A stretch of DNA of 64,000 bases, taken from Thermodesulfobacteriota bacterium (lineage in GTDB: Bacteria; Desulfobacterota; QYQD01). Position numbers and translations under genes: made by a program. The stretch's first letter is position 1. Each line of letters begins with the position of its first letter. This document shows, one piece after another, positions 1 through 64,000 of the stretch. The notes under the pieces were generated by a model that was not told where the DNA came from, ran no database searches, and was given only the letters and a program-made list of their open reading frames with translations. Location: the NCBI GenBank assembly GCA_031082315.1, contig JAVHLC010000001.1:221224-285223 (forward strand), written 5' to 3'.

Positions 1-81
1 TGAAAGGTCAGCCTTTTTCTTGAAATCAGTATATATACTATCGGCAGTAATCGTCGGAGCACTTTTAGGGCCTTTCCCTAT

Positions 82-2247
82 TTATAGTAAAAAAGAAATA
101 TTCGATACCTTTCCTGTACGTCGGGCAACCAATCGGCAGCTATCCATCTTAACACCATACCGCGGACTATATAAGGCTGGTTCCACGACTACTTCACTAA
201 CACCATTGCACTGTAATTGGACGGAAATATCATCACGCAATAACATCCCACCTTTATAGGTAACCTCAGGATGAAGATTCAGCATGATCAGGCCGCCTGG
301 CTTTTCACTTGCATCATTTATTTGCACTTCCCGCTCTTTCACTAGGAATTCTCTCTGGCATACAAAGTTGAAGCCGCTGTGTTTACCTGCAAAACGGTCA
401 TTGTCGAAATGAATAATTGCAGCCCTGGCTCTATCAGACAGTCTGAAAAGGCTGTTTGCAGGAATATCATTTTGTTCCATATCCGGAAAACCCACAGTAT
501 TGTGAGCCGCTGTGGAGCGAAAGTAATTTCTTTCATTCGGATGTGAGGTGTAGAGATATGTGCCCGGGTCTACAATAAAATCCTTGCCGCATATGGCCAG
601 CTCAAAGGAAAGTTTATCGTTGTGTGCGTGGCCACCTTCGCCGTTTCCACCATTTCTCCCGCAGCTTATTATTAAATATATAGGCCCCTTACGGTAAACG
701 GCAATACCGAAGTCGGGATATAAAACAGCATCCTTCCAAATCTGTTTATCCTTTCTGCAGCCGTCATAAGACCCGGCGCCGAGGCCTTTTTTATTTTTTT
801 CAGTTCCCTTGACCAATATCCTGTCGGCAACCTTAATCAACTCTTCATGGGCATTCAGCTTCCAGTTTGCGACTCCGTTAATCAGTTCAAAAGGTACGGG
901 CAGCCAGAACACCCTCCCGCTGTCATTGTCTCCAATCTGAGGCAGTTCATCGTCCGGCCTTGAAATATCTCTGATAAAACCAATCATCAAACGCAGGCGT
1001 TCAACAAACCAATCAGGGAAGACTTCGAAATGGTCAAAAGAAAATTCATATTCAGGTTTTGACTTGAAAGTTCTTCCGGGCAAACCATGAAACAATAAAC
1101 GCTCGTTCAGCCTTTTCCTCCTCTTCTCAGGAAGGGAAACAATTATCATATAAGAGGCAAGGAACATTTCAGTGACAAGCCGGTGATAGCTGGTGGAGGC
1201 CTCAAAGTGTGTTCCGTCGGAATATACCTGTCGGCGCATCTCTTGTATCAGTTCTTGAATGCCAAAAAGGGTCCAGTCATCGCTGTCTGAAATCCATGGG
1301 GCGCTTGCACCGATAGCTATTAACCCGACCAGATTGCCAAGATAGTGATTGTTGGCCCCAAAGGAGTTCTTTTCAATGTTATGCAGTATAAAACTTGCGT
1401 GTTCGTACAGACTTTTTTGAAGCATCCAGATAAACTCCGGGGTCAGATCCCCTTTACCTCTAAAGAACCCCACGCCTAAAAGCCAGTTTGCCGCCCTAAG
1501 CCCGGCTTCCATGGCGTTCCTCCAGTTGACGCCGTAATATAACGGGTTTCCAACTATCCAGTCTATGATCTGAAGCTGAAACTCTTCAGCAAGGCCGGGT
1601 TTTCGGGTGTGCTGCCAGTAAAGTCCCATTGGGCCGGAATGATAACATCTCGAAAGCTCCCATGTCACCTTCACGTCGGCACCCGAAACGGCCCCCGGCT
1701 TGATATCTCGATACCAAATGTCCTCAGGCCATCGGTAACCCGACTTGAAATCCTTGTGCCATTCAATTGGATTGTACTCGGCCAGGTGCTCAAGCAAAGC
1801 GGCGCCGGGATTAATGCCAGATATTGACTTATGAATCATATCTTTCCTGCGTCTTCCATAGGATACCTGTATGCCGCTTACTGGATCATTATTTACACTT
1901 TCCATTGAAAGGTTGGCATTAAACCATCCCGTGCCGAGAATATCAAAGCAATGTTCCATCGCCTTTTCTACCAGGAAGTTAAGGGAGGTAGAGCATACAG
2001 CATCTTTGCCGTCCTGAAAAGCGACAGGAAACACAGCCATTTGATCTGAATAGAACTTGTCAGCGATATTTAAAGCATAATCCCGTGAGTCTCTCAGGCC
2101 GAACAACCTTACCCACTCGTCCCTCGATCTTTTTCTGTTTCTGTAGCTGTAATAGCGAGTTAGTCTATTGTGGAAGATGCCGGATGCACGGATATGCAAA
2201 ATTTTAACGATATCCTCGATTGATCTGCCACGCACTCTTTCTATCAA
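82..2247 (-). CDS. heparinase II/III-like family protein (polysaccharide lyase-like, commonly found in O-antigen/EPS loci)
   Basis: 721 aa ORF, last gene of the minus-strand locus visible in the window. Alpha/alpha-toroid-like region (NWRNAMEAGLRAANWLL...HYLGNLVGLIAIGA) typical of heparinase II/III-like proteins encoded next to glycosyltransferases. Confidence 0.45.
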   Translation of the reverse strand: MIERVRGRSIEDIVKILHIRASGIFHNRLTRYYSYRNRKRSRDEWVRLFGLRDSRDYALNIADKFYSDQMAVFPVAFQDGKDAVCSTSLNFLVEKAMEHCFDILGTGWFNANLSMESVNNDPVSGIQVSYGRRRKDMIHKSISGINPGAALLEHLAEYNPIEWHKDFKSGYRWPEDIWYRDIKPGAVSGADVKVTWELSRCYHSGPMGLYWQHTRKPGLAEEFQLQIIDWIVGNPLYYGVNWRNAMEAGLRAANWLLGVGFFRGKGDLTPEFIWMLQKSLYEHASFILHNIEKNSFGANNHYLGNLVGLIAIGASAPWISDSDDWTLFGIQELIQEMRRQVYSDGTHFEASTSYHRLVTEMFLASYMIIVSLPEKRRKRLNERLLFHGLPGRTFKSKPEYEFSFDHFEVFPDWFVERLRLMIGFIRDISRPDDELPQIGDNDSGRVFWLPVPFELINGVANWKLNAHEELIKVADRILVKGTEKNKKGLGAGSYDGCRKDKQIWKDAVLYPDFGIAVYRKGPIYLIISCGRNGGNGEGGHAHNDKLSFELAICGKDFIVDPGTYLYTSHPNERNYFRSTAAHNTVGFPDMEQNDIPANSLFRLSDRARAAIIHFDNDRFAGKHSGFNFVCQREFLVKEREVQINDASEKPGGLIMLNLHPEVTYKGGMLLRDDISVQLQCNGVSEVVVEPALYSPRYGVKMDSCRLVARRTGKVSNISFLL

Positions 2248-2274
2248 GCCAAGAAATCCATTCCTGTCATCATA

Positions 2275-2326
2275 TTGAAGCTCCCCGCAGCAAGCAGCGG
2301 GGAATGCGCTCGCTATGCATGTTCAA
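2275..2326 (-). repeat. conserved box (TTGAACATGCATAGCGAGCG, minus-strand sense) plus GC hairpin (CCCCGC-loop-GCGGGG), intra-operon intergenic element, copy 1
   Basis: Shares a 20-nt box, a 16-nt distal arm (CTGCGGGGAGCTTCAA, minus-strand sense) and hairpin architecture with 34889..34977. The stem sequences differ but both form perfect hairpins. Confidence 0.5.
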
Positions 2327-2358
2327 TGTCCTTAAGAGGAAGGCTATTAAGAATCCAA

Positions 2359-3597
2359 TCAGGCCAAAGCCTGATTTATCAATTGCAGCCATCTCTTTGC
2401 CTCTAATGCCTTATCAAACAGTTCTATTGCCCGCTGTCTCGCATTTTTGCCCATCTCTTCCATCAGTTGGGGATTATCCATAAGAGTACAGATCGCCTGT
2501 TCGATCTCAGCCGGCTCGATTCTATCGCGTCCATTCAGCGGTATAACAAGCCCTGTCTCTTTGTCCGATACCGCTTCCTTAATGCCCCCGGAGTCAGAAA
2601 CGATCGCCGGCTTCCCCCATGCCATGGAATCCTTTATCGAGATTCCCATGCATGCCCGCAGCGCCTTGGTGGGGGCAAGCAAAATGCTGCACCTCCGGTA
2701 ATACAACGGCAAAATATCATGAGGCACATCGTGGTGAATAAATACCCTGTCAGGATACTTCAATTGTAACGCCTTAGCCTGTTCGTCCAGTTCTCCTCTG
2801 GCTCCTGCCAAAAGGAAACAGACGTCTTTGTTTTTTTCCAGTACTGAAGGTATGCTCTCAAGAACAACATCCAATCCCATGTCTTTCAGAAAGCGTCCGA
2901 AAAAAAGGACAACCCTGTATTCAGACGGAATAACAACCGCATCCGGATGTTGTTTTTCAGCACCCTCCCTCGCATATTCATCAATATCTACTCCTACATA
3001 AATAACCTCAATCTGCCTGGGATCAAAACCTGTTTTCTCATACAGTCCCGCACAGTATTTACTTGAACTTATTACCCTGTCGGATGCCGATAAAACGGAT
3101 TTTAAAAAATCCCGATATCTGCTGCCTGTTCCCATACCTTGGAGGATCTCCCCGAAGACCATGGTAAACAGGGCTAGTTTTGGGTCAAACTTCTTTTTTA
3201 AATAAAATCCGTAAAGGCTGTCATATAAATTATATGTAACCGCCAGTTTAATATTATGCTCTTTAACGATTTTACAGACTATATGAAACCTTATAATTGT
3301 CGATGCAATATCTCTGATACAGACTCTCTGAACTAAGAGCGATAAAAAAACAGGAATGTTTCCTAAACTGGAAAAAAGAAACCTCCAGTTTTTTTTCTTG
3401 TTTATCCTGATCACCCGAAGTCCCTCTCTTGGAAATTCGGTCTTGTCTTCGCTCTCAAATGAGAGCACGGTTATCTTAAAATCTTCTTTTAATAAAAAAG
3501 CGGTTAGATTGTATATCTGGGTTGAATATCCCCCGTAAACTGGCGGATAGGGCCCCACAAAGAGGATCTGCGGCTTCGTGTTGTCCAGATTCTCCAC
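2359..3597 (-). CDS. glycosyltransferase family 4 (GT-B, retaining)
   Basis: 412 aa. N-terminal FVGPYPPVYGGYSTQ and a C-terminal E-X7-E-like region (GGIKEAVSDKETGLVIP) typical of GT4/GT1 enzymes. Confidence 0.7.
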   Translation of the reverse strand: MENLDNTKPQILFVGPYPPVYGGYSTQIYNLTAFLLKEDFKITVLSFESEDKTEFPREGLRVIRINKKKNWRFLFSSLGNIPVFLSLLVQRVCIRDIASTIIRFHIVCKIVKEHNIKLAVTYNLYDSLYGFYLKKKFDPKLALFTMVFGEILQGMGTGSRYRDFLKSVLSASDRVISSSKYCAGLYEKTGFDPRQIEVIYVGVDIDEYAREGAEKQHPDAVVIPSEYRVVLFFGRFLKDMGLDVVLESIPSVLEKNKDVCFLLAGARGELDEQAKALQLKYPDRVFIHHDVPHDILPLYYRRCSILLAPTKALRACMGISIKDSMAWGKPAIVSDSGGIKEAVSDKETGLVIPLNGRDRIEPAEIEQAICTLMDNPQLMEEMGKNARQRAIELFDKALEAKRWLQLINQALA

Positions 3598-3602
3598 AAG
3601 AT

Positions 3603-4310
3603 TTATCGTTTGGCCTTCAGGTGAATAATGTAGTAAGGATAGTCATATGTATAATACCGGTGATACTTCATAATCGGAAATTGCTTCTTGAAACAATTAT
3701 GTATACATTTTAAGTTTCTGGTAATGTGTTGACCCTTATTTCTGTCGCGAAGCAGATGTCTTTTTATTATGCTGGCGAAAGTCTTTAAATGCATCATGCA
3801 AAAAACAGAAGGGGAAGCGATCAAAATATCCACTATACCTATCGACCTAATATCCTCAGAAAAGTTCTTAAGTTCATTATCACTAAAACAGGACTCCATT
3901 TGAAAAAAAAACAGCGAGTCATGCTTACCTTTCAGTTCTTCGTAATTCCCAGTTACAAGGTCAAATTTGCCTATTTTAAGATTTGGTCTCAGCAGCGATT
4001 TCTGTGCGGTTTCTATAGCTCGATTATTATTGTCAAAAACTTCTATCTTCTTATCTGGAAATCTTTCAAGAATCATATAATCCTTAATGGCATCTACCCC
4101 AAATTCCAAAATGTTAGTAAAGCCTTGCTGTCTTGATAGGTAATCACTTATATATCTGCTTATAATAAAAGTATGTGGTTTTCTTATTGCAACCTCTTTA
4201 AAAATCTTTTCTTTTTGTCCGCTTAATAATGTAGCTTTCAGTATATTTTTTTGGTTCTCATCTTTTTCAATAACATTAAAATGAAATTTCAGAGGTATAG
4301 GAAAAAACAT
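3603..4310 (-). CDS. hypothetical protein, possibly a class I SAM-dependent methyltransferase
   Basis: 235 aa, AT-rich. Weak motif-I-like ILEFGVDAI. No firm family assignment. Confidence 0.3.
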   Translation of the reverse strand: MFFPIPLKFHFNVIEKDENQKNILKATLLSGQKEKIFKEVAIRKPHTFIISRYISDYLSRQQGFTNILEFGVDAIKDYMILERFPDKKIEVFDNNNRAIETAQKSLLRPNLKIGKFDLVTGNYEELKGKHDSLFFFQMESCFSDNELKNFSEDIRSIGIVDILIASPSVFCMMHLKTFASIIKRHLLRDRNKGQHITRNLKCIHNCFKKQFPIMKYHRYYTYDYPYYIIHLKAKR

Positions 4311-4361
4311 TTTCCCTCTTAATTACCGGTTGAATATTTCACGACAGAAATCTATGCGTGT

Positions 4362-5939
4362 TTACCACAGATAAAAAAAGCGGTCTATAGAATCTATAAT
4401 TTTTACATCCAGGGGATACTTAAAATAGCGGTGTTTCCAGCGATACCAGGCGATATGGCCCAGCATATCTCGAACAACACCCGGAATATTCAGCCTCTTA
4501 AGCCGCTGCCGGGCAGTTTTCCAACTAAACGGCACACCCCTATGGGAGCACACGGATACTGCCCAGAGATAATCAACCAGGGGGTGCCACTCCGTATGGG
4601 AACGATGCCCGATCCTGAATTGTCCCCAATCGTATAAGGTTTTCGGGGGATCGAATCCCGCCTCCACAACCTTCTTATGGAGAGGGGTTCCCGGACAAGG
4701 GGCATACAAAAATATCTTGCCCAGTTGTACTGTTTCGGGATAGCCGTTGCGTAATTTATCTATGATATCCATGCTGAGTTCTACATCTCTTTTTTCTTCC
4801 CCGGGAAAACCGCACATCAGGTTCGTCATGAACGTCAAACCGGCTTCGTTTATTTGCTCAACGCCGCTTTTTATATCCCCAATGGTGCAATCCTTTTTAA
4901 TATAATCCAATATCTTCTGCGACCCGGACTCAACACCCACATAAACCTCTACAAGCCCTGATTCCTTTGCTCTTTTCCAAAAATCTACAGTGGTTCTTCT
5001 AAAATATTGAGCACGGCAGGAGGCATGCCATTTCATATCAAGCTTCATCCCTATAAGGCCTTCTATCACCGCAGTTGCACGTTTAAAGTCGGCAAAAAAA
5101 CAATCATCTACCAGGATCAGCTTATCGGGCTTGTATTTATCATAAATGCCTTTCATATCCTTTAAAACCATTTCAGCGCTTTTCTTTCTGAATGTCCTTC
5201 TATGGACCACCAAGACATCGCAAAACTGACACCGGTGAGGGCATCCTCGTTCTGACTGGTACAAAAAGCGGCTGAGGTCGTAATTGTCCATATTGAGCAA
5301 ACTGTAATCGAACTCTAATTGATCATTGAAAGAGAAAAAGGGTCTGTCCTGGTTATGAATTATTTCCCCATCCTTTTTATATGAAACACCATCAACTTTG
5401 GACAGGTCTCCGCCGTCTGTCAGACACTTGGCGAGTTCAGCTGCTGTATGCTCGCCCTCTCCCCGAACTACTATGTCTACAAATTCCGATGTTCTTAATG
5501 ACTGCTCCGGAGTCAATGTGACGTGCACGCCTCCAAAAACTATGGGTATTTTTGGATTCACCTTCCTGACGTGCTGCGCACACTGGAGGCCAAAAAAAAC
5601 ACTGCTGCCGGTAAGGCAAGAAATGCCGACAAAAACCACTTTGTCGTCAAGCTCTTCATTAAGTCTCTTGATTGAATCTTCAACCCTTCCATCTATTATT
5701 ACAGGTTCAAATCCGGCCTTTTGCAAATAAGGAGCAAGCGCTAGAACTGATAATGGCAGGGTCACTTTTTTCTGTAAAAGCCGGGAAAAAATATCTCTTG
5801 TTGCCTTGTAAATTAAAGGAGGCAGCTTGTCCTTAAGGTAAAGACCTATCTCTCCAGGCATTATCAATATAATCTTTTGGGCTTTATTGGAACTCATTCT
5901 CTTATTGTCTCTTTCGTATTTTTCCTGATTTGACGGCAC
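4362..5939 (-). CDS. B12-binding domain-containing radical SAM protein
   Basis: 525 aa. N-terminal cobalamin-binding-like Rossmann region (VFVGISCLTGSS...IVFGGVHVT) followed by a CxxxCxxC radical-SAM cluster motif (GCPHRCQFCDV). Confidence 0.75.
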   Translation of the reverse strand: MPSNQEKYERDNKRMSSNKAQKIILIMPGEIGLYLKDKLPPLIYKATRDIFSRLLQKKVTLPLSVLALAPYLQKAGFEPVIIDGRVEDSIKRLNEELDDKVVFVGISCLTGSSVFFGLQCAQHVRKVNPKIPIVFGGVHVTLTPEQSLRTSEFVDIVVRGEGEHTAAELAKCLTDGGDLSKVDGVSYKKDGEIIHNQDRPFFSFNDQLEFDYSLLNMDNYDLSRFLYQSERGCPHRCQFCDVLVVHRRTFRKKSAEMVLKDMKGIYDKYKPDKLILVDDCFFADFKRATAVIEGLIGMKLDMKWHASCRAQYFRRTTVDFWKRAKESGLVEVYVGVESGSQKILDYIKKDCTIGDIKSGVEQINEAGLTFMTNLMCGFPGEEKRDVELSMDIIDKLRNGYPETVQLGKIFLYAPCPGTPLHKKVVEAGFDPPKTLYDWGQFRIGHRSHTEWHPLVDYLWAVSVCSHRGVPFSWKTARQRLKRLNIPGVVRDMLGHIAWYRWKHRYFKYPLDVKIIDSIDRFFYLW

Positions 5940-7564
5940 CTTTTTTGGGCAAGTTCATCCATTCCCCTTAAGGTTTCCTTAAATTTTTTGTTGCCGCTCA
6001 GGTTATCTAACTCACCCGGATCGCTCTCTAAATCATATAACTCACTTGCGCCAGGATTATTGCCCTCGCTCCATATATATTTATATCTTTCCGTCCTGAT
6101 CGCAATATTAATTTTTTTTCTTTTGAGGTCACATGGTCCTCTCCCATTGTTTTCGCTTATTATGAATTCCCTGTCTTTAGCCGTTGAGCTATATACCGGA
6201 ACACCTTTGAACTGGGTTACCGGTCCGATTCCCATCAGATCCAGTATGGTAGGAGCAAGATCCAGCTGACTGCACATATTGGTTATTTTCTCCGGTTTTA
6301 GCCTGGCATTATAGAATATCATTGGCACCCTTATAAACTCGTCATAAAAAAGTGTTGCTTTGTGGCCTGACCGCTTAATACTGTTATCCTCCATTCCGTG
6401 GTCCGATGTAATTACTAATAATGTCTTATCCAACAAATCTTTTTCTTTTAAAAACCGAATCACTTTGCCCAGTTGATCATCAACGTATTTTATAGCTCTT
6501 CTTGTCGCATATTCATTATAATGTCCCTTAATCTCGTCCCTTTTTAACGTGACTCGTTTTTTCAGAAAGCTTCCGGAAATTGGAGGAAGCTGAATTTTGC
6601 CTGATGTATAATTCCCCTCGTGAATATCCAGAAAATGAGCCCATAAAAAAAAGGGGCTCTCACCCCTTTTATCAATCCAATCTATTATGCACTCTCTAAG
6701 ATATTTAGCACTAACAAAATGATCGTATTTTTTCAAGATATAAGAGTAACCGAATCCAAGCTTATTTTGAAGTCTTACCATTATATCTTCGATCGTTGCA
6801 TTAATGTATGCCTCCATTACTCCAAATGGGCTCTCCCCATACCTAGCAATATTAATAATCCGGTCGTATTTCAACTGCATATCAAATTGCTTTGACAGAT
6901 ATTCCTGCGGATTATTTTCGTATAGATCCAGCTCTCTTAATATCAGTTTTCTAAGCCTTGAATAATCATACGCATGGATAATAGGATTGTATCCAAAAGT
7001 ATTTTCCTTTATCTCGCGATTTTTTTCTTCACAAAACAAAACCAGATATTTGTATGATGCCTTTACTGCTTTGCCTGTAACTTCGCAGAATTCCTCGAAA
7101 TTGATTAATCCCTCTTTCATTAACTGGACGTAATAAGAAAAAAAATTCTTACTCAAGGATTTCCAGAACCTTTTTATGTTGTATATCTCGTGAAATTCGT
7201 CAAATCCCCTATCGTAATAATAAAATCTTCCCAAGAAGTTTACCGTGGCAAAGCCAGCGGTATAAAAACCGTTTCTTTTCATTACCTCCGTAAGGGTTAT
7301 TTCCCTGTTCTTTATCCCCCTGTTATATCCGCCACAATCTAACGGCAAAGTGGATGTAAAAATAGATGGGAAAGCCATTTGCGTCGGCTGTCCGTTTGAA
7401 AATGCATTTGCGCAAGATATGCCTTTCTTTGACAAATCATCCAGGAAAGGCGTGAGGCTTTCGGATTCCGTTGAATTTCCCAGTCTTGTATATGAAAGCG
7501 CGTCAATCGACAGAAATATTATGTTTTGCATTGTTAACGATGTGTCCAATAGGTGCTTTTCCAT
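5894..7564 (-). CDS. alkaline-phosphatase superfamily protein (sulfatase-like fold; Thr-nucleophile phosphotransferase-type rather than a formylglycine sulfatase)
   Basis: 556 aa. N-terminal IFLSIDALSYTRLG and the metal-site motif ITSDHGME. At the position where sulfatases carry C/S-x-P-x-R, the sequence reads GQPTQMAF, with Thr as in LtaS/EptA-type enzymes. No obvious TM segments. Confidence 0.5.
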   Translation of the reverse strand: MEKHLLDTSLTMQNIIFLSIDALSYTRLGNSTESESLTPFLDDLSKKGISCANAFSNGQPTQMAFPSIFTSTLPLDCGGYNRGIKNREITLTEVMKRNGFYTAGFATVNFLGRFYYYDRGFDEFHEIYNIKRFWKSLSKNFFSYYVQLMKEGLINFEEFCEVTGKAVKASYKYLVLFCEEKNREIKENTFGYNPIIHAYDYSRLRKLILRELDLYENNPQEYLSKQFDMQLKYDRIINIARYGESPFGVMEAYINATIEDIMVRLQNKLGFGYSYILKKYDHFVSAKYLRECIIDWIDKRGESPFFLWAHFLDIHEGNYTSGKIQLPPISGSFLKKRVTLKRDEIKGHYNEYATRRAIKYVDDQLGKVIRFLKEKDLLDKTLLVITSDHGMEDNSIKRSGHKATLFYDEFIRVPMIFYNARLKPEKITNMCSQLDLAPTILDLMGIGPVTQFKGVPVYSSTAKDREFIISENNGRGPCDLKRKKINIAIRTERYKYIWSEGNNPGASELYDLESDPGELDNLSGNKKFKETLRGMDELAQKRCRQIRKNTKETIRE

Positions 7565-7659
7565 ATTTCACAGGGAATACTATCTAATAAAACAGCGGCC
7601 ATGCACAAAGATACCCTTTCTTTACCGTCTGCTCCATATATAAAAACTGCCCACTAAGG

Positions 7660-8211
7660 TTATCCTAATTCCTTCTTGAAAAGAAGGCGCTGTTCGATTA
7701 TTTTTTCTGCAAAAGTGGTAAAGTTGTTGGTTTCCTCGTTGTTTTCCAGTACCAAATCACTATTTATCGGTTCTTCAAAGGAAAGATCAACGCCCACAAC
7801 GTTTTTCTCATCCCCTTTCATTGCTTTGCTATATAGGCTTTTCTGATCTCTCTTCAGCAGAACTTCCATTGAAACCTTGACATATATCTGGAAATAATTG
7901 TCTATGTTATTGCGGTTCCAGCATTGCACCTCATGATACAGCGACATTGTCGCGCAAACAACATTGACCCCCTGATCCGCAAGAAAGCAGCACATCCTTG
8001 AGATCCTATATGCGTTTTTTATTCTGTCTTTAGTGTTGTGCTGCAAATCGTTTCCCATTATTTCTCGCATTGCATCGCCATCCAGAAAAACTGCTTTTTC
8101 ATTCCTTGCAACAAGCGCTTTGAATAAAGCCAGCGCAATGCTTGTTTTACCTGCGCCGGCAAGCCCGGTGATCCAGTAAACAGTGCCTGTCTTATCCAGC
8201 TTTATATGCAT
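7660..8211 (-). CDS. cysC: adenylyl-sulfate (APS) kinase
   Basis: 183 aa. P-loop VYWITGLAGAGKTSIA and overall APS-kinase layout. Overlaps the next gene by 10 nt (operonic). Confidence 0.75.
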   Translation of the reverse strand: MHIKLDKTGTVYWITGLAGAGKTSIALALFKALVARNEKAVFLDGDAMREIMGNDLQHNTKDRIKNAYRISRMCCFLADQGVNVVCATMSLYHEVQCWNRNNIDNYFQIYVKVSMEVLLKRDQKSLYSKAMKGDEKNVVGVDLSFEEPINSDLVLENNEETNNFTTFAEKIIEQRLLFKKELG

Positions 8212-9005
8212 TGTCTCCGGTCGATACTAAGGGAATCGCCCACAGCCCTGCAAAAAGATTCAGCTAGGCGAAGATCGCGGAGGCTGTCTATTTCCACCCA
8301 TTTTCCATTGATAGGGATCTCGTAAACAGGCATATCCTCATCAATCAGCTCCTGAAGCATATCCGTCATGTAAAGCGTGTCTATCCTCATTTTTTCTCCG
8401 CCTTCTTGAGAAGACAGAAGGGTTGCTTCCTCGCTGTATTTGCGCCGCAGGACAGACAACCCATTACCCTGAAACACCATCAGGCCTATGTACTGCCCCT
8501 GTATATTCTCCACCTTGTCAGGTTTCTGACCGATCTCAAGTATCCTTCCGTCGGAATCAAGTTTCAGACTTTCGGCATCATCCAGGACGCTTTCAAAGCG
8601 CTTTTCCCAGTAAGAACGCCAATCGTGATCAACAACAACGCCGATCTCATGCCGGCATGAGACGACTTTCTCAAGAACTTCAGGTTCATAAACAATATCT
8701 CCATAGGAAACAACGATGCCTGAATCGAAGAATTTTTCCGCGTACCACAAAGTCCGCAGCATGTTTGTCTGCGCATATCTGGGATTTATGGCTATTGTCC
8801 ACTTCCCGCCTGGAATCGTTTCCGCTTTATGCCCGGCAACGATAACTATATCTTTTTCATTAACCCCGACCTTTTGTGCTGATAGTATCTGCCATTCAAG
8901 CAAATTTCTGCCGGCAAGCGGTAGCATACACTTGGGAATTTCGGTGGTAAGAGGCTGCAATCGCTGCCCCATGCCTGCTGCAAGTATAATCAGTTTCTTG
9001 CTCAT
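8202..9005 (-). CDS. sugar-phosphate or alcohol-phosphate nucleotidyltransferase (MobA/LicC-like NTP-transferase fold)
   Basis: 267 aa. N-terminal LIILAAGMGQRLQPLTTEIPKCMLPLAGRNLLEW signature of nucleotidyltransferases. Confidence 0.6.
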   Translation of the reverse strand: MSKKLIILAAGMGQRLQPLTTEIPKCMLPLAGRNLLEWQILSAQKVGVNEKDIVIVAGHKAETIPGGKWTIAINPRYAQTNMLRTLWYAEKFFDSGIVVSYGDIVYEPEVLEKVVSCRHEIGVVVDHDWRSYWEKRFESVLDDAESLKLDSDGRILEIGQKPDKVENIQGQYIGLMVFQGNGLSVLRRKYSEEATLLSSQEGGEKMRIDTLYMTDMLQELIDEDMPVYEIPINGKWVEIDSLRDLRLAESFCRAVGDSLSIDRRQCI

Positions 9006-9664
9006 GCCTGTTTGAAAATGTCAAAAAGCCAGGTATCGACTCCCCTGGCCGGATTGTTTCTTTCCGGATGCCACTGTACACCCCAGAAAGGCAGCCGTTT
9101 ATGCTTAATCCCTTCCACTATTCCATTGTCATCAACCGCGAAAGGATACATGTCCGGAGCGAGTGTTTCCAGGCTGACCCCGTGGTTATGGTATGAATTG
9201 ACTTCAAATCGAGCCTCCCACTCATGGGGCAATTCAATATAGTCCCTCAATAGGGTTACAGCATGCATCTTGTTTACATGGGTCCCTTTTCCTTTATCCG
9301 CCAGAAAGGGAACTATGGAGCCGCCGTAATAGCAGTTAAGTACGTGTAACCCGCGGCATACACCGACAACCGGAATGTACTTCTCTTCAGCAAAACGAAT
9401 CAGGCTTTCCTCCAGCGAGTCTCTTTCAGCGGCGCTATCAGGAGATCCTTCTATTCCGTAATCATTCCCGCTTGTCAAAAGAACGCCGTCGATATTCCCA
9501 AGCGCACTAAGGAAAGACAACGGGGAAGAGATTGCATTGGGGATAAGAACGGGACAGATATTCCTCTTTTCCAAAAAACCTATCCAGTCGTGGCTTATTG
9601 CATCCCTTTTTTCAGAGTAATTCTGATTTTCTATTACCCTAAGAGTGACTGCTACTTTCACCAT
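9002..9664 (-). CDS. class I glutamine amidotransferase-like / gamma-glutamyl hydrolase (peptidase C26, PuuD-like)
   Basis: GVCRGLHVLN nucleophile elbow and GVQWHPE His motif. Start moved to the internal Met (MVKVAVTLRVIEN) to avoid an 88-nt overlap with the upstream gene; the ORF track gives 9002..9757. Confidence 0.6.
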   Translation of the reverse strand: MVKVAVTLRVIENQNYSEKRDAISHDWIGFLEKRNICPVLIPNAISSPLSFLSALGNIDGVLLTSGNDYGIEGSPDSAAERDSLEESLIRFAEEKYIPVVGVCRGLHVLNCYYGGSIVPFLADKGKGTHVNKMHAVTLLRDYIELPHEWEARFEVNSYHNHGVSLETLAPDMYPFAVDDNGIVEGIKHKRLPFWGVQWHPERNNPARGVDTWLFDIFKQA

Positions 9665-9669
9665 AATTT

Positions 9670-12600
9670 CTAATCTATGATATTTACTCTCTTGCTCGAA
9701 CAGTCCAGCGTTATGAACCGGGAGTTGGAGACACGCTTGAAAAGAATCTCGCCGCATCCAATAGCTGCCGGCAGACCAAACTCAGCGGCCCTTATGGCCA
9801 TGTGCGAGGCAACCCCGCCGTATTGCGTAATAAGTCCTGCTATACCATGTACGAATATCCAGTCGAAGCCCGGATCAGCATTTCTTATGGCAACTATCTT
9901 TCCTTTTATGTTTTTACCCCATGTTGCGTGTTCCTCAAGAAGGATCACCTCGCCGCTGACCGTTTTAGAAGTAACAAAATTTGGTTTGCATTCAAGCAGC
10001 TCGAAGCTGTCTGAATCACCCGGCGTGCGGATGAGGTGGGGAAGCTTTATCGACTGATTGAGTTCGTACCTCTTTTTCTCGAATGAAATAAGTCGCCTAA
10101 GCTTGCTGGATATGGCGCTATGCCGGCTGTTATTGGTCCAGTTCAATATATCGTGTATAGAAAGGTGGGATAACTGGTCTTTGTCCAGTCCCCAGTAGCT
10201 ATTAAGTTTGGTGATCCACTCCAATGCAAGATTTACATTCTTGGTAAATTCGAACTTCGCAAATTCTCTTCCGCTGACCGCAGCGAAAATAAATTCCCGA
10301 AGCTGCGAAGGAGTGCATTTCATCCCGTTTTCATTGAGCATGTCTTCTATTTGGGAGAATTTTGTTTCCAGCAATTCCCATGCAGAAGATACCGCCTTCA
10401 GGCAGTTTCCGGAAGAGCGTTTGCCTATAGCCGGATTCAAATAAACATGTGCGGCCTCACGGTAATTGGGTGAAAGGATGTCATATGTTCCCGGCCGCAG
10501 GTGTCCGTACTTTCCAAGAAATTCCTCCCTGGACATACTGCCATTCAGCGTTAATTCCAGTGCATCTGCTATCTCGGTGGCGATAGTGGGAATATGCAAA
10601 CAAGCTTCATATTCCTCCTCCGTAAGCACTTCCTTGTTCTTCAAAGAGCGGAGGATTGCAAGCGCAATAAATCCATACCTGGCCAGAATACTGAATGGCA
10701 GGGTCCCATACCGGGAGCAGTCGTCCAATAATTGTTTAATCCTTGCCGGCATGGCTACCCTGCTGTCAGATGCCCCGATAAGGAGCACCCGCCTTCTCTC
10801 CATTTCCTTCAGGGCGTCCAGTTGCCGGCCGATCGGCATTATTTCACCTTTTATTATCCTATCCGTCTGTATAAGCAATGCCCGTTTAAGCTCTTCAATC
10901 TCTGACGCCGCAAGTCCCATTGAAAACAGGCGCCTGGAGTGTTCATCGAAGTCAAATGTAAAGCAGGTAACAGCAACTTCAAATTCTATTTTGTCGTGAT
11001 ATTCCGGGTTTTCAGCCAGATAACCGAGGTAACCATTAACGCATTTCTCTGCCGTCGCCCCGCTCACTTCGGCGGGGATGAAAGAGTTAAAGCTGACCCT
11101 CAGATCTATATATGGCTGCCCTGAAACCACAATCATAAGAGGAGACGGATAGGTATCCCTGTAACCTATCAATTTTCTAGCCTCTCCCCACACCCTGTCC
11201 GTAATCAGGTAATGGTAAAGCGAGATCGCCAGCAACCGTGGATGGGTGCCGATCATCTCCGCCGGGTTCCAGTCTGACATGTTGCTCAGAAGAGATGATT
11301 TGCCAAGCAGGTTTGTACTTAATTGAAAGGCCTCGGCCACAATCCTCTTTGCTTCCGTTATTTCAAAATCAAAATCATCGTCCGTAGGAATAAAATGCCG
11401 GCGCTTGGCGGCAATAGGCCGCACTTGCAGTACATATATACGACCGCTTTCATGCATGGCAAACTCAATGTCCAGTGAGTCATAACCAACCAGTGTTTCC
11501 ACTTCCCTTGCCATTTCTATAACTGACAAAAGCCTTTCATCGAGAGCGGAGAGGTCTCCTTTCTTATAGGCTAAAACGGTTTTAAGACCGTCGCTTGTGC
11601 CCGCAGTAACGGTGTCTGTTCGTTCCGTAACATGATAATTGATCACGTAATAGGGAGCACGTGTTTCAATGTCCCTTGTAAAAAGAACCCCACACATCAC
11701 AGTAGAATCAACAAAAGGCTGTATCAGCACCTGGTTGCCATCCTCCTCGGCGCCGTTTTCTCTGTAACTTGCTATGACCTTCTCGACGGCCTGCTTAATG
11801 TGCCGGGTAGAACCCGCATCAACATCAAGCACGCTTTTAAAACGTCCGGCGTTGGATGCCAACCATGCATCTTCCACCAAAGCGGAGCTCCTTACGACCA
11901 GTCGTTCAGTCTTTAAATGTGATCCAATTTTTTCTAAGACGGGCCCTTGCGCCGTCTGCCATTCCCTGACAGTGAATCTTACCTGGTCGAGAATCACGGC
12001 TGTTTTTAATAAAGGCTGTAAACGCTCAAGAGTTTGCGCCTTGCTCCCCAGAACAAAGCGGGCCAGTTCTCCGGGCCGGGTTAAAGAGGACCAATAGCCG
12101 GTAAGATCGACAAGCTGTACATCCACACCAGCTTCCAGCAGTTCCCGGACGAGGTCATGCAATTCAAGTGTCAGGTCCTTTTTTGTCAGCTCTTTAGCCT
12201 TATCAATCAGCGCTCCTGCACCGACATATGAGCATTTAATTAGTCCGGCGAATCTTATCTTTTTTCCCGCCTTATTGGGATAAAACAATACATGTTCGGT
12301 TAACTCCCCCGTCCCTCCCTCTGTTACAGGCTCGATACCAAATACAAGATCGGCCCTTTCTTTCAACAATGCCTTGACCGCTTTTGGACGGAATACACTC
12401 CTGCCGTCAATTACCAACCCGCCTTTTCGTACAAGATATTCCGCATCAAGCAGAGCCTTGAGAGTCCCTTCCTTCTCCCAGTTAGAGTGAAAATGGTAAT
12501 GCAGGTCCGGATATTGCTGAACCACCTTTTCCATGTGGTAGCCGCCTATGTATGTTATGGAAGATATCCCTTCTTTCTTTAAGGCGGCAATGTTCCAATC

Positions 12601-12708
12601 CAGCGCCGATTCATTGCTGCGTATCTTTTTAAGCGAAGTTGGATAACTCTTTTTTGAGTCCAGGAAGCGTACGCCGTAAGAGGAGTCAATTATTATCGTA
12701 TTGATCAT
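9670..12708 (-). CDS. PEP-utilising enzyme family protein (PEP synthase / pyruvate-phosphate-dikinase-like phosphotransferase) with extra N-terminal domain
   Basis: 1012 aa. Central PPDK_N/ATP-grasp-like region (RSSALVEDAWLASNAGRFKSV) and C-terminal PEP-utiliser mobile His domain (GGVASHMAIRAAEFGLPAAIGCG). The N-terminal ~250 aa form an additional nucleotide-binding-like domain. Confidence 0.6.
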   Translation of the reverse strand: MINTIIIDSSYGVRFLDSKKSYPTSLKKIRSNESALDWNIAALKKEGISSITYIGGYHMEKVVQQYPDLHYHFHSNWEKEGTLKALLDAEYLVRKGGLVIDGRSVFRPKAVKALLKERADLVFGIEPVTEGGTGELTEHVLFYPNKAGKKIRFAGLIKCSYVGAGALIDKAKELTKKDLTLELHDLVRELLEAGVDVQLVDLTGYWSSLTRPGELARFVLGSKAQTLERLQPLLKTAVILDQVRFTVREWQTAQGPVLEKIGSHLKTERLVVRSSALVEDAWLASNAGRFKSVLDVDAGSTRHIKQAVEKVIASYRENGAEEDGNQVLIQPFVDSTVMCGVLFTRDIETRAPYYVINYHVTERTDTVTAGTSDGLKTVLAYKKGDLSALDERLLSVIEMAREVETLVGYDSLDIEFAMHESGRIYVLQVRPIAAKRRHFIPTDDDFDFEITEAKRIVAEAFQLSTNLLGKSSLLSNMSDWNPAEMIGTHPRLLAISLYHYLITDRVWGEARKLIGYRDTYPSPLMIVVSGQPYIDLRVSFNSFIPAEVSGATAEKCVNGYLGYLAENPEYHDKIEFEVAVTCFTFDFDEHSRRLFSMGLAASEIEELKRALLIQTDRIIKGEIMPIGRQLDALKEMERRRVLLIGASDSRVAMPARIKQLLDDCSRYGTLPFSILARYGFIALAILRSLKNKEVLTEEEYEACLHIPTIATEIADALELTLNGSMSREEFLGKYGHLRPGTYDILSPNYREAAHVYLNPAIGKRSSGNCLKAVSSAWELLETKFSQIEDMLNENGMKCTPSQLREFIFAAVSGREFAKFEFTKNVNLALEWITKLNSYWGLDKDQLSHLSIHDILNWTNNSRHSAISSKLRRLISFEKKRYELNQSIKLPHLIRTPGDSDSFELLECKPNFVTSKTVSGEVILLEEHATWGKNIKGKIVAIRNADPGFDWIFVHGIAGLITQYGGVASHMAIRAAEFGLPAAIGCGEILFKRVSNSRFITLDCSSKRVNIID

Positions 12709-12747
12709 TGCTGCATCAGGGGCAAACGATAGCGGGTTGCCAACAGT

Positions 12748-13776
12748 CTAACCATTTACAAGACTTTTTGATGTCCGATAGATGCCCTGCATGGTTTTGA
12801 AAACGTTTAACCTTATAAATATTAACAGCAAAAATTCCCGCATGGGGAGATGCTTTAAGGTGTGGATATTCGCTTTTGGATATTTCCAGTAAAAGAATGG
12901 TCGAAATTGCGAAAGCGCATAGCTAAGGCAATCGATTTCCTTCTTATCCAGACTATCTTTATGTGATCCTATAGGCTCTCTGGAGATACCGTTAAATTTA
13001 ATGTTTTGCTGTGAATTTCCTGACCACGGTATGCCATAGCTTGTTGGTGTTTTTAAAGAATCGTGGAAAGATATTTTTAGAAAGTCACATATCTTTTTAA
13101 TATTTTCTTCCTGGCCTTCCAGCAAGTCTTCAAACCGAATGATCATTATCCTTTGGGGATTTCTTTTCTTCAACCATACAATTTTTCTACTTGATTCAAG
13201 CCACTCGTTACAGAACGAAACGGCCGTAACGACACCGCCTTTCTTCTTCATTTTTTTCCGGTACGAGGCGAAATTATCATAAGGGTCCCGCACTAAGTGT
13301 ATAGCTTTTGCATTGGGATACCATTTGAAAAAAAGATCCAGATAAAGCTCGTTGCCATGGGTCTTTTCAATCCACATCTTCGGTTTTGTGCCTTTAAACC
13401 GGGACTTCTCATAAAAGCTCTTTAATAAACTCAATTGCAGGCTTTTTGCCGATTCTCCATCCCAATTCTCCTTAATACTATGACTAAACGCTTCAAAATC
13501 AAAATCGTTATAGTCACGATCCCCGCCTGCTAGAGATGCTCTTTTATGATGAAGACTGTAGATACCTGTTTCCGGCCCGGATGTTAAAAATTTTTCTATA
13601 TTGAAATCATTTACAAACAAACCGTCACGTCTTATTATAGCCCGAAGGTTTGTTTCAACAGGCATAACAAGAAGTTCAGGATGGCCATCTAAAATGTTCC
13701 TCAAAAGAGTTGTTCCGGATGTAGCATGGCCGGTAATAAAAACAGGGTGGTCTAAAAATCCATACTCTGACATCAT
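12748..13776 (-). CDS. PAPS-dependent sulfotransferase
   Basis: 342 aa. 5'-PSB-like FITGHATSGTTLL and classic 3'-PB motif HLVRDPYDNFAS. Confidence 0.7.
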   Translation of the reverse strand: MMSEYGFLDHPVFITGHATSGTTLLRNILDGHPELLVMPVETNLRAIIRRDGLFVNDFNIEKFLTSGPETGIYSLHHKRASLAGGDRDYNDFDFEAFSHSIKENWDGESAKSLQLSLLKSFYEKSRFKGTKPKMWIEKTHGNELYLDLFFKWYPNAKAIHLVRDPYDNFASYRKKMKKKGGVVTAVSFCNEWLESSRKIVWLKKRNPQRIMIIRFEDLLEGQEENIKKICDFLKISFHDSLKTPTSYGIPWSGNSQQNIKFNGISREPIGSHKDSLDKKEIDCLSYALSQFRPFFYWKYPKANIHTLKHLPMREFLLLIFIRLNVFKTMQGIYRTSKSLVNG

Positions 13777-13779
13777 GCT

Positions 13780-15213
13780 TCAATTCAGCCCTGCTGATTT
13801 TCCATCGGCAACGCTTTCTATTAACTTTGCAACCCGCAAACCTGCCTTCCCATCGTTAAACGGGTTGTACTTCAGTTGCAATTCGTTTCTCTGTTTTGAT
13901 TTTTCCTTTGGATGTTTCAGCGCATTTTTTATAAGCTCAACGAGATTTGACGGGGATGAAGCTATATCGGGCGCTCCTGTGGCCATCATCGGCTGATAGC
14001 AGGGATATTCAAGCTCATGCCTTCCAAACTCATCCTGCTCGCTGCCTTTCAGACCTGTCCACTCGTATATAGGCCAGATGATCGGCTTATCAAAATATAC
14101 GGAGTCAAGTGTAATTGTTGATGCGTAGTTGATTATCACGTCGCTGTGCTTCAAAAGGTTTCCAAGGTGGTAAAGAGAGGACGGATCGTTCTTCCATCTG
14201 TGATCCGGCCTTATACTTGGAAAGCACGAGCTATCGGGCACATCGTATATAACATCGGGTATCGGCCCAAGAGTATGACAGTACTGAAGCCTTGTAAGAC
14301 CATGTATTTCACGGATAATCAATTGTGCTTTTTCCGCAAATCCTCCGTTCTGAATAGTCTCAATAATTGATCTGATGTTTTCGCTTTCCTTGTAGTTTGA
14401 ATATTTGCCGCCCCTCGATATATACGTGATGACTTTTTTTGAAGGATCCGCCCCGATGCTTTTTAAAAACGCCGAACGTTCCATAAGCCAGTCATCGTTA
14501 AGGAGGTAATCATGTTGTGGAATGCCTACCGTAAGCACGCTTTCCTCTTTTAACTGAGGATAAAGATAGAGCATCTCGCTTCTCATGATTTCATTCCAGA
14601 CAGTAATATAATCGGCGGGTTCCAGTATTCTCCCTTTCGCTGTAAGGTTATCCCAGCTATGTATCATGCTTATGGTCGGAATGCGGCGATGTTTTGCGTT
14701 AATGACCAACTGCACATCGCCGTCAACGAAGGGGTGTGATGAAAACAAGGCTGAGGGCTTATATTCGTCTATCATATTTTGGTAGTAGGGGCTGATGTAA
14801 ATCTTGCGGACGTAATCAACAGCCCGGCGGTTTAAGAAGGGAAACAGGATAAATATTTTTCCGAAAATGCGATTGAAAAGTTCATCACGTTTGTTAAACT
14901 TGTCTTTCAAAATCAGGTTCAGGGGAACTCCGTGAAAAGACTTCCCGTTGTAAAAGTAGTAGCGGTCTCCATAACGATAAATTCTGAAAATCAGCTTATT
15001 AAGCAAGCTTTTTTTAATTTCAAACACCGATGGTTTAATAACAACGTTTTCTCTTTTAAACTCTTTGTTAAACTCAGGATCATCTGCCATGCTTGAGAAA
15101 ATAACAGTCCTGAACCTGGATGCAAGGTAGTCATAGAAGGGATTGCGGAGGAAGTTCCGGGCAGACATAGGATACGGTAACGAAAGAAATATAGTTTTCT
15201 GCCCGGACATCAC
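13780..15213 (-). CDS. hypothetical protein, possibly TagB/TagF-like CDP-alcohol glycerophosphotransferase family
   Basis: 477 aa, soluble. Weak resemblance to TagF C-terminal motifs (KKVITYISRGG...; YASTITLDSVYFDKPII). Confidence 0.3.
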   Translation of the reverse strand: MMSGQKTIFLSLPYPMSARNFLRNPFYDYLASRFRTVIFSSMADDPEFNKEFKRENVVIKPSVFEIKKSLLNKLIFRIYRYGDRYYFYNGKSFHGVPLNLILKDKFNKRDELFNRIFGKIFILFPFLNRRAVDYVRKIYISPYYQNMIDEYKPSALFSSHPFVDGDVQLVINAKHRRIPTISMIHSWDNLTAKGRILEPADYITVWNEIMRSEMLYLYPQLKEESVLTVGIPQHDYLLNDDWLMERSAFLKSIGADPSKKVITYISRGGKYSNYKESENIRSIIETIQNGGFAEKAQLIIREIHGLTRLQYCHTLGPIPDVIYDVPDSSCFPSIRPDHRWKNDPSSLYHLGNLLKHSDVIINYASTITLDSVYFDKPIIWPIYEWTGLKGSEQDEFGRHELEYPCYQPMMATGAPDIASSPSNLVELIKNALKHPKEKSKQRNELQLKYNPFNDGKAGLRVAKLIESVADGKSAGLN

Positions 15214-15286
15214 CGTCGCCCTTTTGTGTCAATGGTCTGCGCCTTTACGCGACAGTCAAACCTGTTGTCCGCACATCTCATTCCGC

Positions 15287-16438
15287 TCACCCCTTATTTC
15301 CTCGCACGAAATCCATGAACCTTTCTTTCACTTGCACAGGGCTCAGGTTTGGTCTGCCAAGGTCGGAAGCCGCTCCGCTTTTGACTTTCACATGGACGAT
15401 GTGAGGCCCGGGTGACGCGCACGCCCTTTTGATCTCTTTCTCCAGTTCCTCTCTCTCATAAACTGTTACCGCCGATGCAAAACCGCATGCTATCGCTATT
15501 TCAGGAAAATTTACGGAGCCGGACAAGGTCTGCTGGCCACCGGTAGATTCGTATGCCTCATTATCCAGCAAGAAGTGAATGTAATTGGAGGGAGCAAAAT
15601 GACCTATTGAAACCCACGACTCCAGGCGCATAAGCGCCGCTCCATCACCGTCAAGAACGGCGACTCTTTTTCCCGGCTGATACATGGCAAGCCCGAGTCC
15701 GATGCTGGACGCGCATCCCATTGAGCCCACAATGTACATCTGGTTAGGGAGGTCATGCATCGCAAATAGCTCTCTTGATATCTTTCCCGTGGTAGAAACA
15801 ACCATGGTCTGCATCCCCAGAAGCCCCGTGATTATCTCAATCGCTCCCGCACGGCGCAATCTGAGATCACCTCTTTTAGCACACGGGATCAGTTTCCCCC
15901 TGTAAAGGCGCTTGCCCTCATTTTTTGCAGTCTCTACTTTTTCAACCGAGTCCTTACGCATTATGAAAGAGTAGGGGAGACCGCTTTTTTCCATTGTATC
16001 CAGCGCGGCATCTATGCCCTTTTCAATGTTTTCTTCCTTGTCTGGAAAGAAATCGTTTTTCACTTTCATTATGTCCAGCATATCAACCGTTATTTTTCCC
16101 ATTAGCTCATGTTGTGGTTCATCCTTTATCCCGGTTTCTCCACGCAGGGTTATAATCATCAAAATAGGAATCCGATAAACGTAATTCAGAGAGGTTAACG
16201 GGCTCACACAATTCCCCAGCCCGGAGTTCTGCATCATTACAACCGGGCGCTTTCCGGCAAGATAGGCGCCGGTTGCCACGGCAACCGCTTCTCCCTCATT
16301 GTTTACCGGGAGATATTCCAACTTTTCCGATTTAATAGCATAATTGATCAACGGTTTTATAAAGGAGCAGGGAACACCAATAAACGGATTTTGCCCTTTT
16401 GAATTAAGGAGTTCTAAAAAATTACCAGCCCTAATCAA
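15287..16438 (-). CDS. phosphonopyruvate decarboxylase (TPP-dependent, fused alpha/beta)
   Basis: 383 aa two-domain TPP enzyme with the GDG(X)n-N motif (LDGDGAALMRLESW). The size and context, next to a PEP mutase and an AEP transaminase, fit Ppd/AepY. Confidence 0.7.
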   Translation of the reverse strand: MIRAGNFLELLNSKGQNPFIGVPCSFIKPLINYAIKSEKLEYLPVNNEGEAVAVATGAYLAGKRPVVMMQNSGLGNCVSPLTSLNYVYRIPILMIITLRGETGIKDEPQHELMGKITVDMLDIMKVKNDFFPDKEENIEKGIDAALDTMEKSGLPYSFIMRKDSVEKVETAKNEGKRLYRGKLIPCAKRGDLRLRRAGAIEIITGLLGMQTMVVSTTGKISRELFAMHDLPNQMYIVGSMGCASSIGLGLAMYQPGKRVAVLDGDGAALMRLESWVSIGHFAPSNYIHFLLDNEAYESTGGQQTLSGSVNFPEIAIACGFASAVTVYEREELEKEIKRACASPGPHIVHVKVKSGAASDLGRPNLSPVQVKERFMDFVRGNKG

Positions 16439-17601
16439 TGTAAGGCCTCCATAGGCATCGTTATCCCCATCTGTCCAAGAGTCTCCTCAAGTGCATTCAA
16501 AAAATTAATCACATCACCTTTATCTATTGCGCCCATGTTTGCAATTCTGAATGTATCCATTTTGCTTATTTTCCCGGGATAAATCGTAAAGCCACGTTGA
16601 TAGAGCATATCGTGGAGTTTTTCAAAACTAAAATAAGGGCTTGCAGGGAAATAGACAGTGGTCAGTATCCGCGACTGCAGGCCTTCAGGCAACAAAAACC
16701 TGAAGCCTAACTTACGCAAGCCGTCTGTAAGGGTATGCCAGTTTTCCGAATATCGTCTATGGCGAAAAATTCCCCCCCCTTCTTCGAAATACTCTTTTAA
16801 TGCCTGTCTGAGTGCATATACCAACTGTACGGGGGGTGTAAAGGTCATCTCTCTTTTTTCTTCCCAGTAGCGGTACTGCCGGTAAAGATTCAGGTAAAAA
16901 GAACGCGGCGGTATCTCTGAGAGTTTATCCAGCGGTTCTTTTCTGGCGATCACGAAAGAAAGGCCCGCCATTCCTTGAATACACTTGTTTGATGTTGACA
17001 TTATGTAGTCAATTTCATGCCTTTTGACATCAATCGGGATCCCTGCATAAGAGCTTATGGCGTCAATGATAACCTCGCGTCCCAGCCTTTTTGCGATAGC
17101 GCAGACGTCTTCCAGCGGGTTGAGCATCCCGGTAGAGGTCTCATGGTGAACCATCGCTACGTGCGTAACATCTTTGTTTTCAATCAATACTTTTTCCAGC
17201 AAAAGCAGGTCCGGCGGGTCAGTCCACCTGAAAGACAGCTCAAGAAAACCTATGCCATACGCTTCGGCTATTTTCACCATCCGCTCGCCGTATGCTCCGT
17301 TGTTGATAATCAATACTCTCTTCCCCGGTTTTATTGTGGAGTTGATCGTCGCGTCCATGACGGCAGTACCCGAGCCCGAGAAAAGCACGCAAGCGTATCT
17401 TTCGTCAGCGCCTACAACTTCCAAAAGGCCACGCCGAACTTCCTCCATAATTATGGAAAAATCTTTTTCGCGGGGGCAGATATCCGGCACAACCAATGAC
17501 AGCTTCACGCTGTCTGTGGTAGTGGCAGGTCCGGGATTAAGAAGTATGTTCCGTTTTATGTTTAACCCCATGGGATGATGCTCCTTTTTTTTCTGCGGCA
17601 A
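16435..17601 (-). CDS. 2-aminoethylphosphonate:pyruvate aminotransferase-like (class V PLP aminotransferase)
   Basis: 388 aa. NILLNPGPATT start and the PLP-lysine region MSTSNKCIQG of class V aminotransferases. Context is a phosphonate cluster. The start may be the internal Met (MGLNIK). Confidence 0.65.
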   Translation of the reverse strand: MPQKKKEHHPMGLNIKRNILLNPGPATTTDSVKLSLVVPDICPREKDFSIIMEEVRRGLLEVVGADERYACVLFSGSGTAVMDATINSTIKPGKRVLIINNGAYGERMVKIAEAYGIGFLELSFRWTDPPDLLLLEKVLIENKDVTHVAMVHHETSTGMLNPLEDVCAIAKRLGREVIIDAISSYAGIPIDVKRHEIDYIMSTSNKCIQGMAGLSFVIARKEPLDKLSEIPPRSFYLNLYRQYRYWEEKREMTFTPPVQLVYALRQALKEYFEEGGGIFRHRRYSENWHTLTDGLRKLGFRFLLPEGLQSRILTTVYFPASPYFSFEKLHDMLYQRGFTIYPGKISKMDTFRIANMGAIDKGDVINFLNALEETLGQMGITMPMEALH

Positions 17602-18298
17602 GGCCTTGCGCCGTTAGTACATCTTCGGGAAAATCTATCTCTACCCACTTAAGACCATCAACTGCTACATATGATATCGGGCACACATCAAACATCTCTG
17701 AAAACAAGAATTCATAACCGATATTCCTTTCTCCCTCTTCCACTTTCCGTTCCAAAAGGGAAGACATTTTGTCGGCAACTGCTGCAGAGAGCCGGGTGAA
17801 TCCGACCATTTCGCCTAGGACGGTAAAATTTCCTTTTAGACCCCTTGCCTGTGCCACCGCCCTGTCTCCGTCAAAACCTACCATCACCGCTTCGCCATCG
17901 TTTATTGAAGTGGTATCAAGCAGAAAGAAATCCTTCTTAGGTGAAGAAAATATCATGTCTAATATCTCCTCCACAAAATACACATCGGCATCCATTATCA
18001 ACACATCATCGTTTAGCTCTTTTCTTGCGTGCCAAAGGGAGAGTATGCTTCCTTCCTCAAAATCAGGATTTACCACTATCTTGACCCTATCCCCAAAACC
18101 TGACTCTTTAACCTCCGTTTCCAATTTTTCATGCTTATATCCCGCCACGAGAATTATATCCCTTACATTAAAGGCATCAAGAACCCTCATATAGCGTCTA
18201 AGCAAGGTCTCTCCATCGATTTGTAAAAGACATTTAGGCTCGTTTGTATATTGCCCTAACCGCTTTCCTACACCGGCAGCCAGAATAATTGCTTTCAT
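17537..18298 (-). CDS. LicC-like cytidylyltransferase (phosphocholine / phosphonate cytidylyltransferase family)
   Basis: 253 aa. MKAIILAAGVGKRLGQYTNEPKCLLQIDGETLL nucleotidyltransferase signature. Confidence 0.6.
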   Translation of the reverse strand: MKAIILAAGVGKRLGQYTNEPKCLLQIDGETLLRRYMRVLDAFNVRDIILVAGYKHEKLETEVKESGFGDRVKIVVNPDFEEGSILSLWHARKELNDDVLIMDADVYFVEEILDMIFSSPKKDFFLLDTTSINDGEAVMVGFDGDRAVAQARGLKGNFTVLGEMVGFTRLSAAVADKMSSLLERKVEEGERNIGYEFLFSEMFDVCPISYVAVDGLKWVEIDFPEDVLTAQGLAAEKKGASSHGVKHKTEHTS

Positions 18299-18324
18299 AT
18301 CCCGCCTATAACCTTCGTAAAATT

Positions 18325-19050
18325 CTATCTAACCCAAACTGATACATGGAATCTGAACCTGGCGTTGCCGTATTTTTCCTCTGGCCATTCAAGGATCGCG
18401 GCCCTCAAACCATACGATTTGAAGAAATCCGTAAAAAATCCCTTCGTGAAATAGAGATGGCTAAAATCCCCTTCAGATCCTGTCCGGTAGTTCTTCCCAT
18501 CGCTCTCCGCCAGGGACTTGCGCCTTCCCTCGCTCTCTTCTTTTTTTTCCATGTCCGGCACATCGGATATCAGAAGCCCTCCTCCCTTTTTAAGAACACG
18601 CAGCATCTCTGCCATAACTTCCTTTGCGTAATCTTCGTGAGGAAAGTAGTGAAAAACCCCGTGCGATAATACCCTTGAAAAAGAGCCGTCGGGAAATGGT
18701 ATTGAAGAGGCTTCTGAAACTTTTATCTCGGCATCCGGTACGGCTTTTTGGGCAATGCTGACAAGCGGAGCGGAGTAATCTATTCCCGCCAGATTCAGGT
18801 TCATGGCAGAAAGAGGCAACAGCATTGCGCCGGAACCACAGCCAACTTCAAGCAGTGAATCGGCTTCATAGAGTTTCAAGCTGGCCTTAATATTCTCAAC
18901 TCGTTCCGTCCACATCTTCTCATCCATCTTTCCTGCCCCACCATCAAAGCCGTCAGCAGTGATCAGCTCGGAAAGGGTGATGCCTTTAGCTTCCCGCCCC
19001 TTTCTTTCCCAGACGTTTTTCCAGCTTTCAAACCTTTTTTCCCTTTTCAT
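18325..19050 (-). CDS. class I SAM-dependent methyltransferase
   Basis: 241 aa. Motif I LLEVGCGSGAML. Confidence 0.6.
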   Translation of the reverse strand: MKREKRFESWKNVWERKGREAKGITLSELITADGFDGGAGKMDEKMWTERVENIKASLKLYEADSLLEVGCGSGAMLLPLSAMNLNLAGIDYSAPLVSIAQKAVPDAEIKVSEASSIPFPDGSFSRVLSHGVFHYFPHEDYAKEVMAEMLRVLKKGGGLLISDVPDMEKKEESEGRRKSLAESDGKNYRTGSEGDFSHLYFTKGFFTDFFKSYGLRAAILEWPEEKYGNARFRFHVSVWVR

Positions 19051-19081
19051 CTCTCCTTATCCTTTTACAGAATTCCTGATT

Positions 19082-19855
19082 TTATATAACCGTGCCGGGC
19101 AAAAATGCCTTTTTGTTTCTGAGGATAAATACGATTTTTTCTACTAATAGTTTCTCCAAAATAAAAAATGTTCCTATAAGCAGAAAAATATTTACCAGTC
19201 CGAAAAAAGGACCTACAACAAAAAACAGTATCGCGATATCTGCCATGTCCAAAGTAAGGTATGAGACTTTATACTTATTTGTAATCGCCTTGAATTTACC
19301 GGCGAATATCTCGAGAAAGCCCACAAGTTTCTCACCCCGAGCTGATTTATCCACTGCGACCTCTTTATTACTGTTAACCATAGCCTCTCTAAATAATATG
19401 CTCTCGTAGCTTACAAACAGGTATAAAAAGGGAAGCAACATCCCTACAACCAGCCATAATTCACGATTAACAATCACATACTGGCTGTAAATCAAGGCCG
19501 CAAGGCACAAGAAATCACCCGCAGCATCAGCAAGATAATCATAATATTTTCCCATCGGAGATTCTTCTCCCCTGACACGCGCAACCTTTCCATCCACATC
19601 ATCAAGCGTAATGCTTATAAGGTAGGCAAGGGCGCCAAGAATCAGGTAATTCCTTAGCCCAAAATAGAAAAAGAGCGAGGCGCACAATTTAAGAATGAAA
19701 TGTATTAAAGTTATTTTGTTGGGGGTTAATCTTGTGTAATTAACCACAAACCATGCAATCCTTACGGCCAGGAAATCAACTAAGATAAGTCCGCCGATGT
19801 AGTTATAATTTCCCCTTCGGCATCTTTTGATATCTTCAATTGTATATGACGCCAT
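19082..19855 (-). CDS. CDP-alcohol phosphatidyltransferase family membrane protein
   Basis: 257 aa, multi-TM. Signature D-x2-D-G-x2-A-R-x8-G-x3-D-x3-D (LDDVDGKVARVRGEESPMGKYYDYLADAAGD). Confidence 0.7.
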   Translation of the reverse strand: MASYTIEDIKRCRRGNYNYIGGLILVDFLAVRIAWFVVNYTRLTPNKITLIHFILKLCASLFFYFGLRNYLILGALAYLISITLDDVDGKVARVRGEESPMGKYYDYLADAAGDFLCLAALIYSQYVIVNRELWLVVGMLLPFLYLFVSYESILFREAMVNSNKEVAVDKSARGEKLVGFLEIFAGKFKAITNKYKVSYLTLDMADIAILFFVVGPFFGLVNIFLLIGTFFILEKLLVEKIVFILRNKKAFLPGTVI

Positions 19856-19881
19856 AAGTTATCGCAGTATTTTGTATTCTA

Positions 19882-20790
19882 TCATATCTGTTTAGAAACC
19901 GGTTTTTTCGCCAAGACATAAAACAATCTATCCCCAATATAATTTAGTTTGTACTGGGGAATCCTTTTTTTCTTTTCAATGCGAAAGAGGTGCGTGATTG
20001 ACTCAATCATTCTAATAAAATTAGGATCTTTTGATTCGGGTGTATGGCTTTCAAACATGAGATACCCGTCTTCCTTTAATATTCCATGAATCCTTTCCAT
20101 GTGCTCTATAAAGGAAAGATTCAGGTTCTTATCCCCGGTCTGATGGTTGGCGAGCGAAAAAACTAAATCGTATTTTTTATCAAGCTTCATTTTGCTGAAA
20201 TCATCGATTACAAAATTTACATTTTTAATGCCAAGAACCCTCTGCACTTCCCTTCCCATATTCACAATAAACGGGTTAAAATCCACGGCATCCACATGCC
20301 TTACCTTCAGAGCGATTTTCAGCGCTAAAAAACCGCTGTTACATCCTATGTCCAGGGCATATTTCCCCGGCGACAGGTAGTTATCTATTTCGTACTCTTT
20401 TAGCCGCTTATTCGTTTCCCGGAATCCCCGGATGCCTATATCACTCCATCCCTGATAGTAATACCCTCCGGCATAAATGTGACTTCCCCAACCCCTTCCT
20501 TGAGACTCCAGATGCCCTTTGAGTTTTTGGTGCAACGGAATCATTTTCCGCTTAAACAAAGATACGTCCAAGGAATCTCTTGTCCTTAGAAGGGGTATCA
20601 GTATCTTGTTGCGGTGTCTTTTCATAAAAAGAGTGTATCTATTGTTAATTGCCCTATGAATTCTTCGCAATAAAACTTCCTTATCTGCCTGAAGCAAGCA
20701 TAAAAGGAATTTCAAAAATCCCAGTTCACGGATTAATTTACCCGCCGGCTTTTCGCCATTTAAAAACGCATTGAATTCAGACACAGCCAT
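19882..20790 (-). CDS. class I SAM-dependent methyltransferase
   Basis: 302 aa. Motif I YALDIGCNSGFLALK and a downstream acidic motif (VDAVDFNP). Confidence 0.55.
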   Translation of the reverse strand: MAVSEFNAFLNGEKPAGKLIRELGFLKFLLCLLQADKEVLLRRIHRAINNRYTLFMKRHRNKILIPLLRTRDSLDVSLFKRKMIPLHQKLKGHLESQGRGWGSHIYAGGYYYQGWSDIGIRGFRETNKRLKEYEIDNYLSPGKYALDIGCNSGFLALKIALKVRHVDAVDFNPFIVNMGREVQRVLGIKNVNFVIDDFSKMKLDKKYDLVFSLANHQTGDKNLNLSFIEHMERIHGILKEDGYLMFESHTPESKDPNFIRMIESITHLFRIEKKKRIPQYKLNYIGDRLFYVLAKKPVSKQI

Positions 20791-20794
20791 TTAT

Positions 20795-22456
20795 CTATTT
20801 AATCAGCAAACATGCAAGCTTGTAGTTTTCAAATGAGTGTAGTTCCATCCACCCGGAATTCACTTCAATACACGCCACAGGATGGCCCAGGTCAATAATC
20901 TCCTGCAGCAGGTCCGCCAGGCCTGCCCTCTCAAATACAGGGGCCTCATGGAAAGGTTTTCCCGCATATTTTTTAGCAGAGACATCGTAAATTCCCCTGA
21001 ATATTTTGGCTCCCTTTTTTGAAAGCACCAGCAGACCGGGAAATTCAAAATGTGCCTGATCCCTGTCAATCTTCATGCCTATTTGCTTCACCCTTTTTAC
21101 GGAGGCTTCGTGTAATTTACGTTTAGCCTTTACCGGTGCGCTATCGGTGATTACAAGATCCAGAAGCTTGTCTTGTGCATAATCCTTGGAGTCGTAGCCG
21201 GAATCCGCAAGAATTGTAATATCCTCCGGGCTTTTTAAAAGGAGTTCCAGTATCACGTTCTCAAAGTAGATGTCGCCGTAGGAAATTACCGCTTTTGAGT
21301 CCATGTGTTTTCCTGCCTGCATGACGGAATGAAGAATGCCCGTATTTTTATAGTCTGTGTTCTCAAGAAGCCTTACGCCATCCACATCTATTAGTTCTCT
21401 TTTGTAACCGGTTACCACAAATATCTCGGAGATTTCTGATTTGTGCAGTGTTTCAGCCTGCCTTTGTAAAAGCGGCTTGCCATTTATGTCGAGCATGGAG
21501 ATCGGTATTTCGGAAGCAATCTTGTTCATGGAATGTTCTTCCAGATGATCTCCCGCCGCCGCTATAACCGCAATTGTCTTTTCCCTGTCACCATGGAGAA
21601 ACTGTTTTTCATCCTCCTTCATTTTCGGCATGCCTTGAAGCTCGAATATGTACTTCATTGTAGTAATCTTTCCCTCAACGCTCTTTGTAGAACCCGTTCT
21701 CAGAATCTCGCCATATATGGACTCGATTGCCTTCACGGAGGCCCTTATGCCATGGTTTGCATAGACCACGACACTTATCCCGGAATCTGCAAGCTCTTCG
21801 GCGCTTACTTCATAATAGGATGTCGGAACAACTACCAGCGGCAACCGATTTCCCCAGCGGCGTGCGAATTCTAATACCTCATCCGGCGTTTTTTTCTTGG
21901 AATGTATCAATATTGCATCCGCGCCTGCTTCATGGTATGCCTTTGCCCTCATGAGCGCCTCGTCCATTCCGTAGCCTGCTATTAATGCCTCCACCCTGGC
22001 AACTACCATAAAGTCCGGGTCTGTCTGCGCACTCTTGGCAGCCATTATTTTTCCAACAAATTCCGCAACAGACGCGAGTTCCTGCTTTCCTGGGATAAAA
22101 CTGTTTGTTTTCGGAAATTTCTTATCCTCTATACATATTGCAGCGATACCTGCCGCCTCATATTTCTTAACCATATAGATAACATTGTTGGAATTTCCAT
22201 ATCCCGTATCACAGTCCGCCATAACAGGTATGGCAACTGCATCATTTATCTCGCAGGTCCTCTCCAGGTATTGACTCATTGTCAATATGTTTGCATCCGG
22301 CACACAATATGAGGTAGAAATTTCCAGTCCCGATGCCCATATCCCATCAAAGCCCTGGTTTTCACCGAGCTTGGCGGTCAATCCATCATGCGCCCCGATA
22401 AGGCGGACAATTCTTTTTTGTAATATCAGATCGCGTAAAAGTTTTGTTTTTTTCAT
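20795..22456 (-). CDS. phosphoenolpyruvate mutase (PepM) fused to a C-terminal nucleotidyltransferase domain
   Basis: 553 aa. The N-terminal ~290 aa match PEP mutase / isocitrate-lyase superfamily hallmarks (LIGAHDGLTAKLGENQGFDGIWASGLEISTS...ICIEDKKFPKTNS). The C-terminal ~250 aa are NTP-transferase-like (IAVIAAAGDHLEE...). Confidence 0.75.
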   Translation of the reverse strand: MKKTKLLRDLILQKRIVRLIGAHDGLTAKLGENQGFDGIWASGLEISTSYCVPDANILTMSQYLERTCEINDAVAIPVMADCDTGYGNSNNVIYMVKKYEAAGIAAICIEDKKFPKTNSFIPGKQELASVAEFVGKIMAAKSAQTDPDFMVVARVEALIAGYGMDEALMRAKAYHEAGADAILIHSKKKTPDEVLEFARRWGNRLPLVVVPTSYYEVSAEELADSGISVVVYANHGIRASVKAIESIYGEILRTGSTKSVEGKITTMKYIFELQGMPKMKEDEKQFLHGDREKTIAVIAAAGDHLEEHSMNKIASEIPISMLDINGKPLLQRQAETLHKSEISEIFVVTGYKRELIDVDGVRLLENTDYKNTGILHSVMQAGKHMDSKAVISYGDIYFENVILELLLKSPEDITILADSGYDSKDYAQDKLLDLVITDSAPVKAKRKLHEASVKRVKQIGMKIDRDQAHFEFPGLLVLSKKGAKIFRGIYDVSAKKYAGKPFHEAPVFERAGLADLLQEIIDLGHPVACIEVNSGWMELHSFENYKLACLLIK

Positions 22457-22576
22457 ATCTTGTGTTTCTCTATAAAGTTCTATGGTTTTATTAAAATCAG
22501 ATTTCTTTACTGATCTCTAAGGTAGTGTTACATTTCAGAATTACCGTAACGGTCAGTCTGGCAACCAACGCTTTTG

Positions 22577-23911
22577 TTATAATTGCAAGCTCTCCTTGAT
22601 CCTGAACTTCTTACTTACGTCAGAGAAAAATCTTTTGTAATGCAGATAATCAGACCCATCAAGTAACACCAGTTTTTTAAGATTTATATCAGATTCTTTC
22701 GCAAAGATTAAAGCCAAAATAAGTGTAGAAGCGGTGTATGTTATTGTTGAAGATATGGCCGCCCCCCGGATCCCCAAACGGGGAATCAGTAGCAGGTTAA
22801 GAGCAACATTCAGGACAACACTTGATGCGTAAATGTAATTGATCATCCCTACCCTGGCCTTGCCAATAAAATAGTGGTTCAATGATATGCCTGCCCCCAT
22901 TGCCACGATCCCGGGTAAAAGAATCTTAAGCGAAGAAAGCAAGGGCAGAAAATCCTTCCCGTAGAAAATTTCCACGGCGACTGGAGCCAAAAAGTAGACA
23001 AACAATCCTACCACCGCCATAAGCCAAAGTGTATTACGAAAAGCTGTAGCTGTTAGGCCTTTCCCATATTTGTCTTCTCCTGAGGCGACCCTTGGCAGGA
23101 CCAGGATATCAGTTGCATTCAGTAACCATATCTTCTGACCAAAACCTGCTGCCAGACTGTAAAAGGCAACCTGAGGCGGAGTTAAAAAATAAGCAATTAT
23201 CCACAAGTCTATTCTGTAGTGAAGGGAGCTGATAACATTTCTGAGATATACTTTACACCCATAGCTCAGAAGAGAGCGGAAATGAACAACCTTTGATGAT
23301 ACAGAGGGAAATCTTCCCGTTGTAAGCCTGAATTTCCATAATGTGTATAAGGCTGCAAATATATTTATTAAAGAGTGCCCTAAAATGACCGCTCCTATGT
23401 CCAGAGAAGTGGTCAAGAATAAGATAATTCCTGTAATGCCCGGAAGAACACCGTTAATAAACCTTATTCTGTTTATTGTATGAATATCTTCTTTTGCTAC
23501 AAAAATATAGGTAAAGTAATTAATTATGAAACGCGGGGGGAGGGTCACAAGTATGGCAAGAAAATACCAGGTGGCCACCCCATGCTCTTTTATAAAAGTG
23601 GTTATAAAAAGGTCACTATACGCATAAAATAGCAGTGTCGGGATGCTTCCGATTATAAATGATGCAATCAATAAGACAGCGGCGGCATCCCTTATATCCA
23701 TCTCCTTCTTTGATATCTTATAGACCGAGGCTACCCCCATGCCTAAGCGTCCGAACGTCTCAAAGAATTGCGGAATGAGCATAATAATGGCTATGATTCC
23801 GAGCTTGGTAGGCCCCAAAAGCCTTGCAAGCATGATATTTGCCAGCATCCCTATCAGAAGTACAAATATCCTGTTAGAAACGATGGAAACGTATTTATTT
23901 GCGGAAGTCAT
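22577..23911 (-). CDS. oligosaccharide flippase (Wzx / MOP superfamily polysaccharide biosynthesis protein)
   Basis: 444 aa, about 12 predicted TM helices, with a typical Wzx N-terminus. Confidence 0.7.
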   Translation of the reverse strand: MTSANKYVSIVSNRIFVLLIGMLANIMLARLLGPTKLGIIAIIMLIPQFFETFGRLGMGVASVYKISKKEMDIRDAAAVLLIASFIIGSIPTLLFYAYSDLFITTFIKEHGVATWYFLAILVTLPPRFIINYFTYIFVAKEDIHTINRIRFINGVLPGITGIILFLTTSLDIGAVILGHSLINIFAALYTLWKFRLTTGRFPSVSSKVVHFRSLLSYGCKVYLRNVISSLHYRIDLWIIAYFLTPPQVAFYSLAAGFGQKIWLLNATDILVLPRVASGEDKYGKGLTATAFRNTLWLMAVVGLFVYFLAPVAVEIFYGKDFLPLLSSLKILLPGIVAMGAGISLNHYFIGKARVGMINYIYASSVVLNVALNLLLIPRLGIRGAAISSTITYTASTLILALIFAKESDINLKKLVLLDGSDYLHYKRFFSDVSKKFRIKESLQL

Positions 23912-24016
23912 CAGTTTTTAGATATCTTGCGAAGCGGCTCTATAGAGCCAGGCCTGATACGCCGGGGGCAATCGCCAATGGCAAAGTACCTTAATGTCCC
24001 TTGCCGGAGGCCGGGA

Positions 24017-24772
24017 TTACCCTGCTGTCCTTTCCTTATATTTCTTTTGTATATATCCGGCGTCAAAATCAATTTCCCCTTTTTCCAGAAGATATTCTGC
24101 AAATCTGAAATCGACAGGATGGTCTATATTAATCTGGAAATCTTCATCCATTATGAAAGGGAGGCACTTTTCGCCATACAGATCCCCTGTTTTAAACAGG
24201 ACCTCTTTTCTTACAGCATAGACCTGACCGTTCCGCCAATATACCTCCGGCAAGTCCTGTCTCCGCGTAAAATCCTTAACATTCAGGTATGGCCTTAAAA
24301 ACCCGTCCTCAATCTTCCTTACCCAATGGGGATTTACATAATGAGGGGCTTTCATCACCGAGACAACGGAATCAACGCCCTTTTCAAGAAGAAGCTCTAT
24401 GCATGCATCTATTGTCTTATACGTCCTGAACGGCGTTGTCGGTTGCAGTAGTACCACTACATCCGTTTTAAAACCGCTACATTTTTCGATCGCCTCAACC
24501 GCATGAATAAGACATGGCGGCGATGCAGCACTGTCGGATGCGAGTTCGGAAGGCCGCAGGATTATTTCACATTCCAGACTTGATGACAATTCAAGTATTT
24601 CCCTGTCTTCTGAAGAGAGTATCAGCCTTGTTAATCTGCGCGAACGTTGCGCCTCTATAATCGTATATGCTACAAGGGGTACGTTCGCAAGCGGTTTCAT
24701 ATTCTTTCTTTTCACGCCCTTAGACCCGCCCCTCGCAAGGATAACACCCAAAACGTTCATTTCTTTTCCCAT
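24017..24772 (-). CDS. CMP-nonulosonic acid synthetase (acylneuraminate cytidylyltransferase family; NeuA/PseF/LegF-like)
   Basis: 251 aa. ILARGGSKGVKRKNMKPLANVPLV signature of CMP-Kdo/CMP-NeuAc synthetase family. Confidence 0.7.
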   Translation of the reverse strand: MGKEMNVLGVILARGGSKGVKRKNMKPLANVPLVAYTIIEAQRSRRLTRLILSSEDREILELSSSLECEIILRPSELASDSAASPPCLIHAVEAIEKCSGFKTDVVVLLQPTTPFRTYKTIDACIELLLEKGVDSVVSVMKAPHYVNPHWVRKIEDGFLRPYLNVKDFTRRQDLPEVYWRNGQVYAVRKEVLFKTGDLYGEKCLPFIMDEDFQINIDHPVDFRFAEYLLEKGEIDFDAGYIQKKYKERTAG

Positions 24773-25947
24773 GCCCTGCAGATCAAAAAAATCCCTTCCT
24801 TGACCGGTTCATCGTAAATAGGATGGAAAGAAATATTCTTAAAGTATGTCTTCAAAAAATACTCCACGCTTTTAGCAGTGTAATGAGTGACGTGGTTGAA
24901 CCAGTCCCAGCGGTGTCTTCCCTCTTCCACATACTTTTTTGCCGGATACCGGTTTGGAACCGAAAAGACCACGCTTCCATTTCTTTTAAGAAATGCCAGG
25001 ATCTTTTCTATAAGATTCTTATGTATGGAGTGGGGAATGTGTTCAAAGGTTTCGGTCATGTAGACGGCATCAAAGGATTCGGGTTCGAATTCGCATTCTT
25101 CTATCGGTGAGTTAATAAAACTGATGTTCTTTTGTATTTCGGCGGGCAGGTAATTTCTTAATTGTTCAGCTTCCTCGAATAGGTGTGGTACAATTTCCAC
25201 ACCAGTTATTATCTTTCCGTTTTCCGCCAGCTTTGTGGTAATAATGCCGCAACTGCATCCCACATCAAGACACCGCTTGCCCGTCGGTATCGAAAGCAGG
25301 GTTTCTATTCTTTGAGGAACATCTCTCGACGACCGGGATAGAATGGGATCGTGTGTTACATCCTTGCCCCAGTAGTCGCCGAGGTTGTCCTTGTACTTTA
25401 TTGCCTGCTTCATTTGTTCTTCGGTTGAATAATAGAAAGATTCCTTGTCTAAGTACTCATAATATTTGGGTAAATCATCCGCAGAAGAAAGACGCACCGC
25501 CTCTTTCTCGGTTATCATAAAGGGGAAGCAGTCATGCTTGGCAAGCTCGAAATCATCAAACCCCTCAGTTATAATCAGTGCAGGGACCGCAGCTCCCGAT
25601 GGCGCGTGCGTCACCAGATATGTAGCCTCTGTTTCTCTGAACCGCCGCAACCCTTCAGGAATCGTTTTCAGATTGAAAAAGGGGTAGCTCAAATCAACTG
25701 CCGCTTTTAATATGCCTCTGGAATCGCGTAAAAAGCCAAGATTGCCATCGGGGCTCTCCCACTCTACGCCGCGGTCAATGACATTGACAACCGCAGCCGG
25801 AAGCGCATCGCGTATTTCTCTGATACGCTTTTCATGGAAACCGTCAATGCCGAGAATCTCATCAACAGTCCTTTGATGGTAAATATCAACTATAATATTT
25901 TGCATGGATACCTTCAAATTCCTTCGCCCAGCAGGCCACGGTAACAC
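24757..25947 (-). CDS. two-domain protein with C-terminal class I SAM methyltransferase domain
   Basis: 396 aa. Motif I CLDVGCSCGIITTKLAENG in the C-terminal half. The N-terminal half is unassigned. Confidence 0.45.
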   Translation of the reverse strand: MLPWPAGRRNLKVSMQNIIVDIYHQRTVDEILGIDGFHEKRIREIRDALPAAVVNVIDRGVEWESPDGNLGFLRDSRGILKAAVDLSYPFFNLKTIPEGLRRFRETEATYLVTHAPSGAAVPALIITEGFDDFELAKHDCFPFMITEKEAVRLSSADDLPKYYEYLDKESFYYSTEEQMKQAIKYKDNLGDYWGKDVTHDPILSRSSRDVPQRIETLLSIPTGKRCLDVGCSCGIITTKLAENGKIITGVEIVPHLFEEAEQLRNYLPAEIQKNISFINSPIEECEFEPESFDAVYMTETFEHIPHSIHKNLIEKILAFLKRNGSVVFSVPNRYPAKKYVEEGRHRWDWFNHVTHYTAKSVEYFLKTYFKNISFHPIYDEPVKEGIFLICRAWEKK

Positions 25948-26753
25948 TCGTATGTATTCAGCTCTTCTTTCGAGAAAGATTCCGGGTCTTCCCCTTTGAT
26001 TTTTTCAAAAAACACCGCGTAATCCGCTAGTTCCCTCAGTTCCACCGGATCACATGCAAGGTGATGGCTTCTGCCCTTCATTTTCTTGTCCAGTGTAAAA
26101 TGTTTTTCGATCATTACCGCTCCCATCGCAATGGCAGCCTTGGGCACATCGACCCCAAGAGTATGGTCGCTGAATCCCACATTGGGTGTTAATGTCCTAA
26201 GCCAATTCATCCGCATAAGCCTGACTTTTTCAGGCGGCGTGGGGTAAAGGGTGGTGCAGTGCAATAGAGTGAATCTGCATCCGTTTTTGGTCTTGAGCAT
26301 GTCTACCGTTTTTTTGATCTCGTCCCGCGGAACACTGCCGGTTGAGAGGATCAGGTGACTGAAATTATCCGCAAGTTTGCCGACCATCTGCCTGCTTACC
26401 ATGTCATAACTGGCCACTTTTATATTTTTCAGGCCGAGGGACCGCAGAAAATCTATCCGCCCGATGTCGAAGCATGTCGTATAAAATGTTATTCCAGCCT
26501 TCCTGCACTCTTCCATCAATTCAAAATGCGCTTCGTCTGAAAGGTTGACACTCATGAACCTTTCCTTATCCGGATGGTTATCCCGCACATTTGAACCCAG
26601 ATACGACTGAAACTTTATCACGTCCGCACCTGCCTCTTTTGCAGCATGGATCATTTCTCTGGCAATACCGATATCCCCATTATGGTTCGAAGCCGCTTCA
26701 GCAACTATCACCGCTTTCATTTTTCCTCCAGCATATATCCGCTTCTTTTGCAA
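25914..26753 (-). CDS. N-acetylneuraminate / pseudaminate synthase family protein (NeuB/PseI-like, TIM-barrel part only)
   Basis: 279 aa. N-terminal VIVAEAASNHNGDIGIAREMIHAAKEAGADVIKFQ typical of NeuB. It seems to lack the C-terminal SAF domain. Confidence 0.65.
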   Translation of the reverse strand: MQKKRIYAGGKMKAVIVAEAASNHNGDIGIAREMIHAAKEAGADVIKFQSYLGSNVRDNHPDKERFMSVNLSDEAHFELMEECRKAGITFYTTCFDIGRIDFLRSLGLKNIKVASYDMVSRQMVGKLADNFSHLILSTGSVPRDEIKKTVDMLKTKNGCRFTLLHCTTLYPTPPEKVRLMRMNWLRTLTPNVGFSDHTLGVDVPKAAIAMGAVMIEKHFTLDKKMKGRSHHLACDPVELRELADYAVFFEKIKGEDPESFSKEELNTYECYRGLLGEGI

Positions 26754-27520
26754 CCGCCTAAAATAGACCTTATGTTGTGGAAGGCCGTCATCGCATGCTC
26801 GGTCATATTTTTCTCATCGAAAAGGAAATCCTGTGCATTCGCGGAACATAACTTGACCTGACGCCCAAGGTTTCGACCGTTATGGTCTTTTTCACCGTCC
26901 TCAAACCGGAATTCAGACAGGTCCACATCCGTATATACGGGGATAACAGCGTTAATCTCAAACCGTGAGCCTATACTCACCCATCCTTCAAACCGGCTCT
27001 CTTTTTCTTCCCAGCATATTGTGAGGGTGTCCAGGCACTCTCTGCCGAATTCCTCCTTAAATTTTTCCGGGTTAAAGAGCTGCCAACCCGGCACGATCTT
27101 ATCACATTTGTAAACCACTACTTCTTCCCAGAGTTCGCGAACCATGAGGTCGGGTTCCAGTATCTCTTCCGTCGAGTCAAAGCGCCCGGTCGGGATGGTA
27201 AATTTACCAGGGTTTGTCGGCGCACTACCGGAACGCTTTATTAGAGGGAACTGACCGTATCGGTCGAACAAAACCCCCCCGCCGCCTGCAAAAAAAACAG
27301 GTATAAACTCCTTGCAGCCCTGTTTTGAATCCTTATTGAATACGGTCCATCTTTCCAGATCATTGAGATACGATGATATCTCCCAATATTTACCAAACTC
27401 CGCGATAGCTAAACGGTAGTGTCTGTCCGTTATCTTCTCCAGATACCCCTTTGCAGCCCACCATTCACCTATAAACAGTCCTCCCAAGGCGTCCACAGGA
27501 GAAGACTCCTCCCCCAACAA
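26717..27520 (-). CDS. hypothetical protein
   Basis: 267 aa ORF, co-oriented and overlapping its neighbours by about 35 nt. No recognisable motif. Confidence 0.3.
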   Translation of the reverse strand: MLGEESSPVDALGGLFIGEWWAAKGYLEKITDRHYRLAIAEFGKYWEISSYLNDLERWTVFNKDSKQGCKEFIPVFFAGGGGVLFDRYGQFPLIKRSGSAPTNPGKFTIPTGRFDSTEEILEPDLMVRELWEEVVVYKCDKIVPGWQLFNPEKFKEEFGRECLDTLTICWEEKESRFEGWVSIGSRFEINAVIPVYTDVDLSEFRFEDGEKDHNGRNLGRQVKLCSANAQDFLFDEKNMTEHAMTAFHNIRSILGGCKRSGYMLEEK

Positions 27521-27659
27521 TATTTTCCTCTTTAATTCCTGTTTTTTGTATATAGCAACTTAACTAATTGCGCATAGTTTTCTCAGAGCGCTGTTGCCGG
27601 AAGATCATTCCTCGAATTTGGTTTCGATGGCCGTAGCGATGCTATTCAGCGATGGAAAA

Positions 27660-27993
27660 TATTCGCTATGAGTGCAGCGCCTATGTATCAACTTCCAGAC
27701 CCGTTCGATAGGATTGAAGGCCGGACTATAGGGCGACCCGGGCGGTCGGCGCGGATTCAGGGCAGGTTACACCTTGTGCGGCCAGAAGGACGGCATGGAG
27801 CCGATGGTCGTAGCGCGTCTCTTGAGATCGATGAATTTCGTCTTGAAGCGCAAGTATCATAGTTTCCGGATCTGAGATGGCCGGTGTTTTCATGAAAACA
27901 TAGTAATACAAACCAGCATGATACGTAATTACTTATGACATTATTAGTGAACAGCTTGGGGAAACGGAAATGAATTTTATCCACATAGTTCAC
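27660..27993 (-). pseudogene. possible transposase N-terminal (HTH_23-like) remnant in a GC-rich island
   Basis: Two overlapping short minus-strand ORFs. One reads ...ETRYDHRLHAVLLAAQGVTCPESAPTARVAL, resembling the RxxRaxaLLaxxGxS...A HTH of IS630-like transposases. No DDE domain follows. Local GC content is far above the flanks. Confidence 0.25.
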
Positions 27994-29083
27994 GTATCTT
28001 TTTTCCTATGTACCGTATCTTCTCCGGTTCAAGCATTGTATAAAAGGGCAATAGAATACCGGATCGGGCGAAAAGCTCCGAATTCGGCATTCCACCGCCT
28101 CTGGGAAAATTCCTGTAAGGAGGCATTTTGTGCAACGGGTAGAAAAGCGGACGCGTATCAATATTTCTCTTTTTCAGTTCCACTATCAGCTCATCACGGC
28201 TAATATCCAGTATATTTTCATCTATAAATACTGGGAAAAGCCAGTCGGCAATCTCGCCGGGGCTTTCATACCGGAATTCCAATCCGGATATTCCCTGAAG
28301 TTCTTCATAGTATACAAAGCGCAGCGATTTTCTTTTTTCAAGGATCTCATCTAATCTTTCAAGCTGGGCCACTCCAATGGCAGCGCTCAAATTTGTCAGA
28401 CGGTAATTATATCCTATCATGTCGTGCCAATACGTTTTTAGAGGGTTCATCCCATGATCCCGCAAAATCCTCATCTTTTCATAAAGTCGCTGGTCATCGG
28501 TCACGCATATTCCACCTTCGCCCATCGTTATTATTTTGTTCCCGTAAAAGCTGAAACATCCGATCTCGCCTATTGATCCTACCCTCTTGCCGTTTATTGA
28601 GGCCCCATGCGCCTCCGCGCAATCTTCAACTACAAAACATGAATACTCTCCGGCTATTTCGAGGATATCACCCATTAAACATGGATACCCCAGGAGGTGT
28701 ACGGGCATGATAGCCTTCGTTCTGTGAGAAATGACTTTTCTCACTTCCTTCGGATCAATGTTCCAATGGGATTCCATCGAATCCACGAAGACCGGCGTGG
28801 CTCCGGCGTGAATTACGGCGTTTGCACTGGCGGCAAACGTGAGGTTCGGAACAACAACCTCATCACCCTCTCCTATTCCAAGGGCGACAAGCGCCAGGTG
28901 CAGAGCCGTCGTACCGCTTGAGACCGCTACTGCGTATTTTGCGCCTAAAAACCCCGCAAACCCTTTTTCAAACAGCTCAATATATTTTCCCTTTGAGGAT
29001 ATCCAGCCGCTTTGAAGAGCATCCATGAGGTAACGCTCTTCATTCCCCTCAAAGGACGGCTCCATAACCGGAATCATTTTCAT
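27977..29083 (-). CDS. DegT/DnrJ/EryC1/StrS-family PLP-dependent sugar aminotransferase
   Basis: 368 aa. DALQSGWISSKGKYIELFEKGFAGFLGAKYAVAVSSGTTALHLAL and the PLP-lysine region FSFYGNKIITMGEGG. Confidence 0.8.
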   Translation of the reverse strand: MKMIPVMEPSFEGNEERYLMDALQSGWISSKGKYIELFEKGFAGFLGAKYAVAVSSGTTALHLALVALGIGEGDEVVVPNLTFAASANAVIHAGATPVFVDSMESHWNIDPKEVRKVISHRTKAIMPVHLLGYPCLMGDILEIAGEYSCFVVEDCAEAHGASINGKRVGSIGEIGCFSFYGNKIITMGEGGICVTDDQRLYEKMRILRDHGMNPLKTYWHDMIGYNYRLTNLSAAIGVAQLERLDEILEKRKSLRFVYYEELQGISGLEFRYESPGEIADWLFPVFIDENILDISRDELIVELKKRNIDTRPLFYPLHKMPPYRNFPRGGGMPNSELFARSGILLPFYTMLEPEKIRYIGKKIRELCG

Positions 29084-29159
29084 GGCAATATTCCTTGATT
29101 ACTTATGAATTCTTCATACCCATTAATGCTGCGGATATCCTCCGTCTACAATAACAACG

Positions 29160-29828
29160 TTAAAGAACGGTCAAAATCTCCCTTAATTGAGACAAATCAC
29201 TGATTACATAATCTGCAAACTCTCTATCCAAAGCGCTGTCCGGGTTGCCGTTCACTATACCCACACAAATAACGCCCAGCCTGCCCACAAGTCTCATATC
29301 CGCCTTCTCGTCACCTACGAACATGATCTGATCCGTCTTGAGTCCATATTTATTCTTAATATAGCTCATATGGGCTTTCCCCTTTATGAAATCACCGGAA
29401 GCGCCGAGCATTTCCTTAAAATATTTTTTTATATCAAGAAATACAGCTAACTCACATATCTCTTCCTTTACCGCCGAGCTCGAAACGAATAATTCAAAAC
29501 CCCTTGCCGCAAGCCACTGCAGAAGTTCCCTATTCTTTTCATCGAACACCCTGTTTTCCTTATAAGAAGTGGTATTCCTCAAAGTAAATTCTGAACTGAG
29601 CCTGTTAAACTCCAGAAGACTCAACTCTCTGCCCATATTTTCTATTGCAATGAGATTGAAAAGTTCCTTTCTTGAAACACCTGAATATTTCCTGTAGCTC
29701 AATGAGACATTTTCTGCATCCGCATTGTATATTTCTTCGAACATTGATGCGGCATTATTTATCTTCAACGGCATAGTATTGACAATCGTCCCGTCCCAGT
29801 CAAATACTACAGCCTTAATTCTTGCCAC
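29160..29828 (-). CDS. HAD-superfamily phosphatase
   Basis: 222 aa. Motif I VVFDWDGTIVNT and a C-terminal DE-motif region. Confidence 0.6.
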   Translation of the reverse strand: MARIKAVVFDWDGTIVNTMPLKINNAASMFEEIYNADAENVSLSYRKYSGVSRKELFNLIAIENMGRELSLLEFNRLSSEFTLRNTTSYKENRVFDEKNRELLQWLAARGFELFVSSSAVKEEICELAVFLDIKKYFKEMLGASGDFIKGKAHMSYIKNKYGLKTDQIMFVGDEKADMRLVGRLGVICVGIVNGNPDSALDREFADYVISDLSQLREILTVL

Positions 29829-31539
29829 TTAATCCCTCGTAAACAATACCTTCTACTCTTTCTATTTCCGCACAGGGAAATAAATGCCAGCAATCAAAAA
29901 GCAAGGCCGGTTTACTCATGAGATTAGTGAGGCCGAGAATATCCATGTCCAGATATGAACGGTGGTTGTTCATTATTAAAACGCAATCAGCTCCTTTAAA
30001 ACCTTCCCTCAGACTGGCTCCCACAACTCCATTACTTTCTATAACCTCTTTACCGACTACCGGATCATAGCCGGTTAATCGCCATGTTGTCTTGTCCTTA
30101 ATCAGATTTACAAGGTCTATAGCTGTTGAACCCCTTGTATCGGAGGTTTCAGGTTCCCCTTTGAAGGCAAATCCGATAATAAACACCTTTACGTCGTTAG
30201 CGTTATTTTTATACCTTTTCATGAAGGACTCCACCTTCCGAACAATGAACATAGGCATATATTCATTAATTTTTCTACTCATCAATGAGATCTCAGCCTT
30301 ATGTTCGACCTTTTCTGCCGAGTGTGCATACAAGTAAGGGTCTTTCTTTAAACATACTCCCCCAACTCCCGGGCTTGGTACTGGAATAGGATTCCTCGGA
30401 TAACCTTCGTTAGCCGCTTTAACTATATTCACCGCGTCAAGACCCCAGCGGTCACATATGAGGGCTAATTCATTAGCAAAGCCAAAAGAGAGATCTCTGA
30501 ATGAATTATTAATCAGTTTTACCATCTCGGCAGCTTCCAATGAGGGCACCCTTACAACCGTATTATTGAAGTAAGAAAAAAAGTTTACCGACTCATCCAG
30601 ACTTCTCTTATTCAGTCCCCCCATAACCTGAGGAATAGACCTCAGCTCTTCCAATGCGTTACCCTCTACTGTTCTTTCAGGGGCAAATGAAAGGTAAAAA
30701 TCTTCATCGGCCTTTAATCCCGATGCTTCCTCAAGAATGGGAAGGACTAAATTACGGGTTGTTCCGACAGGAACGGTAGATCTCAATATCACAGTATCTC
30801 TTTTCTTCAACACCTTACCCACTTTCCTCGTCGCTTTTCTAAGCAAATCCAGATTCGGCTTCCGATTCTTACCTATTGGTGTGCTGACACTTAAAATATA
30901 AATATCCGCCTTCCCTTCCGTCAGGTCAGAGTCGGCTCTTAAATTCCCTCTAGCCACATGAAATTTCAGGAGCGACGGGAGGCCTTTTTCATAGAAGTGA
31001 GGTCTCCCTGTATTTATATGGTTAACGACCTCTTTATTTATATCATAACCGATTACCTTAAATCCGGCATCGGCCAAAACAATGGACAAGGTAAGACCCA
31101 CAAAACCCAAACCGATAACACAAACCGTCTTATTTTTTACATCAGAGCCTTTCCACAACTCAAAAAAGTTTAAAACATCATCTACCCTTCCGTCCTTATC
31201 CACTATAATTACCTGATCAACCTTTACATCTCTGATCCTTCCGCTCGTTTCCACTTTCTTCGTCACCAATTCAATCATTTTCGTTTCGGAAAGATCTTTT
31301 GGCACTGTTATCGGGTCGTTAATCATAATATTTTCAACAGCAGAATCGATATCAACATCGTTTACCAGTGCCCGTCTTATATCCCCATCGGTTACTATAC
31401 CCAAAAGTTTCTTGTTATTGTTAACCACTAGCGCAATGCCGGTTGGGGCTCCTCTTGATGCAGCTCCGGTAATTATCTTCATAGTCTCACGAATCGTATA
31501 TTTAGATGAAATCATTATGGATTCTATCTTTTTATTCAT
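29815..31539 (-). CDS. CBS-pair domain fused to UDP-glucose/GDP-mannose dehydrogenase-family nucleotide-sugar dehydrogenase
   Basis: 574 aa. N-terminal tandem CBS domains, then the NAD-binding motif KTVCVIGLGFVGLTLSIVLADAG and the catalytic region of TviB/WecC-like dehydrogenases. Confidence 0.7.
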   Translation of the reverse strand: MNKKIESIMISSKYTIRETMKIITGAASRGAPTGIALVVNNNKKLLGIVTDGDIRRALVNDVDIDSAVENIMINDPITVPKDLSETKMIELVTKKVETSGRIRDVKVDQVIIVDKDGRVDDVLNFFELWKGSDVKNKTVCVIGLGFVGLTLSIVLADAGFKVIGYDINKEVVNHINTGRPHFYEKGLPSLLKFHVARGNLRADSDLTEGKADIYILSVSTPIGKNRKPNLDLLRKATRKVGKVLKKRDTVILRSTVPVGTTRNLVLPILEEASGLKADEDFYLSFAPERTVEGNALEELRSIPQVMGGLNKRSLDESVNFFSYFNNTVVRVPSLEAAEMVKLINNSFRDLSFGFANELALICDRWGLDAVNIVKAANEGYPRNPIPVPSPGVGGVCLKKDPYLYAHSAEKVEHKAEISLMSRKINEYMPMFIVRKVESFMKRYKNNANDVKVFIIGFAFKGEPETSDTRGSTAIDLVNLIKDKTTWRLTGYDPVVGKEVIESNGVVGASLREGFKGADCVLIMNNHRSYLDMDILGLTNLMSKPALLFDCWHLFPCAEIERVEGIVYEGLSGKN

Positions 31540-31634
31540 CAGTCACCCTTAATCCTAATTATATTTTTATATTTGCTTCAGTTTCCTGTACATTCCTGAC
31601 TTTTTTAAATGATAAACTAAGCGGCTTCGGTGTG

Positions 31635-33833
31635 TTATCTCCTTTGGATGATTTCTTCCACCTGGAGAGCTATTTCGGTCGCCTGGATCTGTTCCCATAA
31701 CTCAATAGGCCAGTGTCCACCACTTATAAGGGCGTCACAAAAAACATGCATCTCGTCAAATAAGCCCTTGTCCTGATTCTTTTTTTTAAACCCTGAAAGC
31801 TTTGAGCCATGAATATCAACAGATTTATAATCGTTAAGTTCAATTATCATTCCGTCCACATATATCTCCATTCGTTCCTTAGGCAGGTCCCGTGAGCCCA
31901 TGGCCGTATATACCAGGTTAGCAACGGACCCATCTTCGAAAGTGATAGTAGCTATAAAATTATCATTTTCAAGGTAGTAGCCGTTGGCTTTAGAGATTGC
32001 AGCAGCCTGAACAGAAGTGAATTTAGAACCTACAATGTAGGTAAATAGGTCATATATGTGACACGCCTCGCCGATGTTCCGCCCCCCACCCTCAGGACCA
32101 TGTACCCAACTATCGGATGGAATATATCCGGCGTTCATGCGGTAATTTATGATTAATGGATTGGTCCTCTTTTCAACTACTTCTTTTATTCTCCTTATAA
32201 AAGGAGCGAATCTCCTGTTAAAGCCTGCCATAAGGATTTGGCCGCTATTCTCTTTAGCGTTAAAGTAAGCGCATATCTCTTCCATCTCCTTACGCTTTAC
32301 CGCCAGGGGTTTCTCTACAAAGACATGTTTGCCTGCCCTGAGGGCAAGCAGCGCGTACTCGGCATGAAGGTTATGCCGAGTACATATGATAACAGCATCG
32401 GTTTCCCTGTCATCAAGTATCTCATTAATATCCGTTGTCGCATAAGCCGCATCATAGCGCTTCGACACCGTGAGAACTTTGTGCCCGCTACGGCTCATAA
32501 CCCCTCTCAAAATGCATCTATCCGAAAGCCTTTTGATATTCGGGAGATGATTCGATAGGGCAAAATTCCCTGCACCTATTAAAGATATGCCTATTTTTGA
32601 CTTCTTAACAACCTCAGCTGTTGAATTTTTAATGACCAGAGATTCCGCGCCGTTCTTCTTCTCCGGATATTCCAAAAGCACCATCATGGCTCCGGAGCTT
32701 AATTGGGCATAAGCCTGAGGGGCTTCATCTATTATTTTACGGTCGCTTATCAAAGATGCCACGTCTATACTCTTGTTCGCCAGAAGATCAAGGTATGCCG
32801 ACATATTGCGGTTTTCGGTCCATCGAACGTAACCGATCGGATAATCCATCCCATTTTCCTCATATGCCGTATCGTATCTTCCTGGCCCGTAGGATGTTGA
32901 GATAAAAAAATCCAGTTCCTTACTGTAAAAATCGCTTCGATTTAAATTTAATCCGATATCCCCGATCAAAACCACTCTTCCTTTTTTTCTGCACATATTA
33001 AAAGCTGTAGATATAACCTCATCCGAGGGAGTAGATGCACAAATCACCACGCCGTCTGCGCCATGGCCCATTGTCAATCTGTAGGTATGCTGAACGGGAT
33101 CCAAAAGTTTCGAATTGAACGCCCACCGCATTCCCAACGACGCAGCAATGTTCACTCTATCATCATCAGTGTCAATACCAAGCGCTTTACACCCATTCGC
33201 TTTTAGCAGTTGTCCTACAATCTGCCCGATGGCTCCAAGCCCTATTACCACAAAAGTTTCCCCTAATGTGGGCTGCAATCTGCGTATACCCTGAAGCGCA
33301 ATGGCCCCAATCGTTACTGTAGATGCAAGGTCAGCGGCCAGATTGTCCGGCACCTTAACCACAAGGTTCTTGGGGACGCAAACCAACTCGGCATGATTGG
33401 CAAACTGGCCACCAACCGCAACCAAGCCCCCTTCCGGGAATCCCTTTGCGCCTTTTGAGCCCACCACTCTACCCGCTGCAGAGTACCCCATCGGGAATTC
33501 AGCCTCGAGGGTACTACGAGCAATACTAAGCGAATTAGAAAGCCCGCGATCTTTAATGCTATGAATCACTCTGTGGGGTTGTTCGACCACGCGTTTCCAA
33601 AGCGGTTTCGCAGAATTCTTGATTCCAGCCAACTCGGTGCCGCTGGATATGCACGAGTACAGGAGCCGCACCAGCACACGTCCATCAGACAACATTGCGG
33701 CCGGCACATCTTTAACCAAAATCTGTCCTTTTTTGAGTAATACCTGTTTCATTTGTCCACAGTTTTGCCCGCCACACCGAAAATCATTATTAAAGTGCCG
33801 GGAGTCTGTCGGAGTTAGATTTCGGCCCGGCAA
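31635..33833 (-). CDS. bifunctional oxidoreductase: MDR zinc-type alcohol-dehydrogenase-like domain fused to Gfo/Idh/MocA domain
   Basis: 732 aa. N-terminal GroES-like/MDR domain (VIGLGAIGQIVGQLL), C-terminal Gfo/Idh/MocA (IGISLIGAGNFALSNHLPNIKR...EKP). Confidence 0.65.
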   Translation of the reverse strand: MPGRNLTPTDSRHFNNDFRCGGQNCGQMKQVLLKKGQILVKDVPAAMLSDGRVLVRLLYSCISSGTELAGIKNSAKPLWKRVVEQPHRVIHSIKDRGLSNSLSIARSTLEAEFPMGYSAAGRVVGSKGAKGFPEGGLVAVGGQFANHAELVCVPKNLVVKVPDNLAADLASTVTIGAIALQGIRRLQPTLGETFVVIGLGAIGQIVGQLLKANGCKALGIDTDDDRVNIAASLGMRWAFNSKLLDPVQHTYRLTMGHGADGVVICASTPSDEVISTAFNMCRKKGRVVLIGDIGLNLNRSDFYSKELDFFISTSYGPGRYDTAYEENGMDYPIGYVRWTENRNMSAYLDLLANKSIDVASLISDRKIIDEAPQAYAQLSSGAMMVLLEYPEKKNGAESLVIKNSTAEVVKKSKIGISLIGAGNFALSNHLPNIKRLSDRCILRGVMSRSGHKVLTVSKRYDAAYATTDINEILDDRETDAVIICTRHNLHAEYALLALRAGKHVFVEKPLAVKRKEMEEICAYFNAKENSGQILMAGFNRRFAPFIRRIKEVVEKRTNPLIINYRMNAGYIPSDSWVHGPEGGGRNIGEACHIYDLFTYIVGSKFTSVQAAAISKANGYYLENDNFIATITFEDGSVANLVYTAMGSRDLPKERMEIYVDGMIIELNDYKSVDIHGSKLSGFKKKNQDKGLFDEMHVFCDALISGGHWPIELWEQIQATEIALQVEEIIQRR

Positions 33834-33860
33834 GCGGATTCAAGCCCACGCCTCCGATTT

Positions 33861-34691
33861 TTACTCATTAGCTTTTTTTCTACGGGCAAATGATTCCTGT
33901 ATAAAGGCACCAAATACACCAATCATAAAACCTGAAAACGTACCTAATGATACAACGCGAAACGTTTTGGGTCTGGCAGACCCTTCGGGCAATATGGCGG
34001 GGTCTACAACCCTGGTATTTTCTGAGCGCAGTGGGCTGTTGGCTAACCGAACTTCTCCAAGCCTTTGTTTTAAGGTACCCAGGTTGTTTCCCCTATCGTT
34101 TAAGTTTGCGGTAAATAGGATTACCGCCGGGACGTCAATTTTTGGATTCCTCTGGATTTTCGCCAGGTTTTCCCTCAACACCCTGATTTCTGCTTCGGAA
34201 GCAGCTATCCGGACGTTTAAATCTGCTTCAATGTCCCTGGCTACTCTCATGGCCTCATCAAACCTTACTTTATGCCTTTCTACTACCTCGTTAGCTACGG
34301 CATTTACAATCGCCACGGCCTGTTCGGGAGATTCAGCCTCGGTCTGAACATTGATTAAGTTGGTGTTTCGCTCTACAGAGGCATTTATATTTAGATGCTT
34401 CGGTTTAAGACCATTTTTCTGTATAACCGTGGCCAGAAAAGGCCTGCTTTTAATTTGGGCTGCAACATTATTCACATCATCGATACTGCCCATATTCCCT
34501 ATACATCCTACGCTCAAAATTAGCTCAGAGCGGTAACTCTTGGGGAGCAGAAGGCTTATGACGGCAGCCGATATAGCGCAGAGGAGGGTAATAGACAAAA
34601 TAAGCACTTTTCTTTTCCACAGAACTCCAAGATAAGCCCACAGGTCTATTTCGTCTTCGCAGATATCGGGAAGTCTTTCGTTGGTATTCAT
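33861..34691 (-). CDS. Wzz-like polysaccharide chain-length determinant (PCP family)
   Basis: 276 aa. N-terminal DEIDLWAYLGVLWKRKVLILSITLLCAI TM segment plus a second C-terminal TM segment and a coiled middle region. Confidence 0.6.
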   Translation of the reverse strand: MNTNERLPDICEDEIDLWAYLGVLWKRKVLILSITLLCAISAAVISLLLPKSYRSELILSVGCIGNMGSIDDVNNVAAQIKSRPFLATVIQKNGLKPKHLNINASVERNTNLINVQTEAESPEQAVAIVNAVANEVVERHKVRFDEAMRVARDIEADLNVRIAASEAEIRVLRENLAKIQRNPKIDVPAVILFTANLNDRGNNLGTLKQRLGEVRLANSPLRSENTRVVDPAILPEGSARPKTFRVVSLGTFSGFMIGVFGAFIQESFARRKKANE

Positions 34692-34888
34692 GAAGTCTCC
34701 TTAAAAAGATGGCGGGCTGGAATGTTCTGGAGGGGGATTAAACCACCAGTCGAGAAATTTCCTTGCTACTTTAACCGCCTTTTCGCATCTCTCCTTGATT
34801 TCAAAGACAGAAGCCAGTTTGTATTTGTTAGTTCTTTCTCATTTCAAGTGGGTAATCCAAACATCCCCGATCGTTTCTTTCACAAGTT

Positions 34889-34977
34889 TTGAAGCTCCCC
34901 GCAGTCCGCCTTGGGCGGACGGGGAATCTCCGTATGCAAGGTAAAATGCATCGTATTCGCTCGCTATGCATGTTCAA
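34889..34977 (-). repeat. conserved box plus hairpin intra-operon element, copy 2 (longer hairpin with a 34-nt insertion)
   Basis: Same flanks as 2275..2326 (TTGAAGCTCCCCGCAG ... CGCTCGCTATGCATGTTCAA). Hairpin CCCCGCAGTCCGCC-TTG-GGCGGACGGGG. The box overlaps the last 4 codons of the uxs-like gene. Confidence 0.5.
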
Positions 34978-35902
34978 AATATATAATTGTCTGTTTTAAG
35001 CCCTCTTCCAGGCCGATCTTCGGTTCCCAGCCGAGTGTCTCTCTGGCCAGTGTGATATCCGGTTGTCTCTGGATCGGGTCGTCCTGGGGGAGCGGTTTGA
35101 ATACGATCCTGGACTTTGAGTTGGTCAGGCCGATGATTTTTTGAGCCAGCTCCAGGATAGTAAACTCTCCTGGGTTGCCCAGATTGACCGGCCCGGTAAG
35201 GTCGTCCGGGGAGTCCATGAGGCGGATAAAGGCCTCGATCATGTCATCCACATAGCAAAAAGACCGGCTCTGAGAGCCAGCGCCAAAGACAGTGATGTCC
35301 TTTCCAGAAAGGGCCTGCACTATAAAGTTGCTTACCACCCGGCCGTCGTTGGGATGCATGCGCGGGCCGTAGGTATTGAATATCCTGGCCACCTTGATGC
35401 GCAGTCTGTGCTGACGGTGGTAATCAAAAAATAAGGTCTCGGCACAGCGCTTACCCTCATCGTAGCAGGAGCGGAACCCAATGGGATTGACGTTTCCCCA
35501 GTAGCTTTCTGGTTGTGGATGAACCTTCGGGTCTCCATAAACCTCGCTGGTCGAGGCCTGAAGTATCTTGGCCTTGAGCCGTTTGGCCAGCCCCAGCATA
35601 TTGATAGCGCCATGTACGCTGGTCTTGGTAGTTTGGACCGGATCATGCTGGTAGTGAATGGGGCTGGCCGGGCAGGCCAGGTTGTAGATTTCATCCACCT
35701 CGACATATAGAGGAAAGGTGATATCGTGGCGCAACACCTCAAGGCAGGAATGGTCCAGGAGAGGCTGAATATTCGCCTTTGTACCGGTAAAAAAGTTATC
35801 GACGCATATCACCTCATGGCCGTCTTTAAGCAGTCTCTCGCAGAGATGGGAACCAAGAAATCCGGCTCCGCCGGTAACCAGAATTCGCTTACGTAGGTGC
35901 AT
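34964..35902 (-). CDS. UDP-glucuronate decarboxylase (UXS-type SDR; NAD-dependent epimerase/dehydratase family)
   Basis: 312 aa. [34 protein letters not shown] and the YxxxK region. First biosynthetic gene downstream of the terminator. Confidence 0.8.
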
Positions 35903-35947
35903 ATAGATAACCTCGCTTTCTTTATTATTCAGAAAATCCTTTTAAAT

Positions 35948-35984
35948 CCCCCCAGCCCCCCTTTGCAAAAGGGGGGCTGGGGGG
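35948..35984 (-). terminator. strong intrinsic-terminator-like hairpin (C6-AG-C6 / G6-CT-G6 perfect stem) between the regulator gene and the biosynthetic operon
   Basis: 37-nt perfect palindrome CCCCCCAGCCCCCCTTTGCAAAAGGGGGGCTGGGGGG. On the minus strand it is followed by ATTTAAAAGGATTTT. It lies 40 nt downstream of the 36027 stop and only about 45 nt upstream of the uxs start. Confidence 0.6.
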
Positions 35985-36026
35985 ATTTTCATGGTTCGCA
36001 GGTGGTGCCTCCACAACGAGCAATTG

Positions 36027-36641
36027 TTAGGGATTAGACGTAATTTGGTGCGGCGCCAATGAGAGTAAATCAAAAACCATCCGCTCAGAGCCGCCGTTTT
36101 CTCTTATGTCTCTTATTTTTTCATCACAGTCTTCTATAGTGGTTATAAATATCGCGGCCTCGGGTAGCGTGGAAAGGTCCTCCGGCGAACAGATCGGATG
36201 ACCGAAGAAGGTACCCCCTTCGTTTTTTCTGTCAATTATACCCACCAGGGTTATGGAGCTTCCGTACAAACAGTGGTACAACAATTCCGCTGTCTCTCCG
36301 GCGCCGTAAAAAATGATTGCCCGGATGCGGTCATTCTCAAGTTCCCGGAGTCTTTTCTGAATAGCTTTTCTTATATCCCGGTAAAACCTGAAACAATAGT
36401 CGAAGTACTCTGCAACCAGGCGTGATTTTGCATCCCGGCCTTTTGGCGTCAATACGTATGTTGAATGTTTAGGCGGCAGGACACAAACCTCGAAATATCC
36501 GTCTCTGACGGCGCGTTTTATAAAGAGGTTGATGAGGCCGAGGGATATATTGAGCCTTTTTGACAACTCCCGTTGGGTCACATGGCCGTTTTGTTCAACG
36601 GCATCAAGTAGGCGCAAAAAATGACGTTTTTCTCTTTCCAT
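36027..36641 (-). CDS. winged-HTH transcriptional regulator fused to a Rossmann-like domain resembling the N-terminal domain of PglD/NeuD/WbaP-type sugar-modifying enzymes
   Basis: 204 aa. N-terminal HTH (VTQRELSKRLNISLGLINLFIKRAV). C-terminal IIFYGAGETAELLYHCLYGSSITLVGIIDRKNEGGTFFGHPICSPEDLSTLPEAAIFITTIED. Confidence 0.5.
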   Translation of the reverse strand: MEREKRHFLRLLDAVEQNGHVTQRELSKRLNISLGLINLFIKRAVRDGYFEVCVLPPKHSTYVLTPKGRDAKSRLVAEYFDYCFRFYRDIRKAIQKRLRELENDRIRAIIFYGAGETAELLYHCLYGSSITLVGIIDRKNEGGTFFGHPICSPEDLSTLPEAAIFITTIEDCDEKIRDIRENGGSERMVFDLLSLAPHQITSNP

Positions 36642-36761
36642 TATTCAAGAGATGCGTAATGGGTCATGAGTGATTAGCAAGAAAAGGACATAGCTCCGCT
36701 TTGTCGGTTACATACGTATTACCTGGTAACCGATTAAGGGGTGATTGATGGGTAGGTTAAA

Positions 36762-37364
36762 TCACAGCGGCGTTACATCCGCCGCATCCAGTTCTACAGA
36801 AACAGATCGTTGCAAAAGTTCAAGAGAGATAACCAGCCGGTCTTTCCCTGTATTCATACGAACCAGTAAACCCTCACACCCTTCAAATGGCCCTTTGCGG
36901 ACACGCACCCTCTGGCCGACCCGGAGATAGGCAAACGGCAAGATCTGCTCACCGGATGCGATAACAGTCTTTAGTGATTCAATCTGGATATCGGGTATGT
37001 CCACCGGGCGTTGGTTGTTTTCTCCGAGAAAGCGAACCACGCCATTTATTTTTAAGACCTCAAGGGCGTGATAAGGGGTAAAATTGATTCTTATGAAGAT
37101 ATAGCCAGGGAATAGCGGCACCTGGATTTTTAGCTTCCGGTCTTTTCTACGACTCCACCGGGTAACACAGGGGAAGAAATTTTCAATGGATTTTTTTTGT
37201 AATTGAGACCAGATGGTAAACTCGTGATGGCATCGGGTATAGATAGCATACCAACCGGCTGAAGGCGCCAGACAGGTTTGATCCGGAACGCCTCCAAGGC
37301 ATGCCGGATTCTGTCCTGAGATATCTTCGTCCCTGAAGAATGGTTGAGAGTTTGACATATCCAC
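36762..37364 (-). CDS. NusG-family paralog (RfaH/UpxY/LoaP-like operon-specific transcription antiterminator)
   Basis: 200 aa. NGN-like N-terminus (WYAIYTRCHHEF...) and a C-terminal KOW motif (VGQRVRVRKGPFEGCEGLLVRMNTGKDRLVISLELL). First gene of the 37-kb minus-strand locus. Confidence 0.7.
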   Translation of the reverse strand: MDMSNSQPFFRDEDISGQNPACLGGVPDQTCLAPSAGWYAIYTRCHHEFTIWSQLQKKSIENFFPCVTRWSRRKDRKLKIQVPLFPGYIFIRINFTPYHALEVLKINGVVRFLGENNQRPVDIPDIQIESLKTVIASGEQILPFAYLRVGQRVRVRKGPFEGCEGLLVRMNTGKDRLVISLELLQRSVSVELDAADVTPL

Positions 37365-37537
37365 GCTCGATTTTCGGCGCCCAAGGCGTTCAGTTTGTGA
37401 ACACTATAGGAACACGAAGAACTTGTCAAGCAAAAACGCTAACAGTTGGGATAAATCAGGGCGTGGCTAAGGCGTTACAATGGCCATATATCTGGGTGGC
37501 TACTTGGTTATGGCCTGAGAACAGGATTGGGTAAGAA

Positions 37538-37741
37538 TTAGAATATAGTGAATTTTTCTTTAGCCACCCAGATGTCATCCCCGGCCTTTACCGAAATTTG
37601 GGCCTGGCTTTTAAGCACCCTGACCAAGAGGTCGTTTTGGCGCTCCATGATGATGCCGGCGAATACCTTATTTTCCCGGTCGGCCCAGCAGGGCTCAACC
37701 TCGGCCGGTATGAAAAATCCATATTTTTTGTAGTACGGCAT
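37538..37741 (-). CDS. small hypothetical protein (67 aa) upstream of the NusG paralog
   Basis: ORF only, no motif. Could instead be untranslated leader. Confidence 0.2.
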   Translation of the reverse strand: MPYYKKYGFFIPAEVEPCWADRENKVFAGIIMERQNDLLVRVLKSQAQISVKAGDDIWVAKEKFTIF

Positions 37742-38052
37742 GGTGTCACCTCTTGATTGAGTAATGTTTCACAATTAGATACCGCAAGGAAAAATCTTTG
37801 TCAAGTACATTTTGTGAAAAAAAGAACAACATAAATTTTGGCAAATTCGTGAAAAAGCCTTTTCACCACTGAGTACGCAGAGCCCCCAGAGAAAAATATA
37901 AACTATTCAATGCGTTATCTCAGCATTCTCCGCGATCTCTGCGGTAATTTTTTACTTTTTACGAGGCTATCAATTTTGGATGCCTCCATTATTATTTGAC
38001 CATTTCCTGCAAAAAGATATAAAGTCCAACGTTAGGAAAAGAGGATCTGCCT
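37742..38052. promoter_or_regulatory. divergent promoter region between the minus-strand glycan locus and radA
   Basis: 310-nt AT-rich non-coding gap between divergent genes. The plus strand has a TTGACC-17 nt-ATAAAG candidate for radA. radA appears to start with TTG, preceded by AAAAGAGGA. Confidence 0.35.
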
Positions 38053-39423
38053 TTGAAGACAAAGAGTGTACGAACTACATTTAATTGCCAGGTCTGTGGT
38101 TACCAGAGCATCAAGTGGCTGGGCCGTTGTCCGGACTGCGGCGAGTGGAATACCATGGTAGAGGAAAAGGTAGTGAAGGACGCCGGGCCTGGCGCCGTAG
38201 CCATGGGTCTCAGTTCAGAAGATAAGCCGACGGCGATAAACGAGATAGCCCTGACTGAAGAAAAACGTCTGTCCAGCGGCAGTACAGAACTGGATCGCGT
38301 CCTGGGAGGTGGACTGGTTTCAGGTTCCATCGTACTCATTGGCGGTGACCCGGGCATCGGGAAATCCACCCTTCTCCTTCAGACGCTCTATCATGTAGGC
38401 CGGGTAGGGGCCAGGATCTTGTACGTCTCAGGCGAGGAGTCCGTCAAACAAATCCGGTTACGTAGCGAACGGATCGGGGCCGTCCATCCGAACATGTACA
38501 TTGTGACGGAAAGTTCTGTAGAAAAAATCATGGGCCTGTTTCAGGATATAAAGCCTGATCTTCTAGCCGTTGATTCCATTCAAACCCTCTATACGTCTGA
38601 AATAGGGTCTGCCCCGGGAAGTGTCAGTCAGGTACGGGAATCCGCCGCCAAACTTATGGTGCTGGCCAAGGAGACCGGCGTACCGGTCATCCTGGTCGGG
38701 CATGTGACTAAGGACGGTACCTTAGCCGGGCCGCGTGTTCTTGAACACATGGTGGATGCCGTCCTCTATTTTGAGGGAGACCGGGGGCACGCCTTTCGCA
38801 TCCTGCGCACGGTTAAAAACCGATACGGCTCAACCAATGAAATCGGTGTCTTCGAGATGAAAGATCGGGGGCTGATGGAAGTAGCTAACCCCTCCGAGAT
38901 CTTTCTGGCGGAACGCCCGGTGGAGGCCTCGGGATCGGTGGTCGTACCCTGTTTAGAAGGGACGCGCCCTATCCTGGTAGAGGTGCAGGCCCTGGTAAGC
39001 CCCGCCGGATTTGGTATGCCCCGCCGTACCGCCATCGGTGTCGATCCTCAGCGGGTATCACTGCTTGTGGCCGTCCTGGAGAAAAAAGTCGGCCTTATGC
39101 TGCACGACCGGGATATCTATGTGAATGTGGCGGGCGGAATCCGGATCGATGAGCCGGCGCTGGATCTGGGGGCGGTGGTGGCTATTGCCTCGAGCTTTTT
39201 GGACCGGCCGGTTGATCATAAGATGGTGGTCTTTGGTGAGGTAGGTCTGGCCGGAGAGGTGCGCGGGGTAAGCCAGGTGGATATACGACTGACAGAGGCC
39301 GCCAGATTGGGTTTTACACGTTGCCTGCTTTCCCGAAACAATCTCGATCAGGCCAGGGAAGGGCAGGCCATCAGCCTGACCGGCGTTTCCAATCTCCAGG
39401 AAGTCATGGAGAATATATTCTAG
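38053..39423 (+). CDS. radA: DNA repair protein RadA (Sms)
   Basis: 456 aa. N-terminal C4 zinc ribbon (CQVCGYQSIKWLGRCPDCGEW), Walker A GGDPGIGKSTLLLQ, KNRFG motif (VKNRYGSTNE), Lon-like C-terminus. Confidence 0.9.
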   Translation: MKTKSVRTTFNCQVCGYQSIKWLGRCPDCGEWNTMVEEKVVKDAGPGAVAMGLSSEDKPTAINEIALTEEKRLSSGSTELDRVLGGGLVSGSIVLIGGDPGIGKSTLLLQTLYHVGRVGARILYVSGEESVKQIRLRSERIGAVHPNMYIVTESSVEKIMGLFQDIKPDLLAVDSIQTLYTSEIGSAPGSVSQVRESAAKLMVLAKETGVPVILVGHVTKDGTLAGPRVLEHMVDAVLYFEGDRGHAFRILRTVKNRYGSTNEIGVFEMKDRGLMEVANPSEIFLAERPVEASGSVVVPCLEGTRPILVEVQALVSPAGFGMPRRTAIGVDPQRVSLLVAVLEKKVGLMLHDRDIYVNVAGGIRIDEPALDLGAVVAIASSFLDRPVDHKMVVFGEVGLAGEVRGVSQVDIRLTEAARLGFTRCLLSRNNLDQAREGQAISLTGVSNLQEVMENIF

Positions 39424-39512
39424 CTATCAGCCATCAGCTATCAGACGTCAGCAAAATATAAGGTAAACAACATAAGGCTGAATGCTGAGAGCTGAACGCT
39501 GACTGCTCATTG
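39424..39512. repeat. heptamer-based palindromic intergenic repeat (GCYATCA x4 ... GCTGANN x4), convergent-gene spacer
   Basis: AGCTATCAGCCATCAGCTATCAGACGTCAGC ... GCTGAATGCTGAGAGCTGAACGCTGACTGCT. The two halves are near reverse complements. Confidence 0.6.
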
Positions 39513-40934
39513 TTAAGGGGCCTGCAAAAATGCCCGGAGGGCCTTGTAAGTCATATAGAGATCACCCTTATGAGCAACCTCAAAAGGCGAGTGCATGGAG
39601 AGAAGCGGCGCGCCCATATCCACGATCTCCATACCATAAATAGCCAGGAACTTAGCCACGGTGCCTCCGCCTCCCTCATCAACCTTTCCCATCCCGGCGG
39701 CCTGCCAGACGACCTTATTTTCATTGAGAATTTTTCGGATCCAGCTCATATATTCGGCATTGGCATCGCTGGCCCCGTATTTGCCTCCGGATCCGGTGTA
39801 CTTGGTCAGACACACGCCATAACCCATTTTGGCATCATTTCTCTTTTCATGGACATCCTGAAAGTCCGGATCTATGGCCGCATTAACATCGGCCGATATG
39901 GCCTTGGAGCGCATTAAACAGGCATCGATGGTGTCTGACTCGATGGGAAGTTTGGCTAACCTGGCCAGGTCAAAGACAAAGCTTTCCAGGAACCTGGACT
40001 TGGCCCCGGTACTACCGTCACTACCGATCTCTTCTTTATCCAGAAACAGGGCGATGCAGGTATAGGTCGGGTCTTTTATGGACAACATGGCCGCCAGGCT
40101 GGCATAGGCTGAGGAGCGATCGTCCTGCCCGTAAGCGCCGACCATGCTGCGATCCAAACCTATCTCCCTTGCCCGGCCGGCCGGGACCACCTCCAGCTCT
40201 GCGCTGATGAAGTCTTCTTCTACGATGCCCAAATTTTCTTTTAGATAAGCCAAAATCTGTAATTTAAAACGCTCCTTGGCCTCCTTCTCTGGAAAAGGAA
40301 GGCTTCCGATCAGGACGTTTAGTTTTTCACCGACGATTATTTCGGGTAGTTTTTTCTCATATTGCGTACGCCGGGCCAAGTGGGGCAAGAGGTCGGTTAT
40401 GGTGAAGACGGGATCGCCCTCTTCTTCACCGATCACTACCTTCACCCTGGATCCATCCGTCTTGATAATGACGCCGTGCAGGGATAGCGGGCGGGTTACC
40501 CACTGGTATTTTTTAATGCCCCCATAATAGTGGGTCTTCAGAAAAACCAGGTCTACATCCTCATAGAGTGGTTTTTGTTTTAGATCGAGGCGCGGGGCAT
40601 CCAGGTGCGAGGTTACGATACGCAATCCATCCGAGAGAGGACGTTGACCAATAACCGCAAGGGCCATGCATTTGCCTTTATATATCCGATATACCTTAGT
40701 CCCTTTTGCGGCCGCCTCTACCGGCATACACCCTTGGCCAGAGACCTTTTCTACTATGGTTTCTACGGCCTCCCGTTCGGTCTTGGCGGCGTCCAGAAAG
40801 GCCATGTATTCCCTGGCAAAGGAGAAGACCTCCTTTTTGTCCTCATCATCGACTGTATCCCAGACCAGCCGGGCGGAAATGGTCAGTTCTTCCTGTAGCC
40901 GCTTTATATCTTTTGCCGTCTTTTTTCGCGCCAT
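39513..40934 (-). CDS. M18-family aminopeptidase (aspartyl/aminopeptidase-1-like)
   Basis: 473 aa. Metal-ligand region LFLDKEEIGSDGSTGAKS and overall M18/M42-like layout. Confidence 0.55.
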   Translation of the reverse strand: MARKKTAKDIKRLQEELTISARLVWDTVDDEDKKEVFSFAREYMAFLDAAKTEREAVETIVEKVSGQGCMPVEAAAKGTKVYRIYKGKCMALAVIGQRPLSDGLRIVTSHLDAPRLDLKQKPLYEDVDLVFLKTHYYGGIKKYQWVTRPLSLHGVIIKTDGSRVKVVIGEEEGDPVFTITDLLPHLARRTQYEKKLPEIIVGEKLNVLIGSLPFPEKEAKERFKLQILAYLKENLGIVEEDFISAELEVVPAGRAREIGLDRSMVGAYGQDDRSSAYASLAAMLSIKDPTYTCIALFLDKEEIGSDGSTGAKSRFLESFVFDLARLAKLPIESDTIDACLMRSKAISADVNAAIDPDFQDVHEKRNDAKMGYGVCLTKYTGSGGKYGASDANAEYMSWIRKILNENKVVWQAAGMGKVDEGGGGTVAKFLAIYGMEIVDMGAPLLSMHSPFEVAHKGDLYMTYKALRAFLQAP

Positions 40935-41120
40935 GGTAGGTTACCTCTCCCATCCTTTCCCGTTTTCCTAACATAATCACAGGTAGGGGTCAAGATGGAA
41001 AGAGAAGTCCTGTTTCTAAAAAATCCTTGACAAGGCTGGCTTACATGGTTATTACAGGCGTACATTGCTCCTTGCCCCTGCATTAAGGCAGTGGCCAAAA
41101 GTCCATAAGGAGGTTCTAAG

Positions 41121-41513
41121 ATGGGAGTCCCAAGGAGATACGAAACTATTTTTATTGCCAAGCCAAATCTGTCCCCTGATGATCTCAAAAATCTGGCCGA
41201 CAAGATGAGAGATATCATGGTTCAGGGTGGCGGCCAGATCGTTAAGTTTGATGAGTGGGGTGTAAAGCGCCTGGCCTATGCGGTCAAGAGGCATAATCAA
41301 GGCTTTTATTTTTTCACTGACTACGCCGGCACCCCGGCTCTGGTCAAAGAACTGGAAAGAAATCTCAAGATCGACGACCGGGTGATAAAGTACCTAACGG
41401 TCAAAATAGAAGATGCCCTCCATGCGGAGTCGCTCCAGGTAGAAGCCGAAGAAGAAAAAGCGAAAGAAGAACCGGCTTCGGTGGATAACCCACCTGCGAA
41501 AGCGGCTGAGTAA
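41121..41513 (+). CDS. rpsF: 30S ribosomal protein S6
   Basis: RYETIFIAKPNLSPDD...FDEWGVKRLAYAVKRHNQGFYFF plus an acidic C-terminal tail. Confidence 0.9.
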   Translation: MGVPRRYETIFIAKPNLSPDDLKNLADKMRDIMVQGGGQIVKFDEWGVKRLAYAVKRHNQGFYFFTDYAGTPALVKELERNLKIDDRVIKYLTVKIEDALHAESLQVEAEEEKAKEEPASVDNPPAKAAE

Positions 41514-41552
41514 TCCCGTAGAGTAAAAGAATGGCATTGACGAGGAGGCATC

Positions 41553-41801
41553 ATGGCTAATTATAATCCAAGAAAGAGAACATTTATCCGTCGTAAAATA
41601 TGTCGTTTCTGCGCCGACCGTAGCTTGAAAATCGACTATAAAGATTCCCGCACCCTTAGATTCTTTATTACCGAAAGAGGCAAAATTTTACCGAAGCGTA
41701 TCTCCGGTAATTGCGCCGTACACCAGCGCCAACTTACCCTGGCCATTAAGCGCGCCCGTAATATTGCCCTGTTACCATACACGATTACTATCACTAAATA
41801 G
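41553..41801 (+). CDS. rpsR: 30S ribosomal protein S18
   Basis: [59 protein letters not shown]. Confidence 0.9.
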
Positions 41802-41812
41802 GAATACGTGGC

Positions 41813-42766
41813 TTGGAAGAGAGAACTGGCGGAATCCCCTGGAAAGGTATCCTCCGGGGGACAATGGTGGTTTCTTTCTTTTGTTTATCCCCGGGTACCA
41901 TACCAATTTTAGGTAGTATCATTGGTATTTTTACGCCCATAGCTACCCTTTTTTATCTGGTCAAGCTAGGGTGGGGCTATGGCCTGGCAGTCCTGGGTAT
42001 CGCCCTTGTCTTTTCCATCTTTTTGTGGCCCTTGTTTGGAAGTGGCTCTGAGTACTTTTTTGTAGAAATTCTCATATTGGGGCCGGTCCTCTTTAGCTTC
42101 CTCAAGAGGGGTTTTTCCATCACTAAAACAGTAGGTTACGCTACCGGCCTCTTGCTTTTATTGCTATCCGCATACCTGATCTTATGGGGCATTAAGACCG
42201 GATATAATCCTTATCAGGCAGTGGTTTCTGAAATTAACCGGGGCATGGAATCCTCCCTTCGTTTTTATGAGCCGCTAAACCTTCCAAAAACCACAGTGGG
42301 GGCTATGCGAGATGCCTTACAGGATATTAAAATACTGGTGGCCAGGCTTTGGCCGGGTTTTGCCGCAGCCTCTTTATTAGTATTGGTATGGATGAATGTC
42401 TGGCTTGGTGACCGCATCCTGGAGCGCTATGGTCTGGTGAATTTTCAATTTGGCGACCTGTCGCAATGGAGCCTTCCGGACGTTCTCGTCTGGTTGGTCA
42501 TCTTGGGCGCCGGGTTGGCCCTCCTACCCTACCCTGGTCCACAGACTGTGGGCACAAATCTTCTGATTTTTTTTGCTATGGCCTATCTTTTCCAGGGCCT
42601 GGCTATAGTAAGTTTTTATCTCAAAAAATATGGATTTTCCCGTTTTAAAAGGATATTATTATACAGCTTAATATGGATTCAGACCTACATGATAATAATT
42701 GTAGCGCTGGTGGGGCTGTTTGACATCTGGGCGGACTTCCGGAGATTAAAGAAAGCAGCGGATTAA
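41813..42766 (+). CDS. DUF2232/YybS-like integral membrane protein
   Basis: 317 aa, polytopic. Sits between rpsR and rplI, as yybS does in Firmicutes. Confidence 0.55.
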   Translation: MEERTGGIPWKGILRGTMVVSFFCLSPGTIPILGSIIGIFTPIATLFYLVKLGWGYGLAVLGIALVFSIFLWPLFGSGSEYFFVEILILGPVLFSFLKRGFSITKTVGYATGLLLLLLSAYLILWGIKTGYNPYQAVVSEINRGMESSLRFYEPLNLPKTTVGAMRDALQDIKILVARLWPGFAAASLLVLVWMNVWLGDRILERYGLVNFQFGDLSQWSLPDVLVWLVILGAGLALLPYPGPQTVGTNLLIFFAMAYLFQGLAIVSFYLKKYGFSRFKRILLYSLIWIQTYMIIIVALVGLFDIWADFRRLKKAAD

Positions 42767-42789
42767 CCTATTCACCGCAGAGACACAGA

Positions 42790-42960
42790 GGGCACAGAGA
42801 AAGAATTAAACGGCAGACAGCTATCAGCAGTCCGCTTAACGTGTTGTTTGTCTTAGTTTTTTGAGGAATTCGGGTTCCCCCTTTCACAAAGGGGGATAAG
42901 GTAGTCAATGGTCAGAAGTAAAAGCTGAAAGCTGATGGCTGAAGGCTGACAGCTAAACAA
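42790..42960. repeat. heptamer-based palindromic intergenic repeat with central TCCCCCTT-TCAC-AAGGGGGA hairpin
   Basis: CAGCTATCAGCAGTC...GTGTTGTTTGTCTTAG...GCTGAAAGCTGATGGCTGAAGGCTGACAGCT. Shares the TGTTGTTTGTCTTAG module with the 53762 and 59950 copies. Confidence 0.55.
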
Positions 42961-42981
42961 AGTGGTAAAGGGGGGTATCTT

Positions 42982-43428
42982 ATGCAGGTCATACTAATAG
43001 AAGATATAAAGGCCATGGGCAAAGAAGGGCAAATAATAAAGGTTACCGATGGCTATGCCCGGAACTTTCTTTTGCCTCAAAGCAAGGCATTAGAGGCCAC
43101 ACCTAAAAATATAGCCCTCTGGGAAAAAAAGAAGGCCGAGATACGAGCCAGACTGGAGAGGGAAAAGGCTAAGGCCGTTGAACTATCTAAAAAAATAGAG
43201 TCCGGCTTATGTATCATTAAACATAAAGTAGGTAAAAATGACAAACTCTATGGCTCGGTAACTACATCCGATATAGCCGATTGTCTTGCGGCGCAGGGTA
43301 TTAACATAGATCGTAAGAAGATACAGATGGCCGAACCCATAAAGAGTCTGGGGGAGTTTTCCGTATCTATAAGGCTCTATCCAGAGATTACGGCTACTGC
43401 CAGGGTACAGATTGTAAAGAATGAATGA
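42982..43428 (+). CDS. rplI: 50S ribosomal protein L9
   Basis: MQVILIEDIKAMGKEGQIIKVTDGYARNFLLPQSKA. Confidence 0.9.
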   Translation: MQVILIEDIKAMGKEGQIIKVTDGYARNFLLPQSKALEATPKNIALWEKKKAEIRARLEREKAKAVELSKKIESGLCIIKHKVGKNDKLYGSVTTSDIADCLAAQGINIDRKKIQMAEPIKSLGEFSVSIRLYPEITATARVQIVKNE

Positions 43429-43439
43429 CAAATTCAAAG

Positions 43440-43545
43440 CTCAAAGTTCAAAAAAAGCCTAAATGACTAAATGACGAAAACTTCACGGTCTGGGTTTTGC
43501 CATTTGTCATTTATTTGAACTTTGGATTTTGGCCTTTAGATTTTC
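43440..43545 (+). terminator. long imperfect palindrome (CAAAGTTCAAA...AATGACTAAATGAC / GTCATTTGTCATTTATTTGAACTTTG) downstream of rplI
   Basis: Inverted repeat seen directly. Function as terminator or attenuator ahead of dnaB is inferred. Confidence 0.35.
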
Positions 43546-43572
43546 CGGCTGTTTGGCCGGAACAGGTAGTTT

Positions 43573-44931
43573 ATGGCTAGAAAGACAAGAGAAACTATAA
43601 CCCCTCCGGCCAGGGTCCCGCCGCAGAATATCGAGGCTGAGCAGTGGGTCCTAGGCGGCATCTTAATCGAAAACGGGGCGCTCTTCCGGGTCTTAGAAGT
43701 AATCTTGGGAGAAGAGTTTTACCGGGAGGCACACCGCAAGATATTTGCCGCCATGCTGGGTCTCTATGAAAAAAATGAGCCCCAGGACATCGTCACGGTA
43801 TCGGATTTTCTCCGCAATAGAAATGAGCTGGAAGACGTAGGGGGTATGTCCTATTTAGCCACGTTAGCGGATACTGTACCCACTGCTGCAAACATCGTCC
43901 ATTATGCAAAGATCATAAGGGAAAAAGCCATCTTACGCGCCCTGATCCAGAAAACCTCAGAGATCAGCTACCGCTGCTATGAAAAGCACGACGATGTGGA
44001 TAATATCCTCGATGAGGCCGAGCAGGCCATCTTTGAAATTTCGCAGGCCAAGGTCAAGCAATCTTTTTATCCAATAAAACATATTATAAAAGATAGCTTT
44101 AAAAAAATCGAACAGCTTTATGAGCGCAAGGAGCTTATAACCGGTGTCCCCACTGGATTTGATGATATAAATAAGCTCACGGCCGGGTTTCAACCTTCAG
44201 ATCTTATAATTATCGCCGGCCGTCCCAGTATGGGCAAGACCTCCCTGGCCCTGAATATTGCGCAACATGCCGCCATCAAGGCAAACATTCCAGTGGCTAT
44301 CTTTTCCCTGGAGATGTCTAATGAACAATTGGCAATGCGCATGCTCTGTGCCGAGGCCACGGTTGATGCCAGAAGTGTGCGCACCGGATTTTTGACTGAA
44401 AAAGATTGGCAGAAGTTGACGCAGGCGGCCAGTCACCTTTCGACCGCGCCTATCTTCATTGATGATACCCCGGCGATTTCCATACTGGAGATGCGTGCCA
44501 AGGCCCGGAGGCTGAAATCGGAGCATGGCCTGGGATTGGTTATAATCGACTACCTGCAACTGATGCGTAGCAGAGGGCCTGTTGAACGGCGGGAACAAGA
44601 AATATCCGAGATCTCCCGCTCACTAAAAGCCATGGCCAAAGAACTCCACGTGCCCGTGGTTGCCCTTTCCCAGCTCAACCGGCGGGTGGAGGAAAGGCCG
44701 AACAAGCGGCCTCAACTGTCGGATTTGAGGGAGTCCGGCGCCATCGAACAGGACGCTGATGTCATCATGTTCATTTACCGGGACAAGGTCTATAACAAGA
44801 ATAGCGATGATATGACTGCCGAAGTCATTATCGGTAAGCAGCGCAATGGGCCTACCGGCCTGGCCAAGCTGACCTTCCTCGAACAATATTCATGCTTTAA
44901 GGATCAGTCCCCTACTGATCTCGTTGTATAA
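43573..44931 (+). CDS. dnaB: replicative DNA helicase DnaB
   Basis: 452 aa. Walker A GRPSMGKTSLALNIAQ and DnaB C-terminal RecA-like domain motifs. Confidence 0.9.
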   Translation: MARKTRETITPPARVPPQNIEAEQWVLGGILIENGALFRVLEVILGEEFYREAHRKIFAAMLGLYEKNEPQDIVTVSDFLRNRNELEDVGGMSYLATLADTVPTAANIVHYAKIIREKAILRALIQKTSEISYRCYEKHDDVDNILDEAEQAIFEISQAKVKQSFYPIKHIIKDSFKKIEQLYERKELITGVPTGFDDINKLTAGFQPSDLIIIAGRPSMGKTSLALNIAQHAAIKANIPVAIFSLEMSNEQLAMRMLCAEATVDARSVRTGFLTEKDWQKLTQAASHLSTAPIFIDDTPAISILEMRAKARRLKSEHGLGLVIIDYLQLMRSRGPVERREQEISEISRSLKAMAKELHVPVVALSQLNRRVEERPNKRPQLSDLRESGAIEQDADVIMFIYRDKVYNKNSDDMTAEVIIGKQRNGPTGLAKLTFLEQYSCFKDQSPTDLVV

Positions 44932-44947
44932 ACTTGAACACAGGCTT

Positions 44948-47158
44948 CTAGCGGGCCGCCGCGAATGCCAGCGGGCCAAAATCACCCACCCCATAAAGAG
45001 AAAAGAGGACAAAGAAGCGGCGATCTTCTCGTGTCTTGCTAAACTGGACACTGACCCCCCAGCACTGGGCCTGGTAATTAAGGCCGGCCTTTGATTCCAA
45101 ATTCTTATCTAAATCCAAAGACCGTCTGTTTTCATAACTAACGGTAACGGCCGGAGTCACAACCACCGAGAGGCCTGTATTGAGTTCATGCAGACTGCCT
45201 TTTGTGTAACGATAATCAACAGAAAGGCTGTCTCTGCGCTTATCTGAAAGCCTCAACAATCCGTTATAACTCTCACAGGTGCTATCATATGTATTATAAG
45301 ATGTATCATACCGGGCATATATCCTATCTGTGGGGGCAAGCTCGGCCTCCAAAGACACATTGGAAAATGGCCGCCGCCTTTCTTCGGCAGCCAATAGCCG
45401 GCGTTCCTCTCTGATATTGTAGCTCTGACTCAGTTTAAGACGGAAAATATCTTTATATACTGACCCGCCATCTTTCCTGACCTGCTTGGTGGTCAGGTAG
45501 TTCGTCAGCGAATAGGTAACGATATTTTGAGAGCTTATACGATCAACGTCATCCAGATTGGGTAGATCGTTCTGGTCCTTGACCGGCAGGTAATCATAAA
45601 CCACCGATGGTTTAATGGTATGCTTGATCTTGGTTATTGATTTCCCGGCCAGCTTAAAGACCCGGCCTACTTCGGTGGAAAGGTCGGCCTGGAAGTTATG
45701 GAGGGTGCGTGTGGGCAGGTCTTTTTTTATCTGCGCGGCATAAGAGTCATCGCCATAGTTTTCCACATCATAGACCGTCTCCCTGACGCCAAAAAGACCC
45801 TGAAGATCGAGATAGGGACCGATCCTCAGCGGCCAGGAAATCTTGGGATAGATATCAAGGCGATGCATACCGATGCCCTGTTTACGCCAGTAGTGGATAT
45901 AGTCGATATTTCCTTCATAATAGAGCGGCGTATCGGGTAGGGCCTGCCTGGAGGCCTGAAAATTGAGCGAAGGCAGGACTTGCAGGGTAGTCTCACGCTC
46001 GGCACGGTTAAGGTTATCATAGTACTTACACTGCCCGGATAAGTAAAAATTCGTCCACCGTCTGTTTATCTGGGCGGTCGATTCTCTGACTAGAGCGGTC
46101 TTATCCGCCAGGCTCCGGCCGAAATTATCGAGAATCGCCTGATTGGTCTTGGTAAAACCGGTGAGGCCGTCATCAAACTCATGGAGATAGTCACGATCGC
46201 TTACCAGGTCCAAATCCAGGATGGTCATAATATCCAGCGGGAGGTATTGATCTATCTTGCCCCGTATCCACCAACGGTTTCTGCTGCTGCGAAAGACCCC
46301 GTCCTTGTCGTAGTCGTCGTCTTCCAGGCGGTCATGGAGATAGTTGGCCAGCAGGATGCCCTTAGAATTTTGATCGCCGGCATAGCGATATTCCACCCCT
46401 TCCATCCACCCCCGTTTAGACAGGTAATGCTGGTAAAACGTGGCATCAGAACAGGGGTCTATGGCCCAATAAAAAGGTAGATTCAAACTCAGCCCATCCC
46501 TTTCACCGTAAGAAAGCTCCGGGAATAATAACCCGGACTGCCTCTTCGTTTTCGCCGGTAATACAAGATACGGGCTGTATATGACAGGGAGAGACCTGAC
46601 CCAGAAGGCCGAATGTCGAGCCTTTGCATAACCCTCCACGGTTACGTCCAGATGACTGCAGGAAAACCTCCAGGCGGGATGTTCTCCGTCACAGGTAGTA
46701 ATGACGGCCTCCTCAAGACTATATTGATCCTCAGCTACGCGCACTATCTCTGCCGCCTTCAGGTGTACATTGTTTTTCTTCAAGAACAATCCTCCGGGCT
46801 TAACCGTACCGGTTTGTCTATCCAGATTTATCTCGCCTTCTTCCCCGGTGAGGATGTCTTCTCCCATAGTGATATTCAGATGTCCCTTGGCCCAGGCCAG
46901 GCTATCCACCCGGCGATAGCGTATGTAATCGGCCCTTACCTCCATATCGCCACGGCTGAGGATAACATTACCTTCAGCTATAATTATCTTTCCGTCTTCT
47001 AACGTGGTCACCTTGTCGGCGTACATAAGCCACGGCTGGTTATCAGGGCTTGCGCCTCCTTCAATGGCAATAGCATTTGTCGGCAGGACGGTAACATAAA
47101 GCAGGCATAGGGATAAAATAATCGGGATTAAGAGAAACCTGATGGGCAATTGTGACAA
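44948..47158 (-). CDS. lptD: LPS-assembly outer-membrane protein LptD (OstA family)
   Basis: 736 aa. Signal peptide, N-terminal OstA-like beta-jellyroll (MYADKVTTLEDGKIIIAEGNVILSRGDMEVRADYIRY), large C-terminal beta-barrel region ending in an aromatic residue. Confidence 0.7.
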   Translation of the reverse strand: MSQLPIRFLLIPIILSLCLLYVTVLPTNAIAIEGGASPDNQPWLMYADKVTTLEDGKIIIAEGNVILSRGDMEVRADYIRYRRVDSLAWAKGHLNITMGEDILTGEEGEINLDRQTGTVKPGGLFLKKNNVHLKAAEIVRVAEDQYSLEEAVITTCDGEHPAWRFSCSHLDVTVEGYAKARHSAFWVRSLPVIYSPYLVLPAKTKRQSGLLFPELSYGERDGLSLNLPFYWAIDPCSDATFYQHYLSKRGWMEGVEYRYAGDQNSKGILLANYLHDRLEDDDYDKDGVFRSSRNRWWIRGKIDQYLPLDIMTILDLDLVSDRDYLHEFDDGLTGFTKTNQAILDNFGRSLADKTALVRESTAQINRRWTNFYLSGQCKYYDNLNRAERETTLQVLPSLNFQASRQALPDTPLYYEGNIDYIHYWRKQGIGMHRLDIYPKISWPLRIGPYLDLQGLFGVRETVYDVENYGDDSYAAQIKKDLPTRTLHNFQADLSTEVGRVFKLAGKSITKIKHTIKPSVVYDYLPVKDQNDLPNLDDVDRISSQNIVTYSLTNYLTTKQVRKDGGSVYKDIFRLKLSQSYNIREERRLLAAEERRRPFSNVSLEAELAPTDRIYARYDTSYNTYDSTCESYNGLLRLSDKRRDSLSVDYRYTKGSLHELNTGLSVVVTPAVTVSYENRRSLDLDKNLESKAGLNYQAQCWGVSVQFSKTREDRRFFVLFSLYGVGDFGPLAFAAAR

Positions 47159-47207
47159 ACCTCTGCACCTAATAGTGAGAGGTTACTATCATATCAGAAG
47201 CTTTCTT

Positions 47208-48485
47208 TCAATGAAGAAATGAGGGTTGTATTATCTCGCGGGCCTCGCCGACCAGATATAGAGAACCCGCGATGCAGATGAGGTCGTTTTCTTCGGCCAG
47301 TATTTTGGCTTTGTTAATGGCCTCAGAGACCTGACTAGTCAGATAAACTGCTCCGCCAAGGAGTCCCAGTTGGGCTGAAAGCATGTCTGGATCCGCAGCC
47401 CTTCTATTCCGGGGCTTTGTAAAGATGATGGCCTGGGCCATCGGCGCAAGTTGCTTTAACATGGCCCGGTGATCTTTATCCGCCATCCCTCCCCAGATCA
47501 GGATTAACCGATTATAGACAAAATCCCTGGACAGGGCCCGGCAAAGGGTCTTTACCCCGGAAGGATTATGGGCCCCATCAATCAATATGGTAGGGCTCCC
47601 ATCAAATACCTCTTGCCGTCCGGGCCAGTTAACCTTCTTTAAGCCTTCACCTATCACTTTTTCATCCACAGACAACCCTTTGCTGCCCATGAGTTCTATG
47701 ACAGCCATGGCTAAAGCAGCGTTGCCAAGCTGGTGCTGCCCCTGTAATCCGACCTCGAGACCGGTCAGTTTGCGCCACATTCCTTGATAGGAGAATCCGT
47801 TCATCCCAACCCGGCGGATGCGAAAATGCTGCCCGAAGACATAAATGGAGTTATCAAAGGCCCGGCAGCTTTCTTGGATAGCGCCAAGCAATTTAGGCTG
47901 GTGAACGCCGGTAACCAGGCTAAGTCCTGGTTTGATGATCCCGGCCTTCTCTCTGGTTATAGAGAACAGAGACCTGCCCAGATGGGCCTCATGGTCACGG
48001 CCAATATTGGTGATGACCGCTAACTCCGGAGTGAGAACATTGGTGGCATCCAGCCGCCCCCCCATGCCCGTCTCCACAATAGCTAAATCCACCTTTTCCC
48101 GGGCAAAGAGTAAAAAGGCCGTGGCCGTGGTAAATTCAAAATAGGTTACCGGGATGTCCGCGGCCAGAGCGGCCTTGACCTCCGTAGTCAGCCGGTAAAA
48201 ACGCTCTTCCGAAATGATACGCTCATTAATACGAAATCTTTCCCGAATACTGACCAAGTGGGGTGAGGTATAAAGACCGACTTTATATCCTGCTTCGGTA
48301 AAAATGGCCGAAAGCATGGCGCTTACAGAACCCTTGCCATTGGTTCCGGCAATATGTACAGATTTAAACTGACGGTGGGGGTTCCCCATGGCAGCAAGCA
48401 GGGTGGTGATATTCTTCAGTCCTAGCTTGATGCCGAAGAATTCCAGACTGGTTACGTAATCAACGGCTTCCTGATAATTATTCAT
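47208..48485 (-). CDS. folC: bifunctional folylpolyglutamate synthase / dihydrofolate synthase
   Basis: 425 aa. P-loop VHIAGTNGKGSVSAM and Mur-ligase-family layout. Confidence 0.85.
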   Translation of the reverse strand: MNNYQEAVDYVTSLEFFGIKLGLKNITTLLAAMGNPHRQFKSVHIAGTNGKGSVSAMLSAIFTEAGYKVGLYTSPHLVSIRERFRINERIISEERFYRLTTEVKAALAADIPVTYFEFTTATAFLLFAREKVDLAIVETGMGGRLDATNVLTPELAVITNIGRDHEAHLGRSLFSITREKAGIIKPGLSLVTGVHQPKLLGAIQESCRAFDNSIYVFGQHFRIRRVGMNGFSYQGMWRKLTGLEVGLQGQHQLGNAALAMAVIELMGSKGLSVDEKVIGEGLKKVNWPGRQEVFDGSPTILIDGAHNPSGVKTLCRALSRDFVYNRLILIWGGMADKDHRAMLKQLAPMAQAIIFTKPRNRRAADPDMLSAQLGLLGGAVYLTSQVSEAINKAKILAEENDLICIAGSLYLVGEAREIIQPSFLH

Positions 48486-48499
48486 AATAGAACCACAGG

Positions 48500-49261
48500 T
48501 TATATAATGATAAGGTCACCCTGTGTCAAGGGCTTTACCAGGAAGGGGGGAAGATATTTTAGCTCCTCTTGAATACGTTCCAGGTGCATGGGTTTCATAT
48601 GAAAGACATAGACGGGCACATCCGGGCGATTCATTTTAGATAGTTCCTTATGCAGCAAGGCCGGGGTAAGGTGACCGCTTAGCGCCGCCAACTCACGCAA
48701 CTCGTCAGGGAATGATACCTCCACGATAACCGCACGGAGGTCTTTGAGGGTTCGCGCCAGATCCCAGATGCGCTGCGTGGCGCCGGTGTCTCCGGTATAA
48801 ATTATGGCGCCATTACAGTCTCTAACTATATAGCCTACCGCTTCTACCGTGTGGTCCACCTTAATTGCCTTACAGGTAATTTCATTTAGCTGAATGTCCT
48901 TTTCCTCATCCAGGTGGAGATAAATTAAAACCGGGCCTCTCTCCGGTATAACCGTAAAGTCAGGCCAGATTGAATTATTGAGTATATGTACCTTAATCTG
49001 TTCAATAATCGCGGGCAAGCTGACAATACATATAGGGTGATAATTTTGCTCGATAATGTTGTCAGCCAGGAAGAGGATGTCTTTAATGTGATCTAAATGG
49101 GAATGGGTGATGAGGATATGGGTTATCTGCAATTGCTCTTCGAGACTAAGTACGGAAGTTATAGCCCCGGCATCCAGCAGTAAGCTCTTATTGATCAAAA
49201 AAGAAGTAGGCCGAAAACCGGGCATTTCAGAGCCATAGCACCCCAGGACTCTTATTTCCAT
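48500..49261 (-). CDS. MBL-fold metallo-hydrolase
   Basis: 253 aa. HxHxDH motif ITHSHLDHIKD. Confidence 0.6.
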   Translation of the reverse strand: MEIRVLGCYGSEMPGFRPTSFLINKSLLLDAGAITSVLSLEEQLQITHILITHSHLDHIKDILFLADNIIEQNYHPICIVSLPAIIEQIKVHILNNSIWPDFTVIPERGPVLIYLHLDEEKDIQLNEITCKAIKVDHTVEAVGYIVRDCNGAIIYTGDTGATQRIWDLARTLKDLRAVIVEVSFPDELRELAALSGHLTPALLHKELSKMNRPDVPVYVFHMKPMHLERIQEELKYLPPFLVKPLTQGDLIII

Positions 49262-49267
49262 CGCTCA

Positions 49268-49404
49268 CCGCGCTACAACTGGATTTTTACGAAAGCATTA
49301 TCCCTGCCTTAGTAACCGTTCACCGTTATCAGTTCACCGTTGTCCGTGAAAAGCACGAAAAGCTTCTTTTTTGGTGAACGTTGAACGGTAAACGGTGAAC
49401 ATAT
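49268..49404. repeat. palindromic GTTCACCGTT-motif region between the UvrD-like helicase and MBL hydrolase genes
   Basis: CAGTTCACCGTTGTCCGTG ... GGTGAACGTTGAACGGTAAACGGTGAAC inverted repeats around an A/T-rich centre. Confidence 0.4.
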
Positions 49405-49406
49405 CC

Positions 49407-51644
49407 CTACCTTATTATAGATAAGGTCGTATAACCAAGATGGAGGGTTTTGAGTCCGGTCCCGTCAAAGTGTACAACCACCTTCTGTCCACCCAGGACC
49501 TGTCTTACCTGGCCTGTTCCAAATATAGTATGATGTACATGCGCCCCTGCCTGTAGCATTCCATCCCTTGTCTTTAATCCGGCCTCGTCGTCTGCATCTC
49601 TTATTTTGTCTGTTGTCCGTTGTCCGTTATCAGTAGCCTGAGGCATGAAGTCTCTGGTCTCAGGTCTGCGGTCTGTAGTCTCAAACATAGATCGCGGGAT
49701 ATCATTTATAAAGCGGGATGGCCGGGCCATAATATGACCGTCTTTCGGGGTATAGGTAGAAATCGGATAGGAAAGGAAGAGGTTTTCTTTGGCCCTGGTC
49801 ACGGCTACATACATTAATCTTCTTTCTTCTTCTATAGCCTCATCGGACTCACAGGCATAACTGGAAGGGAACCGCCCCTCGGCGAGGGATATAATAAAAA
49901 CAGTGTGCCATTCCAGCCCCTTGGCCGAATGTATGGTGGATAGGGTCAATCTCTCTGTATCTCTGTCACTCATAGCGGCATCGGCCGCGCCGGCCTCCGG
50001 GGGTTCCAGGACCATATCGGTCAATAAGGTCTCCAACGATTCATAATTATTTGTAATAACGGCCAATTGTTCTAAATCCTTTAACCTTTTAGGGTAGTCG
50101 TCATAATATATGCGCCTTAAAATCGGTTCGTAGTAAGCCATTAATCGCTCCAGGCGCGCCTGGGGTTTCAATCCCGGTGTGCTGATAGCTTCCAGCGCCT
50201 TGCAAAGATCCGCAAGACCTTCTTCAATCCGGGGGCCGATGGGATATTCTCCAAGGCGGGAAATGGAAAACTCCGTATCCCTTAACCAATCCATTATGCG
50301 CTGGCAGGTTTTATGGCCGATGTTATTTATTAAAAGCAGAATACGATGCCAGCTTAAAAGATCACAGGGATTCACCACCACGCGGAGGTGCGCCAGCACG
50401 TCTTTGATATGAGCGGCTTCCATAAGCTTAAGGCCGCCATATTTAACAAAGGAAATCCCCGCCCTGGTAAGTTCAAGCTCTAAATTAAAAGAATGAAAGC
50501 CTGCCCTGAAAAGAACCGCTATCCCGGATAGAGGGACGCCGCTTCTTCTTAGGGATAGTATTCTTTCGCATATAAAACGTGATTGGGCATTTTCATCCGG
50601 GACCGGTACCAGACGGGCGCTGACTCCACTTGGCCGGCGTGTGAAAAGGCATTTAGTATATTTTTCCCTGGCCTTGGCAATAAGGGAATTGGCCAGGGAC
50701 AATATCTGTTGGGTGCTACGATAGTTTTCTTCTAATTTTATGATGCGCGTCCCGGGGAAGTGGTTTGGGAACTCCATGATATTCTTAAAATTAGCCCCCC
50801 GGAAGGAATAGATAGACTGAGAGTCATCGCCTACCACCATGACATTATTGTGGGTGGCCGCCATAAGCCGGACAATATCGGCCTGGAGCCTGTTGGTGTC
50901 CTGATATTCGTCCACCATGATATACTGGAAACGCCGGGAAACCAGGTCACGGATTTCGGGCCGCTCTTCCAGGAGATTTTTCCATTTAACCAGAAGGTCG
51001 TCATAATCCATGAGTTGATGGCTATTTTTATATTCTGTATAAAGAAAATATAATTTTTTCAGGGCCTCGCTATGTTCCATGAAATGGAGAAATTCTTCCT
51101 CCAGGGCCTGTTCTATAGTTATAGCCTTATTGACTGCCTTGCTGAATATCTCGGCAATGGTATCCTTTTTGGGGAAACGCCTGGCCTTTTCATCCAGGCC
51201 AAGGCTTAAACGGAGCAAATTGATGGCGTCTGCGCTGTCGGAACGATCCAGGATGGTGAAAGAAGGGGAAAAGCCGATATGATGGCTGAATTTTCGGAGC
51301 ATCTGGTTGGCCAGGGAATGAAACGTACCGCCCCTCACCTGCTGACAGGTGTCTGAAAGTATGAGGCTGGCCCGCTGCAGCATCTCCCGCGCCGCCCTGC
51401 AGGTAAAGGTCAGCAGCAAGATAGACTGGGGCGGGATGCCTTTTTCAACCAACCTGGCTACCCGATAGACCAAGGTGCGTGTCTTGCCGCTGCCCGCACC
51501 GGCTATAACCAGAGCAGGACCGGTAAGCATGCATACAGCTTCCAGCTGTTGAGGATTCAGGGCTTTTTCGTAGTCAATCCCCCCTAACCCCTCTTTCCCC
51601 AAGGGTGGAATTGCTTCTATATTCCTTTGAAACTCATAGGGCAT
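49407..51644 (-). CDS. UvrD/Rep/PcrA-family ATP-dependent DNA helicase
   Basis: 745 aa. Walker A AGAGSGKTRTLVYR, DEYQDTN, and a C-terminal UvrD_C-like tail. Confidence 0.8.
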   Translation of the reverse strand: MPYEFQRNIEAIPPLGKEGLGGIDYEKALNPQQLEAVCMLTGPALVIAGAGSGKTRTLVYRVARLVEKGIPPQSILLLTFTCRAAREMLQRASLILSDTCQQVRGGTFHSLANQMLRKFSHHIGFSPSFTILDRSDSADAINLLRLSLGLDEKARRFPKKDTIAEIFSKAVNKAITIEQALEEEFLHFMEHSEALKKLYFLYTEYKNSHQLMDYDDLLVKWKNLLEERPEIRDLVSRRFQYIMVDEYQDTNRLQADIVRLMAATHNNVMVVGDDSQSIYSFRGANFKNIMEFPNHFPGTRIIKLEENYRSTQQILSLANSLIAKAREKYTKCLFTRRPSGVSARLVPVPDENAQSRFICERILSLRRSGVPLSGIAVLFRAGFHSFNLELELTRAGISFVKYGGLKLMEAAHIKDVLAHLRVVVNPCDLLSWHRILLLINNIGHKTCQRIMDWLRDTEFSISRLGEYPIGPRIEEGLADLCKALEAISTPGLKPQARLERLMAYYEPILRRIYYDDYPKRLKDLEQLAVITNNYESLETLLTDMVLEPPEAGAADAAMSDRDTERLTLSTIHSAKGLEWHTVFIISLAEGRFPSSYACESDEAIEEERRLMYVAVTRAKENLFLSYPISTYTPKDGHIMARPSRFINDIPRSMFETTDRRPETRDFMPQATDNGQRTTDKIRDADDEAGLKTRDGMLQAGAHVHHTIFGTGQVRQVLGGQKVVVHFDGTGLKTLHLGYTTLSIIR

Positions 51645-51658
51645 AAGTATTCTTAAAG

Positions 51659-52333
51659 TTACCGGTAACGTTTCTTAAAAATCCAGATCAGGCCTGCACC
51701 GGTGATAAAGCCTCCTATGTGCGCGAACCAGGCTACGCCTCCCGCCAACGCGCGGGTGGTTATAGCCAAACTGCCACTGAAGAATTGCATAATAAACCAA
51801 AAGGCGAGAAAAAAGAAGGCGGGAATCTCTATTATCTGAAAAAAGAAAAAGATGGGAATCAATGTCAAAATACGGGCATGGGGATATAGGAAGAAGTAAG
51901 CGCCCATGACACCGGCGATGGCGCCACTGGCCCCCACCATCGGCACTCTTGCGTAGGGATTGACCCAGAATTGAGTCAGTGCCGCGGCTATCCCACAGGC
52001 CAGATAGAAGAGGATGTAACGCAGATGTCCCATGCGGTCTTCGACATTATCTCCAAATATCCACAAGATCCACATATTGGAGATAAGATGTACCCAACCG
52101 CCGTGCATGAACATGGAAGTAAAAATGGGATAGCTCCGCAGGGGAATATTTGCCGGAGCCACCTCAGAAAGGTATTGATATACCGCCGGCGTAAATCCAT
52201 AATGCAAAATGAATTTTTCTATATATGGCCCCAGGGAAAGTTCATAAATGAAGACCAGGGTGTTGAGAATAATTATAGAGACATTGACCAGAGGCCAGCT
52301 ACGGGAAGGGATGTTATCTCTTAGGGGGATCAT
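51659..52333 (-). CDS. rhomboid-family intramembrane serine protease
   Basis: 224 aa. FMHGGWVHLISNMWILWIFG and the catalytic GASGAIAG plus a distal His. Confidence 0.75.
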   Translation of the reverse strand: MIPLRDNIPSRSWPLVNVSIIILNTLVFIYELSLGPYIEKFILHYGFTPAVYQYLSEVAPANIPLRSYPIFTSMFMHGGWVHLISNMWILWIFGDNVEDRMGHLRYILFYLACGIAAALTQFWVNPYARVPMVGASGAIAGVMGAYFFLYPHARILTLIPIFFFFQIIEIPAFFFLAFWFIMQFFSGSLAITTRALAGGVAWFAHIGGFITGAGLIWIFKKRYR

Positions 52334-53760
52334 TAATTATTGGAGCAGGGAAGGATGAAATAGAAATTGTTTCCCTCCGGAACCGGTTCATAGCCCACCA
52401 CGCCGCCGTGTACCTCGATGACGCTCTTTATAAAGTGCAGGCCGTGTCCGGTGCCTGATTGATTTGTGGCATTAGCGCCACGGTAGCCTTCATCGAAAAT
52501 ACGGGCCGCCTCTTCCGGTGCAAGGTGGAGGCCGGTTGTAAATACGTTGAATTTAATCCCGCACTTACCATGGCCGAAACAATCACTGATCCGCTCCCGG
52601 CCAAAGGCCAGGCGCTTCACACGCCGGCCGTCAGCGGCTATTACGCCCTGCGTGTACTTGACGGCATTAGAGAACAGATTGGCATAGACCTGTGCTATTA
52701 AACCGGCATCGACGGTAAGTTCGATATCCTCTTCCGGTATCCCTCCCATACGGTTATCAATCTCAACTCCCCTGTCCTCTAGTTGTTTTTGATAACGTTC
52801 CAACTGGGGGGTGATAATATCCCGGTTAAAGTTGATATGACTTTTTCGCAGGGTCCATTGCCCGCGCTCGAAATGCCCGCGACGGAATAAGGTCTCCAAA
52901 AACAGGCTGGTGTTTCTGTAATGCTGATAGACCTGCTCATAGTCCTGCTTCATTTTATTTGTCAATTCATCCAGTTGATCTAAGATGCCGTCCGGGTAAT
53001 CTCTATTTTCAACTAAAACCCGGGAGAGAGTCTCTCTCAATTTATTTTCAACTACCTGACATTGCGCTATCTTTTTCTGGAGGTTTTTAAAAAACACCTG
53101 GTAGTAAATGTTGGGCGTAATTACATTGTGTTCAATATCAGCCACCAGGCTGTTTATAAACTTGATGTGGTCGATATTTTGTTGCCAGACGATCTTGGCA
53201 TTGATGTTATATCCGATACGGTTTGCGTATTTTTGGAAGAAAAATTTATCCTGATCGGCAAAACCTCTTGCCGGAAACACTTCAAGCATGCCGATAAGCT
53301 GGTCTTTGGCATAGAACGGTAGTCTTTCCGTCAGGAGGCGGTTGCCTTTGATAGGAAAGACGTAAGATTCATCGGCCAGGTAGGCCTGATTTTCTATACG
53401 TACGGCCGCATTGGTATCCGATTCTTCAAGATAGAGGTCTTTGGCGCTGGAACAGACCAGCCTCAAGTTATTTACAGGACTGACCAGGTAGAGCCTGCTC
53501 TCCAGGTTAAAATATTCCTTCGGGACTATAACGCAGACCCGGTAGAGATTCTGCAGGGTATCGTATTCCTGGGCCAGGTCAAAAAAAGTCTTTAAGGCAT
53601 TGCTTTGTATCTCTGAAAAATTATACCGCGCGTAATCTCCCCTTTTTTCCTGGACGCGTCTTCTAACCAGGTCCATATCCGCTGAGATGGCCACTTCTCT
53701 GTCCCTACCCCTGTTAGTATTCATCCGGAACCCCAAAAATTCCGGATGAGCTGTCAGCAC
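52333..53760 (-). CDS. cytoplasmic GAF-like sensor histidine kinase (HATPase_c family)
   Basis: 475 aa. C-terminal G-boxes (GTGHGLHFIKSVIEVHGG). No TM segments. Confidence 0.5.
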   Translation of the reverse strand: MLTAHPEFLGFRMNTNRGRDREVAISADMDLVRRRVQEKRGDYARYNFSEIQSNALKTFFDLAQEYDTLQNLYRVCVIVPKEYFNLESRLYLVSPVNNLRLVCSSAKDLYLEESDTNAAVRIENQAYLADESYVFPIKGNRLLTERLPFYAKDQLIGMLEVFPARGFADQDKFFFQKYANRIGYNINAKIVWQQNIDHIKFINSLVADIEHNVITPNIYYQVFFKNLQKKIAQCQVVENKLRETLSRVLVENRDYPDGILDQLDELTNKMKQDYEQVYQHYRNTSLFLETLFRRGHFERGQWTLRKSHINFNRDIITPQLERYQKQLEDRGVEIDNRMGGIPEEDIELTVDAGLIAQVYANLFSNAVKYTQGVIAADGRRVKRLAFGRERISDCFGHGKCGIKFNVFTTGLHLAPEEAARIFDEGYRGANATNQSGTGHGLHFIKSVIEVHGGVVGYEPVPEGNNFYFILPCSNN

Positions 53761-53761
53761 T

Positions 53762-53865
53762 CAGCTATCAGCGTTCAGTTTAATGTGTTATTTGTCTTAG
53801 GTTTTTGCTGACAGCTAATCGCTGATCGCTGAAAGCGTGAAGCCGGAAACAGTAGTTTCCGAATG
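53762..53865. repeat. inverted copy of the composite intergenic repeat (heptamer arms + GGAAAC-N4-GTTTCC hairpin + CTTCACGCTTTCAGC module)
   Basis: The reverse complement reads CATTCGGAAACTACTGTTTCCGGCTTCACGCTTTCAGC..., matching the elements beside both tRNA-Ser genes. Confidence 0.55.
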
Positions 53866-53900
53866 AATACTGCTTATTTTTCATAATAGCATCTGTGTCC

Positions 53901-53936
53901 AAAAAAAGAAAGGCGCAGGTTGAGCCTGCGCCTTTC
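53901..53936 (-). terminator. rho-independent terminator of the por operon
   Basis: 12-bp stem GAAAGGCGCAGG/CCTGCGCCTTTC with loop TTGAG, followed on the minus strand by a run of seven T. Lies 25 nt downstream of the porB stop. Confidence 0.7.
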
Positions 53937-53960
53937 GAAATATTACTAAATCCAGGACAG

Positions 53961-54902
53961 TTATGCGGTCTCACCGGCCAGCTTTAGCAGCTTGTCATAT
54001 TCTTCGTCCACCTGTCTCTGGATCTGGGCAATAAGGTCATCGGTCAAATGACGGAACCGGCCCTGCTTCTTCAGATACTCGGCTACGGGTTTTGGTTTTG
54101 TAATCTTACGGTTAATTATGTACTTACCTTCTATGACCTCATAAAGCGGGAAGACATTGGTCTCTACAGCTAATTTACTTATCTCAATGGCCAGGTCGCC
54201 GCCGTGTCTCCAGCCGGTGGGACAGGATGAGTAAATATGCAGATAAGCGGGCCCCTTGACCAAGGCGGCCTTTTTGGCCTTGTTCATTAAGTCCAGGAAA
54301 TAGGCCGGCGAAGCCGTCGCTACGTAAGGAATATTATGAGCCACGGCAATGGCCGGAACGTTCTTTTTCTTCGTCGCCTGCCCAAAACTCTTTTTCCCCG
54401 GCGGAGAAGTGGTGGTCATGGCGCCATAGGGCGTAGAGCTTGAACGCTGTACGCCGGTGTTCATGTAGGCCTCGTTATCCAGGCAGATATAGACAAAGTC
54501 GTGGCCCCTCTCCATGGCGCCGGATAAGGACTGGAGACCGATATCGGCGGTTGCCCCATCTCCGCCTATGGCTACGATATCGATATGTTTCTGGGGAATT
54601 TTGCCCTTGCGCATAAGCACCTTCAGGGCCGCTTCCGTGCCCGAGGCCACAGCAGCCGCATTTTCAAAGGCGACATGCAGCCAGGGTACATTCCAGGCCG
54701 TTTGCGGGAAGGTGGAGGTGATAATCTCCATACAGCCCGTGGCGCTGACGACGATACTGTTCATACCGATAGCCTTCATAGCCAGTTTAAGCGCCAGGAC
54801 CTCGCCACAGCCCTGACAGGCCCGGTGCCCGGAGGCCAGAGGATCTGCGAGAGGCAGCTTCTTTGCCGAAAATCCCTTGAAGTTTTCAAGCTCTTTGATC
54901 AT
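53961..54902 (-). CDS. porB: 2-oxoacid:ferredoxin oxidoreductase beta subunit (pyruvate/ketoisovalerate type, TPP-binding)
   Basis: 313 aa. Cys cluster ligands (CQGCGE...C) and the TPP motif [16 protein letters not shown]. Confidence 0.8.
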
Positions 54903-56077
54903 ATCTCCCTCACTCCGATCATTTCGTAAAGTTGCTTCGGTCTCTTTTTGGCATAAGTAAATGCCTTTGAAACTATCTCTTCAAAATTTTCTACCGTAAC
55001 ATCACGACCACCCAGGCCGGCAATAAAGTTATAGACCTTCGGCCGGCCACGTTCTGCATAGAGGGCGGCCTTGATCTCTTCGGCCACCGGGCCGCAGGCC
55101 CCACCCGGAGATAAAGCCCGATCTACTACGGCCAGTGTCTGGGCGCCGGCGATAGCCTTTTTGAACTCCGGAGCCGGGAAAGGCTTCCAAAGGCGGAAAC
55201 GTACCAGACCTACCTGCATCCCTTTTTCGCGCATCTTATCAATGGCGGTCATGGCGGTCTCGGAGATGCTCCCCATCGTAATGAGAATAACTTCGGCTCC
55301 TTCGGTCTTATATGACTCCACGGGGTTGTAATAACGCCCGAAGAGGTCGCCGAATTCCTTCCAGGCCTTGAGAACGACCCTTTTAGAGTTAATCAGGGCC
55401 TCATTCGTGGCCTTTTTAGCCTCCGTATATATCTCTGGTATCCCTACCAGACCCATAGACACCGGCTTTCTCGGATCCAGGCGCACCTTCGGCTTGTATG
55501 GGGGGAGATACTTATCCACCTCGGCCTTATCCAGTATCTCAATGGGTTCAATGACGTGGCTCAAGGTAAAACCATCCAGGTTGACAATGACCGGCAACAA
55601 GACCTTAGAATCTTCGGCCACCCGGAAGGCATGCAGGACCAGGTCAAAGACCTCCTGCCCGTTCTCCGCAAAGGTCTGTATCCAGGCGATATCCTGCTCG
55701 GCCATGATGTCGCTATGATCATTCCATATACTAATTGGGCCGGAAAGCGCGCGATTGGCTACTACCATGACGATAGGCAGTCTCATGGCAGGGGCGATAA
55801 AGAGAATCTCGTGCATAAGGGCGAGGCCCTGTGAGCTTGTAGCCGTAAAGGTCCGGGCGCCTGCGGCTGAAGAGCCGATACAACAGCTCATAGCGGAATG
55901 CTCGGATTCTACCGGAACAAAAGCGGCGTCCAGTTCCCCATCTGCCACTACCTCCGAGAGGTGTTCAACAATATGTGTCTGTGGAGTGATCGGATAAGCC
56001 GCAATAAGATCGACATCCGCCAATTTGACGGCCTCACTGGCGGCTATGGAAACCTCCATCCCAATGCGTTTTGCCAT
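54899..56077 (-). CDS. porA: 2-oxoacid:ferredoxin oxidoreductase alpha subunit
   Basis: 392 aa. Typical alpha-subunit size and sequence. Overlaps porB by 4 nt. Confidence 0.8.
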
Positions 56078-56082
56078 ATTAA

Positions 56083-56376
56083 CTAATCCTCCTCTAAAAC
56101 CATGGTAATGGCGTCTTTAGGACATTCTTTGGCACAGATGCCGCAACCCTTGCAGTAATCCAGATTGACCTTGTAATACCCCTCCTCTGCCGGGACCATA
56201 GCCAGATCAGGGCAATAAACCCAACATAACCCACACTTAATACATTTGTCCCTATCCACAACCGGCCGTTGCGACCGCCAATCTCCTGTTTTGAAGGCGC
56301 GGGAACTGCCCGGCTGCCGTATGACACAGCCCAAATCGAGTTCTTTCCAACCCATTACGGCGTCTATCTTTGCCAT
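56083..56376 (-). CDS. porD: 2-oxoacid:ferredoxin oxidoreductase delta subunit (2x[4Fe-4S] ferredoxin-like)
   Basis: 97 aa with two CxxCxxCxxxCP motifs (CIKCGLCWVYCPD; CKGCGICAKECP). Confidence 0.8.
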   Translation of the reverse strand: MAKIDAVMGWKELDLGCVIRQPGSSRAFKTGDWRSQRPVVDRDKCIKCGLCWVYCPDLAMVPAEEGYYKVNLDYCKGCGICAKECPKDAITMVLEED

Positions 56377-56377
56377 A

Positions 56378-56947
56378 TTACGACTCCCTTATGATAGTTT
56401 CAGTCATGGCCCGGTTGAAGGCTGTCTTGTTCTTCTCCGCAATGCGCCCGAAGCGTTTATCAATGGCCTTTCCTAACGCATCGCTACTTACTATACCGGT
56501 AGATTTAACTAAGGCCCCAAGCATGGTCGTATTGGTTATGGGGACCCCCATGCTCTCCATGGCGATCTTGGTAGCATCCACCGTAGCAATCTTTGCCTTG
56601 ACATTTAATAACCCGGCCATCTCTTCCGGTGTCTTGGAGGTATTTATAATTACCGTCCCTCCGTCTTTCAGTCCGGCAGTCACGTTGATGATTTTAAGAA
56701 TGCTCGGATCGAGGACCATGACTACATTTGGTCCATAAACCTTTTCCCGCGTCCTGATGGGCTTATCGCTTACCCTTATAAAGGCCGCTACAGGCGCCCC
56801 CCGCCGTTCCGGGCCGAAACTCGGAAAGGCCTGCGCATACTTCCCGTCATCAATGGCCGCAATGGCCACCAGTTCGGCTGAAGTAACCGCTCCCTGGCCA
56901 CCCCTGCCATGGATTCTGATCTCGATCATGGTTTGATTCTCCTCCAC
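56378..56947 (-). CDS. porG: 2-oxoacid:ferredoxin oxidoreductase gamma subunit
   Basis: 189 aa. MIEIRIHGRGGQGAVTSAELVA N-terminus characteristic of gamma subunits. Gene order porG-D-A-B. Confidence 0.8.
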   Translation of the reverse strand: MEENQTMIEIRIHGRGGQGAVTSAELVAIAAIDDGKYAQAFPSFGPERRGAPVAAFIRVSDKPIRTREKVYGPNVVMVLDPSILKIINVTAGLKDGGTVIINTSKTPEEMAGLLNVKAKIATVDATKIAMESMGVPITNTTMLGALVKSTGIVSSDALGKAIDKRFGRIAEKNKTAFNRAMTETIIRES

Positions 56948-57077
56948 CCAGTCTGCTTCTTCTGTAAATTGGTAACCGATTTATTGCTAACAGTGAGGCC
57001 TTTGCGTAGCACGCAGCATTTTTTTTGTCAAGTCTTTTGGCTTGTTATTAATTTAACAAAGACTATTGCCTGTAGCT

Positions 57078-57677
57078 TTATGCCCCGGTCCTGGCTTCTA
57101 ACGCCCGCCTGAGGGTCATTTCATCATTATATTTAAGGTCTGTACCCATGGGAACTCCGCAGGCAATACGGGTCACAGTTACATCTTCATTTTGAAGCAA
57201 TCCGGCCAGGTAGGCAGCGGTGGCTTCTCCAGCCACAGTTGGGCTGGTCGCCAAGATTACCTCTTTCACCTGGCCGCTTTTTATACGTAAAAGAAGCTCT
57301 TTTATCTTAAGCTCGTCCGGGCCAATCCCATCCATAGGCGAAAGCACACCATGCAAGACGTGATAACGCCCCTTAAAGCCGCCGGATTTTTCTATAGCCA
57401 TCATATCCCCCGGGTCTTCGACTACGCAAATCGCATCAGTGGTTCGTTTGGGGTCTGCACAGATGGCACAGGGATCAGTTTCCGTAAAACTGAAACAGGT
57501 AGAACAAAACCGTATCTTTTCCTTGACTTCATCAATACTTTGGGCCAGTTCTTTGGCCCTCACATCGGGCCAACGGAGTATAGCCAAGGCAAGACGTGTC
57601 GCCGTCTTTTCTCCAATACCAGGTAAGTTGCCCAGATTTCGGATAAGTCGTAAAAGCGCCGGTGGGAAAACGGACAT
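57078..57677 (-). CDS. recR: recombination protein RecR
   Basis: 199 aa. HhH N-terminus, C4 zinc finger (CSTCFSFTETDPCAICAD) and Toprim domain. Confidence 0.9.
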   Translation of the reverse strand: MSVFPPALLRLIRNLGNLPGIGEKTATRLALAILRWPDVRAKELAQSIDEVKEKIRFCSTCFSFTETDPCAICADPKRTTDAICVVEDPGDMMAIEKSGGFKGRYHVLHGVLSPMDGIGPDELKIKELLLRIKSGQVKEVILATSPTVAGEATAAYLAGLLQNEDVTVTRIACGVPMGTDLKYNDEMTLRRALEARTGA

Positions 57678-57685
57678 GGCTATGA

Positions 57686-58000
57686 TTACAAGAGCCCCGG
57701 GATCTTAAAGCCACCGGCGACCTGGGCCATCTCTTCCTGCATCATCTGCTGAGATTTCTTCAGGGCATCATTTACCGCAGCCAAGATCAGGTCCTGTAAC
57801 ATATCAAGGTCGTTAGGGTCTACGACTTCTCGTTCTATCTTTATAGATACTATTTCCTGCCGGCCATTGGCTACGACCGTTACCATCCCGCCACCCGCAG
57901 AGCTTTCCACGGTCTTGTCGGCCAGTTCCTCCTGTATCTTGGCCATCTTAGCCTGTATTTTTTGTGCCTGTTTAACTAATCCTCCCAGATCTTTCACCAT
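57686..58000 (-). CDS. ybaB: nucleoid-associated protein YbaB/EbfC
   Basis: 104 aa. [37 protein letters not shown]. Confidence 0.85.
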
Positions 58001-58052
58001 ATACTCCTTATACTCCTTAGAAACGTTTTTACGGGCGTTCGGCTATCAGCAG

Positions 58053-59690
58053 TCAGCGATCGGCTCTTTTTTCTATCTTGATCTCCTCAATATGTCCGCC
58101 TAAGATGCTTAACGCCTCTTGAACCAGGGGATGTTTTACTATCTCCTCCCGGGCGGTGCGTTCCCGGCCGGTCTCCTCTGCTGTTTCACGACCAGGGGTT
58201 GCCACTGATTCTGAAAGTATGTCTATTCTTATGTCTCGCTGGTAATATTCCCGACAAATCTCGCGCAGCCGTGCGTTATAAAAAGGATCTTTTAAGAGAT
58301 CGGAGAGGGAATGATCGGCAAACACAATAACCAGTGTATCATTTTTTACCGTCAACCTCTGACATTGCTGTAGAATCGAGGCCAGAGGGAGGCTCTTGAT
58401 TTTAACGAAACCTAAAAAGTCCTCCGGTCTGCCAGATACAAAGGGGGCTTCTGGTTCTTTCCCTTCGTGCCTGCAGCTATCCAGGCCTGACCCCGGAGGA
58501 TAGGCCGTGGGTTGATCCTGGATGGGTAACGGACCCTCATTCTCTTTAATGCCAGAGGCCAGAATGGAAATCTTTTCCAGTATCTTTTCCACTGGAATAA
58601 CATCCTGTAACAGGCTCGCTCGCATCAGTATCATCTCAAGGGTCAATCTGGGCTGTGAAGATCTTCTCAATTCCTCCCACCCCTGGATCAGCAGCTGGAG
58701 ATACAGGTAAATGGTCTCGGTACTTTTTGCCTGCCCCAGTCTATCCAGTTCTTCTTTTTCATCGTCTGCAACATTTATTAACGGACCTGGTTTCCGGCAG
58801 GTCTTAATAATGACCAGATTTCGAAGGGCCTCTACCAGGTCGGCATAAAACCGCTTTAGGTCCTGACCATGGGTATAAATCTGATCTATCAGGTCGATAC
58901 TTCGCTCAAGGTTATGTTCAAATATGGCCACTATCATCTCTATAACCAGCCTCTGGTCAACAAGGCCAAAGACAGCGGCTATCTCTTCGTCCCCAATTTC
59001 ATCCCCACCATAGGAGATAATCCGATCCAGGAGGCTCAGGGCATCACGCATACTCCCCTCGGCCTCCCGGACAATAAAGCGCAGTCCTCCTGCGCTCAGC
59101 TTTATACCTTCCTGATCGATGATGGCCTTAAGGTGGCCTGTAATCACTGACGCGGGAAGCCGTTTAAAGTCATAGCGCTGGCAGCGCGAAAGGATGGTAA
59201 TGGGAATCTTGTGCGGTTCTGTAGTAGCAAAAATAAAGATGACATGTGCCGGCGGCTCCTCTAAGGTCTTGAGAAGGGCATTAAAGGCTGGTTCGGTGAG
59301 CATGTGCACTTCATCGATAATGTATATCTTATACCGGCATTTGGCGGGAAGGTACCTGGCGTTTTCTCTTAACTCGCGGATCTCGTCAATACCGCGGTTA
59401 GAAGCCCCGTCTATCTCATAGATATCTACAGATGAACTATTTGTGATCTCCCGGCAGACAGGACATTGATTGCAAGGTGTTTCCGTAGGACCGCTTTCGC
59501 ATTCTAAAGCCTTGGCCAGGATGCGCGCCACTGAGGTCTTCCCGACACCACGGGCTCCCGCAAAGAGGTAGGCATGGGCCACCCGTCCCTGCCGGATGGC
59601 ATTTCGCAGGGCCTGGACCACATGACTCTGACCCATGACTTCAGAAAAATTTTGCGGCCGCCACTTTCTGGCCAGGACGAGGTAGGCCAT
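58053..59690 (-). CDS. dnaX: DNA polymerase III subunit gamma/tau
   Basis: AAA+ Walker A GARGVGKTSVARILAKAL, zinc module CNQCPVCREI, SRC motif. Start set at MAYLVLARKWRP, which is preceded by GAGGA. The ORF track's 42-aa N-terminal extension to 59816 runs into the intergenic repeat. Confidence 0.85.
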   Translation of the reverse strand: MAYLVLARKWRPQNFSEVMGQSHVVQALRNAIRQGRVAHAYLFAGARGVGKTSVARILAKALECESGPTETPCNQCPVCREITNSSSVDIYEIDGASNRGIDEIRELRENARYLPAKCRYKIYIIDEVHMLTEPAFNALLKTLEEPPAHVIFIFATTEPHKIPITILSRCQRYDFKRLPASVITGHLKAIIDQEGIKLSAGGLRFIVREAEGSMRDALSLLDRIISYGGDEIGDEEIAAVFGLVDQRLVIEMIVAIFEHNLERSIDLIDQIYTHGQDLKRFYADLVEALRNLVIIKTCRKPGPLINVADDEKEELDRLGQAKSTETIYLYLQLLIQGWEELRRSSQPRLTLEMILMRASLLQDVIPVEKILEKISILASGIKENEGPLPIQDQPTAYPPGSGLDSCRHEGKEPEAPFVSGRPEDFLGFVKIKSLPLASILQQCQRLTVKNDTLVIVFADHSLSDLLKDPFYNARLREICREYYQRDIRIDILSESVATPGRETAEETGRERTAREEIVKHPLVQEALSILGGHIEEIKIEKRADR

Positions 59691-59694
59691 TTTC

Positions 59695-59790
59695 TTTGAT
59701 CCTCGTTTCGTAAGCGCTCCGGTATCAGCGTTCAGACCCTCTGTAGGCAGACTGATTACTGAACGCTGATAGCCAATAGCTAAAATTAAT
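59695..59790. repeat. palindromic repeat unit (TATCAGCGTTCAG - 23 nt - CTGAACGCTGATA) in the dnaX leader
   Basis: Perfect 13-bp inverted repeat seen directly. Same heptamer vocabulary as the other intergenic copies. Confidence 0.5.
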
Positions 59791-59897
59791 GATAGCCAGG
59801 CGCCCCTGCGGCACACGAAAGTTCTTGCTGCCGTTGCTTCCTTCCGGACCTAGCGGGGTTCGCAAGTTTCCGTTGCGCAGGACCCGGCTATCAAATT

Positions 59898-60024
59898 GTT
59901 TAGTGTTCACCCGGAAACTACCGTTTCCGACTTCACGCTTTCAGCCATCAGCTATTAGCTATAAACAAGACAAACGACATCTGAGCTGAAAGCTGATAGC
60001 TGACCGCTGATTGCTATTTAAAAC
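59898..60024. repeat. composite intergenic repeat copy A (hairpin CGGAAACTACCGTTTCCG + CTTCACGCTTTCAGCC + GCTGANN heptamer array), abutting tRNA-Ser(GGA)
   Basis: About 95% identical to 60129..60262 over about 125 nt. Confidence 0.7.
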
Positions 60025-60117
60025 TGGCGGAGAGAGTGGGATTTGAACCCACGGTCCCGCTTTTGGCGGAACACACGATTTCCAGTCGTGCTCCTTCGGC
60101 CGCTCGGACATCTCTCC
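60025..60117 (-). tRNA. tRNA-Ser (anticodon GGA), 93 nt including the encoded CCA
   Basis: Minus-strand sequence GGAGAGATGTCCGAGCGG...CACGA-CTGGAAA-TCGTG...long variable arm...GTGGGTTCAAATCCCAC-TCTCTCC-GCCA. The 7-bp acceptor stem and 5-bp anticodon stem were checked by eye. Confidence 0.8.
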
Positions 60118-60128
60118 GCGGGTTACCT

Positions 60129-60262
60129 AATAAGTGTTCATCAGGAAACTACCGTTTCCGACTTCACGCTTTCAGCCATCAGCTATTAGCTATAAGCAAG
60201 ACAAACGACATCTGAGCTGAAAGCTGATAGCTGATAGCTGACTGCTGATTGCTATTTAAAAC
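60129..60262. repeat. composite intergenic repeat copy B, abutting tRNA-Ser(CGA)
   Basis: AGGAAACTACCGTTTCCGACTTCACGCTTTCAGCCATCAGCTATTAGCTATAAGCAAGACAAACGACATCTGAGCTGAAAGCTGATAGCTGATAGCTGACTGCTGATTGCT. Confidence 0.7.
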
Positions 60263-60356
60263 TGGCGGAGAGGGTGGGATTCGAACCCACGTAGGGGTGA
60301 TTAGCCCCTAAGTCGATTTCGAGTCGACCCCGTTACGGCCACTTCGGTACCTCTCC
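60263..60356 (-). tRNA. tRNA-Ser (anticodon CGA), 94 nt including the encoded CCA
   Basis: Minus-strand GGAGAGGTACCGAAGTGG...GTCGA-CTCGAAA-TCGAC...long variable arm...GTGGGTTCGAATCCCAC-CCTCTCC-GCCA. Confidence 0.8.
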
Positions 60357-60925
60357 CCCGATCGTTTATGCCGGAAAAAGGCCTGCATTATGGACTGGGC
60401 TTCACCAGCCAGAATACCTGAAATGACCTCGATGCGATGGTTTAGCCTGTGGTCTTGAGCCAGATTATACAGCGAACCGAACACCCCTCCCTTAGGATCA
60501 TACGCACCAAAGACCAATTTCTTGACTCGGGCCTGCAAGATAGCGCCGGCACACATCAAACAAGGCTCGATAGTGACGTAAAGAGTTGTTCCCGGTAATC
60601 TGTAGTTAACATGAGTTTTCGCTGCCTGGCGGAGAGCCAGTATCTCCGCATGGGCCGTGGGATCACTCAGTGCGATGACCTGGTTGTAGCCCACCCCTAA
60701 AATCTGGTCATCTTCTCCCACAAGAACCGCCCCCACCGGAACCTCCCCTGTCTTTTGGGCCTGGCTGGCGGCCTCGAGGGCCTTACGCATAAAGCTTTCG
60801 TGATACCCCGGGCTTTCGTCTTCTTTTAACATTTCAAACAGCAATTTTGATTCTATAAAGGCTCTTGCAAAACTCCGTTTTTTGTCATTTCCGCAACGCT
60901 TGAGCGGGAATCTGGTTTTATTCAA
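60308..60925 (-). CDS. tadA: tRNA-specific adenosine deaminase TadA
   Basis: CDA zinc motifs HAEILALRQA and PCLMCAGAI. The true start is probably an internal Met (MLKEDE at 60832 or FMRKAL). The last 49 nt of the ORF, up to its stop, overlap the 5' half of tRNA-Ser(CGA) on the same strand. Confidence 0.8.
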   Translation of the reverse strand: MNKTRFPLKRCGNDKKRSFARAFIESKLLFEMLKEDESPGYHESFMRKALEAASQAQKTGEVPVGAVLVGEDDQILGVGYNQVIALSDPTAHAEILALRQAAKTHVNYRLPGTTLYVTIEPCLMCAGAILQARVKKLVFGAYDPKGGVFGSLYNLAQDHRLNHRIEVISGILAGEAQSIMQAFFRHKRSGERYRSGRNGVDSKST

Positions 60926-61152
60926 GTAAAAACAATATCCCTGATAGAATCATTCGGGGATGACAGACAATTTTGCAAGAGGCTCTGTTAAAGTTAGAAT
61001 CCTTATATTACCGAGTGAGGCCGACTTGTCAAGGTGAATCAGAAAAGCACGCTTATACCTAATCTAGGCGGCAGTATAACTGATTGACTTTGCTTGCGCA
61101 ACTGTGGTAACCATTAACAAATGGGCACATACTCCATTAGCGGGAGGACGCT

Positions 61153-61419
61153 ATGCCTGGATTTTTGGAAGAAAAAGAAAAACTTACTAAGGATCGGGTT
61201 AAAGAAATTATTATAAATAAGGAATACTCATATCTTGAGGAGAAGGTCTCTCTGGAGGGCATAGAAGGCGACAACTTGATATTTAAGATATCCCTCCTGC
61301 TTGACTATAAGAAGCAAATGATATTCATTGAAGAAAAAGATAAGATCGTTATCCCATATAAAGAATTCAAGGTAGAAAACTGGGGGGAAGGCATTCGTAA
61401 GATCGAGGATATTGCCTGA
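61153..61419 (+). CDS. small hypothetical protein (88 aa), AT-rich
   Basis: Strong SD (GGGAGGA) 5 nt upstream of the ATG. Lys/Glu/Ile-rich. No motif. Confidence 0.4.
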   Translation: MPGFLEEKEKLTKDRVKEIIINKEYSYLEEKVSLEGIEGDNLIFKISLLLDYKKQMIFIEEKDKIVIPYKEFKVENWGEGIRKIEDIA

Positions 61420-61424
61420 GGGCC

Positions 61425-62417
61425 TCAGCCCCCAATTTGCGACATCTGACGGCGGCACTGATGTATTAACCGGCCATATCCCGCATGCTCAAGGGGTTTT
61501 TGTTTAACCGCTTTTAGTATTAATCCTGCCAATTCTGCATCCTGCATGCCAGAGCGTAGATATTTTTTTACATCCAGTTCGTCATCTGAAAAAAGGCACA
61601 TCCTCAGTTGTCCATCCGGTGTGATACGCATCCTGTTACAGAAAGCACAAAAACTCTGACTAATAGAGTTTATAAAGCCTATTTCACCTGCCGCCCCGGC
61701 AAACGTGTAAACTACGGCCGGCCCTGCATCCTCTTTATGCCTCAGAGGCAACAGGTCCCCCACTTTCCTTACCCGCTCCATGCACTCAGCCCCGGGCATA
61801 TAGACATCACCACTCCATCGGCTTCCACAGCCAACCGGCATAAACTCTATGAACCGCACCTGCAAGGGATATTTATAGGCCAGACGGGCAAAGGCCTCTA
61901 TTTCGTCATCGTTTATGCCCTTCATAACTACCACATTAAGCTTAACCTCGACATCACCGAATGACAGGGCCTTTTCAATAGCTTCCCAGACCTTATGCCA
62001 GAAAGGGCGGGTGGTTATCACATGATATTTCTGCGCGTCTAAGGTGTCCAGGCTTATGTTTATCCTATTAATACCGGCCGCATACAGTTCATCAATTTTT
62101 TCCCCCAGAAGGGTACCGTTCGTAGTGAGACAGACTGCCCGGAGCCCATCGATGCGCCTGAGTGACCGGATAAATTCGGTAATGCCGCGGCGAACCAAGG
62201 GTTCTCCTCCCGTCAGCCGAACCTTCTTTATGCCCAATGGGATTAAAACCCGCACCAGGCGTAAAAATTCCTCATAGCGCAATATCTCTTCACGGGCAAT
62301 CTTCCGGACACCACCGGGGGGCATGCAGTATTGACAACGCAGGTTGCAATGATCTGTAACCGATAAGCGAAGGTAGGTAATGGTCCGGTTATAATTATCG
62401 ACGAGCATCTCTGTCAA
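61425..62417 (-). CDS. moaA: GTP 3',8-cyclase (molybdenum cofactor biosynthesis protein A)
   Basis: 330 aa. Radical-SAM CNLRCQYCMP motif and C-terminal Cys cluster (CAFCNRMRITPDGQLRMC). Confidence 0.85.
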   Translation of the reverse strand: MTEMLVDNYNRTITYLRLSVTDHCNLRCQYCMPPGGVRKIAREEILRYEEFLRLVRVLIPLGIKKVRLTGGEPLVRRGITEFIRSLRRIDGLRAVCLTTNGTLLGEKIDELYAAGINRINISLDTLDAQKYHVITTRPFWHKVWEAIEKALSFGDVEVKLNVVVMKGINDDEIEAFARLAYKYPLQVRFIEFMPVGCGSRWSGDVYMPGAECMERVRKVGDLLPLRHKEDAGPAVVYTFAGAAGEIGFINSISQSFCAFCNRMRITPDGQLRMCLFSDDELDVKKYLRSGMQDAELAGLILKAVKQKPLEHAGYGRLIHQCRRQMSQIGG

Positions 62418-63994
62418 GACCTGTCCTCTGCGCTGCGCGGCAAGGTGATATAAACACGTACCCCGGCATCTAACCCGCTGGAAATATCCATTTTGCCTTT
62501 GTGCGCCCTGACAATCTGTTCCGCTATATTCAATCCCAGACCAACGCCGTAAGTTTTGGTTGTAAAAAAGGGTTGTCGGGCCCTATCCAGCATCTCTCCG
62601 TGCATGCCCGTTCCAGTATCACTAATCTCAACCTCTATATTCTGGGGGATAACTCGGGTGTTGACCCTGAGCCTGCCACCTGAAGGCATAGCCTCGACAG
62701 AATTTTTGCATATATTAATAATAGCCTGTCTCATCTGATTACCATCAAGCTCTGAATCAGGCATATCCGGGGCAAAAGCTGTTTCCACCTCGATGTGAAA
62801 TTTCTCAAACGAAGGGCTGAGGGCGCCAAGGGAAGAAGACACTATATCGTTCAAATTTTGCCGGCTCAGCGTCAATTGCGGAGATTGAATGAATTTAAAT
62901 ACCTGGGCCAGAATCTCTTCCATTTTCTCCGTCTCTTTCACGATACTATCCAGATGTTTTTGGTGCTTATCCTCCTTCGTATGCCTCTGTATAAACCGGG
63001 CCAGGCCTCCGATCGAGGCCAACGGATTCCTCATCTCATGGGCTATCTGGGCAGCCATCTCGCCTATGGCCGAAAGCCGCTCGGCCCGGATCAACATATC
63101 CCGGCTTTCCTGTAAGTCCTTATTAGCAGTCTCCAGCATAGCCAGTTTGCCAGCCAATTCCGAGTAAAGTCTGCTCTTTTCTATGGCCATACTGGCCTGG
63201 TTGGCAAAGAGTTCAATGGCGGCAATATCCTCTTCCTTGATCGGCTTGCCGGTGATAAAGTTATCGGCAATAATAATGCCCTGTACCCGATACGGGGAAC
63301 AGAGTGGAACAACCGCAAACTCGTCAACACCAAAGAGATTTACAATATCGTCTCTCACCGGCCGGCCGTCAATACGTCTCCCCAGCACATGAAATGCACG
63401 CCGTTCCTGTGCCGCCCGTATAAAAACATGATCCGTGTCCGTGCCGGGCACCATTATCCCGCGGACAATCCGGTTAACCCTTGCGTCCTGAGGCTGACAG
63501 GCCCGACCGCATTTCTCAAGTGCCTCGGCCAGTGTATATTTCGTCTCCTGCAATGCCGACCATATCCTTCCGGCCTCTTCCGGGCTGTCCGGCCCAACGG
63601 CCATTTTCCCCCGCAACACGCCGCCATCATCATCAAATAATGCCAAAAAGGCACGGTTAAACCCTAATCCCACGCCTGCAGTGATACCAACCAGTATGGT
63701 CCTGAAGATGTCTTCCAGTTCGACTGTGCTTAAAAGGTAATAAGCCACCTTTACGGAGAGGTCATGCAATATCTCCAGCCTAAGGTTCTTTTCTTCTATG
63801 CTTCGCTGGTACTCTTTATTTTCAATCTCTAAACGTCTCTTATTAAGGGCCCTCGCTACCACAACATGCAGCTCGTCCACTGTGAACGGCTTGATAATGT
63901 AATCAAAGGCCCCGCTCCGGATGGCAGAGACTGCGGTTCGAATATCCACTACACCGGTCATCATAACTGCACAGATATCTTCATCTCGTTCCAT
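62414..63994 (-). CDS. hybrid sensor histidine kinase (REC-GAF-HisKA-HATPase), 5' end outside the window
   Basis: H-box AAQIAHEMRNPLASIGG, G-boxes ISDTGTGM/GVGLGLNIAEQIV, a GAF-like middle region, and an N-terminal receiver-domain tail (AVSAIRSGAFDYIIKPF). The receiver domain's start lies beyond position 64000. Confidence 0.7.
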   Translation of the reverse strand: MERDEDICAVMMTGVVDIRTAVSAIRSGAFDYIIKPFTVDELHVVVARALNKRRLEIENKEYQRSIEEKNLRLEILHDLSVKVAYYLLSTVELEDIFRTILVGITAGVGLGFNRAFLALFDDDGGVLRGKMAVGPDSPEEAGRIWSALQETKYTLAEALEKCGRACQPQDARVNRIVRGIMVPGTDTDHVFIRAAQERRAFHVLGRRIDGRPVRDDIVNLFGVDEFAVVPLCSPYRVQGIIIADNFITGKPIKEEDIAAIELFANQASMAIEKSRLYSELAGKLAMLETANKDLQESRDMLIRAERLSAIGEMAAQIAHEMRNPLASIGGLARFIQRHTKEDKHQKHLDSIVKETEKMEEILAQVFKFIQSPQLTLSRQNLNDIVSSSLGALSPSFEKFHIEVETAFAPDMPDSELDGNQMRQAIINICKNSVEAMPSGGRLRVNTRVIPQNIEVEISDTGTGMHGEMLDRARQPFFTTKTYGVGLGLNIAEQIVRAHKGKMDISSGLDAGVRVYITLPRSAEDRS

Positions 63995-64000
63995 TATCTG

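Follow-up and report, generated by a model that had tools for sequence, protein, structure and literature searches.

Heptamer palindromes between the genes of a Thermodesulfobacteriota bacterium: a putative mobile hairpin repeat with counterparts in many phyla and phages

Are the GCTGA-type heptamer arrays found between genes of the window (the whole 64,000-nucleotide stretch of DNA analyzed here) a genuine repeat, and of what kind? A total of 20 exact matches to GCTGANNGCTGA were found, against 0.09 expected from shuffles, all within 39.4-60.3 kb of the window. With one mismatch allowed, 39 matches were found against 3.5 expected, and 36 of the 39 lie in 39427-60248. The heptamer palindromes are confirmed as a genuine, non-random repeat in the window. 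All seven intergenic sites proposed in an earlier note exist, and its statement that the glycan locus has none was borne out, since the region from 1 to 39 kb is devoid of period-7 arrays despite 12 intergenic gaps of at least 50 nt. Any period-7 palindrome was found in 0 of 12 gaps in 1-39 kb versus 7 of 13 in 37-64 kb (Fisher one-sided p ~0.004).

In each heptamer a 5-nt core is fixed and two bases are free, giving nnTCAGC in the left arm and GCTGAnn in the right arm. A full site is laid out as three to five nnTCAGC units, a loop, and three to five GCTGAnn units, most commonly with four units per arm, and its predicted fold energy ranges from -32 to -52 kcal/mol. The order of a TCAGC arm followed by a GCTGA arm within 100 nt was observed in 211 cases and the reverse order in 6. 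The arms pair through the 5-nt cores only, and pairing of the 2-nt spacers is at chance (97 doubly paired versus 91 expected). Read each on its own strand, the two arms have equal spacer composition, and the preferences are mirror-symmetric; period 7 outweighs periods 6, 8 and 9. The elements of the window are listed below; E7 and E8 were absent from the earlier list.

E1, 39421..39512, no strand assigned: bare GCTGA-type palindrome
E2, 42810..42956, no strand assigned: long-interior GCTGA-type palindrome between the DUF2232 gene and rplI
E8, 43434..43531, no strand assigned: array palindrome in the rplI-dnaB spacer
E7, 49315..49400, no strand assigned: sister-family palindrome of four nnGTTCA units, a loop and four TGAACnn units
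E3, 53716..53871, canonical orientation on the minus strand: full MITE-type composite, 156 bp
E4, 58039..58064, no strand assigned: solo arm TCGGCTATCAGCAGTCAGCGATCGGC in the ybaB/dnaX junction
E4b, 59722..59772, no strand assigned: two units per arm, ATCAGCGTTCAG / CTGAACGCTGAT, with a 12-bp perfect stem
E5, 59902..60017, plus strand: composite copy with the left end only (terminal repeat and hairpin A, 59902-59940)
E6, 60133..60255, plus strand: near-copy of E5 with the right arm one heptamer longer

The expectation that the inverted halves fold into long hairpins holds for E1, E2, E3, E5 and E6, which are two-armed palindromes with stable predicted folds. E1 occupies the entire 89-nt spacer between the convergent radA-like (38053-39423, plus) and M18 aminopeptidase (39513-40934, minus) genes, with its left arm at 39424-39452, a loop with the weak motif AAGGTAAACAACA at 39453-39476, and its right arm at 39477-39509. 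The outer AGC half-unit shares bases with the TAG stop codon of radA (39421-39423), and the RNA fold reaches -32.1 kcal/mol on the plus and -34.5 on the minus strand (z -3.7 and -4.2). Contig L001 begins at window position 39513, the first base past E1. E2 comprises a left arm (42817-42835), a loop motif (42842-42854), a separate GC hairpin CCCCCTTTCACAAAGGGGG at approximately 42877-42895 and a right arm (42924-42956). The site flagged as weak at 58040..58066 is present as E4, with one arm only; one of its units supplies the minus-strand TGA (58053-58055) that serves as the stop codon of dnaX. The site given as 59695..59790 proved to be the short palindrome E4b, located between the SRP RNA gene (59791-59889, minus) and the dnaX start (59690), with a fold of -27.7 kcal/mol (z -3.9) and an identical copy in strain L127. 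E7 lies in the spacer of a lactamase_B-like gene and uvrD, and E8 has outer arms of three TCAAAnn units / nnTTTGA and inner arms of two TAAATGAC units / GTCATTTA.

A composite form with defined ends was recognized in E3. Its location had been noted with limits that are too short, as terminal inverted repeats of 15 nt, 93% complementary, are found at 53716-53730 and 53857-53871. Between them lie end hairpin B (within 53716-53746), the arms (53747-53779 and 53807-53832) with a loop (53780-53806) containing TGTTATTTGTCTT, and end hairpin A (CCGGAAAC-N4-GTTTCCGG, within 53833-53865). E3 shares 76-81% identity with copies in L129, L136, L137 and L138, and no clean target duplication was found at this copy. 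E5 has arms at 59941-59959 and 59985-60017 and a loop at 59960-59984; it stops 7 nt short of the 3' end of tRNA-Ser(GGA) (60025-60117, minus), folds at -48.8 kcal/mol (z -6.2) and has an ortholog in L127. E6 is located between that gene and tRNA-Ser(CGA) (60263-60356, minus) and folds at -51.8 kcal/mol. The likeness of E5 and E6 begins exactly at the left end AGTGTTCA, with a 7-nt indel between the two. The module GGAAACTACYGTTTCCGRCTTCACGCTTTCAGC occurs in exactly three copies as previously claimed, on the minus strand in E3 and on the plus strand in E5 and E6. The loop motif TGTYRTTTGTCTT, thought to be in three copies, is in four, on the plus strand in E2 and E3 and on the minus strand in E5 and E6. 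Of the GCTGA-type elements, only E3 is complete; one end is missing from E5 and E6, and the others (E1, E2, E4, E4b) are bare or partial palindromes.

The ends of the composite are terminal inverted repeats of 15-17 nt (AGTGYYCATCCRGAAAS), with one small hairpin at each end, and its target duplication is 4-7 bp, AT-rich and of the form TA-N2-3-TA. Perfect flanking direct repeats are present in five of eight full copies (AGAT, AGTT, ATTT, AGCAT and AATCT at the L129, L136, L138, L246 and L216 copies, respectively). The end hairpin is kept through two-sided changes at 3 of 10 pairs, and its covariation score of 0.164 versus 0.114 in shuffles, matched by 10 of 500 shuffles, gives it modest support. 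The copies sharing modules in other contigs of the lineage adjoin unrelated housekeeping genes, and the window sites also lie in unrelated gene contexts, contrary to the alternative of a single duplicated tRNA region. The earlier label of a REP/MITE-like element thus stands as far as a dispersed, non-coding, palindromic family is concerned, and is to be refined in that within the lineage the palindrome forms the body of a classic MITE with terminal repeats and target duplications. The flanks of the bare palindromes show an AGC half-unit only; neither a target duplication nor, outside the arrays, a terminal repeat was found. No transposase with these ends was found in the window, in the tailed phage described below, or in related loci among the best 25 of 67 families listed, and no RAYT/IS200-like gene lies within the 64-kb window.

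The surviving copies are almost exclusively intergenic, typically within 10 nt past a stop codon. A total of 203 elements include 128 between co-directional, 39 between convergent and 18 between divergent gene pairs, and two inside ORFs, against a background of 1205 co-directional, 324 convergent and 315 divergent pairs. The suggested preference for convergent spacers and tRNA flanks therefore holds in part; the upstream stop codon, whose distance from the arm peaks at 0-10 nt, is the sharper placement rule, and divergent spacers are under-represented. A terminator scan flagged no element, a canonical terminator lies 32 nt from E3, and TTTT flanks just 10% of arms, so the elements are probably not the terminators of this genome.

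Comparison with related genomes, which the earlier note had proposed, shows that strains of 95-99% identity gain, lose, invert or replace elements. Arm length differs in 7-nt steps between such strains; the arms of E2 vary by whole 7-nt units among the window, L001, L002 and L003 (96-99% identical). L259 and L260, with spacers of 23 and 68 nt, have no E2; in L262 its site holds other arrays. In L259, L260 and L261, rplI and dnaB overlap or are separated by 4 nt, and E8 is missing. DnaB identity to the window is 98% in L262 and 84-86% in L259, L260 and L261, and the relatives at about 85% are without the elements. L262 lacks E2 and E3, carries E7 inverted whole at the same site, and of E1 keeps half, the right arm alone, beside different array elements. 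Different palindromes occupy the E3 site in L127 and L262. L127 (95-97% identity over 13 kb) carries two inserted palindromes that are absent in the window and in the outgroup L259. The elements are thus inserted, lost, inverted in place, nested and resized by 7-nt slippage on the time scale of 95-99% identity.

The family had been taken as specific to this lineage, which does not hold for its bare form: the bare GCTGA palindrome occurs in at least 120 matches, in viral contigs and in records whose titles name about 19 phylum-level groups. The composite with the GGAAAC hairpin and the loop motif is restricted to related Thermodesulfobacteriota contigs, and a looser composite is also found in Desulfatiglans, Desulfobacteraceae and Zixibacteria MAGs. 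A tailed phage of 34 kb carries about 24 copies, in nearly every co-directional gene gap; among these the loops are wholly different in length and sequence and the spacers differ, while the cores are 94-99% conserved. Other 5-nt cores form the same period-7 palindromes, two of them in the window (E7 and E8). The cores GTCGA, GACTG and GCAGT, with the same base composition as GCTGA, are also abundant as arrays, and their spacers are often homogeneous (diversity 0.46-0.49, versus 0.70 for GCTGA). No Rfam family was matched and no paper matching the heptamer palindrome was found in the literature; the design, present in many bacterial phyla and phages, is apparently undescribed.

On balance, if only just, we think it probable that these elements are a small non-coding, hairpin-forming mobile repeat, with the palindrome carried inside a classic MITE in the Thermodesulfobacteriota lineage. 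It is most likely a selfish repeat tolerated directly after stop codons. A DDE-type transposase encoded at another locus would move full copies in trans, and the bare palindromes may be end-less derivatives or may move by another route. The elements would be near-neutral for the host, giving 3' untranslated or intercistronic RNA an extra stable hairpin. Truncated MITE copies that have shed their ends and come to resemble REPs are on record for Coxiella QMITE2 and Geobacter Chunjie (PMC10969869). The bare form is far more widely distributed than the composite, so that calling it a degraded MITE may reverse the direction of descent. Against the MITE reading, the bare palindromes behave as clean insertions, though they have neither ends nor target duplication. 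The divergent loops and spacers and conserved cores of the phage are unlike a master-copy population and suit cores that are under selection or are recognized; for a 34-kb phage, about 24 purely selfish inserts would also be a heavy load. An RNA element used by host or phage, which we consider unlikely, would be a 'zipper' hairpin of 5-bp helices with 2x2 internal loops between stop and start. It would serve as an intercistronic processing or stability site, as do RNase III sites in T7 and REP hairpins in E. coli operons, or bring stop and start together for re-initiation, and a widely conserved factor would read its GCUGA/UCAGC cores. This agrees with the 94-99% core conservation across the listed records titled as about 19 phylum-level groups, where spacers and loops are free, with the occupation of nearly all co-directional gaps by the roughly 24 copies of one tailed phage, and with the stable predicted folds. 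It also agrees with a stop 0-10 nt upstream, a start often 0-25 nt downstream and frequently lacking a Shine-Dalgarno sequence, and with TGA in all three frames, on either strand, as read from the right arm. However, the element is dispensable, as the same genes of close relatives are adjacent or overlapping without it, and 98%-identical strains hold unrelated fillers at the same spacers. Nor is the orientation of the composite to transcription consistent, being canonical on the transcribed strand in E3 and reversed in E2, E5 and E6. The equal spacer composition of arms read on their own strands points to symmetry at the DNA level, many other cores, some without TGA, give the same architecture, and no Rfam family was matched.

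Two further explanations dispense with an RNA role. Short inverted repeats near gene ends might expand locally by replication slippage of 7 nt at a time and by hairpin template switching, so that arrays lengthen, contract and flip on the spot without transposition, families arising because single-core arms alone stay complementary after register shifts. Exact 7-nt unit indels between near-identical strains, the whole element inverted in place, the dominance of period 7 over 6, 8 and 9, and the abundant, often homogeneous GTCGA, GACTG and GCAGT arrays are in line with it, as is the report that, of long simple repeats in prokaryotes, those with heptanucleotide units are the most common (Mrazek 2007, as cited in PMC4679880). 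We nevertheless hold such growth to be decidedly improbable as the full account, since it leaves unaccounted for the 110-115 nt insertions at sites empty in both sister strain and outgroup, two of which, 90% alike, lie at two loci in opposite orientation. The terminal repeats and target duplications of composite copies, the loop motifs and modules common to copies at unrelated loci, and the identical 5-nt core across phyla are likewise not accounted for. The heptamers could instead be 'heptad' operators bound cooperatively by small dimeric proteins, as with omega of pSM19035, the arrays providing dispersed sites for a nucleoid-associated or silencing protein. The unit of exactly 7 bp with its 5-bp core, the fixed inverted arrangement of typically four units per arm, the mirror-symmetric spacer preferences on the two strands and the omega/parS heptad precedent (PMC9499535) speak for binding. 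We regard it as very improbable, given that no candidate protein is linked in the window, in the phage or in related loci (best 25 of 67 families listed), that many cores coexist per genome and turn over between strains, and that placement follows stop codons, not promoters, with few elements in divergent spacers.

Among known systems, the heptads of the ribbon-helix-helix protein omega are also runs of 7-bp units, direct and inverted (PMC9499535), but occupy a few promoter sites of one plasmid and have a known binding protein, whereas the arrays described here are scattered behind stop codons, use many cores and have no protein linked to them. REP and REPIN sequences are likewise extragenic imperfect palindromes in many copies, often right after genes and within operons, with no target duplication and with hairpins in RNA and single-stranded DNA. 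They differ in their GTAG/GTGG (or CGTC) foot, in place of which the flanks here show the AGC half-unit only, in their stem of 7-20 bp compared with heptamer arrays of 26-33 nt, in the loops, which here are unrelated between copies, and in their association with RAYT (TnpA-REP), which was not found in the window. The 'class 3' Y1 repeats of Acidobacteria and Planctomycetes have a different sequence, CCGAGCCGCGACCGTnAGGGAGCGG (PMC6006769 Table S1). Bacterial MITEs such as Chunjie of Geobacter uraniireducens, Correia and Coxiella QMITE2 are intergenic and non-coding elements of about 140-160 bp (PMC3184786; PMC10969869). Like the composite copies here, they fold stably, are bounded by terminal inverted repeats and short target duplications, and occur in variable sizes and truncated forms. 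Chunjie has 21-bp terminal repeats and 9-bp direct repeats, compared with the 4-7 bp AT-rich target duplication of the composite. The composite is further distinguished by a palindromic body built from tandem heptamers whose spacers are free, by ends that are hairpins themselves, by the occurrence of the same body without MITE ends in many phyla, and by the lack of a partner IS in the window, the listed related loci and the phage. The cyanobacterial STRR/TTTTGAA and Beggiatoaceae TAACTGA repeats are also tandem intergenic heptanucleotides close to start codons, and contiguous heptamer repeats have a scattered phylogenetic distribution (PMC4679880; bioRxiv 10.1101/2022.06.06.494920). The TCAAAnn units of E8 (43434-43454) resemble the Nostoc TTCAAAA repeat. 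In descriptions of those repeats the heptamer is fully fixed and directly repeated, with 169 direct sets versus one indirect in Maribeggiatoa, whereas the elements found here are inverted paired arrays in which five of the seven positions are fixed.

The string GCTGANNGCTGA is matched 20 times in the window, against 0.09 matches expected from dinucleotide-preserving shuffles. With one mismatch allowed there are 39 matches against 3.5 expected, and 36 of the 39 lie within 39427-60248. All full sites share one plan when read in register, a run of nnTCAGC units, a loop and a run of GCTGAnn units. The seven repeat sites reported in the earlier note are borne out. The elements are 90-156 bp in size and contain no ORF, and their RNA folds have energies of -32 to -52 kcal/mol (z -3.7 to -6.2). 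A composite form, in which the palindrome lies inside a MITE with terminal inverted repeats and two end hairpins (A and B), is distinguished below from the bare palindrome without such ends. Two further palindromes with other cores (E7 and E8) had been missed at first reading.

Palindromic sites of the window
E1, 39421-39512, full palindrome without MITE ends
E2, 42810-42956, full palindrome without MITE ends
E3, 53716-53871, composite, full copy
E4, 58039-58064, single arm
E4b, 59722-59772, two units per arm
E5, 59902-60017, one MITE end kept
E6, 60133-60255, one MITE end kept
E7, 49315-49400, GTTCA/TGAAC heptamers, between a lactamase_B-like gene and uvrD
E8, 43434-43531, two-layer palindrome in the rplI-dnaB spacer, TCAAAnn/nnTTTGA heptamers outside and TAAATGAC octamers inside

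The GGAAAC hairpin module, described as present in three copies, is found in exactly three, on the minus strand in E3 and on the plus strand in E5 and E6. The shared loop motif TGTYRTTTGTCTT is also present, but in four copies rather than the three claimed. The glycan locus was said to be free of the repeats, and nothing of this type occurs in the first 37 kb (G+C 0.444 versus 0.493; 12 intergenic gaps of at least 50 nt). All genes of this locus (1-37000) are on the minus strand and it has no period-7 array. These features fit either a recently acquired island or a single long operon intolerant of hairpins.

The neighbours of the elements are housekeeping genes, including radA-like, M18 peptidase, rpsF-rpsR-DUF2232-rplI-dnaB, lptD, folC-like, uvrD, rhomboid, histidine kinase, recR-ybaB-dnaX and tadA genes and a 2-oxoacid:ferredoxin oxidoreductase operon, together with an SRP RNA gene and two tRNA-Ser genes. 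No transposase or Y1/RAYT protein was found among the genes scanned in 36-64 kb. The DnaB protein of the window is 98% identical to one named 'MAG: Thermodesulfobacteriota bacterium', and the closest cultured relative by this protein is Thermosulfuriphilus ammonigenes (71%). A terminator scan for a GC-rich stem, a short loop and a T/U run flagged none of the elements, and TTTT occurs in 10% of arm flanks versus 3% of random background windows. At 53908-53936 the same scan did detect an intrinsic terminator, canonical and bidirectional, at a distance of 32 nt from E3. It is distinct from E3 and lies 3' of the oxidoreductase operon in a region (53903-53940) with a 12-bp GC-rich stem, an A run on one side and a T run on the other. 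The elements are not the terminators of this genome.

Some elements provide genes with their stop codons. The TGA stop of dnaX (58053-58055) is part of one GCTGA unit, and the TAG stop of radA (39421-39423) overlaps the outer AGC of E1. In the close strain L262, radA stops at the same codon position (about 5568-5570) by way of a TGA at the junction with a different array element. The uvrD gene (49407-51644, minus strand) contains two in-frame direct heptamer arrays at 49606-49685 (TTGTCCG three times and GGTCTnn five times) that code for ETTDRRPETRDFMPQATDNGQRTTD, the linker joining the helicase core to the C-terminal part; array DNA can therefore be read as protein. At 58000-58019, directly 5' of ybaB, there are 2.2 copies of TATACTCCT, which read on the coding (minus) strand give an AAGGAG ribosome-binding site duplicated in tandem. 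Runs resembling CAGAG/CTCTG heptamers (GCAGAGACACAGAGGGCACAGAGA) adjoin E2 (42770-42800) and also occur in L262 at 9110-9135, and a short CAGAG...CTCTG hairpin stands 3' of the M18 peptidase gene in an 85% relative (L259, 50-75). These runs may be older remnants of another family.

The comparison of relatives that the earlier note had proposed revealed insertions that differ between close strains. A metagenome scan for the loop motif recovered an ortholog of 46.9-60.1 kb in a close strain (L127), which shares 95-97% identity with the window across 13 kb. It carries two insertions of about 110-115 nt that are absent from the window, at window positions 47170 and 51650. Both are sister palindromes of the form [GTCAnnn]n, loop, [TGACYnn]n, about 90% alike and in opposite orientations, and the first is absent from the outgroup L259 as well. 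The E3 site has three different fillers in three strains, that of L262 being a palindrome nested in the loop of another. In L262 (contig JBMOLA010000006.1 of GCA_049323255.1; DnaB 98%) E2 is missing and E1 is reduced to its right arm, which adjoins other arrays. This strain holds a 231-nt filler unrelated to E8 in the rplI-dnaB spacer, and carries E7 at the same site (15826-15922) with the whole element flipped, arms and loop together. Relatives at 84-86% DnaB identity lack both E2 and E8: their DUF2232-rplI spacers measure 23 and 68 nt, and their rplI and dnaB genes overlap or are separated by 4 nt, which shows E2 and E8 to be dispensable insertions. Among four assemblies that are 96-99% identical, E2 varies in both arms by whole 7-nt units. 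One contig (L001) starts at window position 39513, the first base beyond E1, which is the behaviour expected of a dispersed repeat in short-read assembly.

The composite form is best seen in E3, whose 15-nt terminal inverted repeats (53716-53730, AGTATTCATCCGGAA; 53857-53871, TTCCGAATGAATACT) are 93% complementary. A full copy in canonical orientation starts with the terminal repeat AGTGTTCATCCGGAAAC, followed by a 4-nt loop and GTTTCCGG (end hairpin A). The body follows with about five TCAGC units, a loop AAAAA..AAGACAAAYAACA..TTAA and four to five GCTGA units, and the other end, CCATCCGGAA..TTTTCGGATGGAAACT, comprises end hairpin B and the second terminal repeat. Characteristic of this MITE are the ends AGTGYYCATCCRGAAAS. 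Ends of the E3 type were also found at six other loci (L129, L136, L138, L186, L246 and L216), and the loop-motif scan gave related copies on contigs of the same lineage (L124, L128, L129, L136, L137 and L138). GCTGA palindromes with composite ends are also present in MAGs of Desulfatiglans, Desulfobacteraceae and Zixibacteria. Perfect direct repeats of 4-5 bp (AGAT, AGTT, ATTT, AGCAT and AATCT) flank five of the eight full composite copies, and become 6-7 bp of the form TA-N2-3-TA once the terminal A/T is counted; E3, the full copy of the window itself, has none. The likeness of E5 and E6 starts exactly at AGTGTTCA, and one heptamer separates the two. Covariation lends modest support to end hairpin A, in which pairing is kept across 12 aligned copies despite two-sided changes at 3 of 10 pairs (score 0.164 versus 0.114 in shuffles; 10 of 500 shuffles reach it). 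No autonomous IS with composite ends was seen in the window or, among the protein families listed, in the related loci compared. Split elements around a gene were considered as a sign of an autonomous form and discarded, as the 20 pairs of left and right arms 100-3000 nt apart do not exceed other arm combinations.

The bare palindrome is distributed far more widely. At least 120 matches to four consecutive GCTGAnn units were obtained in viral contigs, and at least 120 matches to the full-palindrome pattern in bacterial records (one genome per species). Among the full-palindrome matches listed, all from uncultured organisms and several on Mb-scale long-read contigs, the record titles name about 19 phylum-level groups. 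Acidobacteriota are the commonest, followed in no particular order by Nitrospira, Planctomycetota, Verrucomicrobia, Gemmatimonadales, Chloroflexi, Bacteroidales, Balneolaceae, Elusimicrobia, Omnitrophota, Zixibacteria, NC10, Chlamydiota, Binatia, Polyangia/Myxococcales, several Deltaproteobacteria groups, Alpha- and Betaproteobacteria, Rubrobacter, Trueperaceae and Patescibacteria. Long-read MAGs that carry the repeat include OY969724.1, OY970067.1 and CAWAAB010000001.1. The supposition that the repeat is specific to this lineage is contradicted by this spread by title among the matches listed and by the viral contigs. A 34-kb tailed phage (IMGVR_UViG_3300045936_000120; portal, HK97 capsid, terminase and tape measure) carries about 24 copies, which occupy nearly all gaps between its co-directional genes, and no transposase, Y1_Tnp included, is present among its genes.

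Unit, arm and flank statistics were obtained from about 200 non-redundant elements. The five core positions are strictly conserved (G.94, C.99, T.98, G.97, A.99) and are followed by two free bases. Four units per arm is the commonest length; the loops, which bear no relation to one another, span 1 to more than 60 nt. The order TCAGC to GCTGA was counted 211 times and the reverse 6 times. Neither complementarity nor anti-complementarity of the spacers between arms was found (97 versus 91 expected). Paired core variants, small in number, comprise 7 compensatory versus 19 non-compensatory changes. Arm ends are in phase with an AGC half-unit, beyond which nothing is conserved, and target duplication at 200 bare palindromes gave no signal above shuffled flanks. 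Only 2 of 203 elements lie inside ORFs, and divergent spacers are about two-fold under-represented among the element sites. Upstream stop codons are found most often at 0-10 nt from the arm, and TAG is frequent among them because T+AGC makes a stop.

GCTGA has no unique standing among cores. Three control cores with identical base composition are likewise common in viral contigs, with at least 120 stretches for GTCGA, 81 for GACTG and at least 120 for GCAGT, so that GCTGA is one family among many. Two of the three build palindromes that also have a fixed arm order (GCAGT..ACTGC 60 versus 0; GTCGA..TCGAC 29 versus 3), and a core-blind scan yielded palindromes on GTCGTT/AACGAC, AAGTT/AACTT, GAAGGC/GCCTTC, CAGAA/TTCTG, AATGA/TCATT and others. 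In a 1.1-Mb sample, biased by the GCTGA seeds, period 7 accounts for 358 arrays and 80 inverted pairs, about 30 of the pairs with non-GCTGA cores, compared with counts of 78 and 1 (period 6), 19 and 3 (period 8) and 10 and 0 (period 9). The presence of TGA in all three frames was rejected as the explanation of period 7: it holds for GCTGA, TGACY and TGAAC, but other families have no TGA or have it in the other arm. Arrays can far exceed the usual four units, as shown by an Acidobacteriota MAG (L211, 6453-6788) in which one arm of a very long GTCATCG/CGATGAC-type palindrome holds about 30 of them.

The reading that these data support best, and that we lean towards, is that the elements are selfish, non-autonomous mobile repeats. 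The heptamer palindrome would travel in this lineage as the body of a MITE, whose copies would decay into bare palindromes; arm length would vary by 7-nt slippage, and selection would spare copies only in the few bases 3' of stop codons. This reading fails to account for the clean insertions of the bare form without terminal repeats or target duplication, for its far wider distribution than the composite form, for the strict conservation of the five-base core amid free spacers and loops, and for the fixed arm order and the preference for period 7. For this reason other explanations are kept in consideration. An RNA-level role appears unlikely, and growth of the arrays by purely local slippage is judged somewhat less probable still. 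That the arrays are DNA-level heptad binding sites, of the kind known for omega of pSM19035, which binds 7-bp heptads (PMC9499535), seems very improbable.

Less probable than a selfish repeat, yet a possibility worth stating, is that the period-7 heptamer-array palindromes form a distinct, undescribed, pan-bacterial and phage-borne element class with its own machinery or a conserved cellular reader. Such a class might be defined by 5-nt cores with 2 free bases, family-specific arm order, sharp in-phase ends, the lack of terminal repeats and target duplication, and insertion beside stop codons and within older palindromes, in their loops. It could be made or moved, for example, by a heptamer-reading nuclease or recombinase or by hairpin-templated synthesis, or alternatively be read by a conserved cellular factor. 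The GCTGA family would then be merely its most visible member, and the MITE of the window a carrier with one captured palindrome. If the bare palindromes have dedicated machinery, they represent a widespread class of bacterial and phage DNA elements with no known mechanism, carried mostly by lineages of soil, sediment and groundwater that are uncultured and have no representative among model organisms. The elements break short-read assemblies, as next to E1, mark strain-level variation, give stop codons to dnaX and radA and occupy intercistronic gaps in phages. Irrespective of their biology, they are therefore relevant to gene calling and strain typing as well as to the assembly of MAGs.

No description of the general architecture of inverted period-7 heptamer arrays was found in the literature search; the composite form is a variant of the MITE. 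A full-text search for the repeat strings and for heptamer palindromes returned only primers and heptamer-repeat papers. At the gathering threshold, Rfam detected only SRP RNA and tRNAs in the window and 14 element-rich loci; with E values up to 5 no match spans an element, a weak sX4 merely touching the right arm of E5. No true match emerged when the elements were compared by BLAST with the plasmids of PLSDB, phages in GenBank and genomes of E. coli. A match in Komagataeibacter was dismissed as a plain (GCTGATT)13 microsatellite without a palindrome. This perfect array lies in an unannotated gap (about 68810-68898) of plasmid pKNA01 of the cultured Komagataeibacter nataicola (NZ_CP019876.1, L565), and has the GCTGA core yet is a direct repeat with no inverted partner. 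Integron attC sites were rejected, since GTTRRRY/RYYYAAC core sites are absent from the element ends, as were the class-3 Y1 transposase repeats of Acidobacteria and Planctomycetes with a 'CnGA foot', whose Table S1 sequence CCGAGCCGCGACCGTnAGGGAGCGG is unrelated (PMC6006769).

The REP/MITE-like character proposed in the earlier note stands in part. The elements are small, non-coding and multicopy, with related copies at unrelated loci, and the composite subfamily has the terminal repeats of a MITE, but bare E1, E2 and the generic set do not. Like REPs, which MITE copies without ends resemble (PMC3184786, PMC10969869), the GCTGA elements are extragenic imperfect palindromes in many copies; however, the GTAG/GTGG foot of REP/REPIN is absent, and the position weights of 400 flanks contain only AGC at -5 to -3. 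Direct heptamer repeats of unknown function have been described in cyanobacteria and Beggiatoaceae (PMC4679880; bioRxiv 10.1101/2022.06.06.494920), and the strict 7-nt period seen here, which unrelated cores share, is relevant to a long-standing puzzle, the excess of heptanucleotide repeats in prokaryotes. Period 7 is common to the cyanobacterial STRR and to our elements, but in the latter positions 6-7 are free and the arrays stand as inverted pairs in a fixed order.
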